Of a stretch of 64,000 nt of DNA, positions 1-64,000 are shown in pieces; the stretch's first letter is position 1; every line of letters starts with the position of its first letter. The translations under genes were made by a program, and so were the position numbers. The DNA comes from Octopus vulgaris (lineage: Eukaryota). The notes under the pieces are model-generated. The model saw nothing but the letters and a program-made list of their open reading frames with translations, was not told the DNA's origin and did no database searches. Where the stretch lies: positions 58,466,001 to 58,530,000 of the forward strand of contig OX597821.1 in assembly GCA_951406725.2 (NCBI GenBank). The letters run 5' to 3'.

Positions 1-1188
1 ATCATTTTCAATGCATAACTTGATGCGCTTTGCAAAATTCAGGTGAACTTGATTAAATAAGTCTATATTGCCATCAATTTAAGCACACTGACTGGTAATG
101 CGTTCTCTCGTGTGTTTTAAATCTGTAATCTTTATTGAGTAAACTTTCTCTTTCAACATACCCCAGAAAAAGAAATCAAGGGGAGAAAGGTCTGGTGAAC
201 GAGGGGACCATTCCATATGACCCCTTCTTCCAATCTAGTGAGGAGGAAAAGTGTCATTAAATCAATCTCTAACAGTTGTGGCAAAATGGGTAGGGGCCTC
301 ATCCTGCTGAAACCAATTTGGAAGGTCCTCGCCTAGGCGCTCAATTTAAGATATTAATTTGTCTCTCAATATATTTGCATAAGTCTCATCCGTTACATGT
401 TCAATGAAGAAGGGTCCTAGAACATGAGCTTTCCAAAAACCACACCACACCATCACCTTTTTGCTGTCTTGCTGTTTGGATAGATCCATCCAATGTGGAT
501 TACCTCGAGACCAGTATAGAAGATTCTGTCTGTTGACCTTACCATTTACATAAAACGTAGCTTTGTCACTGAACAACACAAAGTTTTTCGTAAAATTGAT
601 ATTTTCATCCAATTTATTCGTCTATCAGGATCGTCTTAATTTAAGTGATGCAATATCTGTAGGTTGTATCGATGAAACTTTTCCTCAACCAGCATTTTGT
701 GGATGGTTGGTTTTGGAACACCTAACACCGTAGATGTCCGACGAAGTGATTTTGGGGGGCTAGCTAGCAGAAACTTTAGCCTCGACAGCCTCTTTAGTTT
801 CATCTGAAGTCTTTGGTCGCCCGGAACGGGGTTTATCCGAAACACTGCCTGTTTTTTTAAATTTCTTGATCAATTTCCTGACGGCAGTAAAATAAATAGG
901 TTGCCTACAAGGGTGTGGAAGATTAAATTCTTCCGCAATAAGACCATCCCTCTCGTCCACTTAATAATACTAACTCGATTCTTTCTTCTTTAGACAGATT
1001 CATCATTCGATCTGGGATTCTTTCTTCTTTAGACAGAGCCATCATTCGATCATCTGTAGAAAAAATAACAAATAAATTTAGAAAAGTAAAGTATTTTTTT
1101 TATTTAATTTAAACAAAAGTAAAAAAGGAAAATTATTATTTCTTATGTTATGATTTTATTCCATAAACCCAGACTTCGTGGACACCCT
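1..1188 (-). mobile_element. Degenerate Tc1/mariner-superfamily transposon (runs off the window start)
   Basis: Broken transposase fragments: KFKKTGSV.DKPRSGRPK (HTH) and FSD.ATF...NRQN..YWS..NPH, VMVWCG (DDE domain). TIR-like end AGGGTGTCCACGAAGTC at 1172-1188. Confidence 0.8.
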
Positions 1189-1199
1189 AAAATTGCTCT

Positions 1200-2290
1200 G
1201 ATTAAAACCCTTTCAACATGGAAGTATCCAAGGAGCATTTAAGGCACATATAATTCTTTATGAGTACAATAAAGGGAACTCTGATGCCGAAGTGACTCGA
1301 AACATACACTCAGTTTATAGCAAAGTGCTCGAATGAAAGAACTTGCAGGAGATCGTCTGCAAAATTGAAGATGAATATCGAACAGGATGTCCAGTTGAGT
1401 TTGACAAGCTCCTTGAGGCATTACTTGAAGAAAATCCGTCATTATCAGTTGAAGAATTGACAATAAAGCTTACTTCAAACCATACAACAGTTCATCGTCA
1501 TCAACAACGTGGAAAGGTTCCTAAACTTGGAAAATAGGTGCCTTATGTATTGTCCGAAAGCAACCGCAAATCCCGAGTTGGTATCTGCTCTTCTCTCCAT
1601 TCTCGCAAACTCATTTCACCCTTTTTCGATAGACTTGTGATGAAAAATGGATTTTCTATCGAAACGTTAGACGTCATAAACAGTGGCTTGGTAAAAGGGA
1701 AAATTCTCAACCACAACCGAGAAGGGAACTTCATGGGAAAAAGGTTCTACTCTCTATCTGGTGCGATTGCAAAGGCGTAATTCACTTTATATTGTTACCA
1801 CCTAATGCAACAATCAATGCTCAAGTCTACTGTCAGCAATTAGAGCGTTTGAACCAAGGTTTGAAGGAAAAAAGAGCCGCTTTAGTGAGTCGAAAACGAG
1901 TGATGTTTCAACAGGACAATGCGCAACCCCACACTGCAAAGATCACATCACAGAAGATCGAAGGGGTCGGTTTGGAAAAATTTCTTCATCCAACTTATTC
2001 TCCCGACCTTACTCCTTCAGGATACCATTTGTTTCATAGTTTACAGAATTAGTAGGGGGATACAACTTTCGCAAGCCAGGGGGAGGTCGAACCTGACATT
2101 TCAGAGTTCTTCGCTTTCAAACCAAAAGAGTTTTACGTTGATGGGATTAAAAAGCTTGTAAATAGATGGAGGTAAGTCATAGATAATTAGGGAAAGTACA
2201 TTGATGATTAACTTTCAATTAAATATAACATTTGATCACTTGTATTCTTTATCCAAAATTCAGACAGAACTTATGGGATGACCTGAGATA
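1200..2290 (+). mobile_element. Degenerate mariner element (pseudogenised transposase)
   Basis: Frame-shifted fragments with FQQDNAQPH and HPTYSPDLTPSGYHLF (mariner YSPDL motif). 3' TIR-like CAGAACTTATGGGATGACCTGA near 2265-2286. Confidence 0.85.
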
Positions 2291-2688
2291 TATACACTGG
2301 CGAAAATATATTTAAGACAGACGATAAAAGTTCTATTTCTTACAAAATATTTTGTTACTAACACCATACAAATTATTATTTAACTTTTACACCTTATGCA
2401 AAATTTATTTCGCTTTCGAATGATGCAGACAATAACCATTTTTATACTACTTGAAGAATTCTAATGCTAAATATAATTTTAATGGAGATAACCTGCAGTA
2501 TATAGTACAACATTTTTGTCTCCGTATATGAGCTAAGTATTAATAAAATGTGGTATACGATAAAAATTTCGGATATTTGTCTTAAAACATTCAGACAAGA
2601 ATATTCAGATGTAGCACATGAGGTATTATTTTCCATACGAATATCCACATATTTATATTAAGAATTTCATGATAAAAATATAGAAATA

Positions 2689-3171
2689 TTGGGTTGTCCG
2701 GAAAGTTCTTGCAGATTTATAGTAGCTTATCTTTCGACTTATTTTAGAACATGTTTGAGTCCATAAAATAGGATTTGACTACACCTCCATTTGGAGCACA
2801 GTTTAATCTATCTTTTCGTGGAAGAAGGTTTATGTTCCAATAACCTGTGTTAATTCTGTAAACCTTTAAATTAAAAGATGAGAAAAATTCATTATCGGCA
2901 TTTGATGCTTTGGGAACCAGACAAAAATTGCTGCAGCTTGGCTGGGGTGACTTACCCCACCCTCCATATTCACCAGATATTACTCCTTCGGATTTCCACT
3001 TATTCAGGTCTCTGCAGAATAGTCTTAATGGTGAAAATTTCAATTCCTTAGATGACGTAAAAAGATACCTTGATGAATTATTTGCCTTGAAACCACCCCA
3101 ATTCTGGGAAGAGTATTTAGTGACCATGTACTTTCCTTTAAAAATCGGAACGAACTTTCCGGACAACCCAA
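2689..3171 (+). mobile_element. Internally deleted non-autonomous mariner
   Basis: TIRs TTGGGTTGTCCGGAAAGTTC / GAACTTTCCGGACAACCCAA flanked by TA. Residual [21 protein letters not shown]. Confidence 0.88.
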
Positions 3172-3650
3172 TATAAACATAACAATGAAATACAAATAAA
3201 AACATGAAAAATGAAAACCTGAATTGAAAGAGGCGATTAAATTTTTTTTCCTAACCTGCAGCCGTTTGTTGTACGAGGTATTCGAAATTCAGCCCTCCTT
3301 CCTCAGGGTTCCTTTCTCGAGGTAAAATCCAGCAGAAAGCAGTAAGGCACTACATGACGAGTATTCAGTTGGTAAAAGTTCAGTTTTTGAGTATATATTG
3401 TTTTATTATTACCCACAAGGGGCCAACAAAGAGGGGACAATACAACCTGATGTGGGGTCAGATTCACGAATGAGGTTACAAAAGTATGAGTTTAAAAATT
3501 CCAAAAATTCACAAAAATTGCAAAAATTATAAAAATCGAATGAGAAAAAACAGACCGGAAGACACTACAGGTGGAGTGGGGGCGGGTTCAGCTCGGACCC
3601 CACGAGCCCCGCCTCACCACTGATACTTTTGGTTTCGTTTTGATCTACAT

Positions 3651-6600
3651 TTATGTGGTGTCATCCATTCTCAACTTCCGTGCTACATCCTTCCATCGTT
3701 CTTCATACACTCTTTTAGTCAGGCATTTTCTCTCCAGCCCTATCTTCCTTTTCAGGTGGTAGATGAAGTAATTCATCAACCCAGGGCCGGATATGAACTT
3801 GCCTGACCGTATACCTTTCATTCTCGTCTTCCATATCACCTCCTTCGCAATTGCTACCACAACGAGAAAACAAATCTTACCTTCTTTCGCGAGGAAATCT
3901 GGTGGGTCAATTTTTTTAATACACTCAGTCGACAGCTGTACTCTTCGTGTGCTTGACAACAGCTGTTCGGCATAAACCCACACCTCAGACACGTCCGAAC
4001 AATGAACAATAGCGTGCGGGACGGTTTCCCTATCCCGCCCGCATCTTGGACACATCGGACTGTCTTGGCCACCGTGCCTTGCGAGTTTATCCCGAACAGG
4101 TAGAGCTCCTCTGTAGCATTGCCATGCCAGAGACTTCTGGAAGTTGTCCAGAGTCTTCGGCTCGAACGTACGTCGGAACAGACTAGCCAGCTGATTATCG
4201 TCGAGACCCAGGGTTTCCCCCAAGGTGTCTTCACATTCCGCCTCTACCAACCCTCTATAGAAGAATGTGGTGGAACCCCCACCGCAGGCGTTGCCCGAGC
4301 GACGGAATAGCAGGAGGGCCTTTCGACACTCCGTATACCATGTACCGAGTTTCGATCTACGATTCAACCAGGTTTCCCATCCACCGAAACTAGTGAACTT
4401 GGGAAACATCAGTTTTGCTAACGGAGACCACACCCGTTCACCATCCAGGTAGAGCCACAGATGTCTTAACCTCAGCGCATGTCTGCGCATCATCAGCCAA
4501 GGCATCCCTAGCCCACCCTTTAACGGTTGTTGACAGCAAGTAGAGCGTTTCACAAGTGGTTTCCTGCCCTTCCACAGGAAGTAGAAGAGCTGTCTTTCCA
4601 ACTTGGTCAACCACGAATCAGGGCATGGAACGACGGAAAGGCGGTAGATGATAACCGATGCGATAAACACATTGGCCACCTCCGCCCTCCCTTTCAAGGA
4701 TAGCCACCGCCAAGACCAGGTCTTGGCTACTGCAGCCACCTTGCTCGTTACCTCGCCCCAATTCTTCTCTATTTGGAGGTCTGGACCGAACCAGACCCCT
4801 AGCAGTTTAATCGGACCCTCCGTCCAACGTCCCACGACGCTGTCAGGAGGCATCGACTTGCCTCTCCAGGTGCCGAGTTGCAAGCCGACTGACTTTTCGC
4901 GATTAACTTTTGCTCCTGTCACCGTCTCGTAATCCTCTATGGCCTTGCCTACTTTACATAGGTGGTCCATTTCGGTCACGATGATGGTGATGTCGTCCGC
5001 GTACGCTGACACTGATTTTCCATTACCTGGCTGTCTCGGGATGCCGCTCAGTTTTCGCAGTAATGGCTCAAGAGCCATCACGTACAAAAGCGGGGAGAGC
5101 GGACACCCTTGACGAACCGAGCGTTTGATTTTGAACGGCTTCGACAAGAAGCCGTTCACCCGAACTACCGAGTCGATGTTGTCGTAAATTTGGATAATCC
5201 ACCTGAGGAAGCCAAGGCCCAGCCCGAACTGTGCCAGGGCAGACACCAGGTAACGATGGTCGACCCTATCAAAAGCTTTGGATTGGTCTAAATGGACCAG
5301 TGCCCCACCCTTGCCAGAATCACTATTAAACCCCTCTATAGTGTACCGCATTAGATGGAGATTATCCTGAATGGTTCTGCCCGGAACGGCACATGTCTGT
5401 GCCTCCCCGATCAGACCATCCGCGACACGCGCCAATCTTTTCGATAACACTTTGGCCAAAATCTTCAACTCTGTGTTTAGCAGAGTGATGGGCCTGAAAT
5501 TATCAATGCACTCCCCCTTGCTCGGGTCCTTTCTGACGAGAGTCACCACTCCCCGGCGCACAGATCTGGGTATCAACCCGTTCTGCTGCCAGTTCGCATA
5601 GACTTCCGCCAGTAGGTGCCCGAACAAGTCTGGCATATTCTTATATAACTCGTAGGGTAGACCATCCAAACCCGGCGCCTTGCCCGCGCCGCAGTCCGCC
5701 ATTGCCTCCACCACCTCCTCAGGCGTGATTGGCCCTTCACAGCCCTCCGCATCTCGCCCCGATAAGCGCGGCAGCCCGTCGAGTAGGTCCGTAAAGGCCC
5801 TCCTCCTATCCAGTCCGCCGCACTCACCGAAAAGCTGAGCGAAGTGCTCCTGAAAGGCCTCACACATCTCCTCGGGTTCGTCTATCAACTCACCTTGTTG
5901 GTTCTTCAAAGATCGAATCGTGGCATCGTTGCCATTCCGGGCTTCCACCACTCGGGCCCATCTCACGGCGTTGATTCCTTCACATCCCATATGACGGATT
6001 CTAGCCCTGACAATGCAGCCCATGTGTTTGGCCTCGAGGTGCTGGTTTAACACCAGTCTCTTGGACGCCACCTGAGCCGCAGAGCCAGTTTTCATGGCTT
6101 CCTCTAATTCCTTAACTAGAGTAGTTTCCCTTCTAGCCTCTCTAGACACTACTCCTATGCTATATCTAATAGACTCAAACTTGATGGCTCGTTTGAGGGC
6201 GTACCACCATTTGTTATTAATGATGGCACCAGACAGCGCCCTCTGAATTATGGTCCTAATCCGGTCTCTGTACTCCTTAATCGCCAAAAGGGACGTATTA
6301 AGTTTCCAGTAACCGGATCCTCTCTTTCTAACCTTATCTATGTCAAGCTTACAAGTGACCATTTTATGATCACTGTAGCTGATCGGGTAAAACTGTGGAC
6401 GCTTAGCTATTTTACTGTCTACCTTTCTAATTAGAATTCTATCTATGTATGTCCTGGAAGATCCGTCGCTGTTTGACCATGTCCACAATGGAGCGTTCGG
6501 AAATTCCAACCTATAAGGATCTGCTAGCTCAAAGCGGCTTAGCAGTTCCAGGAAGCATGGGTTACCTTTTCTATCATTCGAGCCAACACAATCTACATCC

Positions 6601-7046
6601 GCTTTGCAAATTGTGTTAAAGTCTCCTAGCACAACTATTGAATGCGAAGTACCGAGAAAGTTCTCTAGATCACGAAAATAATCACTTTGCCCTTTATTAC
6701 TGCAGGGTGCGTAAATTGCAACCAGTCTGATAACTTTACCGTTACTGAACGTCAAATCCATGACGACCAGCCTACCTTCTGGGTCTGAAAAAATTAACTT
6801 TTTCTCAAAAACCCGGTTTCTTTTTAGTAGGACCAACACCCCACTCCCGCCTGCAGGACTGCCAGGAGAGAAAAAACTCTCGTAGCCGTCAAACAGTGGG
6901 AGTAGATCTCTTGGCCCCTTTAACCGGGTTTCTGTAGCAACAATAACATCCAAATTGCGCGACCTGATATCATTAAGGAAGCGACCTTGCTTCCCGCTTG
7001 ATCCCAGTCCGCGCACATTTAAACAACCAACACAAATGTAGTCCAT
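3651..7046 (-). CDS. LINE ORF2: APE endonuclease + reverse transcriptase + C-terminal zinc finger
   Basis: Uninterrupted ~1131 aa. Motifs: NVRG, GDFN, SDH (APE); PGLDG, FRPITLLN, DQSKAFD, RQGCPLSP, YADD (RT); CPRC...HAIVHC. Confidence 0.95.
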   Translation of the reverse strand: MDYICVGCLNVRGLGSSGKQGRFLNDIRSRNLDVIVATETRLKGPRDLLPLFDGYESFFSPGSPAGGSGVLVLLKRNRVFEKKLIFSDPEGRLVVMDLTFSNGKVIRLVAIYAPCSNKGQSDYFRDLENFLGTSHSIVVLGDFNTICKADVDCVGSNDRKGNPCFLELLSRFELADPYRLEFPNAPLWTWSNSDGSSRTYIDRILIRKVDSKIAKRPQFYPISYSDHKMVTCKLDIDKVRKRGSGYWKLNTSLLAIKEYRDRIRTIIQRALSGAIINNKWWYALKRAIKFESIRYSIGVVSREARRETTLVKELEEAMKTGSAAQVASKRLVLNQHLEAKHMGCIVRARIRHMGCEGINAVRWARVVEARNGNDATIRSLKNQQGELIDEPEEMCEAFQEHFAQLFGECGGLDRRRAFTDLLDGLPRLSGRDAEGCEGPITPEEVVEAMADCGAGKAPGLDGLPYELYKNMPDLFGHLLAEVYANWQQNGLIPRSVRRGVVTLVRKDPSKGECIDNFRPITLLNTELKILAKVLSKRLARVADGLIGEAQTCAVPGRTIQDNLHLMRYTIEGFNSDSGKGGALVHLDQSKAFDRVDHRYLVSALAQFGLGLGFLRWIIQIYDNIDSVVRVNGFLSKPFKIKRSVRQGCPLSPLLYVMALEPLLRKLSGIPRQPGNGKSVSAYADDITIIVTEMDHLCKVGKAIEDYETVTGAKVNREKSVGLQLGTWRGKSMPPDSVVGRWTEGPIKLLGVWFGPDLQIEKNWGEVTSKVAAVAKTWSWRWLSLKGRAEVANVFIASVIIYRLSVVPCPDSWLTKLERQLFYFLWKGRKPLVKRSTCCQQPLKGGLGMPWLMMRRHALRLRHLWLYLDGERVWSPLAKLMFPKFTSFGGWETWLNRRSKLGTWYTECRKALLLFRRSGNACGGGSTTFFYRGLVEAECEDTLGETLGLDDNQLASLFRRTFEPKTLDNFQKSLAWQCYRGALPVRDKLARHGGQDSPMCPRCGRDRETVPHAIVHCSDVSEVWVYAEQLLSSTRRVQLSTECIKKIDPPDFLAKEGKICFLVVVAIAKEVIWKTRMKGIRSGKFISGPGLMNYFIYHLKRKIGLERKCLTKRVYEERWKDVARKLRMDDTT

Positions 7047-7054
7047 CACTTACC

Positions 7055-8393
7055 TTATATCGGTAGTTTGGCTTGTTCGGCAGTTTCGCCTTCTTCTTCA
7101 TTTTTTTCCTTGGCTCGTGGGGGAGTCCGACGTAGGCCCTTGTATAGATATGGAGACATGTCCAGTCTCAGAGGGCCCACGTCGTGGAAGAACTCGGATT
7201 TTATCCTCCTGTAGTCCTTCCGGCCTATTTTGTATATGATGAAGTCTTTCATCTTCCTTATACGTTCCACCTTGGCCATGGCTGCCAACACATTGACAAG
7301 TCTGTTGTTAGTAGCCTTAATGGCCATAAATGAAGAAGTAACCTCTTTCCTTTTCTTCAGGTTTTCTTCTTCTTGAGGGGTGGTTTCAGTTTTCCGTTTT
7401 TTTTTTGGTAACTTTAGACCACCCCTCCTCTTTTTCGTTTTCTTTTTCTTTTTCTGCATCACTTGCAGCTTTTTCCACCTCTTTGGTTTCCTTTTTCTTC
7501 ACCGTTTCTTCTTTTTCCGACGGTGCTTCTGCCTGCGGTTTCGGTTGACACTCCGCTCTCACGTGCCCCTTCTTTCCGCAGCCGAAGCACCTCGGTTTTC
7601 TTCCTTCTACAAATACTAGTACTCGCTCCTCCTCATCTAGCCTCAGCACCTCTGGTATTTCTTCCAGAGTCTGGGCCTCCGCCTGTATTGCCATTGTGAT
7701 AATTTGGCCCTGCCAAAATCCCTCCTCCTCCACTGTAGCTTGGAGGATGTTGATTTTTTCTTTCAGGCCCAGCATCACTGCCGCCACCAGGCATGAGGCG
7801 TCCGCCTCTGGGGGAATGTTTCTCATTACTATCTTTGAAGTCCTTCTTCCTTTGTACAAGGGTAGAAGGACTAGATTTCCCGCTTTCTGAGGTTCTGTAG
7901 ATAGCCTCTTAGCTATTTCTTCGGTCCTGAACCTTACTTCTACTGTTCCGAACCGTCTTCCTCTGTTTATATAAGTAATATCTTTTCTGATTGCCTTCAG
8001 GCACTCCTCTATTTTACACTCTTCCACTTTTTGTATGCTTTTTGTAGTCATACTGTATGTCTTGTAGATAATTCTTTTCTTTTCAATCTCTTCCTTTTTT
8101 TCCATATCTTTTTTCACTGCAATTTCATTTCCTTCTTTCTTTAGAAGGTCTTCATATTTCTCCAGGTTTTCTATATCTATGTTTTTCTGTTTGCGTCCAA
8201 CAACTTCCGCAAACTTCTTTGCTGGGGCCTTTTGTCCTGGCGTTACCGCCGATTCTTTTTCCGGTGTCACCGCCGGCGTGCTTCTCTCACCCGAGGTTTG
8301 AGATTCTTCATCACCTGAGATAGGTGAATAGGTAATGGGGAAATCCATTTCGAATTTTTCTTCCAGTTTGCATTCACTGCCTTCCAAAGACAT
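7055..8393 (-). CDS. LINE ORF1 (gag-like, CCHC zinc knuckle), split by a 1-nt frameshift in an A10 run
   Basis: ATG at 8393 (MSLEGSE...); CFGCGKKGHVRAEC knuckle. Removing one base of the T10 run at 7397-7406 fuses the 363-aa and 135-aa ORFs (GWSKVTKKK-RKTETTPQ). Confidence 0.8.
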
Positions 8394-9208
8394 TCTGGCT
8401 TTGCAGCCGTTAGTAGAAAATATTTTTTTTTTTTTTTTTTTTTGTTTTTTGGATGTGTTTCGTACACGAAGGCACACAATAATTCCCCCGCGGGGGGGGG
8501 AACTACGTACACAACCTTCGCGCGAAGGCCACTAACCGTCTTATTGAAAAGACACAAAATAACAATATTAACACAGCAACAATAAACTACTAACTTTCAA
8601 TTCAACAACAATATTTCAGACAAAAAACTCACGTTTCGTTTTTGAGTATCGATGTTCACAATTTTTTCAAGAGGATTGCCACGTTTAAATAAGAAATGGA
8701 AATCATTTAGTTAATCATCCAATTTTGGGAATATTCCATTTTTTACTGATATATACTACAATAACAAAGAAATTATTTAAGATTTTAGATTTATGCATAA
8801 GTATTCTTATGGTTCCAAAACGCATGGTTCTCAGTTCAGTCCCACTGTGTGGTAACTTGGCATGTGTCTTCTACTATAGCCTGAGACCAACCAAAGCCTT
8901 GTCAGTGGATTTTGTAGACAGAAACTGAAAGAAATCAATCGTATATATATGTATGTATGTATGTATGTAAGTCTGTGTATGTGTCTTTGTGTTTCTCCCT
9001 CATCACTGCTTCACAACTGGTGTTCGTTTATTTACATCCCCATAACATACTGGTTTCACAAGAAGAAACTGATAGAATAAGTACCAGGCTTATCAAAATT
9101 TAAAAAGCTCTACGCAGTGTCTCACATTTTTGTTTGCCCACTCAGTTGTATCTATCAATTTATCTTTGTGTGTGTGTGTGTGTGTGTGTACATACATATA
9201 TATATATG

Positions 9209-9273
<65 letters not shown>

Positions 9274-9341
9274 ATTTCGTGGACAGGAACTGAAACAAAT
9301 CAATCGTATATATATGTATGTATATATGTAAGTGTATGTGT

Positions 9342-12050
9342 TTTAGTATTGGCAACATGAATGACAATAGCCAGAGACTACTTGAATTTTGCACATACCA
9401 TAACCTGTGCATCACCAACACATTCTTTCCCAACAAGACATCCCACAAGGCATCTTGGAGACATCCAAGATCTCACCACTGGCATCAGTTGGATCTCATC
9501 ATTACACGAAGATCCTTTCTGAATTCTGTTCAACTGACCCGTAGCGCGGATTGTGAGACAGATCATTCACTAATAAGAAGGGTGAGGATTCTGCCTAAAA
9601 AGTCCATCACTCCAAGAAAATTAGCCAACCACGCATTAACACTGCCAGAACCTCGAACCCTACACTGCGACAATGTTTTGCTGTTTTTATCAAGGTTGCT
9701 CTCAGTAGCTGCCCAACCTCCTCTGCTGAAAGTAGGTGGAATTATATCAGGGAAGCTTTGTATACCACATCAATAGATACTTTCGGAATGAGAGAAAGGT
9801 AAAACCCAGATTTTGTTCAGTGCTGGGCTCTCAGAGCTGGAACCAGTTATCGAAGCAAAGCGTACAGCTCTGATGCAATACAAGAGTGGTTCTTCTACAA
9901 AGTCACACGAAGAACTCAGAAAGGCAAGAAATAAAACCCAACTGACTGCCAGACGCTATGCAAATGGGTATTGAAAGGAAATCTGTCAGAGTATCCAGTC
10001 AGCTGCTGACAGTGGCGACACCCGTGGGATGTATGCCGGTTTGAAGAAGGCCCTCGGTCCATCCGCAAATACCTCAGCCCCTCTGAAATCAACTACTGGA
10101 GATCTCATCAGGGACCAAAGCAAGCAAATGGATAGATGGATGGAGTACTACCAGGATCTCTACTCACGAGAGACCACGGTAGCTGAGGCTGCAATCGAGG
10201 GTGTCAAGATCTTGCCAGTCATGTGTGAACTTGACAGTCTGCCATCTATAGCAGAGCTCACCAAATCTATTGACTCCCTAGCAAGTAACAAGGCTCCGGG
10301 AAAAGACGGCATCCCCTTAGAGATCATCAAAACCGGCAAAAACACCATCCTGCTTCGGCACATTCATGAGCTTCTATGTCAGTGCAGGTAAGAGGGTACA
10401 GTCCCTCAGAATATGCGGGATGCTAACATCATTACGCTTTACAAAAATAAAAGTGACCGTGATGATTGTAACAATTACCGTGGAATATCTCTTCTAAGCA
10501 CAGTTGGAAAAGCCTCTGCTTGCATTATCCTGTCCAGGCTGCAACTAATTGCTTCTCGAATTTATCCAGAATCGCAGTGTGGCTTTAGAAGCAGATCAAC
10601 TATTGACATGATATTCTCCATACGCCAACTTCAGAAGTCCAGAGAGCAGAACATGCCATTATATATGGCCTTCATTGATCTGACAAAGGGCTTTGACTTG
10701 GTAAGTAGAAAAGGCCTCTTCATCCTGCTCCAAAAATCGGATGTCCACCAAAGCTGCTGAGGATCATCAAATCATTCCATGCTAATATGCAAGGCACCAT
10801 ACAGCACAATGGTTCAACATCAGCCGCCTTCCAAATAAAAAATGGGGTAGAGCAAGGTTGTGTCCTTGCTCCTACATTATTTGGCATCTTCTTCTCGCTG
10901 CTGCTGTCACATGCCTTTGAGACATCAGATGATGGAGTGTTTCTGCACAGTAGAAGTGATGGGGAACTGTTCAATCTCTCGCGTCTGCGTGCCAAGACCA
11001 AAATTTCAGAAGCATCCTGATCAAGGAGATGCTACTTGCTGATGATGCCGTTCTGGTATCACACACAGAAGAAGCCCTACGAAGGCACAGCAACTGTTTT
11101 GAGCAAGCATTTGGCAACTTTGGCTTACTTATCAGCCTCAAGAAGACCAACATCATGGGTCAGGCTACATCGGACATCCCAAACATACATATTGGAGACC
11201 ACAGAGTATAGGAGGTGGAGAAGTTTACCTATCTTGGCTCTACCGTCACCTACAACCTATCCCTTGATGCTGAGCTCAATATACGCATTGGCAAGGCAGC
11301 TGCTGTGATGGCCCAACTCACCAAACGCGCATGGGACAACAATAAGCTGACCAAGACCACAAAAATGAAGATTTACCAGGCATGTGTACTTAGCACTCTA
11401 CTGTATGACTTTGACGCCATACACACGCCATACGACGCCATACGTCGCCTAAATATCTTTCACCTGCGCTGTCTCCGGAAAATCCATCGCATCAAATGGC
11501 AGAATCATGTCCCTAACAAAGATGTCCTCAAGCAAGCAGGAATACCAAGCATGTTTGCACTCTTCACACAAAGATGTATGAGATGGCTTGGACATGTTAG
11601 CCGTATGGAAGATGGCAGAATCCCCAAGGACATACTCAACGGAGAGCTTGCTAGGGGCACTAGGTCTGTGGGAAGACCGTTCTTACGATACAAGGATGTT
11701 TGCAAAAGGGACATGAATGCCTGCAACATCAATATTACCAACTGGGAAGCAGTTGCCAGCAACCGTGGAGATTGGCGACGTACCGTGAAAGAGGGAACAC
11801 AAAGGAGTGACATAGTGAGAAAGGAGAAATGGAAAGACAAGAAAAGACGTCAACAAGAAACTATGACATTACAACCAGTCAGGCAAAGTCTTCGCTACAT
11901 TTACGGCACCTGCCAGAGGGAGTGTTTGTCCCGGCTAGGACTACACAGCCACAGCAAGAGATGTATTAGGACATGAAATGTAAAAGCCGGACAAGATTAT
12001 TTTATGCGCAACTCCATTGTCTCCCGAGACAAAAAGGATGCCAACAACAA
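9342..12050 (+). mobile_element. 5'-truncated, decayed RTE-clade LINE
   Basis: Fragmented ORF with SWRHPRSHHWHQLD (APE), KAPGKDG, NYRGISLLS, QGCVLAPTLF, LADD, FTYLGS and RWLGHVSRM. Ends in a (CAA)n tail. Flanked by a ~77-bp direct repeat (9265-9341 / 12051-12127). Confidence 0.9.
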
Positions 12051-12364
12051 TATATATGGATTTCGTAGACAGGAACTGTAACAAATAAATCGTATATATA
12101 TGTATGTATATATGTAAGTGTATGTGTGTGTCTTTGTCTCTGTGTTTCGCCCTCATCACTGCTTCACAACTGCTGTTCACTTATTTACATCCACATAACT
12201 TACTGGTTTCACAAGAACAAACTAATAGAGTAAGTACTAGGCTTATCAACATAAAAAAGCACTAGGCTGTGTCTCATATTTTTGTTTGCTCACTCAGTTG
12301 TATCTATCAATTTATCTTTGTATGTGTGCATGTGTGTGTGTATCTATATCTATATATATATATA

Positions 12365-13664
12365 TATATAAAACACCCTAATGGGAGCCTTAAATCCCAA
12401 ATTTTAGTAATTTCTTTTATGATCCAAAACTTGGTCAAAAGTACTGAATGGATCTTTATGAAATTTGGAAATTATATTCTATGCATAAGGGCCATAACAC
12501 CCATGACAATTCATATATTTTTGCTGTTGATGAAATTTTAACCATAGACATTAGACACAAATGAAGTAATATCTATAAAATTTCATCTTACAAAGTTAGA
12601 AAGACCCCTCCATGGGGACTTAACAACTACAATTTTGTCATTTTATCTAAGCAAAAATGAATACAGTTGTGCTCTTGGAAGCTGTAGGGTTACCCGAGCA
12701 TAAAAGATGAGCATTATTTGTAATTCAATGGTACAACAGTGTAACAGTTTGCTTTGACATACACACTGCATAAATTGTCAAGTAAATGAGAGGCATCTTT
12801 GCCTCCACTGATTCAGTTGCAAAGTGTAGAGTAAAATTTATTTGATTGCAGACCTCCTTTCAGTCTTTTTATTATCACTCGGTCACACATAGTCCCCAGA
12901 TGGTAACATTGATTTCAAGGCCTTCCCAGATGAGTGACTGGTTATTCGAAGACATTTATAGATTTTAAATTTATTCTGTCCAGTTACGTATCAGTATAGT
13001 GGTCATTTGCAAACTACAGAGGTGACACTTTCATTTCTCCTTAGCTCTCACGTCAAACAGTTGTTAATGTTGATTTCAGTTGGGTCACGCCCTTCCAATT
13101 GCTATAGATTTGTAATGCATCTTACGGCTGTGCCTGTCACCTGGATGGTGAGGAATCCTACATTAGGAGTGGTAACGACTAGGGTAGGGTAACTGACTGC
13201 TTATTGTGATCATTCGTCTTTTGGTTTCCTGTAGCTTTGCTCTCTTTTACAAACCCAGTGAACATATATTTCCTATTTCAAAGAAATTCAAACAATAGAT
13301 ATAAGACCCAAGTTAAAAAGATTTTCAACAATTCAACTTCTCTGGTTGACATTAAGATGCCCACCCCCAACAGGGGCCTTAACTCTCACATTTTAGAGCT
13401 CCATGACCTTCATTTTTCAGGAACAAAATCTTTTTAACAAGTTAAATAAGACTGGAATTTTGGAATATGCGCATAAAAATCAGGATTATGGGATACATGT
13501 GGCACGATTACAATTTTTTAGGGTGTGTAAAGATTGAAATAACTCTCATCTGTAATTTTGATGAAATTCGAAACATAGATATTCCAGTTCATCACAGAAG
13601 ATATAACAGAAAAGTCTAATTCTCCAATTGAATGTAATCGGGTAACGCCGGGTATCTCTGCTAG
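12365..13664 (+). mobile_element. Helitron/Helentron-like non-autonomous element
   Basis: Begins in a (TA)n run with TATATAAAA. Ends ...CGGGTAACGCCGGGTATCTCTGCTAG|T, the same 3' signature as the elements at 15330 and 19612. Confidence 0.55.
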
Positions 13665-14034
13665 TTATATATAAATATAAAAAAGTAAAAGATATGCAAT
13701 AAATATAAATATGTATATAAAAGTAAAAATGTACATATATATATATATATATTCTTTCTTTTCTTTCTTTTATACTTTTACTTGTTTCGACCCGAACACT
13801 TCTTTAAAGTAATTCTATATATTTCGCAAGAAAGAACAATAATATTATTTATATACTTGCCACCATCGGGGGCACAAACACAAACACACACACAGTTTCC
13901 GTCTACCAAATTCACTCACAAGGCTTTGGTTGGCCTGAGGCTCTAGTAGAAGACCAAGGCGTCGCGTAATGGGGCTGAACCCAGAACCATGTAGTTGGTA
14001 AGCAGGCTACTTACCACACAGCCACTCATGCATA

Positions 14035-14112
<78 letters not shown>

Positions 14113-14373
14113 TGTGTGTCTGTGTGTAGTTTGACAAGTGTCAATGAACGAAACTCTCGCCCCCGAGTCACTCTGTTGCTTCTGCTAAATATTGATAAAC
14201 ACATATATGACAAGCTTTTTCAGATTCCGTCAACCAAATCTACTCACAAGGGTTTAGTCGACCCAGGGCTATAGTAGAAACACCCGCTCAAAGTGCCACG
14301 CAGCTGGACTGAACCCGGAACAGCTTACAACACAGTCACGCCTGCTTCTATTCACATATATACATGATATATA

Positions 14374-14596
14374 TTTCTTTTGCTACCCACAAGGGGCTAA
14401 ACATAGAGGGGACAAACAAGGACAGACAAACGGATTAAGTCGATTACATCGACCCAGTGCGAAACTGGTACTTTATTTATCGACCCCGAGAGGATGAAAA
14501 GCAAAGTCGACCTCGGCGGAATTTGAACTCAGAACGTAGACGAAATACTGCTAAGCATTTCGCCCGGCGTGCTAACGCTTCTGCCAGCTCGCCGCC
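14374..14596 (-). mobile_element. tRNA-derived SINE with Tx1-LINE-type 3' tail
   Basis: Head GGCGGCGAGCTGGCAGAA...GAGTTCAAATTCC (A/B boxes), conserved core, and a tail matching the LINE 3' end. Relatives at ~21195-21345, 22231-22402, 37155-37370 and 53270-53482. Confidence 0.8.
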
Positions 14597-14730
14597 TCTT
14601 GCATATAAATCTATGTGCGTATATAGACACAGTTATACATACACATACCTAGTCATGGATGGCTACACACACTAACACACACGTACACATACACGTAGTC
14701 ACACGAGTGTACACACAACCACACACATAC

Positions 14731-14770
<40 letters not shown>

Positions 14771-15289
14771 ACTCGCACGCACGCACATAATCTCCTTTCC
14801 TCTCACCCTTATTCTTCTAAGCAAACACACATCTACACACACATAGAAAGGCATGCATGCACGCAGACATAAGATTAATTCGCGGCCAAATTTCAGGGCA
14901 GACGTTGAAGAGAGAGGACAAGCTATTGAAAAGGTCGCGAAAAATAGCGACGAACGGACTTTCACGAAGAAATAAAACTTTGATTGTTTAACCAAACAAA
15001 CGATCGATTACGAAGTTGGTCAGATGTGTAACCATATCGTTATTGGCATAATGACGCTCCCAAGAATCAACAAGATGTATGTGTGTATACGTGTGTGAGT
15101 GTGTGTGCGTATGTGTATATATGTATGTGTGTGTGTGTGTATATGTATGTGTGTGTGTGTGGCAAAAACAGACCGATAGAATAAGTACTAGGCTTACAAA
15201 GAATAATCCCTAGAGTCGATTTGCTCGACTAAAGGCAGTGCTCCAGCATGGCCAAAGTCAAATGACTGTAACAAATAAAAGAATAAAAG

Positions 15290-15329
<40 letters not shown>

Positions 15330-15710
15330 CTAGCAGTGTCGCCCGGCGTTGCTCGGGTTTGTAAGGGAAATAACTATATAAGCATTTTTAGAGATGTAAA
15401 GTATAATAGCTATCTCAATATGGCTAACCACAAAGGGGGAGTGTTACTGTAGCTTTTTACATTCTGAGATTTAATAATACATTTTTAGAGAGTTACTTCC
15501 CTTATATAAACCGAGCGAAAATGCATTAAAAATGCGGAAAAAATTATGGTAATTTTTTTTTAAATCGTAAACTCATCGTAGACGTGCGCTAATACCCAGA
15601 AGGGCTCGATATGAATCACGACTATAAGATACCCGCTTTTGGTTACACTGCACCGCAAAATGAGGGAGTAGTTAGGAATCTAAATCGTAGGAGACAGACA
15701 CACAACTTCA

Positions 15711-15720
<10 letters not shown>
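15330..15720 (-). mobile_element. Helitron-like non-autonomous repeat (copy 1)
   Basis: The minus strand ends in a CCCGAGCAACGCCGGG hairpin followed by CTAG|T. Near-identical to 19612-20008. Confidence 0.65.
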
Positions 15721-16101
<381 letters not shown>

Positions 16102-16676
16102 GAAAAAACCACCTTTTATCAATTCAAAATGAACAATTAAATTACACCATCTAGAAAATTACATATAATAGAAATATTAAATATAAAATAATAATATACC
16201 GATGATTAAGTAATGTGCAAAATAATAAATAAATCGTATATATCATGAATTGATAAAAGGTGTTTTTTTTCTAATTTATATATATATATACAGTCTTTTC
16301 TGTTGCTTGACCATTAATACCTGCTATATATCTCTCTCTTGCTGCCTTCGAAACACACTGCCACACATACATAGACGCACACACACATACATGAAAGCAA
16401 TTTCTCACACTCAAACACTCTAGCACTCATTCTTAAAATAATTCAAATATAAACACCAGTCATACAGAATACATTCACACTCTTTGATTTTCCTGTACCC
16501 CCCTTCTCCTAACCGGATTCTGACCTTGAACTATCTTAACGGACATTCTCGTCTGCTTTCACCCAGCCTGGCGTCAACGCATATAGATAGACAGTTTGTG
16601 CCATTTATTCCATGGGCTCCTCGTGAGCGTTTGGGAAAAGCTTGCTGTGCATTTTGTTGGAGAATTAAGTTCCTGG

Positions 16677-16762
16677 ATTTTCCTGAAGAGAAGGCTGCAA
16701 AATGGACTCCTTATTCAATCCGAATTAGGGACTTTGCAGCCTTTGAAACATATGTAGAAAAT
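16677..16762 (+). ncRNA. Type I hammerhead ribozyme (Penelope-associated), canonical core
   Basis: Stem I ATTTTC/GAAAAT; core CTGAAGA; 12-bp stem II GAAGGCTGCAAA/TTTGCAGCCTTT; GAAA; palindromic stem III ACATATGT; GTA cleavage triplet. Confidence 0.8.
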
Positions 16763-17279
16763 AATAAAAAGGAATTTTGTTAAATCTTCGTTTCTTCCTA
16801 CACTAAATATATATATATATATTTATTACACACATGTGAGTGAGAACACTTTGAGATATTTTTGGTATCTAACATATGTCAGATACTGCGAGCGCTTCTG
16901 ATTGGTCAATCTATGGTGATGACCCGAGGTCATGGTGACAGCGCTGCTTCTGATTGGTCAATCCATGGTGATGACCCGACGTCACGGTGACGGCACTACT
17001 TTTGTCATTCATAAGTTACAACTAAACGTAAAGAATTTAGTTATTGGGTTAATAACATATGGTTGTTTATTCGTGTGTAATAAATAAAATACCAAACTCA
17101 TTCCCTATGGATACCGTATTTATTACAACTCGTTTACAAGCCACTCGTTGTAATAAATACGGTATCCATAGGGAACTCGTTTGGTATTCTCTATATATAT
17201 TCAGTCAAACTAATGCACCTGCTTGTTATTCCTGCACCTGTCTTCGTCTTTTGTTGTTTTCTGTAAATATATCCTTTTA

Positions 17280-17520
17280 TATATGTGTGCTGCAAGATTC
17301 TTGATGTGAAACCGTGCGTTGAAACAGATATTGTTGTATTTCGAGATAGTTATTTTTTCCCTCTTTTTGCCAAATAAACAGGCGCACTATATAATTCCCT
17401 TTTCACTCAATTTTTACTGTTCTTATTCTAATTTATGTTTATCGTCCGGAAATCTTTCGTCACACCTCTGTGAACTCTTCAGCGACACTTTCTGTCTTCG
17501 TGTGTACTCTTGCTCCGCTT
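17280..17520 (-). mobile_element. Penelope-like pseudo-LTR fragment with hammerhead motif (17444-17488)
   Basis: Homologous to 26930-27130. The minus strand reads CTGAAGAGTTCACAGAGGTGTGACGAAA. Confidence 0.6.
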
Positions 17521-17709
17521 TTATACATATACACACATACGCGAGTAAATATACGGGTAAAACCCTTGTGGTATGCTATATAAAGCTCGTATAAAGTCTT
17601 ACTCAAAGAAGGTGCATTTCACACCTTGAATTGGTGATAATGATTACACAACATCTCACCAATGAACAAGTGTAAAAATGTGTCGAAACAATTGTAATGT
17701 TTATAGATA

Positions 17710-17787
<78 letters not shown>

Positions 17788-18236
17788 TGTATGTATGTAT
17801 GTATGTATATATGTATGTATGTGTGTATGTATATACTTACATATATATGTATATACATATGCATATATGGGTTCAGGACGTCACAGAAGGTAAACAACAG
17901 GAAATACGAAATACGAAAATATGGAATACGAACTTTTTTGCGAACAGCGAAAGAAACAATAATATCGATAATGCCCGAAATTGCGTTTGACTCCTCTTGC
18001 TGATAACTGATGAAGAATTTGTGACCTTGTGTGTTTCCTGTTCGCCTGTGCATTTAGTATGTGTTCGTTTGTTTATTTACAATACGTTTATTTTTAATTA
18101 TATATATATAGATATGTCATATTTTCCGTTTGTTGTCTTTTTATTTAATCCTGAAGATATTATTTATGTAACGCACGCACTCATTAATCTTTTACCTATA
18201 TATATATGTGTGTGTGCGTGTGTATGTGTGCGTGTG

Positions 18237-18276
<40 letters not shown>

Positions 18277-18459
18277 CGTGTATGTGTAGTTCAAATTTAC
18301 AGAAAACAAACGACGAAGACAGGTGAAAGAACAACAAGCAGAGTTTGAAGGTTTTTTAGTTATAAAAATCGACCCCAGGACTTACTCTTTGGAACCCTAG
18401 CACTTATTCTATCGGTTTCTTTTTCCAAAACGCTTAGCTACGGGGACGTGTATATATAT

Positions 18460-18534
<75 letters not shown>

Positions 18535-19611
18535 CGTAGGAGTGACTGTGTGACAAGAAGTTTGCTACCTGGTCACTAGGTCAAATAGATTTGGACGATG
18601 GAAACTGAAAAAAGCCCGTCGTATATACGTGTTCGTGGGCCGGAGGGGGCTAGCTTCGTGCTTGTCCCAGACAACCGCTTGTTGACTTCCTTTCCATCCC
18701 CGCAACTTAGAAGTTCGACGAAATTAACCGATAGAATATGTCGAATGACTGAGACAAGTAAATGTTTTTTTTAGATATATCGTAGTAATATCTAATGTAG
18801 TTGTGGTTTACGACCAGTCAGGACGTTACCATTGGTTTCACACTTTTTATACTCTTAGCAATATAGACGTCTCCCACGGCTAAGAACGTAAAAGGCGCGA
18901 AAGCAAAGGTGACTCCCTGACCGGCCATACCAGCCACATAGTTTCGGGTTCATTCACACTGCGTGGCACCTTAGAACCTAGGGTTGGATTCAAAATTCTA
19001 CCAGGACACCTGATGAAGCCGAAATTTTGTGGTAGCAACAAACAAGATGAGGACAAATATCCGTCCAATGTAAATATTGTACAGAATTCCTCATCTCTAA
19101 AATATAGAACAATTTATGATTGTTTCAAAAATTCCATGTTGACTTAATCTTGCATCGTGTTTTTAAACGACTCCACAATTAATGATGTAGTCATATCCGT
19201 TGTACAGATACCCCGTTCATAGAAATGATCCCTCGCAACTCTACAAAAAATAATATGCTGAAGTGTTTGTCTATCGCTTAAATATAGGACATTAATCAAT
19301 GTTTATAGTGGACGGCACAGCGGTCACGTTTATAAACATGATTGAAGATAAGTCAAAATGAATTTGTAGAAATAATTGTAAACTATGAAACAAAAATAAT
19401 AACGCAAACTCCACTTTTCAGTGCTTATTACTTCTGTAACCCCTCAGAGGAAACATGACTCCTCCTTCACTCCTCTCCACCCTTCATTTATGGTTTGAGA
19501 ATAATTCTATAATTGTTGTAAACTGGAATGGAACTTACTCTCTTTCTGCTCACATCCATTCACTATTCAATGCTACTTGCTTTGCATCTTTTAGAGAGAT
19601 AGATTAGATAT

Positions 19612-20008
19612 AACTAGCAGTATCGCCCGGCGTTGCTCGGGTTTGTAAGGGAAATAACTATATAAGCATTTTTAGAGAGTTATAGCCAAAAAATAGCAAA
19701 AAAAATGCATTAAAAATGGAAAAAAAATGATGGTAAATTTTTTTTTAAATCGTTGACTCATCGTAGACATTTTTAGAGAGTTACTTCCCTTATATAATAT
19801 CGAAAAAATGCATTAAAATGGAAAAAAATGATGGTAATTTTTTTTTTAATCGTAGACTCATCGTAGACGCGCGCTAATACCCAGAAGGGCTCAATATGAA
19901 TCACGACTATAAGATACCCGGTTTTGGTTAAACTGCACCGCAAAATGTGGGAGTAGTTAGGAATCTAAATCGTAGGAGACAGACACACAACCTCTCTTTT
20001 ATATATAA
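19612..20008 (-). mobile_element. Helitron-like non-autonomous repeat (copy 2)
   Basis: Same termini as 15330-15720, plus an internal ~100-bp tandem duplication. Confidence 0.65.
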
Positions 20009-20069
20009 GGATAAACTCAAAGAGCAACTAGAAAGTGAAAGTAGTTTCTAACTTAGGATGTCTCATAGA

Positions 20070-20465
20070 TAGTGGTGGCAATGGTGTTGGAGGTGGTAGA
20101 TGTGGTTATCATGGCAGTGGTGGTGTAGTGGTGACAGTGGATGTGTATGATGGCAGAAATTATAGTGTTGGTGTTTCTGTAGAGGTGGTGGTGGTGGTGG
20201 CGGCAGTGGATGATGATGATAATGATGATGATAGTAGTAGTAGCATTGATTATGTTAGGATGTCTCATGGATGGTAGAGTTGAAGACATTGCAGAGTGTA
20301 GTGGTGGTGAAATTGGTGATTTTGAATATGATGCTGGTATTGATCTTGGGGTTGTGGTTGCAGAAGATGGTTGTGGTGGTGGCATTCGAGGTTGTAGTAA
20401 TGGTTGTAGTGGTGGTTGTGAAGATGATTCTGATATTGATAGTCTTTGCATTGAGGTGGTGGCAG
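20070..20465. repeat. Degenerate (GGT/GAT/AGT)n trinucleotide tract
   Basis: Low-complexity triplet repeats, open in several frames on both strands. Confidence 0.8.
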
Positions 20466-23435
20466 AGTCAGAGTAAATAATAAGAGCCGAGTTAACACAA
20501 GATTCTTAAATTTCGGAGATCATAAGATAGAGAGCAAGAAGTTAAAAGTTCCAATACTGGCCCAATACCTACACCCCAGATTCTTCAACTATTTTATAAG
20601 AAAGGGGTTAATGGCAGGATAGGGATTCAGCTTTAAAATAAATTGTATAACAAAAAATACATAAATAAATTACTGCTCCAACGATGTAATTTTAGTATGT
20701 GTGTATGTATGTATGTGTGTGCGTGTAAGCAATGCAAACAATGGAAAATAATTTAAACACTCATTTTCTGATGTCTAAGGATGGATATTTATGCGTATGA
20801 ATCTTTTTCTTTTTATTTTCTTTGAAATATAATTCTAGGGAACTGAAAAAGCTGTGTACGATGCCAAGCGAATTTAGCTATTTACGATGAGCGGATGTTT
20901 ACGTTACAAACGAATCTGTAGGTCTGTTTACATGTTTACGTTAACTACGTCACAAAATAGCTGTTTACGTCACAGTAACAATATTTTGAGAGGCAGTAAA
21001 TAATATGAGGTCGAAAGAAAGAATACCATTGGTTAAAATTCGAATTATTAAACAACGTTAAACTTAGAAATTACAATTCCGTTTTCATTTTGGGTTACAA
21101 TTATGTTTTCTTTTGACACATTCTACCAGTATACGAAGTTTCAAATTGTTTAGTTAACTAAGAAAATCTGGCCTTCAAACTGAAAAGATCCCAGTTACGC
21201 ACCGGGGTCGATGTAATCGACTTAATCCGTTTGTCTGCCCTTGTTTGTCCCATCTATGTTTAGCCCCTTGTGGGCAATAAAGAAATAAGAAACGTTAGCA
21301 CGCCAGGCGAAACGCTTAGCAGTATTTCGTCTGTATTTACGTTCTGCTATGTATTTTATCGAATTCAGAAGGACGGCCTCCACTGGAAGACCCTCCGAGG
21401 GAGCTTCACATTGGACAAGGTCTCCCCACTCGCAAGGTCTCTCTACTCTCAGGGTTTTCACTTTGTAAGGTTTCTCCACTGCAAGATCCCAGAACTTTCT
21501 AGAATTCGCAACCAAAATTTCCCCTAAATCACACTCTACCGTCTTAAAAAAAGAAAGATAGATTTAAACAATGTCTTAGATATATTTGAAGCAAAACGGA
21601 ATCAACACGGCTGGAACGCTGCTGATCATAGATTAGTTTGATCGGAACAGAGCTAGCATAAAGTAACAATAACAACAATTTGTGCGGGGTGGGGTTAAAA
21701 GACAAAAAAAAAATCTTACAGACTGCTTATGCCATAAGAATTTAGAAATTTTGAGAGAACGTGAGATAATTAATTTTTCATCGGTTGAACTCTATATTGA
21801 TAAAACTATAAATAATAGCATGTAAATACCACATCATTTCACGTTCTCTAGAAGCTTCTAAATCCTTACAAGGTAAGTAACATACAATTCTCATTAGTAA
21901 GAACAAAACATTTAAAATGAATGGAGAAATTCGAAGAATTATTTTGGTCCATTAGTGGAACGTCTGTCGTTTTTACGAGAATATGTAGGTTCACGTCGCC
22001 TTCGGCTTTATCTATCCAAAGGCTTTTTTTTTACCCAGTATATACACGCTATTATTAATCTTAACAGAATATGAATAAATATCAACAAGCCACCCAATCG
22101 AAATAATAATAAGCTATAGCTTATATTTGCTTGAAATGATGTCAATACATTATATACACACTTGATAACACTGTAGACTGGGGAATGAACATTAGTAAAA
22201 TAAATACTAACGCTAATAATAATAATTTATATCTTTATTGCCCACAAGAGGCTAAACACAGACGAGACAAACAAGGACAAAGGGATTAAGTCGATTACAT
22301 CGATCCCAGTGCGTAATTGGTACTTATTTAATCGACCCAGAAAGGATGAAAGGCAAAGTCGACCTTGGTGGAATTTGAACTCAGAACGTAGCGGCAGACG
22401 AAATAATAATAATTATTATTATCATTGCCTTTCCACGGCTGACCAAAGACTGAAATAAGTGAAAGATAGACGATAAAAGAAACAGCATTCGTGAGTACGT
22501 ATACATTATTCTTGTCACGCCAGTCTCTTTTCATGTTACATGGAGACAACAAATATCCCCGCAAATTAGAGATAGTAAAAGTTCCTACTGAGAAAAGCAT
22601 TTAAATTTTCCTCTTATCCGTGATTACGAATATATTATCTTTGTCACGCTTAAACATTTTGATGTTACATAGGCACACAGATACAAAATGTGTTGATGTC
22701 CACACAGATACAAAATACTTCTGGTAAAATTCCTATTTAGAAGGGCATTTAGACTCTCCTCTTTTTACAATTAATTATCTGTAATTATAAATACATTGGG
22801 TTTTTTCTTTTCACGTTTGCAAATTTTGATATGCACAGACACAACGAATGCCGACTGAAATACAAAACATAAGATTTTTTAGAAGATAATTTACTCCAGG
22901 AATTTTAAACATGGTCTGCGGCAGCAATATACGAAGATGCAATAATTTCGGGAGAATGCCAATGATTTCATAGCTCATGCAAACAAAATTGTTTTTAAAA
23001 TTATTCAAAACTTGCAGCAACCGATTTCGGAATGTAACTGATTACAGAACAAAGCTAAAGCACCGCATTGAAGGGTCAGAGAACCGAGATAAATTACCCC
23101 AAGTGGGGTAAAAATTAAATACTTCGGGGTAATGAGGACTAATTAGACATCCTTGTTACAACAGAATTTTTTCTCCCGGCAACACTGCATCTGTCCAATG
23201 TAAAGGACGTGTAAATAGATTCATATGCAGTAATTTCTCGCCATATCGCGGCTCACCTATTGCGGTTTATTATTTAAGCTTACATCGATTCCTCCAAGGT
23301 GTTGTTTTACATTTATAATAAAATAAATATATACAAATTATAAAAATAATAATAAAAAAACATACAGTACAGCACTGTTTCTACTTCGCGGATTTTCACC
23401 TATCGTTGGGGGTTTTGGAACGTAACCCCCGCGAT

Positions 23436-23739
23436 CAGTGGCGGACTGGGTATAAAGATATTGGTTGCCAGGAGACTAAGGAGGCCCACCCGCAACAACA
23501 AGGGGGTCCACCCGCACAAGGGGGCCACCCGCAAATACAATGCTATCATTTTTTTTCAACTGTCTACAAACACAGCCAGGCTGAAATAATTAATGCATTC
23601 TTCCAGGAGTGAATAAAAAATTCTCAACCTTGAGGGCTGGGCCCCTTAGATACTAACATGGGCCCCCATGTATGGATTCTAATGGCGCAGGGGCTCACTT
23701 GCCATCGGGCAAGCTGGCAACCTGGCCAGTCCGCCACTA
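23436..23739. mobile_element. hAT-type MITE nested in a pogo/Tigger-like end
   Basis: TIRs CAGTGGCGGACTGG / CCAGTCCGCCACTA; 8-bp TSD CCCGCGAT (23428-23435 / 23740-23747). Confidence 0.8.
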
Positions 23740-24500
23740 CCCGCGATAGTCGAGGGATTACTGTAAATAGATTCAATAAACCTTTTGAATTCAAAGAATC
23801 TATGATTCTCTTTTCAAATCAAAGGGGTAACGTTGGCGTAAATCAATATATTTTGGGGTAATTGGTTAAAAAAAGTTCTCCGACCCCTAGGTTAGTCGAA
23901 TCGAGCCCAGTGCTTACTTTTTAGTTTGATACTTATTCAATTAGTCTTTCTTTTAATGAACCGCGACTTTACAGGGACGTAAACAAACCAAACCCGGTCG
24001 TCAAGCGATGGTGGAAGACAAACACGGAGACGAAGACACACGCGTGCACATATACACGACAGGCTTCCACATAGATTCTGTCTACTAAATTCATTTGCAA
24101 GGAATCAGTCGGCTCGGGACTATAGTAAAAGGCACATGCCCAAGGTGTCACGCAGTGGGATCGAACTCAAAACCACGTGATTGGAAAGCAAGCTTCTTAA
24201 CTATATAGTCACAACGAATGCCAACACAGATACGAAGCGTAAATGGTGAAATTCTAATTTAGAAGATAATTCAGATGAGGAATGTCAAACACACGATCTG
24301 CAGCAGTCGTGTGAAAGAATGCTATAATTACGGAAGAATGTAAATGATTTCATAGTCCGTAGCTGTGTTGGAAGAAGTTTGCTTCCTAACCATATGGTTC
24401 CGGATTCAGTCCCACTGTGTGACACTTTGGGCTAGTGTCTTCTACTGTAGCCTCGGGTCGATCAAAGTGGATTTGGTTGACGGAAACTGAAAGAAGCCTG

Positions 24501-24543
<43 letters not shown>

Positions 24544-24796
24544 AGCAAGACACTTTATTTCACGTTGCTCCAGTTCACTCAGCTGTAGAAATGAGTTGCG
24601 ACGTCACAGGTGCCAAGCTGTATCGGCCCTTGCCTTTCCCTTGGACAACATCGGTGACGTGGAGAGGGGAGGCCGGTATGCATGGGCGACTGCTGGTCTT
24701 CCATAAAACAACCTTGCCCAGACTTGTGCCTCAGAGGGTAACTCTCTAGGTGCAAACCCATGGTCAGTGTCTGACCGAAGGGGGTCAAATAATAAG

Positions 24797-24847
<51 letters not shown>

Positions 24848-24851
<4 letters not shown>

Positions 24852-25742
24852 GTAAATCCTCGAGTATAGTCCGCCCTTTAGTATAATACGCAGGAGATTT
24901 TTAGGAGGCTGTACCTCTGAAAAACCTAAACCGTGTGTATAAATACGCATCCCCTTCTCTAACTATATAGGAGTTCTATATAACGTCCTTGGTTTGTAAA
25001 AATGTACACGGTAACGTCCTTTATTGTTATTATATATATATAACATAATGCAAACGTAGCTTTTTTGTACATTTTGTTTGCAGAAAATAAAGAAATAACA
25101 GTAATAACGTCAGTGAAAAATAAATATTAAGTAAATTGCCTTTACATATTTATCACTATCAGTTACAAAAAGTAAAAACATTTATTCAAATCCTTCAAAT
25201 TCAACGTCACTTTCAGCATCAAATAACTGTTCTACTTGTTCCTCTGTAAACATGTCAGCATCATTGTAGTGTAATTCTCCGTCATCGTCAGATTCATAGT
25301 CAAAATCAGAAGATTCACTTTCATTCATTTCATCTTTCCATGCAACGTCATCCTGAGTACCATCCAGTGCAGACGATATACAACATTTGATAAAACTTTT
25401 CACAATAATCTGGGGATCAAGTTCATTCCATGCATACACGATCCATTTGCATATCAAAGTCAGGTCGGTAGCGCGAACCTTTCCACCATTAGTGAACGAC
25501 TTTTATCCACTCGACATCCTTTCAGTCCATAAATCACTTTATGACTTTATTGCTTTCAGGCTTAGCTTAAGGTATTTTCGCGCCCGACATCACAAAATGC
25601 GTCTGAATAAACATTGCCGGACAGCAAATAGAAATTCGGACATTGCTTAGAAAATATTTTTCATTTTTAACCTCGTATATAGTACGCACTAGGGATTTTG
25701 ACCTTTAAATTTTGGGGGAAAATGCGGATTATACTCGAGGAT

Positions 25743-25745
<3 letters not shown>
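24848..25745 (-). mobile_element. pogo/Tigger-like DNA transposon deletion derivative
   Basis: TIRs TACCGTAAATCCTCGAGTATAGTCCGC / GCGGATTATACTCGAGGATT inside (TA)n. Remnant AWNELDPQIIVKSFIKCCISSALDGTQDD is typical of a pogo DDE C-terminus. Confidence 0.8.
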
Positions 25746-25823
<78 letters not shown>

Positions 25824-26479
25824 GTGTGTGTATATACACACACGCACACATATTTATATATAAATCTACGAAGTGGACAAATATATGTACCAGTCAATAT
25901 ATGTCAAGTCACTCTTACTGCTACTGGTAACTTGTAAGTTGGTACAACTTGCCACGTGGTTGGAGCAGCGGCGACTTAATCGGCGAACTTATCGAGTTGG
26001 CTTGGTAATGTGAGTGGTTTTTGTCAGAGACCTAGCAAGACAGAAATCAAGATATGTCAAAAGGCGGCTGAACTCAGTTTAGTCAACAACCATCCATCAT
26101 TTTGGAGTGAAAGATACTTCATCTTTGATTAGCCATTTCTTTCGTGGAAGGAAAACTGATGTAACGCCTGCGATTTTGTTTGCAATCAATGATGTAGACA
26201 AGTTTTTTTTTTATTGAAGGGGGCTGGGGAAAATATATTCGTTGTTTGGAGAATGTGCAAGACCTTTCTTCATTTTAAAAGTTTCAAGTACAGGCAACAT
26301 TTCAGTTAGCATTTTTGCTATGCGTTGCATATGTTGCATACTATGGCTGGCCGTAACCGAAACAGGGAAAACACTCAAAAGAAAAACTTCATGACGGAAT
26401 GACAGCATGTATCAACGTGGGTGGTCAGCTCTCTGAACACCTGCTGCAAGAAGTGCCCATCATTGCCACATCCTATACA

Positions 26480-28860
26480 AAAGAATATCCGGACTGTTGC
26501 TAAAAGACGCAGAGTGAAGCCGCTTAGCAATGATTGACCTTGAACTCTGCTGTGCATGTGCACTAGGCTCTAACGTTCTAGCCCACTTCTGCTGTTTACA
26601 GCAGTGCTTGGAAGGAAGGTGTGTAGCGTGTGATCGTCACATTGACCATAACAGAGAAAGTTGTCCAGATGATACCTGCACAGAATTGCAGAAAGTGCAT
26701 GGAGGAGTGTATGAGCCGCACACAAGTGTACGAGTAGTTCAGACGTTTCCAAGATGGCCGAAAAAATGTCGATATTGATGAATGTTCTGGGAGACCCACA
26801 ACCAACAGAACTGAGATAAACATCGCAGATGTGCGTGCAGCTGTGAGGGGAAATCGTCGAACAACCATCCGTGAGATATCAGAGGATGTGCAGATTAGTT
26901 ATGGTTTAGTTCAATCCATTATCACGTTTAAATATTTGTTGTGCAAGATTTTTTATGTGAAGTCGTGTGTTGAAACAGATATTGTTATATTCCGGAATGG
27001 TCATTTTGCCAGTTTAGCCAATAAAAACACACGCACTATATATTTGGTGTTATTTATTTTTTACATTAATCTTAATCTTATTTCGGCCAGAGTTCTTTCG
27101 TCACACTCCTGTGACCGCATCAGTGGTCCTTTGTTTTCTTCTTTCTTATTTGTGTCTCTCCTTACTAACCGTCAGCCGTTATTTCTATTGTATGTCTTCA
27201 TTTGCGCATGCTTATATCTCTGTGCATTTATGTTTATTTAGTGTGTGTATGTGGGGGGATGCCTGTAATATTTGTATCTTCTGTTTATATATGTTCATGT
27301 AATTTGTAATTTTATATGTTCATGTAATTTGTATTTTGTTTTTTGTTTTTGTTGTTTTTGTTTATTCTTATTTTGTTCATGTGTTTACATCCACCTATTA
27401 TTATCATTACATATGCTTGTATGTATGTATGTATAACAACAATAATAGTAATAATAATAAATTGAATCGAAAAATATAGTTATTTATTTCTATTAGTTTA
27501 TTTATCTGTGTATTTATTATGTTTTCAGGATCCTCTATCGTCATATGTTGTGGTGTGTGTTAGTGCTCCATTCTAGTTTTCTATTCAGGCTAGGTTTATT
27601 TTCTATTATGTGTGTAGCTTCTGTAATTTGTCTAATTGTTGCATCTGATTTATGTGTGGATAATATTTTAATTTCTATGTTATTGATTGATCCCCTGTGT
27701 TCTTGTTCGGCGTGTTGGTACAGAATCGATGACCAACACGCCGAACAAGAACACAGGGGATCAATCAATAACATAGAAATTAAAATATTATCCACACATA
27801 GATCAGATGCAACAATTAGACAAATTACAGAAGCTACACACATAATAGAAAATAAACCTAGCCTGAATAGAAAACTAGAATGGAGCACTAACACACACCA
27901 CAACATATGACGATAGAGGATCCTGAAAACATAATAAATACACAGATAAATAAACTAATAGAAATAAATAACTATATATATATATATTTTTTTTTTCGAT
28001 TCAATTTATTATTATTATTACTAGTATTGTTGTTATACATACATACATACATACAAGCATATGTAATGATAATAATAGGTGGATGTAAACACATGAACAA
28101 AATAAGAATAAACAAAACAACAAAAACAAAAAACAAAATACAAATTACATGAACATATAAAATTACAAATTACATGAACATATATAAACAGAAGATACAA
28201 ATATTACAAGCATCCCCCCACATACACACACTAAATAAACATAAACGCACATAGAGATATAAGCATGCGCAAATGAAGACATACAATAGAAATACAAAAT
28301 GGCTGACGGTTAGTAAGGAGAGACACAAATAAGAAAGAAGAAAACAAAGGACCACTGATGCGGTCACAGGAGTGTGACGAAAGAACTCTGGCCGAAATAA
28401 GATTAAGATTAATGTAAAAAATAACACTGAAGCAAAATAACACCAAATATATATATAGTGCGTGTGTTTTTATTGGCTAAACTGGCAAAATGACCATTCC
28501 GAAATATAACAAAATCCATTATCACTGAAGATTTAAGTATGAGACGCATGTCTGCCAAATTTGTGCCATAACAGCTTTCAGCTGACCAAAATGACACTCG
28601 GGTTTCAGTTGCGCAAGATCTCCTTGATTGTGTCAAGAACGATGAAAACTTTTTGAAAACTTTGCGTGGGCTTCTGAGCAGGTATCGCCAAGCTTTTGGC
28701 GAAATTTGATGCAGATTCTCTGCTCAACTTTCTTTGATGTAGTCAATGTAACGATCACAAGCTACACACTTTCCTTCCAAGTACTGCTGTAAACAGCAGA
28801 AGTGAGCTAGAATGTTAAAACTTAGTGCGCATGCACAGCAGAGTTGACGGTCAATCTGTT
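26480..28860 (+). mobile_element. Non-autonomous mariner derivative (host of the Penelope palindrome)
   Basis: Mariner N-terminal residues (WFRRFQDGR-like; [19 protein letters not shown]|TEDL.MR.MSAKFVP) continue across the insertion. Same family as 38271-39547. Confidence 0.7.
26926..28512. mobile_element. Penelope-like element fragment inserted as a ~750-bp-arm inverted repeat
   Basis: Arms ~26978-27719 and 27732-~28512 with a 12-nt spacer. 13-bp TSD AATCCATTATCAC (26913-26925 / 28513-28525). Each arm encodes a GIY-YIG-type C-terminus (QHAEQEH...RQITEATHIIENKPSLN) and carries a hammerhead-like motif. Confidence 0.8.
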
Positions 28861-30569
28861 CCAAGTGGTTTCTCTCTGCGTGCTTCAGTTTACACAACAC
28901 GCACAACAAACACACATACACACACACGCACGCACGCAGACATGCACGCAGATACGCACACATGCAGGCAGGCACACTCACAGAAGGCCGGGCGAAAGTA
29001 AAGAATACGTACACTCAGTGTTAAGGGTTAGGGTTTTTGTTACGTTGAAAACGGGTGGTGTACTTATTCTTTACTCCCCCCCCTCAAGATTGCCTGGAGA
29101 AATTTTGCGACGTAGAACGGGGCCACTTTATGGGCCTTGTCAGGTATTCCCAGGTTCTTCCTTGGCTTTTTACGGCCCCAGGCCAGCTACTGGGTGAATA
29201 CTCCTTTTATAGGTCCTAGATGTTTTCAACTTTAATGACTAATGACCGAGTTTCAGTAACTCTTTCAAATATATACTATGAAACTCTAACTGCAGTCCGT
29301 TGTTTCAAAAACATGAAAACTTAAATCATAAAATATGCAAGTAACTCCCACTTCTTAAAAATTACTGGCTTTGTGCCCAAATTTGAAACTATTATTATTA
29401 TTTTAATACAATTTATTGTGATATTATCAAGTCTGTAAGGGTGACACAGATGGTGATGTACTGAGTAGTCATTAGTTTCGATTATTAATGACCGTGTTCA
29501 AAGCCAACCAGTCAGCTTCGGCGTTACCTTTCATTCTACCATTGGTCTGCAAGAAATAGTTACTGTATCCATCCAGTTCTATGAACTACAGCAGCTCTAA
29601 CACATTATGTATGTGTATAGTGTAGATACAAATTATATTATGCAACAGAATTTTGTGTAGGGTAAATGTGTCACCGACGAGGGAGTACAGCTAAACTCAA
29701 ATAAGGGGGTATTCAGTGACAATAGAACTTCTCACTTTGTATATTTACGAAAGTAATATATCGTTCATTTTCGAAAGAAACATTTGCTTATCACTTCACG
29801 GCGTCATTCTTACACTTTTCTTTTAACAAAATAATACGTAGCTTCACTTTCTTTTCCTTTCTGTTTTTCTGTCTTTAATAAATACAAAAGGTCTTTTCTT
29901 CGTCACGTTTACACACACACACTTCTCTTTGAATTATTTTTAAAACCTGCACACACTCCAACCACACTTCTTCATTAACTTTTCCCCAGCAGTTATTTTA
30001 CCTCGCTTCTTTATCTCCTATCTAATACACAGACACTCGAAATCTCACACACTTGTTAGTTTTCTAAATACAGACCGAACTGAACATTCTTCGCTTCACT
30101 CTCATTTTCTTTTTTTCCCTCTCTCATACTTTCTCCATTTATCACCTCCTCACTCTCTCTCTCTCTTTCTTCACTACACTCTTTCAAACATACACGTTCC
30201 CGCTCTTTTTGTTACACTCTATCACTCTCTCTTTGTCACACACTCTTTCACTTCGCCACACTATCTCTTTCCATTACTCTTTCACACACTCTCTCTTTCT
30301 GTCACACATATTCTCTTGATCACGCTCTCTTTCTCTGTCACATACACACACTCTGTCTCTCTCTCTGTCATCCTCTCTCTATTCGTCACTATTTCACACT
30401 CTGTTTTTCTGTCACTCTTCCACACTCCCGCCCCCGTTACTCTCTCTATCATACACATTCTCTTTCCCTCACACGCTCCCTCACACACAATTCTCTCCCT
30501 TCTGTCTGTCATATATAAACTTTTCCCCCACCAAGAACATCCGTCTATTCTTACTTTAATCCACCAACA

Positions 30570-30793
30570 ATGACTTCTGTTCAGCTCAGTCTTCGACAGC
30601 TGAGACGATCGTTGTTAAATATATCACAATGCCAACGACGATCAATTCCTTCAACTTTTCTCGCTTCCAAAAGGCATCTTCCAGTAACAGCTTATAAGCA
30701 AAAAAGTTCGCTAGTTAAAGAAGCAGAGGAAACAAACGGAAACAATTTTCTTTTTAAAGGAATGGAGACAGAATTTCCCTGCGTTTCTCGAAC
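30570..30793 (+). CDS. cys2: cys2-like exon 1 (start codon, mitochondrial-type presequence)
   Basis: [36 protein letters not shown]...FPCVSR. Arg/Ser/Leu-rich with no acidic residue in the first ~50 aa. Donor AC|GTAAG is phase 2 and matches exon 2. Confidence 0.8.
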
Positions 30794-31345
30794 GTAAGAC
30801 AACTTTGGAATTCGATCTGTATCTGTTTTTGTTATTTTTTTTCTGTATTATATGTGCCAAAAAGCAAACAAACTAATAATGCAAACGTGGACATATGCTT
30901 GTATAAACTTTTTTTTAGTGTCAGTGGTATTTTCAGTTGCAAATATTCTGCTAATTCTGCCCCACTATTTTGATTTTCCACACACACACATACACACATG
31001 GTTTACTCGAAGTTTTACTGCTATGCGTGTGTGTAAATATGTGTGGGTGGCCGATGGATGTAAGACTAGCAGAAACACAACTCGCCCAGGCAGAGATAGA
31101 CCCTACGTAGTGGGAGGGAGGCCCAAGACAGAGAGATGTGTGGCAAGTTTGCATCTAGACCACTGCAAGCAATTTTGAGAAGACCAGACCAACTGCAACG
31201 GATGAGAAACACCAAGCAAGAAATTAACCATTGCCACGACCAAAGCCTATACATTTGCCTCAAATGCACTATATCCTGTTGTTCAATGCTCTGTTTACAT
31301 TACCACTTAAAAGCTTGTCGCTCCTCCTTATCTTTGGACGCGAAG

Positions 31346-31385
<40 letters not shown>

Positions 31386-31572
31386 CTACAAAATTAGAAA
31401 ATGGAGAAACATACTTAAATCAATCAAATATCAACCATCAGATGATACCCAATCAATACTTTATTACACCATTACATAACAGTAAAGGCATTATACAAAA
31501 TATATAGTAAATATAATTAGACAAGGAAATAGAAATATAAAATATAATATATAATTATATCATATCTGACAG

Positions 31573-31650
<78 letters not shown>

Positions 31651-31916
31651 TGCAGCGTGGAAGGTGTTTATAAGCCATTTAAGAAACACACAAAAGCCGT
31701 TCGATTCACTTCAACATTTAAGTTTAATTTGTCAAAATATTTTCGTCGCTAAAATCCGCGACCTGTTCACTGACAAAAATCCGTGCTGCATCTGTTGAAG
31801 TGAATCGAACGGCTTTTGTGTGTTTCTTAAATGGCTTATAAACACCTTCCACGCTGCAATTGTTTTTGTTTCAGCACACGATCTCAGATCAAATTACTTG
31901 CTATGCGAGTACATCT

Positions 31917-31972
<56 letters not shown>

Positions 31973-32177
31973 GTTCGATTTGTTTTTGCTCCGCCTCTGT
32001 TCTGTTTTTGTTTTTCCAACGGATTTCCTATTTTCTTCCTGAAGAGAAAGACACAATATGGTCCCATCATTCCATCGGATTTTGGTAATTTGTGCCTTTC
32101 GAAACACGTGTAGAATGAAATAAAACGATTTCTGTTCAATCTGCGTTCAGCTCCATTTCTTCAATTCACCAATAATG

Positions 32178-32227
<50 letters not shown>

Positions 32228-34803
32228 GCTTCGAAGAGACGTCAGTCGTAGATTTTTCGAGCTGTCAGTTTCAGTACGCTACCAGTGGCGGAATTTCAAA
32301 GTAACTGGCAACTGTTTACAATAAGTATTGCTTCTTTGCGTATTTAGTTACTATTTGTCGTTTTTGCGCATTTAAATTCAGTTATAGGATTGCAACCATG
32401 TTGGAGTACCGCATGATTTAGTCAAACAAATAGATACCAGTACTTATTCTATCGGTTTGTTGCTGTCATTTATCAATGGTTTCTGCTTGTTGCTTAGACG
32501 CTCTATTTTCTATCAATAATAAATATGTTGGAATTTTTGACGACACGGGTATGCTAGTATGTATATATTAAAGATTAGTGTTTTTAATATACACAGACTT
32601 ATATATGTGTAGGAGAAATACAAACAGAGCAATTTTAACTATTTCTCCGTCGATTAAAAACAAACAAACAAAAAGGATGAATTGCCTCTTCATCAGTTTT
32701 CGAATCTTATTGGATAATCACCATTAACATCATTTGACCAATCCTTGTAAGCAGCCAATCTGTTTATATTACAGAGAAATGGGGCTAAGAAGCTTACATC
32801 CCAACCACATGGTTCCGGGTTCAGTCCCATTGCGTGGCACCTTGGGCAAGTGTCTTCTACTATAGCCTCGGGCCTACCAAAGCCTTGTGAGTGGATTTGG
32901 CAGACGGAAGCTGAAAGAAGCCCCGTCGTATGTATATGTTTGTGTGTCTGTGTTTGTCCTTCCACAATCGCTTGACAACCGATGTTGGTGTGTTTACGTC
33001 CCCGTAACCTAGCGTTTCAGCAAAAGAAGCCGATAGAATAAGTACTAGGCTTACAGAGAATAAGTCCTGGGGTCGATTTGTTCGACTAAAGGCGGTGCTC
33101 CAGCATAGCCGCAATCAAATGACTGAAACCAAGAGTTGACCAGCTAATAATATTTAGCAGAGAATTCAATATCCCTAGTATGTCTGTGCTCTACTCACAC
33201 ACATCCACTTTGTTTCCTCATAACTTTATAAATAAATTCTGTTTTATTTTTGTTTGTTTTTTTCTTAATGAACTTATGCAGCGATTAAATTTTCGAAGGT
33301 ATACATTGCAATTATGTCAATAGAAATTCTACTTTATTTATTCATTTATTTTAATCAGAAAGTGAAAGTCCATAGCTTTTTGACTACTTATATACGAGTG
33401 CGACTTATTCAGGAGTAAATACAGTACTTACACGAAAATGTTCATTAACAAAACTACTACATTTTCATTTTGGTTTTTTTACGGTGTTAAAATAGGAAAC
33501 AACCAAATGGAATGCGTTATAAACTTTCTTGTGTACTTTATTCTTTGTACTGTGTGTAAACTATGTCAGTGGAGAAGTTATTTAGCCAGATGTCATTTAA
33601 TAAAAGGCCTTTCAACCGTCTTTAAATATATCTTAGTCCACATTACTCCTGGTGTCGCCCTCACAAACAACCAGCAATACATTGAGAGTCCGGCGGGTCA
33701 TTTTTTTCCTATTTTTGCTGTCCAACTTTAATTCTTGTAATTACGATTTGTTCAAAGTACATTTCTAAAAATGAAAATGGGTCAACACATTTAACGTTCC
33801 ACTAATCAATCAAACTCACAAGGGAAAGACTTGCGCCCTTCCCCCCCACCACTATTCTCTCCCAAATTTGTTTATTTTTGTAATTTTTTTTTGCCCAAAA
33901 TCACCGTTTTCGGATACGAAGGTTCCGGAAAATTGCCAAAAATCGGCATTGTGAAATCCCCCCCTCCCCTCAAACTTCTTCAATTTTGACATTTTTCCGC
34001 ATATTTAGAAAAAAAAAATTCTTAAAAAAATTTTACAAAGATTTTTGGAAATTTTTTTCAGAATCATAGACTCCCTATTTTTCCGCATATTTTGAAGAAA
34101 AAAAATTGGGGAAAAAGTTAAAATTGAAGGAAGGGGGTGGGGTTAATTTAGAAATGTCGATTTTTTGCCAAGCTTTCCTATTTTTTCCACTCAAAAGTTT
34201 TCTTCTGACGCTTTTGTATTGCTTATAATCTTTCTCAGCAAGACTTCCTTTTGTACCCTCCCAAAACACCCCTTTTTTAATTTAATTTTTTCTCTCTACA
34301 CAAACCCCCATTCTTACCTATGGAGAATACGAATCTGCAAAAAAATTGGCAAAAATCAGCATTTTGAAATTACCCCTAAACCCCCAGCACCTAAATTCTT
34401 CATTTTGAACTTTTTTCAGAATTTTTTTTGTTTTCAAAATATGCGGAAAATTACGGAGATTATGATTGTGGAAAAAGTTTCCAAACATTTTTCTACTTAG
34501 GGTTAGGTTTCAGGTTTTAGGGTTAGATTTACAGAAAAAAGTGAAAAATGAAGAAATTGTGGGGGAGTAAGGGAGTGCAAAAAATTTCAAAATTCCGATT
34601 TTTGGCAATTTTCTGGGGTCTCCATATCTGAAAACGTGGGTTTTTGACAAAACAAAAAAATTAGAATTTAAAAAAAAAACAATAATTTGCGAGAAAATGG
34701 GTGGGGATGACGAGAGGAAGTTTTTCTCTTTTTACCAGCTCCTGCAAACTGTCTAACCCATTCCAGCATGGAAAACGGACGTTAAATGTTGCTGCTGCTG
34801 TTG

Positions 34804-34842
<39 letters not shown>

Positions 34843-37800
34843 TGTAGGGTAGGTATGATATACCAGATCTGGCTGGTTTATGTATAAAACAAGTAGGATA
34901 TTTTGGCTGGATGTGGTCAGTTTAAATGCTAGTGTTAAGGTGGTGCTCCAACATGGCTGCAGGCCAATGACTGAAATAAGTAAAAAATACAAGATGTCAT
35001 ATACATTACTTGTTTGTTGTTTTGCAGTGGTATTCACAAATCTCTCATCAAACTTGTGTATTGATTATTTTTATTTTTTATTGTTGCAGAAATATATCGG
35101 GCCCAGAACCTCAATATGACTTGGTTCAGTCTGGCTATGAAGTATTCACATATGACCAACCTTTCTATATGAAATATGGTGGTCGAATATTGCCTCAGTT
35201 AGACATTGCTTATGAAACCTGGGGAGAACTGAACGAAGACCGAGACAACACTGTAATGATATTCACTGGCCTGTCTGCCAGCTCACATGCAAAAAGTCAC
35301 AAGGTAATGTATTCATTGTATGGGTGCAAGAAAAACTGAAACAGGTGTAAATTTCTAAAGAAGCGTTCCACAACAATTTGACCTTCTAAGGCACCACTGA
35401 ACTAAATGGTACTAAGTAGTGTCTTATTTAGTTATACTCCTTTACATTCTGAGTTCAAATCCTGCCAGGATCTACATTATCCTTCATGATTTCTGAGTTA
35501 ATTAAAATAAGTACCTGTCAAATATTCTTTGATTTCTTTTACCAAAGCTTTGTGAGTGGATTTGGTACATGGTAACTGAAAGAAACCTGTCATATGTTTC
35601 TTTGTGTGTGCACATGTGTATGTATATGTGTGCATGTGTACAGATGTGTGTGCATGTATGCGTGTGTGTTACTGTTCTTGCCTTGACATCATGTGATAGT
35701 TGCAAATAAGTGCCCCTGTCGTGTGAGTAATTTCCTTTGTCACCAATCTCCTGTAAAATCCTATCTAATCATGGGATATTGCCTTACTTGGGAACCAGTA
35801 AAGGTTGGTGACTGGAAAAGCGTCTGGCCATAGAGAATCCACCTCAACAAACTCTGTCAATGCGAGCAGAGAAAACTGGACATTAAAACAATAATGATGA
35901 TTACTATTATGTTTGACATTTGCCAGTGCCGCTGGACTGACTCCTGTGCAGGTGGCATGTAAAAACCACCATTTGAGCATGGCCATTGCCAATACCACCT
36001 CACTGGTCCTCATGCCAGTGGCACGTGAAAGCAACCACTACACTCGGAGTCATTGGCATTAGGAAGGGCATCCAGCTGTAGAAACTTTGCCAGATCAGAT
36101 TGGAGACTGGTGCAGCCTTCTGGCTCACCAGTCCTCAGTCAAATTGTCCAACTCATGCTAGCATGGAAAGCAGACGTTAAACGATGATGATGATGAGTCC
36201 TACTATGAGACACTGTTTCCTATGGTTGTTTGCTTTGAATGTATGCAGAAATTTGCTTGTGTGCAAATTTTATCTTCCTTTGCTAAGTACGTGTGCATCC
36301 ATGCAAGTAATCATTGCTTAGATTAATTCAGCTAAAAATGTTTGACGTCTTCTTGAAAACCTTGTGTGCATATTTTTATTTGTATGCAAGTTATAAAATG
36401 TGTGTGCACTCAAGTGCACAGCTTAAAAAGAATATCGTACATTATAAAAATTTTATACATTGTGTATACTTTCACTTTCATCTTGTTCATTCAATTTCAA
36501 TATAAACCCCCATATTTTGTAGCCTGTCCATGTAATGTCACCTTGTGTTATTTAAACTGCATTTAATAGAAGGGCCCTGATTTGAGAGTTACAGGCTTTT
36601 GAGGAGTGTGGGTCCAACACTTGACCATTCTTGCTCCCAATTTGGAGTAGACCTGGGAACAATACTGCTCAAGAGCACTTGTTAGGGTCCCAGTTGTGGA
36701 TTAATTAGCATACCATAGAATTGCTTTGGAAGTAGGTCACTTGCAGATAGAACATTGGATCCAGGACAGATGATGCCCTTCAGCTCTTTAGCTATCCCTC
36801 TAAGAGAAGGTAACTCTATACAAATCTTGACTCCTGATAACTACTGGGCTTGTGGTACTTGTTGTGCTAGACCAATGCATGTTTGAAGAACGAGAGAGTA
36901 AGTCTGTAATATTCGTTGCACAAGTTGTTGAAGAAAACCAAGACATCCGCACCATCACACTTTTATCAGTTCTATGGAGATACAGAAAGGGGCAACGGGG
37001 ACAGGTGGAAGATGCTTCTGGAAGTCTTCAGCTTTAACCTTGCACCCAGGCAGCCATTGGGTGATGACTGGTTTTTGTGGTTTTGTTTTTAGTTGTGCCT
37101 TGCTGAACCTTAATTCATCGAAGCAATGAGAGATCCTACCATTATTTAAATGATTAATGTGGCGAGTTGGCAGAATCGTTAGCACGCTGGGTGAAATGCT
37201 TAGTGGTATTTCATCTGCCACTACGTTCTGAGTTCAAATTCTGCCAAGGTTGACTTTGCTTTTCATCCTTTCAGGGTCATTAAATTACGTCCCAGTTGAC
37301 TAAAATTTCTCAAGGCAGTGCCCCAGCATGGCCACAGTCTAATGAATGAAGCAAGGAAGAGATAAAAGATATCAAAGACAAACTAGATCTTAATCATAAT
37401 GGCTAGATTAATTTGCATGTCAAACTGTCCAACCTATGCCAACATGGAAAGCAGACATTAAACAATGATGATGACAAATTAATATTCAAATCAGTTATCA
37501 TCATCATCATCACCATCAACCTTACCACTCTTATCATTGTCATTGTTGTCATCATCATTGTCACCACCATCATCATTATCACTAAAGCACCATCCGATCG
37601 TGGCCGTTACCAGCCTTGCCTGGCCCCTGTGCCGGTGGCACGTAAAAAGCACCATCCGACCATGGTCGTTTGCCAGCCCCGTCTGGCACCTGTGTCAGTG
37701 GCACGTAAAAAGCACCACTACACTCACGGAGTGGTTGGCGTTAGGAAGGGCATCCAGCCGTAGAAACATTGCCAGATCAGACTGGGCCTGGTGCAGCCTT

Positions 37801-40800
37801 CTGGCTTCCCAGACACCAGTTGAACCGTCCAACCCATGCTAGCATGGAAAGCAGATGATAAATGATGATGATGATATTTACATGCTGTTATTTATAGATT
37901 TATCTACTTTGAGTTTTGCCATTAAAAATGAATTATTTTACGTTCTCTCAAAGTTTCTAAATTCTTACAACATAAACAAAAATACAATTATCTTTAAAAA
38001 CAAAGCTTCTAAAATAGGTGGAGAAGTTCATAGGATTACTATGGTTCAATGGTTGAACTGTCATGTTTACAGAAATTGTAGGTTCAATTCCCACAAGCAG
38101 CCTTTGTCTTCTTCTATGTAAAGGGTCTTTTAACCCAGTGTTTTACATGCTATTATTTCTACCATACTTAAGGCAGTGAGCTGGCAGAATTGTTAACACA
38201 AAGGGCAAAATGCTTAGAAGCATTTCCCCTAGCTTTGTTCTGAGTTCAAATGCCACTGGGGTTGATAAAATACATGGTCTGATCAATGAGTAATTGGACT
38301 GTTGCTATAGTAACGAAGCTAAAGCATGCAGAGTGAAGCTGCTTGGCACAGATTGACCTTGAACTCTGTTGTGCATGCACACTAAGTTTTAACGTTCTAG
38401 CTTGCTTCTGTTGTTTACAGCAGTGCTTGGAAGGAAGGTGTGTAGCTTGTGATCGTTACATTGACTACATCAAAGAAAGTTGAGCAGAGAATCTGCATCA
38501 AATTTTACTGAAAGCTTAGCGATACCTGCTCACAAGACTCTACTCTTTACTTGTTTCAGTCATTTGACTGCAGCCATGTTGGAGCACCACCTTTAGTCGA
38601 GTAAATTGACCCCAGGACTTATTCTTTGTAAGCTTAGTAGTTCTTCTATCAGTCTCTTTTGCCGAACCACTAAGTTATGGGGACGTAAACACACCAGCAT
38701 CGGTTTTCAAGTGATGTTGTGGGGACAAACACAGACATACAAACATGTGTGTGCATGCACACGTGTATACGACAGGCTTCTTTTCAGTTTCCGTCTACCA
38801 AATCCAATCACAAGGCTTTGGTCGGCCTGAGGCTATAGTAGAAGACACTTGCTCAAGGTGCCATGCAGTGGGGCTGAACCCGGAACCATGTGGTTGGTAA
38901 GCAAGCTACTTACCACACAGCCACTCCTGCGCAAAGTTTTCATCGTTCTTGACACAATCTAAGAGATCTTGTGCAACTGAAACCCGAGTGTCTTTTTGGT
39001 CAGCTGAAAGCAGTTTTGACACAAACTTGGCAGATATGCATCTCATACCCAAATCTTCAGTGATAATGGACTGAACTAAACCATAACTAATTTGCATATC
39101 CTTTGATAACTCACGGATAGTAATTCAACGATTTCCCCTCACAGCTGCATGCACATCTGCAATGTTTTTCTCATTCCTGCTAGTTGCAGGTCTCCCAGAA
39201 CATTCATCAATGTCAACATGTTTTCGGCCATCTTGGAAACGTCTGAGCCACTTGTACACTTGTGTGCAGCTCATACACTTCTCTCCATACACTTTCTGCA
39301 ACTTTGTGCAGGTCTCTGAGCAGGTATCACCATGACAACTTTCTCTGTCATGGTCAATGTGATGATCACACGCTACACACCTTCCTTCCGAGCACTGTTG
39401 TAAACAGCAGAGGTGAGGTAGAACGTTAAAACTTAGTGTGCATGCACAGCAGAGTTCAGGATCAATCTGTGACATGCAGCTTCACTCTGTATGCTTTAGC
39501 TTTGTTACTATGGCAACAGTCCGGATACTTATTGATCAGACCTTGTAAATATCAGTTAAGTACTGGGGTCAATGTAATTAGCTATCCCCCTCCCGAAAAA
39601 ATTCTGGCCTTGGGCCAATTTGAAATTATTATTTATAGGCGTAGGAGTGGCTGTGTGGAAAGTAGCTTGCTTACCAACCACATGGTTCCGGGTTCAGTCC
39701 CACTGCTTGGCACCTTGGGCAAGTGTCTTTTACTATAGCCTTGGGCCAACCAAAGCCTTGTGAGTGGATTTGGTAGACAGAAACTGAAAGAAGCCTGTTA
39801 TATATATGTATATGTATATATGTGTGTGTTTGTATACCTGTTTTTGTCCCCGTAACATCACTTGACAACTGATACTGGTGTGTTTACGCCCCTGTAACTT
39901 AACGGTTTGGCAAAAGAGACCAATAGAATAAGTACTAGGCTTACAAAGAATAAGTCCTGGGGTCGATTTGCTCGACTAAAGGCGGTGCTCCAGCATGGCC
40001 GCAGTCAAATGACTGAAACAAGTAAAAGAGCTTTATACATTTAAAGTTCTACTGTTAAAAGCCAACTAATCTTTGTTTTTCTCTTTCTTTATAGAAAAAT
40101 CCAGAGCCTGGTTGGTGGGAAAAATTCATTGGGCCAGGCCACCCTATTGACACAGACAAATATTTTGTCATCTGTACAAACAATATCGGTGGTTGCTATG
40201 GATCAAGGTAATTATATCAACAACAACACTTTTAACTCTTTCTAGTTCTATATTTTGAATTTGTTGCTTATTTGTTTTTAGTGAAACAAAGGAAGAGGAG
40301 GCAGTGTTGAGGGTAATGAATGTAACTGTAGCACTTTTTAAGTATTCTTGTGATATTTATAGTTATATGAGTGTGGGATTGTGGTTGTTTGACTCTGCAA
40401 CATTCTGATTACACTGTCAAATGTGTAGCGGCACAAGCAGTCAGTGCCATATCGGATGAGATCTCGCGGCAGCCATTGCCATCTCCGAGACTGAAGCGAG
40501 ACCTCACCCGCATCCATTTGCCATGCGCGAGATCACAACGAGGCTCGCAATGGCAAACTGTATATAAGGGCAAAGCAGAAGCTAATTCATTTTCTCTCTC
40601 CGCTTCTTCGCAGCAGCGCTTGCTGAGCACACTTCACTGGCTAGGCTTGTCTGCATGTTGCACCTCCAGAGGCAATGTGCCCGTGCTAATGGAGATACAA
40701 CATCCCGCACACAGCTCGAGATGGTTGCTGAGAGCAACGCACTTCACCTGTTCTGTGAAATTTGTAAATAAGCATTTGTACTTAAAGACTTCTTTCTTCG

Positions 40801-43800
40801 CCTGCCGAAACCTGAACTACACGAAGAATAAGATATAATGGGAGAAGGCGATATTCTCCCGATATCGTAAACCTTGCCTTCCATTATAAATCTAATGCTT
40901 ATTTATTCACTCTATTTTGAATTAATTATGCATTATCTTGAAGCTTTGAGATTTCAATGACATGAATGTAAATTTCTAAAATGATATTATAGGGTAGGTA
41001 TGAGAAACAAAAGCTGTTTTACCTGTTTTAATATAAAACAGGTAAAATATTTGAACTTGATATAGCCAGTTTAAATGCTAAAGGATTAAACCCAAGTCAA
41101 CTCTGATCAAGCAGACCTCTGGTCAAGGACATTCTATCCATGACCATCATGTCTTTTTTCCCTCACATAATGTATCTTGGATCACATTATCCAATATATT
41201 CTTCCCCTGCCTTTTTAAGATGGTTGAATGTGATTTTTAGGGTAGTTCAGCTCACCAACACAAGGCCACTTAGTGAAATCATCATAGAACGAAGATTTAA
41301 ACCTGCAGGTCATATACTTTGGTTACCAAGGCAACACCATTCTAAAACTGCTTTCAAATCGATGCCAATGGAGGGAAAAAGAAATAAAAACCAAAAAACT
41401 ACATGACACAGAACATTCAAAATCCCACCTAGATTGTTTTAAAATTGCATCCTTTTAATTTTAACGAATTAAAAAGCATTATCAGTTACTATAATGGATA
41501 ATATTTATACCAGTATGTTACAAATTCTTATTTCATTGGTCTTAGAAAGATTCAAAGGATAAATTCATTTGCTTTAAAATATGATACAAAATCAAGCCTA
41601 TTCTACCACAATTCCTCCTTTTGAACTTTGTGGTTCCATAAACAGAAAAGGGTATATCTGATGTGACCAAAGTTCTAACAAATAAACTTGATCACTAATT
41701 CACTTCCAAAGCAGCAACTATTAGAAATTTTGGCTGCTTACTTATTGAAATTTGTGTCCCTATTTTATTTGTATGGATACAATGCTACATTGGTAGTAGA
41801 GTATGTTTTCCCAAAATGTTGTTCTGTGGTATCAAAGCCAGAACCACATAGGTGTGAAGTGACTTCAACCATATCTATTTTTATTTGAATGTGAGACCAA
41901 GATAATGACACAGAAAAATAGTCAAGCGTAAATTTTCCATAAACAATTCATTAATTAGGTGAGAAAGCAGGAAGTTATATATAGAACTAATTAATATCAA
42001 TGTAAATATCAAGTTTTTTTGTTATCTGTTCTGTCAACCAGTATTAGTGTTTCCATAAACAGACTTGATAGTCTTTGCTGTCTTCTCCTACACTTCTCTC
42101 ATTAGATAAGAGATCATGAGAACCTGTTAAAGCTTTACCTGGATCTAACAAAGGTCCCATATAAACCCTGGTTTTCATATTTAAAAAAAATTTCCTATTT
42201 AATGAACAATGTTTTTAAATCTGGTATACATATATATCATCAGCATCATCATCGTTTAATGTCTGCTTTCCATGCTAGCATGGGTTGGACGATTTGACTG
42301 AGGACTGGTGAACCAGATGGCTGCACCAGGTTCCAATTTTGATCTGGCAGAATTTCTATAGCTGGATGCCCTTCCTAACACCAACCACTCTGAGAGTGTA
42401 GTGGGTGCTTTTACGTGCCACCGGCATGAGGGCCAGTTAGGCGTTACTGGCAGCAGTCATGCTCAAGTGGTGTTTTTTATGTGCCACCTACACAAGAGCC
42501 AGTCCAATGACCTTGCTTGAATGTTTTTCACATGCCACTGGCACAAGTGCCAGTAGGGTGACACTGGTAACAATCACGTTTGAATGGTGCTTATTACGTG
42601 CCACCAGCACTGAAGCCAATTATCTGCTCTGGCAGCAATCACACTCGGATGGTGCTCTTAGCGCTCCACATACACAGGTGCCAGTCATTGAATTTGCGAA
42701 TTTGATTTGATTTCGATTTCACTTGCCTCAACGGGTTTTCGCAAACAGAGTTTAGTGTCCAATGAAGGAACGGTACGCATAAGTGGGCTGGTTACACCCC
42801 TGGCATAGGCAACAGTTATGGTTTCACTTGACTTGCCGGGTCCTCTCATACACTGCATATTTCCAAAGGTCTCGGTCACTAGTCATTGCCTCGGTGAGCT
42901 CTAATGTTCGAAAGTCGTGCTTCACTACTTCATCCCAGGTCTTCCTGGGTCTACCTCTTCCACAGGTTCCCTCAACCGCTAGGGTGTGGCACTTTTTCAC
43001 ACAACTATCCTCATCCATTCTTGCCACATGACCATACCAGCGCAGTCATCTCTCTTGATGCTTCTTAGGTCCAACTTTTCTCTCAAGGTACTTACACTCT
43101 GTTGACTATGCACACTGACATTACACATCCATTGAAGCATACTGGCTACTGACTTGGTCACCTAGGTAATGGAAGCTATCAACTACTTCTAGTTTTTATC
43201 CCTGGAATGTAGCGGAAGTTGTTCTCTGCATATTTTCAGTGCTTATTGCTCCTGAGCATCTACCACATACAAAAACTATCTTCCCAGTTAGCCTTCCTTT
43301 GATATTGCTGCACCTCTTATGTGTTCATAGCTTATACTGGGTATATTTTTTCACTATCTAAAATGTTTTATATAAGCTTGTATATAAGTCAGTTTGTTAT
43401 ATTTGATTTTTACTGAAAAAAAACTGAAACTGGAGCATGACACAATGCAAAGGTGGTAACATGTTTAACCATGAAGGGGAAAAAATTTTGTACCAAGATT
43501 TAAGACTAAATTAGGGGTGTGACTTATACATGAGTAAATATGGCAAGAAAAACTTCTGTTGTTCTCGTTTTGTTTTATTCCCATGCTTCTAGTCAAATGT
43601 TTTGTATTTCAGTGGTCCTAGTTCATTGAACCCAAGTACCGGAAAGGTGAGTCTGAGGAAATATTTCTCCCTTATAAACTGTATTTTAAAAATTCTTATA
43701 TAGTTCTAGGTAAGAAATTTTATTGCATCAGTGTATGTATATAAATGCGCACACAAACACACACACACACACACACACAAACACAAACACACACACACAT

Positions 43801-46800
43801 ATGCATGTAAGTATATTCATATTTGTGTTTATATCAATCATCTCTGTTGTCTCTCCATCATTCATCTGATTGTTTCTCCTGTTGTCTGTCACCTGCCTCT
43901 CCATGACTCCAGTCACTTGCCACTTGTCTCTCTGTTGCCCATTTCTTCATCACTCATGTCACCTGTCACTTTCTCTCCATTGCCCATCTTTTTATTCATC
44001 ACTCATTTTCCCCATTGCCCAACTCTCCGTCGCTCATCTCCCCATCACTCATGTCACTTGCCCTCTATCACCTGTCTTCCCATCTCCCTCATCTCTACTA
44101 GCCATCTCTCCTGGCAACTTTCTCTTGCTCACTGTACTGGATAACTGAATCGCTGCTATTCACTATCCCAAGCTGTCCTTGTAGGGGATGGCTTTGGACC
44201 TACCTGAACCCCTTATCTCTCTGACGTACACCCACTCTCTTCTCACTGAGCCATACTGCCCAAGTAAAGAGGGATGGCACTCGACCTATTTGTACTCAAG
44301 CCCCCTCCCTACCCCACCACCATTTCTATACTAACAGTCAACACTCGACAGTCCCTTTCACCTCCTCTCTTAAGCCTCTCCCCTTTAATTCCATCTCTAC
44401 CATAATACACTTGTCCCCTTCATCCTCAAATCCTAGTTTCTCACATCATCTCTGTCTGCTTTTCATTCTCTTCATTTTTCATTGCATGAATGGACACTGT
44501 ATAATCTACCAAGAAACCATTAATTTTACAGCGTAGAAGGCAATCCAACTGACGTTGGTATCACAATAAGATGCACTTGGTACACTCTTTGGAGGTGCAT
44601 GGCCTAGTGGTTATGGTGTTGCACTCACGGTCATAAGATTGTGGTTTCAATCCCAGGACCAGGTGGTGCATGGTGTTCTTGACCAAAAATTCCTTTCATG
44701 TTGCTCTAGTCTACTCACCTGTAAATAAGTAACTCTGCGATAAGCTGGTAACTCTTACTCAGGGGGAACATTGTGAACTCAGTCACTTACACACCATGGA
44801 AACCAAGTAACCAGCTTGATGAGTCCCCAGACTCAAAGCAGTAATGTCCAGAAGTCGATGACGGTGATGATGATGAGTAGACTCTGTAAAGTGGCTAGTT
44901 ATTGAACAGAGACAATATAGCAGCCAGAGCACTCTTAGCCTAGCCAACTCAAGGACATTACAACCTCTCTATTGTTCAGTTCTATATTTAAGAGATGAGG
45001 AATTATGTTTTTTTTTTACATTAATTACATTTGACGGATATTTGTCCGCATCTTGTTTGTTGTTAACTCCATTCTTCATCAGATGTCTTGGCATATGGCA
45101 TAGTGGTTAAGAGTGCAGGCTACTAACCCCAAGATTCTGAGTTCAATTCCAGGCATTGACCTGAATAATAATAATAATAATAATAACATCGAAAAATACC
45201 TTAAGAATGAGAACCCAAGTTTGAAATTTCCCGAAGACACCTGATGAAGGCTTGTGGGTATATCAGTCGAAACGTTGTGCTAACAACAAACAAGATGAGG
45301 ACAAATATCCATCAAATGTAAATAATGAACTCTATTGTTGGTGCCACAATAAAATACTCTCTGTTCACTCTGTAAAATGGTTAAGAAGGGCATCCAACCA
45401 TAGAAACCATAACCAAAGTTGTGGTCCTTTTGAACCTTTTAGGAGAGCAGTAGCTCCAAATGAGATGACTAATACTCACCTTCAAAATAGCTCGTTTTGT
45501 GCATAAATTACTACTACTACTACTAAATAAAGTTCTGTTATTATCATTAAATGAAATTCTGTGTGAAATATATTTTTTCTGTTTCATTTCATTTGCAGCC
45601 TTTTGGTACTACATTCCCTTTGATCAGTGTCGAAGACATGGTTCACTCATCATTCTTGTTACTTGATTACCTTGGAATTAAAAAGGTAAATTAGATTTCT
45701 TCTTCTCACCATCAAGTTCTTTTGTATTTCAACTGTATCACTTAAACTTTGAAGTTTTAGGCTCCCTCCTTCTCTCTCTCTCTCTCTATATATATAAAAA
45801 ACTGAGAATGTGTGTGTGTTTGTCTGTCTGTCTGTGAATCCCTAAAACTTGAGAACTACACAACCAATTTCATTCAAATTTTACACATGCCTTACTTAGG
45901 GTCCATATAGTGTCATGGCCAAAAAAATTTTTAACTTCTTGCCTAGGGTGAGCCCACAGCAATATCATATTTTCTCCACTGTTTCAGTATTACGTGTCAA
46001 AAGTGAAAGAAAAACATCTTTATATATAAGTTAGGCCATGTCTAACTTAATACCACCACCTGATAGGATTATCTAAATCCTTTTTAAGTCATGTTTTGTG
46101 GTATCATGGTCCATTTGAGTAGGGAGTTCTTGTTGTGTGAGTTGTATCCAGGTATAGGTGGCTTATCTGGTATTCCTCGAAATTTGTCCAGATTCCATTT
46201 AAAGGTGATGGGATCCTTTTCCTCTTTGATCTGTTTTGGGACAATGTTAAATAGGGTAGGGCCTGTTGAGGAAAAGAAATTGTGTTGCAGTGTATTTATG
46301 TGTTGTGATCCTGAATTGGGTAGGGGACGTATGACCTGTGGTCCTAGTCTTGGATGAATTTTGAAGCTAATGTTGAGGTCATTTGGGCAATGCTGGTGGT
46401 ATATTTTTATTCTTGTATGCATGTTACCTTAAAACTATTAACCAAAATAATTCCATGTTGCATCAACTCAGCCATTTACTTCATATTAATTAAATCCTAA
46501 CTGCTATTCAGTTATTATGTTAACAGTATCCATGTGCTACTCCAACCTACACCTCATCCCATTACAGTGTGGGGTGTGTGTCAACAAACTCTTTTCAATT
46601 CCCACCCCTATCAAATTGAGAATAACTCCCCCCCTCACTATGTATTTATCTCTTACACTTCTCACTATTTATCACTTTATCATTCATGAATCCTGTGATA
46701 AACGCTCACTGATTCAACAACTGCAAAACACGTGTCATATATCTCAAGCAAACAAAACTACTGTCATGTGCTGTTTCCTCTACAAGCAAAATACATAGCT

Positions 46801-47080
46801 GGTTTCTTCAGCAGGATGCCCTTCTTAACGCTAACCACTTCATTGCATAATACAGTTCTATATTTAAGAGATGAGAAATTATGTACATTATTTGCATTAT
46901 TTACATTTGACGGATATTTGTCCACATCTTGTCTGTTGTTAACACAATGTTTTGGCTGATATACCCTCCGGCTTTCATCAGGTGTCTTGGGGGGAATTTC
47001 AAACCTGGATTCTCATTCCTAAGGTATTTTTTGATATTATTATTCGGGTCACTGCCTGGAAATTCGATTCCAGTCAGTGA

Positions 47081-47111
<31 letters not shown>

Positions 47112-48423
47112 GATATTGAAAAATACTTTAGGAATGAGAATCCAGGTTTGAAATTTCCCCAAGACACCTGATGAAAGCTGGAGGGTATATCAGGCAAAAC
47201 GTTGTGTTAACAACAAACAAGATGTGGACAAATATCCGTCAAATGTAAATAATGCACTTCATTGCATGTACTCGGTATCTTATTTCTTTATCTTATCACG
47301 TGATCACATGATTGATCAGACTATCAAATGTTGTTATACATCACTGGTCACAATGCTTTTTGCGTCATTTTAGCTTTTGAATGATGCCACTCTGTTGGCT
47401 AGGCTAGCAGGCCTACATTGCTCCTGGTCAAAAGGCTAGTCCATCACAGGGCTACCCATTTACAGTTGAGTAAGAAGAAAGAATGAGTGTTTTAATTGAT
47501 AGTTTATTGGTTTGGGGTTTTGTATTAACTTAAAAGGAAGTTATTACAGAAGATTAGGATTTTCTCAAGCAAGATTATATTTGTAATGCTTTCAACTATA
47601 AACTTTTTCATGAAATATTCTTTCATTTTGTTCATCTCGTTGCTGTCCAATAGGTACATGGATGTCTTGGTTCCTCATTGGGTGGAATGATTTCATTAAT
47701 GTCAGCAGCACTTTATCCTGACAGAGTTGGAAGGTAAGCTGATTAGCGTTCTTCATATAATTATCTCTAATCTTCAGGGTGACATTCTAGAGCAGGGATT
47801 CTCAACCATTTTTTTATCTATGGACCCCTTTGATTACTATTTTATTCTGGTGGACCCCCATAATCTTTTGATGTTTAAAAACTAGTTTTATAGAAACTTC
47901 ATTCAAAATTCCTATTTTGTTTCTCACATGTTAACTTTTGTAGGTTGAACTGTGTAAAATGCTAGAGAAAAAAACCTGTCTGTTTCTTGCAATACATACC
48001 AATACATACATCAAAAGCAAAATTTTTTAGGGGACACATAAAATACTATTGTGGATCCTCGATTTTCTATTTTGTTGCATAGAACCCCAAAAATCTTATA
48101 TGGACGCTCAGGTATCATATGGACCCCAGGTTGAGAATCACTGTTCTAGAGTGTTAAACTTAAGTTTTTATTTGGTAACTTAAATTTGTAATGATTACAC
48201 TGCAATCACCTTTACTGTTTATTTCTTTGGAATTGATGAGGTAAATAGCTGTAATATATTAAGACACAGGTGTGGCTGTGTTGTTAAGAAGTTTGATTTC
48301 CAATCACATAGTCTTAGGTTCAGTCCCACTCTGTGGAACTTTGGGCAAGTGTCTTTTAAAGCCCTAGTCCAATTAAAGCCTCAAGTTGATTTGCTAGATG
48401 GAAACTGAAAGAAGCCCCCCCTC

Positions 48424-48473
<50 letters not shown>

Positions 48474-51400
48474 GTTGCCTGACTGGCCCTTGTGCCAGTG
48501 GAATGTAAAAGCACCCACTACACTCTCGGAGTGGTTGGCGTTAGGAAGGGCATCCAGCTGTAGAAACTCTGCCAGATCAGATTGGAGCCTGGTGCAGCCA
48601 TCTGGCTTGCCAGTCCTTAGTCAAACCGTCCAACCCATACCAGCATGGAAAGTGGACGTTAAACGATGATGATGATGATGATATATAGATATATGTGAGT
48701 GTGTTTGTGTTTGTATCTCCTTATTTTGACATTGCATGATTGTTGTAAAGAAATGTTATTTATTTCCAATATTCTATGGAAAACATCTGTCCATGGTGAA
48801 ATATTACCTTGCTTGGAAACCAGTTAGATTTGGCAACATGAAGGGCATTTGGCTATAGAAAATCTGCCTCAATAACCTCCCTCAGACCCATGCAAGCATG
48901 GTAAAGTGGATGTTGAAATGATGATGATAATGTGCTAAAAAGTTGGTTGATTCACTTATCATCATCATCATTTAATGTCTATTTTCCATGGTGGCATGAG
49001 TTGGACAGTTCAACAAGGATCCAATAAGTCAAGGACTGCATCATACTCAATTGTCTGTTTTGGCAAGGTTTCTGTGGCTGGATGCCCTTCCTAATGCCAA
49101 CCCCTTTGCAGAATGTACTGGGTGCTTTTTTCCATGCCACCAGCAGTACTGGGATCACCATGTAGCTCATAAATCAACAAACCCAGGAGGGGGAGAGTGT
49201 TGCCTCTGTATAGTTAGATGGGGGTTAAGGTATGAGAGAAGAGGTTGGGGTTATGTAGGATCTTGTTATAGAGGAGCTACATGGCTATTCACATTTAGGA
49301 GAGTAAGTGAGAAATGATTAGAGGTATATGTGGCCATGCTGGAGTACAGGCTTGAAGGATTTAGTAAATCAAATCCAACCCCAGTACTTATTTTTTAAGT
49401 CTGGTACTTATTCTATTGGTCTCTTTTACTGAACTGCTAAGTTTTGGGGGGATGTAAAAAAAAAACCCAACACAAGTTGTCAAGCAGTTGAGCATCCCCA
49501 GCTCACATGCACACATACATATATATCGATGGGCTTCCATACAGTTTCTGCCTATCAAATTCAATCACAAGGCATTGGATAAGGCTATAGTAGGAGACAT
49601 TTGCCCAAGGTACCACACAGTGGAACTGAACCTGAAACCACATGATTCAAAGTGAGCTTCTTAAGCTCACAGCCATACCTATACCTATAGTTATTTTAAT
49701 TTTAAATTCTTACATCAATAAAGTTTTATGAACTTGGAAATTTGATACAGACTTGATCTTGTTGCTTTTCCCATTCTTTCAGAATGATCTCAATATCCAG
49801 CTGCAGCCAATCACACCCTTCATCCATTGCCATGAGATACATTCAGCGAAAAATCATCATGATGGACCCTAATTGGAATAATGGTCATTATTATGACCAT
49901 CAGTATCCAGCAGTTGGAATGAAACTTGCTCGGTAAAAACACTGGTTTTTGTAATACAGGAGTTATTTTATGAGACGTATAAATATTAGTTTCTGTAAGA
50001 ATTGTTTTCGTTCCAGCACATGATCTCATATCAAGTCACTTGCTATGCAAGTACATCTCTGTAATGTTTAAAACTAATATAGTTTCATTTTAGTTGTAAA
50101 GTTTTTTTTTGTAACATTTTGGCCTTTTATCCTCTCAATTAATTGATTGTGAGTTCAGTTCTACTGCCTGGCACCTTGGGCAAATGTCTTCTACTTTGGT
50201 CTTGTGATTGGATTTGGTAGATGGAAACTGTAAGAAGACCATTGTATGTGTGTGTATGTATGTATGTATGTGTTTTGTATATTTATTTGTCTGTCCTTGT
50301 CTTGACGTCATATATGGTTGTAAATGGATGTCATTCATTTGCAATATTCTGTGAAAATGTCGAGCCATTGGGAAATAGGTAAAGAAAGAATCCAGCTGTA
50401 GAAAAATCTGCCTTAGTAAACTCTATCTGATCCATGCAAGCATGGAAAAGTGGACATGAAGGAGGAGAAGATGAAGGAAAACAAGAAGAAGAAGAACAAC
50501 AACAACATCATCATCTGTGGTGCAGTTATGACATCTGAAGGAAGGAAGGTCCTGTGAACTACAAAATACTTTAGTCCCCTCCATTAGAGTCCATGGAAAT
50601 TTATTTTCACACTTTTGCCTTTCTGATTATATTTTTTCTAATCAAATATTTGAACGAATTCTTGGATAAGATAAATTTATGACTAGAAATATTTTTTTAT
50701 ACCAGCCATTGTGGATGATTTTAGGTGATGTAATTCTGGTGTTTTACTAATACATTTAGTGTAATTCCTGTACTAGGGTTAGAAATTATAATAAAATGTG
50801 GCACAGACAGACAACAGAGAGATATATGAAAAAGCAAGAAAACACATACAATGGATGTGAACATGCTAAACTTCAATTATTGACCAAATATCTAAATTTT
50901 GACACTTTCTGATAATATTGTTCAGTTTAGCAGTGTCAGCTGCTGGGGTGTGAGTGGATGATGTATGAACATGAACAGAAAAAATGTCATATGATTACAA
51001 GGAAAGATAAGTTTTTTAAACAAAATGTTAAAAATGAAAGGTTACGAGAACAGTAGACTATGAAGCCCATCAAGTTTCCTGGATTAGTTTTGGAAATCTA
51101 TTCCTGTATGCATGTTACCTTAAAACTATTAACCAAAATAATTCCATGTTGCATCAACTCAGCCATTTACTTCTTCATATTAATTAAATCCTAACAGCTA
51201 TTCAGTTATTATGTTAACAGTATCCATGTGCTACTCCAACCTACACCTCATCCCATTACAGTGTGGGGTGTGTGTCAACAAACTCTTTACAATTCCCACC
51301 CTTATCAAATTGAGAATAACTCCCCCTCACTACGTATTTATCTCTTACACTTCTCACTATTTATCACTTTATCATTCATGAATCCTGTGATAAACGCTCA

Positions 51401-54400
51401 CTGATTCAACAACTTCAAAACATGTGTCATATATCTCAAGCAAACAAATCTACTGTCATGTGCTGCTTCCTCTGCAATCAAAATACATAGCTAAGATAAT
51501 AATAATACTACAGCACCAACGTGTCCCAACAATTTTTAAAAAGCTCATTTGTATGAATGTTCACAAAAGACACTTGATAATACAGCTATTCTGTAATCCA
51601 CATAGCTACATTATATTACAGCTTCTAATTTATATTATGGCCGTCTAATGAACAGTCTAGATATTCTCACTATTAGAGTTCAGAGCAAATTACAAAGGCC
51701 ACCCACTTAGAAATGGAGGTATCTTTACTGAACAAAATATTGAATCTATATTTACAAAAATTATTTATAACTTATATTGAATTACTAGTTTCTTCTTTAG
51801 ACTTAAACAGTTAGCCAAACGGTCACTGCTTTTCGTAGTCTGTAAGTATGTCTGGAAGTTAAGCATGCAACACTTGGCTAAATTAAATCTTCTTCCAGTA
51901 TGGATGTGTGGTTGATCCAAAACGAAACAACATGGAGGTGATGGTGGTGCTAGTAGTGTGCGTGAGAATGCCTCCAAGAAGGTGACATTGTTTGTTCAGT
52001 CCGCTGGCTCATCGAGAGAACTTGCTGAGCAGCCAACAGAACTATGTGCCAAGAGAGTTCTAAAACGAAGGAAGGAAAACTCTAGTGAGAAATGGTGACT
52101 GTCATGTTTTATACAAATGCCAAACTGGAAGCAGAAGGAAACATTCCATTCTAACCAATCACAGAGAACGATACAAAAAGTGCAACCACACAAAATCGAC
52201 TGAGCCAACTTTGAAATGGAGAAATTTATATTTGCATGTAAGCCAATATCAAACACAGTGCTGCTACAAACACTTGTTTTCATATGTTTTGCAGACATCA
52301 TTGGGCAGTTTCAAATTTGAATGCAGGTAAAATTTCACCTACAGGCATAGGCTTCCCTACTTCTGGCCTATCTAGATATTCCTACTTGAGTCTAGATAGC
52401 CACACTACAGTCTGATAGTACAATCTAGAAACCTGTACAGCAGTCTAGGTACCCACACAACAGTCTAGAAACCCAAATAATATTACAGGTACCTGTAAAT
52501 ATCCACACTGTATTACAGATATCCATCTGGTATTACAGATGTCCACATGGTAGTATATATAGATTTGCCTATATTGTAATGTAGGAATGTAGCCTGCACT
52601 ACTATGTAGATAAGCTAGTGATAACATATTTACTGTAGTGAGCATTAAATACCTATTTAAAAATATTTGTGTTGACAAACAGATAACATTAGTTAAATGA
52701 CTAATAATAATAATAATCATCATTATTATCATCATTGTTTGACGTCTGTCTTCCATGCATGGTTGACAGGAGCCAGCCAGGTTGAAGACTACCCCAGGCT
52801 ACTGAGTCTGTTTTGGCAGGGTTTTTGCAACTGGCTGGCCTTCCTAACAGCAAACACTCCACAGAGTGGACTTAGTGCTTTTCACGTGGCACAATCACAG
52901 ACGAGGTCAGTTTTGGCATAATTTTTACAGCTGGATGCCCTCCCAAATGCCAACCACTTTATAGTGTGGACTGGATGCTTTTTAAGGGTCACCAAGTAAC
53001 TTTGCAAGACAAGGAATTTTGAGAAAGGAGGAAGCATTGGTGGAAGGGATCTTGTGTCATGATAAAAGGTTAGTGTGACAGAGAGGCAGAAACACGTGTC
53101 TTGCTATAGAGGAGGGGGCATTGGGGGAGGTGATCTTGTGTCAGATATTGATAAGAAAGAGGACAGAAATAGGTGTGCTGACGTAAAGGAGATACTTGGT
53201 TGCTTAGCAAGAGGGGAAAGCAATATTTATGCAAATATAGTGACATCTTAACTTCAAATATGTAATGTTCTTTTCTACTCTAGGCACAAAGCCTGAAATT
53301 TTGGGGGAGGGGGCCAGTCGATTAGTTTGATCCCAGTATGCAACTGGTACTTAATTTATTGACCCCGAAAGGATGAAAGGCAAAGTTGACCTCTGTGGAA
53401 TTTGAACTCAGAACGTAAAGACAGACGAAATACCACTAAGCATTTCGCCCGGCATGCTAATGTTTCTGTCAGCTTGCTGCCTTTCAAACATGTAATATTA
53501 CAATTGCTTCTAACAGATCATAGTTGCACTGCTGGTTTTACTAGAGGAAAGATGTCTGTATTTGTAGTTTGTACAAGTTTAATATTATATGAGATTTTGA
53601 AATGCTGTATTATTGTTTCTTAGAGAGATAGCTACCATGACATACCGCAGTGGACCTGAATGGAACAAGAGATTTGGCCGACAAAAGATAGACCCAACTG
53701 AAGAGCCTACTTTGTGTCCAACTTTCAATATAGAAAGTTATCTTGAATATCAAGGAGAGAGTTTTAGTAGGAAATATGATCCAAATTCCTTACTTTACAT
53801 ATCTAAGGTAAAATACTTGAATTCTCCATTTTACATGTTTTTTAAAATTAGTTGATATATTCGTGTTTGTATATATGTATATATGTTTGTGTCTTCATGA
53901 TCATCATTTAACATCTGTTTTCCATGCTGGTATAGGTTGGAGAGTTTGACAGGAGCTAGCCAGCCAAAGAACTGTTTTGGCATGGTTTCTACAGCTGGAT
54001 ACCCTTCTTAATGCCAACCACTTTACTGAGTGTATTGGGTGTTTTTTTTTTTTTTTATATGGAACTGACATATACATGTTTTATACATAGCAAAGACATG
54101 GGTGCTTTATATGTGACACTGGCACAGGTGCTTCTTACATGGCAGCTTTTTATGTGGTCCCAGACAGGTGCTTTTCTATATGGCAGTCACACAGGTGCAT
54201 CTTACATGGAACTATCATGGGTGTTTCTCACGTGGCACTAGCACAGGTGCTTTTTACATGGCACCAGGAAGGGTGCTTTTTACCTGGCACCAACATGTGT
54301 GCTTTTTATGTGGTACCATGGCACCAATTCCTGCAAGCCTGTATGTATAGATGGCCACTATTTTACTTAGCTTGACGTGTCTTCTCTAGCACAGCAAATT

Positions 54401-57400
54401 GTCAGAAGTCTTAGTCCCTTGTCATCTCCACAGTGAGGTCTAGTGCCATCCCCTATTCTATTTAACCTTTCATTCTGTTGCTTATTCAAATTTTCTTTCC
54501 AGTTTTTTGTCTTATGAACATCCAGCTGTCTTCATTACTTTCTCCCCTATCACCTTCACACATATATCATTCTATTGGACTGTCCAGAAAGTTCATGCCA
54601 ATTTTTAAAGGAAAGAAAAAGGTCAATAAATACTTGCCATTACATTTTTAATCAACCAAATATGAACCATTTTGTTGTATAATGCATCTCCATCTTTCCT
54701 TTAACTTGAAAATACCCTCTTCCCAGAATTGAGGTGGTTTCATGGCAAAATATTCATCAAGGTATCTTTTTACGTCATCGAAGGAATTGAAATTTTTACC
54801 ATTGAGACTATTCTGCAGAGACCTGAATAAGTGGAAATCGAAGGCCCAATATCTGCAGCAATTTTTGTCTGGTTCCCAAAGCATCAAGTGCCGAAAATGA
54901 ACTTTATCTTCCATTTTAAAGGGTTACAGAATTAACACAGGTTATAGGAACATAAACCTTCTTCCACAAAAAGATAGCTTAAACTGTGCTCTAAATGGCA
55001 GTGTAGTCAAATCCTATTTTATGGACTCGACCATGTTCTAAAATAAGTTGAAAGGTAAGCTACTATAAGTCGGCACAAACTTTCAGGACAACCCAATATT
55101 TCTCTGATCACACTCATACTATCTCTCTTCTACCACCCTCTTGGTCAACATTCCCTCCTCTATTTACACTCACAGTTGCATTTGTCCTAAACAAATGGAG
55201 ATAACAAAGAGTAGAGTAGACTGTTTAGCCTTGCAAGAGACAAAGCAACCTCTCTTATGTTGATGCCATGATAAAATGCACCCACCATAAAATATGAGTT
55301 GATAAAACAATGAAGACAAGGTAGTGAGGAGGAGGAAGGAGAGCTCTTTAGTTTTTGTAGAGGTAGCCTCTTTCGTGCTGTTGTCAAAATAAAATGCACC
55401 CAGTACACTCTGTAAAGTGGTTGATGGTAGGAAGGGCATCTAATTGTAGAATGCATTCATAAAAGGGATCGATAAAAAGTGATGGGTAAAATAAGACTAC
55501 ACTGAAGTACTGGGATTCATAAGATCTGCTAAAACTCCTTGAAGTCTGTGACACAGTGTGGCTCCCAGACTTCACACCCTTTACTATAGAGTGTATTGAG
55601 CTGTTTAACGTTTAAACAAACTACAATATGTGCATATGTTAGCTAAAATGAAATAATAATAATAATAATGATTTATATTTTTTCAAGGCAATGGATTTAT
55701 TTGATATCCAAGATGGTTTTGACACCTTAACTGAAGGTCTTGCCCGAGTTGCTTGTCCATGCATGGTTATTGGAGTAAAGACTGATATTTTGTTCCCTGT
55801 TTGGCAGCAGAGAAATCTGGCTGAAAGTTTACAAGAAGCTGGTGAGTTTATATGTCTTGAGTTTTAAACATGGGTGTGTAAATGATAAATTTTTTATATG
55901 TTTAAACAGATTCCAAAGAGACAGGTGTTGATCTGTCTCAGTAAGATTTGTATTATCTAGTAAAATTAATAAAAAAGTACAATGAACTTGGCATGGGGGC
56001 TGGGTGGAAAAATTTGTCTGAAACATTGGATTTCTCTTTCCCTGTGGTAAATTCACTGTATTTTTTTTTTAGCAATTTTACTAAATAATATATTTTTTAG
56101 TCTGTGAAATTAGCTATTCTACCATTTCCAACTTTCTTCTATTTTTTTACTTGTCTCAGTCATTAGACTGTGGCCATGCTGGGGAATCCCTTTGATGAAT
56201 TTTAGTTGAATGAATCAACCTCAGTACTTAGTTATTATTATTTTAAAGCCTGGTACTTATTCTATAGATCTTTTTTGCTAAACCACTAAGTTACAGGGAC
56301 ATCAGTACACCAACTTTAGTTGTCAAGTGATGGTTGAGGACAAAGACACACACACACACACACATATATATGACAAGCTTCTTTCAGTTTCCGTTTACCA
56401 AATCCACTCACAAGGCCTTGGTCAGCTCAAGGCTATAGTAGAATACACTTGGCCAAGGTACTACACTGTAGGACAGAACCCAGAACCATGTGGTTGGGAA
56501 ACAAGCTTTTTACCACACAGCCATACTTGTCTATACATTTAACATCTTTACAAATGTGTTACCTTCTAACATATTTTCTATATGAAAGTCTTCCTATGAT
56601 GAGGGCTTCATTAGAAATGCTCTATCATGGCTACTGCTCTGTGTAATATAATTATCTATGGCATGCTAAAACGATTTTATGGCAGCTCTTAATTTTGAAG
56701 GAACAATATAAGACTGCTTCCAAATGCTTAGATACTTCTACAACACCCCAGATCACTACTACAAACCTTCTACATAGACACTATTATAAGACCTAGTAAA
56801 ACACTATTTCTCCCACTCAGACCAAACACAAAAATAGCTGCAGTATCAATAGACTCTTTAAAACTGGTGCTCTGTCAGTTATGATGAGTGTTCCAGTTGA
56901 TCCGATTAATGGAACAGCCTGCTCATGAAATTAACAGATAAGTGGTTGAACACTCCACAAACATGTGTACCCTTAACGTAGTTCTGAGGGAGATTCAGCA
57001 TGACTGGAGCAACATGAAATGAAATGGCTTGCTTAAGAACACAATGCACAGTGTTGGTTTGCTTATGTGCCCTTAACTTAGCAGTTTGGCAAAAGAGACT
57101 GATAGAAAAAATAACAGATTTATAAAAAAATGAATATGTAATTGCTAGGCTCAATTTGTTCCACTAAAACCCTTTGAGGCAGTGCCTAAGCATGGCCACA
57201 GTCCAATGACTGACCCAGGTAAAACAAAAAATTTATTCACAAATATTATTATGTATTAGTATACAAAGACTGGTGAAGGTAAAGAATATACACACCTGGT
57301 GTTTAGGGTTATGCCAAAAACGGGTGGTGTGCATATTCTTTACCTCTGCCCCAAAATTATCTTTTACCCCTTCCTTTCTTTCCAGGAAATGAAGCTGTGA

Positions 57401-59219
57401 CTTACTATGAACTGAGCTCTATATTTGGACATGACACTTTCTTGCTTGATTTAAATGGTGTTGGTAGTGCCATGAAGGTAAGCTAAGGTCAACCTGGATC
57501 TTTTGACCGTTTTATTATTTGTTTTCTGAGGACAGCTGTGTAAAGAAGTGCCAATCTCTAATTGTGGAGAGAACCTGTAGTAGATATGGAATGAGGTGGT
57601 GAAGCATGCTCTTCAAACTTTGAGCCTCGCAGAGGCAATGACTAGTGACCAAGGCCTTTGGCGATGTGCTCTGCTTGAGAGGACCCATCAATGAAAGTGA
57701 AATCATAGTCGTGGTTGATAATGGTGTCACATAAATGGCAAGTAAAGAACATCTTTCAAGCATTGAGCTTCACTGAAGTAAAGTGGCCCAGTTCCTTTTG
57801 AGTGTTGGGCCTCATGATGGCAATGAGCAAGACCTTTGGCAATATATTGTACTTGAGAAGACCCAACAAGCCGGGCAAAACTTCCATGCTTCCTGTGATT
57901 CGCCAACACTACATTTGATTTTCTGCCCTCCATACACACGCTAACATGTATCTGACTCATACACTGTTCACTTTTCAGTCATTTGTACATTACTGCATAT
58001 GCTACGCACTTTTGACAAGTTGTAGTGCACCTGAGCACTGTATACAATAATTTCATTATTATTTTATTATAAAATCGCAGTTGTGGCAAAAACGCAAATG
58101 ACACCTGTGTCAGTGGTATGTAAAAGCACCCATTACACTCTAGGAGTGATTGGCGTTAGGAAGGACATCCAGCTGTAGAAAACCATGCCAAATCAGACTG
58201 GAGTTTGGTGTAGTCTTCCAGATTGCCAGCCCCCAGTCAAACCATCCAACCTATGCCAACATGGACAATGGACGTTAAATGATAAACTTTTACTTGAAGT
58301 GAAATCTTTGAACTTTTTTTTAAAGAACTCTGCTTTCTTACACCAACAAGTGTACAATGATCTTTTAGTAATTGGTTATTTCATCAGTACTTCAGTAAGT
58401 AATAATGAAGATGCACGACTTAGTGGTTAGGGTGTTGCATTTACAATTGCAGGAATGGTGTTTTCTTTCCTGGATCAGGCAGTGCTTTGTGTTCTTGAGC
58501 AAAACACTTCATCTCATGTTGCTCTGCAATCAGGTTGACATCTGATGTATGGTACACTGTACACTTGTACAGGCAATCTTGATTTGATGCAGGGAGTGAG
58601 TTGATGTACAGTACAAACATTTGATCATTATAAACAAATCATCTGTGTGGTTTTTCAGCAAGAAATTGCAGAACCCTCATCTGTCCTCTACAAGAGGAGA
58701 GTCCATCACACTCCTCTTATATCTGGTTAGAGTGCTCTACTTTTAAACTAAACTGCTGACCGACAAATTCTTCTGCAAGAAGTTATAAAGTCATCCAGAA
58801 ACACTAGATGTCATATAGATTACGTCATGTGTAAACAAACATAGGTTTATTTTTGGAGCGTTGAAATGAATTGTAGAACAAATAGAAAGATATATTTTTC
58901 AATTTGAAAAACATATCTTTCTACTTGTTCTACAATACATTTCAACACTTCAAAAATAAACCCATGTTTGTTTGCATATGATGTTAACATTTTCATGTTC
59001 CATGCATTAGATATATGTTAAACACAAACTAAGATTTTAAAATTCACTTGTTTTGATGTAAGAAATCCTGTCATTTTCCCTCTTCTTAACCAAAAGTAGG
59101 AGTGACCTTACTTAATGTTTATCTGAAGGTTATTTTGTTTGAAAACTAAAGTTGACAAGAGTATGCGGTTAGAAACTACATACTGCCATCTATTCACAGA
59201 TAACTTGGAATCATTTAAT

Positions 59220-59250
<31 letters not shown>

Positions 59251-60957
59251 ACATTGTGTACAGTGCTCAGGTGCACTACAACTCATCGAAAGTGTATATA
59301 TAATCAGGTGTAGTTTCGACGGATTTCGGAAAGCATGAGGGCCTTAAAGGATGCAGTGTCATGGCAGTCAACAACTGACGCAGGCAGTTTATTCCATGCT
59401 TCAGCAACTCTGAGTGTGAAGAAATGTTTCCAAAAGTCATGGGAGCTGTGTTGTTTTCTGACTTTGTGGGCATGTCCACGTGTGTTAGACACATGGAGAT
59501 CAAAAAGGTGTTCAGTGTTGTTATTGGTGAGGTGGTTGACAACTTTGTGGGTGTTTACCAAGTCCGTCGCCAGATGCCGGAGCTTCAGTGAATCCATGCC
59601 CAGGGAAACAAGGCGCTCAGAATGTGGTGCTTTGCTTTGCCAAACACTTCAATATACGAACTAGCAAACTCACTTACTACGCTGTACTGGGAAAACATAG
59701 AACTGATTTGCTTCAGGTAAATGAAGAGATACCTGGTGGAAAAATTTGCAATGCATAGATCTATGTATATATCTTTAAATGTGACTCCTGGAGTATCAAC
59801 AGATTGAAATGTCTTTCAGTAAGTAAATTAACATCCCAGTGCTGCAGCATGTTTTGTGTAGTTTGTACAATTGGAAAAATCCAATGCATAAAAATAAATG
59901 TATAATATTAATAAGCTTTGCCAGATTGGATTGGAGCCTGGTGCAGCCTTCTGGCTTGCCAGCCCTCAATCAAACCGTCCAATCCATGCCAGCATGGAAA
60001 GCGGACATTAACGATGATGATGATGATATAGGTGCAGGAGTGACTATGTGGTAAGCTTGCTTCCCAACTGCATGGGTCTGGTTTCAATCCCACTGCATGG
60101 TACCTTGGGCAAGTGTCTTCTGCTATAGCCTCAGGCCAACCAAAGCCTTGTGAGTGGACTTCATCATCATCCAGTGTTTTAAATCCAGGTTTTGTCCCCA
60201 TTAACAGGGGTGGCCGGATCTACCTCAATGCCATAGCAACTTGCCCTCACACCATCTCACTCGGTTTTGGGCATCCTCCTTTGGTAGACAGAAACTGAGA
60301 AAAGCCCATCTTATATATATATATATATATTTATGTGTCTGTGTTTGTCCCCCCACCACCACTTGACCAATGTTGGTGTGTTTACATCCCCATAACTTAA
60401 TGGTTCGGCAAAAAGAGACCAATAGAACAAGTACTAGGCTTACAAATAATAAGTCCTGGGATCGATTTATTCAATTAAAGGCAGTGCTCTAGCGTGGCCA
60501 CAGTCAAATGACTGAAACAAGTAAAAGAGTACATATGGATGATGGTAATGTAAACCAGAAGTGACAATATAAGAAATAACACATATATTTGCTTAATCAC
60601 TCCTTGAACCGAGTCCCAGGACTCCTAAGAGCAGTTGCCCAGTTTCTATGGGAAAGGGACTGAGATCACAATATTCCCCTCGACCAGGATGCCGGGCTGT
60701 TGCACTCATATACAACCAAGGGGATTGGAGCAATGTGAAATGAAGTGTTTTGCTCAAGAACTCAATGCGTTGCTTGGTCCAAGAATTGAGACCACAATCT
60801 TACGATCACAAGTGTAACACCATGTCTACTGGGCCACATGCTTTCATTCATTAAAGTTAATATTCGTTAATATTGTTAATTATTATGCTTTCAGGGTTTT
60901 CTTGAGACTAATATGAAAGAATATGGAAGAGCCATGAAAAGAAAGGGGAAAGCTTAA
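30570..60957 (+). CDS. cys2: Spliced 11-exon gene, 464 aa: MetX-family serine O-succinyltransferase/O-acetyltransferase (fungal Cys2-like), probably mitochondrial
   Basis: Exons 30570-30793, 35090-35303, 40095-40207, 43613-43646, 45599-45685, 47654-47733, 49783-49932, 53624-53807, 55688-55841, 57386-57477 and 60895-60957 join in phase into a stop-free 1395-nt ORF, all introns GT..AG. Motifs: [45 protein letters not shown] (Ser nucleophile), [14 protein letters not shown] (Asp), GHDTFLL (His). Confidence 0.92.
31646..31863. repeat. Inverted repeat with perfect 71-bp arms enclosing a hammerhead-like motif
   Basis: Arms 31646-31716 and 31793-31863. The loop on the minus strand reads TTTGTCA-GTGAACAG-GTCGC..GCGAC-GAAA-ATATTT-TGACAAA. 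Confidence 0.85.
32036..32115 (+). ncRNA. Type I hammerhead ribozyme in cys2 intron 1 (sense strand)
   Basis: Stem I TTC/GAA (extendable across a 1-nt bulge); CTGAAGA; stem II GAAAGACACAA/TTGTGCCTTTC; GAAA; palindromic ACACGTGT; GTA cleavage triplet. Confidence 0.75.
33820..34730. repeat. Degenerate foldback/MITE-like repeat with internal duplication
   Basis: Repeated modules (AAAATTGCCAAAAATC.GCATT.TGAAAT, TTTTTCCGCATATTT) occur in both orientations, with roughly inverted outer ends. Confidence 0.5.
35090..35303 (+). CDS. cys2: cys2-like exon 2
   Basis: Acceptor ttgcAG; encodes NISGPEPQY...[10 protein letters not shown]...[14 protein letters not shown]; donor AAG|GTAATG. Confidence 0.93.
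38271..39547 (-). mobile_element. Non-autonomous mariner derivative with long TIRs, interrupted by a SINE
   Basis: ~185-bp inverted termini (..GGTCTGATCAAT.. / ..ATTGATCAGACC..). ORF remnants [20 protein letters not shown] and ISAKFV.KLL. Confidence 0.75.
39638..40030 (+). mobile_element. Abundant tRNA-derived SINE (representative near-complete copy)
   Basis: GGCGTAGGAGTGGCTGTGTGG...GGTTCAGTCCC head to ...CAAATGACTGAAACAAGTAAAAGAG tail. Other copies at ~8810-9090, 13860-14030, 14210-14345, 18533-18760, 23900-24210, 24370-24500, 32780-33135, 38545-38930, 49330-49685, 56150-56530 and 60030-60530. Confidence 0.8.
40095..40207 (+). CDS. cys2: cys2-like exon 3
   Basis: Acceptor tttatAG; encodes [37 protein letters not shown]; donor AG|GTAATT. 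Confidence 0.93.
40349..40870 (+). mobile_element. Possible solo LTR
   Basis: GC-richer, CpG-retaining island with TATATAAG, an AATAA-like signal and weak inverted termini (TGTGATAT..ATATCGTA). No clear TSD. Confidence 0.3.
42240..43140 (-). mobile_element. 3' fragment of an RTE-clade LINE with (GAT)n tail
   Basis: [11 protein letters not shown]...[16 protein letters not shown] (RTE C-terminus) followed by the common 3' UTR. UTR-only copies at ~35920-36195, 37590-37875, 48475-48682, 57515-57880, 58100-58285 and 62820-62985. Confidence 0.75.
43613..43646 (+). CDS. cys2: cys2-like exon 4 (34-nt micro-exon)
   Basis: Acceptor tttcAG; encodes (S)[11 protein letters not shown]; donor AAG|GTGAGT. 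Completes the GSSGPSS motif and bridges phase 2 to phase 0. Confidence 0.88.
44977..45329 (+). mobile_element. tRNA-headed, hammerhead-containing short retroelement with inverted 3'-end copy
   Basis: 10-bp TSD CTCTATTGTT (44967-44976 / 45330-45339). A-box TGGCATAGTGG near 45096, B-box GAGTTCAATTCC at 45139-45150, (AAT)n linker, hammerhead at 45238-45279. Confidence 0.7.
45238..45279 (+). ncRNA. Minimal hammerhead ribozyme motif within a tRNA-headed element
   Basis: CAC-CTGATGA-(A)GGCT...AGTC-GAAA-CG-TT-GTG. Mutated sister copies at 47164-47207, ~46945-46987 (-) and ~19006-19031. Confidence 0.6.
45599..45685 (+). CDS. cys2: cys2-like exon 5
   Basis: Acceptor tttgcAG; encodes [29 protein letters not shown]; donor AAG|GTAAAT. 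Confidence 0.92.
46030..46410 (-). mobile_element. CR1/L2-like LINE 3' fragment
   Basis: [18 protein letters not shown]...[13 protein letters not shown] is typical of a CR1-group ORF2 C-terminus. Confidence 0.65.
46415..46797. repeat. ~385-bp interspersed repeat, near-identical copy at 51105-51491
   Basis: Both copies begin TGTATGCATGTTACCTTAAAAC and end CAAAATACATAGCT. Confidence 0.8.
46849..47254. mobile_element. Palindromic insertion of the same hammerhead-containing element
   Basis: 13-bp TSD CACTTCATTGCAT (46836-46848 / 47255-47267). Inverted arms span ~46893-47256, folded at the truncated B-box. Confidence 0.8.
47654..47733 (+). CDS. cys2: cys2-like exon 6 (nucleophile elbow)
   Basis: Acceptor caatAG; encodes [26 protein letters not shown]; donor AG|GTAAGC. 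Confidence 0.93.
47793..48143. mobile_element. hAT-type MITE (second, truncated copy at ~63617-63910)
   Basis: TIRs CAGGGATTCTCAACC / GGTTGAGAATCACTG; 8-bp TSD TTCTAGAG (47785-47792 / 48144-48151). Confidence 0.88.
49783..49932 (+). CDS. cys2: cys2-like exon 7
   Basis: Acceptor ctttcAG; encodes [37 protein letters not shown]...GMKLA; donor CG|GTAAAA. Confidence 0.92.
53624..53807 (+). CDS. cys2: cys2-like exon 8
   Basis: Acceptor ttcttAG; encodes [19 protein letters not shown]...[26 protein letters not shown]; donor AAG|GTAAAA. Confidence 0.93.
54090..54325. repeat. Degenerate ~26-30-bp minisatellite (GGCAC..GGTGCTTTTTACATGG)
   Basis: About 8 diverged tandem units inside an RTE-tail repeat. 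Confidence 0.6.
54575..55096 (-). mobile_element. Internally deleted mariner, same family as 2689-3171
   Basis: TA-flanked TIRs; remnant [31 protein letters not shown]. Confidence 0.85.
55688..55841 (+). CDS. cys2: cys2-like exon 9 (catalytic Asp)
   Basis: Acceptor tttcaAG; encodes [10 protein letters not shown]...[25 protein letters not shown]; donor G|GTGAGT. Confidence 0.92.
57386..57477 (+). CDS. cys2: cys2-like exon 10 (catalytic His)
   Basis: Acceptor ttccAG; encodes [31 protein letters not shown]; donor AAG|GTAAGC. Confidence 0.93.
59225..59630 (-). mobile_element. CR1/L2-like LINE 3' fragment with (ATT)n tail
   Basis: [10 protein letters not shown]...[14 protein letters not shown] motif. 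A related tail occurs at ~58000-58070. Confidence 0.75.
60895..60957 (+). CDS. cys2: cys2-like exon 11 (terminal coding exon)
   Basis: Acceptor ctttcAG; encodes [20 protein letters not shown]. The 'K|GFL' junction matches the usual C-terminal helix of the family. Candidate AATAAA signals follow at 61007, 61318 and 61561. Confidence 0.8.
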   Translation, partial: GFLETNMKEYGRAMKRKGKA

Positions 60958-62990
60958 ACCAAAATTCTTGCAAAACCTTTTATGGTTTGATACAAAAGAA
61001 CAAGAGAATAAATGGCATGTTTCTAAACCAGCTGAATATGTCTAAAGATTATGGTCCAAATACAAATGAAAGTTTGGTTTCTATGAATAAGTAAGTCAAA
61101 AAAGAGAACTTCAAACACTGATTACCAGGAAGAAATTCGCCAGTCAGAACTGAAATGATTGCAACTTATTTCTACAGGTTTTTGAGAAAGAAACATTTGA
61201 GTGTTGAAGAGGAAATCTTTGAGTGCTTTAATTGTAAATAATATATTTTTGACAAAACTAGTCTCTTTGACTATAATAAAATTATTTTTCCAAACAATAA
61301 CAAAGCATTTAACAAACAATAAAAGATGGAGTATTTTGTATGCACTATATATATATATAAAATAACAACAACACTAATTCTGTGATGGAATTTATAAATA
61401 TTTAATGCATCGCTGCAAGCGTAGCAATGTATTAAATATTTAATAATTCCATCCTAGGATTATTATTATATTTATCCTACATTATATCGGTATAACCATG
61501 ATGCAACCCCAAAAAACTGACTCATTGATCTGTTTCATTAGATGGTAGCCAGTATAATGAAATAAAAGCTTTATTTGCATACCCTTAACATTACCATAAA
61601 CGAATTTAATAGATATATATATATATATATGTAAATATTCTGTGGATTATCAAGGCTACCACTGGTTTCATACCAAGACTTCTCAGCAATTGTGAATACC
61701 TTATCCAAGATGGAAATGAGTACCAACTTCCCAAGTGGCAGACTTGATAATTGCTGACAGTTCTCTGCATGAAACCAGTGGTAGCCTTGTTAACTCACAA
61801 ATAAAGAATATTTATCCACCAATGCACTGCTGAACACTCATTGTCACTGTTTGATATATATATATATATATATCTATAGTACATTTACAAAGTTTATGTT
61901 TAAGCCTGCTAGCTTACAACTGTTTGATGTAAGCTAACAGTCTGACAAAGGTGAGCAGACCAAAACTTCGAAAGTCACTGACAATCCTCCTTGTAAAAGT
62001 ATATTATGCATTCTACAAAGAATTGAGTAATTCCTCAGTTTAATGTCAAATGTTTTTTTGCTTTTTTTATAACACATTAAACATACATATATAAAAACTG
62101 ACTTCCTCACTATTACTCATCATCTTATGCAATCTTTTGCTTCAAAACCATATTTTAAATTATATATGACTAAGCTCTATACCATGTATTGAGCACTATT
62201 TTCTTAATATTTGGTGATATATGCACACACAAGTTTTAACATCATTTATTTTTAAATGGTATGGTTTTAACTGTATTCAATCTACCTTCATATAGTGTTT
62301 TAAATGTCATTAAAATAAAATATTTGAGACATAAAGTTAATTTAAATGTTTATGAAACTCAATAATTTGTCCTTTTGTAAAAAGTTATATAAAATACTAA
62401 TTCAGATATATATTTCACTCACCCTACCCCATTAAACCAAACTACACCTCTTTTTCAGGTACTATGTCCTCCTGCCCTCACTGCCCTTTCCACTGTATCC
62501 TTCTCTATACATTCAAGTTCTACCAGTCACTGCATTATCCCCTTCTCCGTCTTTGTATTTATGCAAACTCCCTACTCATGCAATCTTGGCAATGCTCCAC
62601 CATCTCATTTATATTCTCATATTTGTACCTCATGAATATGCCCTGGCACAAAACCACTATCTCTCTCCCTCTGACTCAGGTAACCACATACCTCCTCTAC
62701 AGCAAGACACCCATTTCTGTCTCTGTCATATTCTAATCTCTCATCACCTGACACAAAACCACCTTTTCCAATACTTTCACCTTCTCAAAGGATCTTGGAT
62801 TATCTCAATGGTGTTACTGACACATAAAAAGCATACACTCCACAATGTAAAGTGGTTGGCATTAGTAAGGGCATCCAGCTGTAAAATACCATGCTAAAAT
62901 CAAGTTTGGTGCAGTTCTCTACTTTACCAGCTCCTGTCAAACTGTCCAACCCATGCCAGCACGAAAGACAGACATTAAATGATGATCTCC

Positions 62991-63035
<45 letters not shown>

Positions 63036-64000
63036 TGCTCCAGCTTGGCCACAGTCAAATGACTGAAACAAATAAATGAATATATATATATAATTATTAA
63101 TAGTAGGGAATATAAAATTCCAAATCAAAAGGGGAAAACAAACTCAATTTAGTAATACTAAATCAAATTTCATGATATATATATATAAATATATAGAATT
63201 AAGAGACAGAACCTCCATCAAAGTAATTCAATTAATAGTGAAAGATATTATCTATAATAAAGTATAAATTTAAATATATTATTAATATTCTACTAAAAAT
63301 TACTATACTAAATAATACATATTAAATCGACTAAGCGCATTTCATGACGATATATTCAAATCGACAATATCAAAATCATTAATCTCAAAGATTAATATTA
63401 ATTCGATCCAACGGTACATAGCAACTCTTCAGGTCTAAATAACTTAAAATAAATTTACAACATAAATGAAGACGTTATAATTAAACTATACATTTAGAAA
63501 TAATCGATAAAATTTAACAGTATTAAAGAAAAGTAGAAGCATAACTTATCTTATTGATGAGTACCAGTTAACTCTACAAATTAAACATAGAAATCATGCC
63601 AAAGCAAACACTAGAGCAGGGGTTCTCAACCACTTTTTATCTATGGACCCCTTTGATTACTATTTAATTCTGGTGGACCCCCATAGTCTTCTGATGTTTA
63701 AAAACTAGTTTTATAGAAACTTCATTCAAAATTCCTATTTTGTTTCTCACATGTTGACTTATGTAGATTGAACTGTGTAAATTGCTAGAGAGAGAAACCT
63801 AGCTGTTTCTTGCAATACATACCAATACAAACATTTAAATCAAAATTTTTTCAGGGACACATAAAATACTATTGTGGACTCTTGATTTTCTATTTTGTTG
63901 CATGAACCCCTGCATTAGAGCATGATACAATTCTTCAATTCATTGGGTCCCATTCAACCTATGCTAGCATGGAAGATAGACATGATGACTCTCCCTTTAG

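Follow-up and report, generated by a model that had tools for sequence, protein, structure and literature searches.

The window analysed here, a 64-kb stretch of Octopus vulgaris genomic DNA, contains an intact, spliced gene for an orthologue of the serine O-acyltransferase Cys2. It is quite probable that the encoded enzyme, likely mitochondrial, succinylates serine for a putative Cys1a enzyme. In the proposed mechanism, Cys2 would move the succinyl group from succinyl-CoA onto L-serine and Cys1a would turn the resulting O-succinylserine into cysteine, a route that would operate beside transsulfuration and not replace it.

Structure and splicing of the Cys2 gene

The gene comprises 11 exons between positions 30570 and 60957 of the forward strand, and all ten introns begin with GT and end with AG. 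The spliced frame of 1395 nt encodes 464 aa without internal stops, in agreement with the earlier note, which had described an intact 11-exon gene with a product of this length. Its parts are the following:

30570..30793, + strand: exon 1 (aa 1-74), start codon ATG, FPC motif; N-terminus basic and free of acidic residues, a predicted mitochondrial presequence
35090..35303, + strand: exon 2 (aa 75-146), SGPEP, oxyanion-hole turn G135-L-S-A138 at 35268-35279
40095..40207, + strand: exon 3, RefSeq match and contigs
43613..43646, + strand: exon 4, 34 nt long; contigs cross both of its junctions
45599..45685, + strand: exon 5, RefSeq match and contigs
47654..47733, + strand: exon 6, nucleophile Ser232 and Leu233 (47675-47680)
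49783..49932, + strand: exon 7, Arg269 (49835-49837; putative succinyl-binding arginine) and Arg273
53624..53807, + strand: exon 8, lid domain; intron 7 splits the Arg301 codon
55688..55841, + strand: exon 9, catalytic Asp395 (55784-55786) and Leu397
57386..57477, + strand: exon 10, catalytic His429, then Asp430 (57430-57435)
60895..60957, + strand: exon 11, coding part, TAA stop
60958..61805, + strand: probable 3′ UTR, AATAAA at 61800, weak hint from contigs

The RefSeq protein LOC106867363 of O. bimaculoides, a direct orthologue known from computational annotation only and titled 'uncharacterized', is colinear with the octopus protein, with 448 of 464 residues identical, 16 differences and no gap. 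As had been remarked earlier, most exons are hidden in the ORF track: only three of the 11 (exons 1, 2 and 8) lie, in the coding frame, inside a stop-to-stop ORF of at least 80 aa. None of four exons scanned singly gave a Pfam match.

The junctions, which the earlier note proposed to confirm with RNA-seq, were compared with contigs from sequencing runs. Introns 3-7 and 9 are removed at GT..AG joints with exactly the predicted length in contigs from the four runs examined, and in the same four runs intron 8 is skipped as contiguous record coordinates. These runs come from four studies, and their type ('RNA?') is a guess. Introns 1, 2 and 10 lie outside the stretch compared with the contigs and are placed by the RefSeq match and contig-span arithmetic. 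Exon 2 was found in 20 of 24 sequencing-run rows, none of which is labelled as RNA on record, and the evidence for expression comes from the spliced contigs. The gene is hence real, intact and spliced, with splicing observed for introns 3-9.

Four exon differences were seen in three of the runs, a single one being non-synonymous (P325L), and were read as alleles. RNA recoding was considered and set aside, no A>G difference being listed for exons 3-10 in the run contigs. Downstream of the stop codon, three contigs would stop at 61767-61803 if colinear, contig ends not being true transcript ends. Further AATAAA sites occur at 61007, 61275, 61318 and 61561.

Orthologues and origin of the locus

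Orthologues that are 55-78% identical to the octopus protein were listed in molluscs, annelids, brachiopods, echinoderms, tunicates and amphioxus, and the same range covers those of cnidarians, sponges, Trichoplax, Capsaspora and fungi. The 'cys2' row of the coral Acropora digitifera shows 59% identity across 92%. Databases list dozens of orthologues from molluscs, with those of Argonauta and others already titled serine O-succinyltransferase-like; the RefSeq entry of Argonauta hians, a direct orthologue (355 of 455 residues identical), is a computational annotation only.

A quick tree of 52 rows recovered a cephalopod clade (99), a bilaterian clade (98) and a eukaryote clade (99), the latter including the Acropora, Capsaspora and fungal rows and separate from the GLSP-type proteobacterial rows. 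Cephalopods nest within other bilaterians, followed by cnidarians, with fungi outside the animals, and A. digitifera falls in the same animal clade as the octopus. The tree was built without a homoserine acetyltransferase, S. pombe Cys2, Acropora loripes Cys2 or a G1 outgroup, the validated enzymes being represented by proxies, and its L030 branch derives from the unpublished genome G010. Within that frame, the phylogeny proposed in the earlier note grouped the octopus protein with eukaryotic Cys2.

Dispersed repeats make up 17-66% of the individual introns and are absent (0%) from every exon, and 54 alignments of at least 80 nt tie the introns to the upstream flank. The introns are rich in host repeats, for which the earlier note had proposed SINEs; a mariner-type piece lies in intron 2. 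The bacterial relatives are fairly close (53-57% identity), which could suggest contamination, recent horizontal transfer or even a pseudogene. However, ten spliceosomal introns carry host repeats, splicing is seen in contigs from four studies, two other cephalopod genomes contain intact orthologues, and the tree nesting mirrors the species tree, which argues for an inherited gene. Contamination, recent transfer or a pseudogene is thus extremely improbable, and the exclusion of contamination in the earlier note is upheld.

Enzyme class and acyl donor

The octopus protein has the MetX fold, with an alpha/beta-hydrolase core, a lid and a Ser-Asp-His triad (Ser232, Asp395 and His429) that is invariant in 118 rows. 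The FPC, SGPEP, TGLSASSH and triad motifs reported earlier are all found in the 464-aa protein, starting at residues 69 (FPC), 78 (SGPEP), 134 (TGLSASSH), 230 (GSSLGG), 394 (TDILFP) and 428 (GHDTF). MetX-G3c enzymes are characterized by Gly-Leu-Ser-Ala/Pro at positions 52-55 and by Ser-Leu/Met, not Ser-Tyr, at 149-150. In the octopus these are GLSA at 135-138 and Ser232-Leu233, and the glycine lies 97 aa from the nucleophile, as in the 52/149 numbering (PMC9506716). Among the 120 homologues listed, GLSA occurs in 90, Ser-Leu in 109, Ser-Met in 8, arginine at position 269 in 107 and GHD in 118. Asp430, which follows the catalytic histidine, is invariant and is the likely counterpart of Asp360 (X. 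campestris numbering, by inferred mapping) and of Asp367 in CnMetXS (PMC13683966).

The MetX-G3c L-serine O-succinyltransferases are reported to include A. loripes Acys2 and S. pombe Cys2 (PMC9506716; Bastard 2017), which share family and signature residues with the octopus protein (464 vs 465 aa). Serine O-succinyltransferase activity and cys2-delta rescue are reported for the coral orthologue (PMC9506716). Streptomyces DcsE (PDB 3VVL and 3VVM) is the best solved relative: it leads the sequence comparison (E 2.7e-89) and takes ranks 1-4 in the fold comparison at 42% identity, with the GLS turn, the triad and the equivalent of Arg269 in common. It differs in having GLSP and not GLSA (octopus TGLSA aligns to DcsE TGLSP), in being a bacterial enzyme of D-cycloserine synthesis, and in an aligned part without the presequence-like extension. 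The structure model of an orthologue (pLDDT 86.8) gave TM scores of 0.73 to DcsE and 0.74 to 2B61, hence the fold hardly separates DcsE from the homoserine enzymes. The signature residues, the tree and the relationship to DcsE support the earlier assignment as a Cys2-type (MetX-G3c) serine O-acyltransferase.

A homoserine O-acyltransferase of methionine synthesis (Met2/MetX-G1 or G2) would be compatible with the score against the generic MetX model PRK00175 (420 bits, cut-off 331), with the title homoserine O-acetyltransferase of some homologue rows, and with Leu233, leucine after the nucleophile being typical of MetX-G2 and methionine of G3 (PMC13683966). One passage of a review also places Cys2 on homoserine (PMC13257386); because such a substrate would chemically yield homocysteine, this passage was taken for an error. 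However, the homoserine-specific models stayed below their cut-offs (TIGR01392, MetX-G1, 374 vs 500 bits; NF047916, MetX-G2, 319 vs 560 bits), and the protein groups with the coral Cys2 orthologue. The G1 and G2 enzymes (2PL5, 2B61, CnMetXS) share the fold and the triad at 32-37% identity by structure, but they carry an ALSG-type turn (Ala-Leu-Ser/Thr-Gly in G1), absent from the octopus protein, asparagine at the Arg269 position (2PL5) and, in G2, arginine at Asp+2, which is Leu397 in the octopus. Furthermore, homoserine synthesis is not known from animals. A homoserine enzyme is accordingly very unlikely.

The same class of serine enzyme could use acetyl-CoA and, as a serine O-acetyltransferase, still feed cysteine synthesis. 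DcsE is titled L-serine O-acetyltransferase in the PDB, several homologues bear 'acetyltransferase' in their database names, and S. pombe Cys1a reportedly also takes O-acetylserine, about 3-fold less well (bioRxiv 10.64898/2026.06.04.730285). Against this, Cys2 enzymes are reported to be mainly succinyltransferases (PMC9506716), and Arg269 is shared by all 52 of the 52 rows aligned, with asparagine as the aligned residue in the homoserine acetyltransferase 2PL5. This arginine would correspond to Arg183 (F. aurantia numbering), by a mapping inferred rather than aligned to the reference sequence, the G3 arginine being the reported succinyl determinant (PMC13683966). DcsE shares this arginine, so Arg269 by itself cannot decide the donor. 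An acetyl donor is considered unlikely and succinyl-CoA is preferred. Judging from family studies, transfer would follow a ping-pong scheme via Ser232, with Asp395 and His429, while the GLSA turn would select serine over homoserine and Arg269 would hold the succinyl carboxylate.

Predicted mitochondrial targeting, the putative Cys1a partner and significance

Residues 1-30 of octopus Cys2 contain five basic and no acidic residues, and residues 1-50 of the orthologue model have a pLDDT below 50. A basic, acid-poor N-terminus was found in 38 of 57 full-length orthologues vs 185 of 2850 core 30-mers, and the 19 Cys1a N-termini inspected are all likewise presequence-like. From this composition a cleavable presequence is predicted, and octopus Cys2 likely enters mitochondria. 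That both animal Cys2 and Cys1a look mitochondrial goes one step beyond the main text of the coral paper, which mentions neither Octopus, molluscs nor mitochondria (PMC9506716); the presequence-like N-terminus of octopus Cys2 is what is added here.

Sulfide fixation onto O-acylserine in the octopus would need a Cys1a partner. No Cys1a gene lies in the 64-kb window, the Atlas Cys1a clusters are fungal-dominated only, and the best 120 of 8000 Cys1a matches include 25 animal rows, all from outside the lophotrochozoans, while molluscs retain and express a conserved Cys2. The octopus, or molluscs, might thus have lost Cys1a, with another fate for O-succinylserine. However, these best 120 matches reach down to 318 bits and so end at the level of the animal rows (318-335 bits). 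Furthermore, Cys2 and Cys1a reportedly occur in every animal lineage, with vertebrates, arthropods and nematodes as the exceptions (Salazar 2022, PMC9506716), and 'serine acetyltransferase' and 'cysteine synthase' transcripts are reported for a snail (PMC5519703). Loss of the partner is therefore improbable, as is the wider scenario in which cephalopods, perhaps all lophotrochozoans, keep an expressed mitochondrial Cys2 after it; if true, O-succinylserine would go to another sulfhydrylase (promiscuous CBS) or to a non-cysteine succinyl/serine shunt. A putative Cys1a is the preferred partner.

In bacteria, a cysteine-synthase motif lies within 5 kb of 2 of 80 loci of Cys2 relatives, and the one scanned is CysK-type, so gene neighbourhood lends the pathway no support. 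A PRK10717 (Cys1a-like) synthase above cut-off was found in all seven close relatives tested (G004 and G005 being outside the scan) vs 3 of 14 control genomes, weak evidence since these genomes are related to each other; the more distant G010 gave none above cut-off.

The rarity implied by the earlier note finds no support, given the dozens of mollusc orthologues and the route being reported for most invertebrate groups (PMC9506716). Octopus Cys2 hence belongs to a known family without standing out in it, and its presence would not surprise a specialist. S. pombe mutants are reported to be rescued by coral Cys2 and Cys1a (PMC9506716). CBS is missing from Acropora, which depends on the Cys2 route; the octopus protein is known here from gene, spliced contigs and sequence comparison. 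Searches found no literature on cephalopod cysteine biosynthesis from serine, no assay of a mollusc Cys2 enzyme and, judged by titles for Octopus and cysteine synthase, nothing on this gene.

A known but little-taught point is thus extended to cephalopods: a second, fungal-type cysteine route is likely in most invertebrates. In fission yeast, sulfur comes from H2S or from persulfides made by sulfide:quinone oxidoreductase (PMC8577491), and by analogy the donor could be the same in the octopus. H2S detoxification by this route in the octopus would be an extrapolation from that yeast. With a fission-yeast-like source, invertebrate mitochondria could recycle sulfide to cysteine using succinyl-CoA; that such recycling is physiologically significant is a tentative idea, rather doubtful at present, which if true would bear on sulfide tolerance and on cysteine and taurine needs in culture.

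Gene structure and transcripts

The elements recognised in the window are as follows.

30570-60957, plus: 11-exon Cys2-like gene
3651-8531, minus: apparently intact LINE (ORF list and domains)
7386-8531, minus: LINE ORF1-like frame, 381 aa, CCHC motif
3651-7049, minus: LINE ORF2, 1132 aa, with endonuclease, reverse transcriptase and zf-RVT domains
9294-11976, plus: RTE-like LINE, decayed and broken across several frames, identified by eye in the ORF list
1538-3176, 26499-26925, 39060-39500, 54648-55103: mariner-type transposase remnants
27497-27954, opposite strands: two overlapping frames with a near-identical 137-aa translation

In a protein similarity search, the best match of exon 2 was the 464-aa Octopus bimaculoides protein LOC106867363 (P0001), which mapped onto the window in 11 blocks. 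At every exon boundary the donor is GT and the acceptor AG, and the chosen exon set (1395 nt) encodes 464 aa with no internal stops, identical to P0001 at 448 of 464 positions without gaps; 6 of the 16 differences fall within residues 1-60. The window thus belongs to an Octopus near that record yet distinct from it. The 11-exon, 464-aa model of the earlier note is thereby upheld, as are its quoted motifs, all found on the plus strand, and its remark that most exons are invisible as ORFs, since ORFs of at least 80 aa contain only exons 1, 2 and 8 in the coding frame. Its repeat-filled introns were likewise recovered: 17-66% of every intron consists of dispersed repeats, the exons are free of them, and the intron repeats match the upstream flank in 54 alignments.

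Splicing was examined on window 39900-58000, which leaves introns 1, 2 and 10 outside, with contigs of 4 runs from 4 studies, out of 20 runs containing exon 2, the run type being guessed as RNA. In all four, a single contig of 2.1-2.2 kb omits GT..AG-bounded stretches of 3405, 1952, 1968, 2049, 3691 and 1544 nt, which match predicted introns 3-7 and 9 in length, and intron 8 (1880 nt) is bridged through contiguous record coordinates. The junction check proposed earlier thus succeeded for introns 3-9. Upstream of exon 3, three of the spliced contigs carry another 438, 461 and 353 nt, the coding part of exons 1 and 2 being 438 nt. If colinear, their other ends would fall at 61767-61803, close to an AATAAA (61800), which is a weak hint of the transcript 3′ end. 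A C>T change at 53695 (P325L, lid region), present in 3 of the 4 runs, is probably an allele or species difference.

Among the other elements, the LINE at 3651-8531 is probably young because it is GC-rich relative to the background. Two pieces of the RTE-like LINE gave no Pfam match, and the paired frames at 27497-27954 point to a long inverted repeat or hairpin insertion. Related mariner-type copies are present upstream of the Cys2 gene and inside two of its introns (2 and 8).

Class assignment and descent

The O-succinylserine route in animals has been published since 2022 (PMC9506716). A literature search with poor coverage of subscription journals found no publication on a cephalopod Cys2 enzyme, in line with the earlier note; Octopus, molluscs and mitochondria are all absent from that paper's main text, and its data archive may list cephalopod rows.

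The published Cys2 signature comprises GLSA/P at 52-55, Ser-Leu/Met at 149-150, Arg183 and Asp360 (PMC9506716). The window protein has GLSA at 135-138 and Ser232-Leu233, with the same spacing of 97. Arg269, invariant in 52 of 52 aligned rows and replaced by Asn in the homoserine acetyltransferase 2PL5, and Asp430, directly after the catalytic His, would be the equivalents of Arg183 and Asp360. In the homoserine succinyltransferases of group G2, the succinyl arginine lies two residues after the catalytic Asp, whereas the window protein has Leu397 there; a Leu following the nucleophile is typical of G2 (PMC13683966), and Leu233 weighs slightly against assignment to MetX-G3c. The closest solved relative is the Streptomyces serine O-acyltransferase DcsE, by sequence and also by fold (AlphaFold model of P0001, pLDDT 86.8), the homoserine enzymes being nearly as good structurally. 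In NCBIfam, the protein scores under the homoserine-specific cut-offs and over the generic one, as does its Acropora digitifera orthologue.

Among the best 120 of 5167 matches, the relatives of P0001 (55-78% identity) include molluscs (cephalopods, gastropods, bivalves, a chiton), annelids, a brachiopod, a bryozoan, nemerteans, rotifers, a priapulid, a tardigrade, echinoderms, hemichordates, amphioxus, tunicates, cnidarians, Trichoplax and sponges and, outside animals, Capsaspora and fungi; many are already named serine O-succinyltransferase-like. That the tardigrade (P0011) and the priapulid (P0133) have retained Cys2 agrees with its having been lost independently in arthropods and in nematodes, as opposed to a single loss in Ecdysozoa.

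In a quick IQ-TREE phylogeny of 52 rows, without homoserine acetyltransferase and with proxies in place of S. pombe Cys2 and A. loripes Cys2, the window protein pairs with O. bimaculoides (98), and Argonauta joins the two (99). Cephalopods fall inside bilaterians (98), which join cnidarians (94) within animals (92) and a eukaryote clade including fungi (99). The Myxococcota-type proteins are the next to branch, and the GLSP-type ones of proteobacteria fall outside. This nesting by species among eukaryotic Cys2 rows reflects vertical descent of the octopus gene. By every testable sequence feature, the protein appears to belong to, and to work like, MetX-G3c/Cys2, as the earlier note had proposed.

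Nine Myxococcota/Deltaproteobacteria-type genomes (L001-L008, L038) carry a GLSA-type MetX nearer to eukaryotic Cys2 than to the GLSP-type proteobacterial proteins, and all 7 tested encode a Cys1a-like synthase elsewhere. In two Steroidobacteraceae genomes, a GLSP-type metX has a cysteine synthase gene, CysK-type in L068, as its immediate upstream neighbour (L068 3949-4896, L073 4018-4965).

The Cys1a partner and a putative mitochondrial route

The 64-kb window contains no Cys1a, the O-succinylserine sulfhydrylase. Animal Cys1a sequences were reached by way of bacterial relatives; the best 120 of 8000 matches hold 25 animal rows (19 named and 6 unnamed nested with them), which are cnidarian, echinoderm, tunicate or sponge, with no lophotrochozoan. 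The corresponding tree has 73 rows, namely P0160 and 72 of the 120, including all 19 named animal rows and omitting other named fungi, oomycetes and the unnamed rows closest to the query. Octopus could accordingly have kept Cys2 without its partner. This is very improbable: the best 120 go down to 318 bits and the animal rows score 318-335, which easily explains the missing lophotrochozoans; Cys2 and Cys1a are described in all animal lineages but three (PMC9506716), and a cysteine synthase was reported in a snail transcriptome (PMC5519703).

Residues 1-30 of the window protein contain 5 basic and no acidic residues, the first acidic one being at 51. Among 62 orthologues, 57 (56 animals and Capsaspora) have a Met start and a core that could be located; the N-termini of 38 of the 57 are basic and acid-poor, compared with 185 of 2850 core 30-mers. 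Per 25 residues, the 19 Cys1a N-termini inspected (17 animals, Capsaspora and a choanoflagellate) contain 2-6 basic and 0-2 acidic ones. A mitochondrial location was predicted for a fungal Cys1a (bioRxiv 10.64898/2026.06.04.730285), and S. pombe cys11 is counted among mitochondrial genes (PMC10582590). S. pombe Cys11 takes its sulfur either from H2S or from glutathione persulfide, and more H2S is released when Cys11 is lost (PMC8577491); coral genes rescue both yeast mutants (PMC9506716). Most likely, octopus Cys2 would be imported into mitochondria, succinyl-CoA would succinylate Ser232, the succinyl group would pass to L-serine, and Cys1a would swap succinate for sulfur, yielding cysteine.
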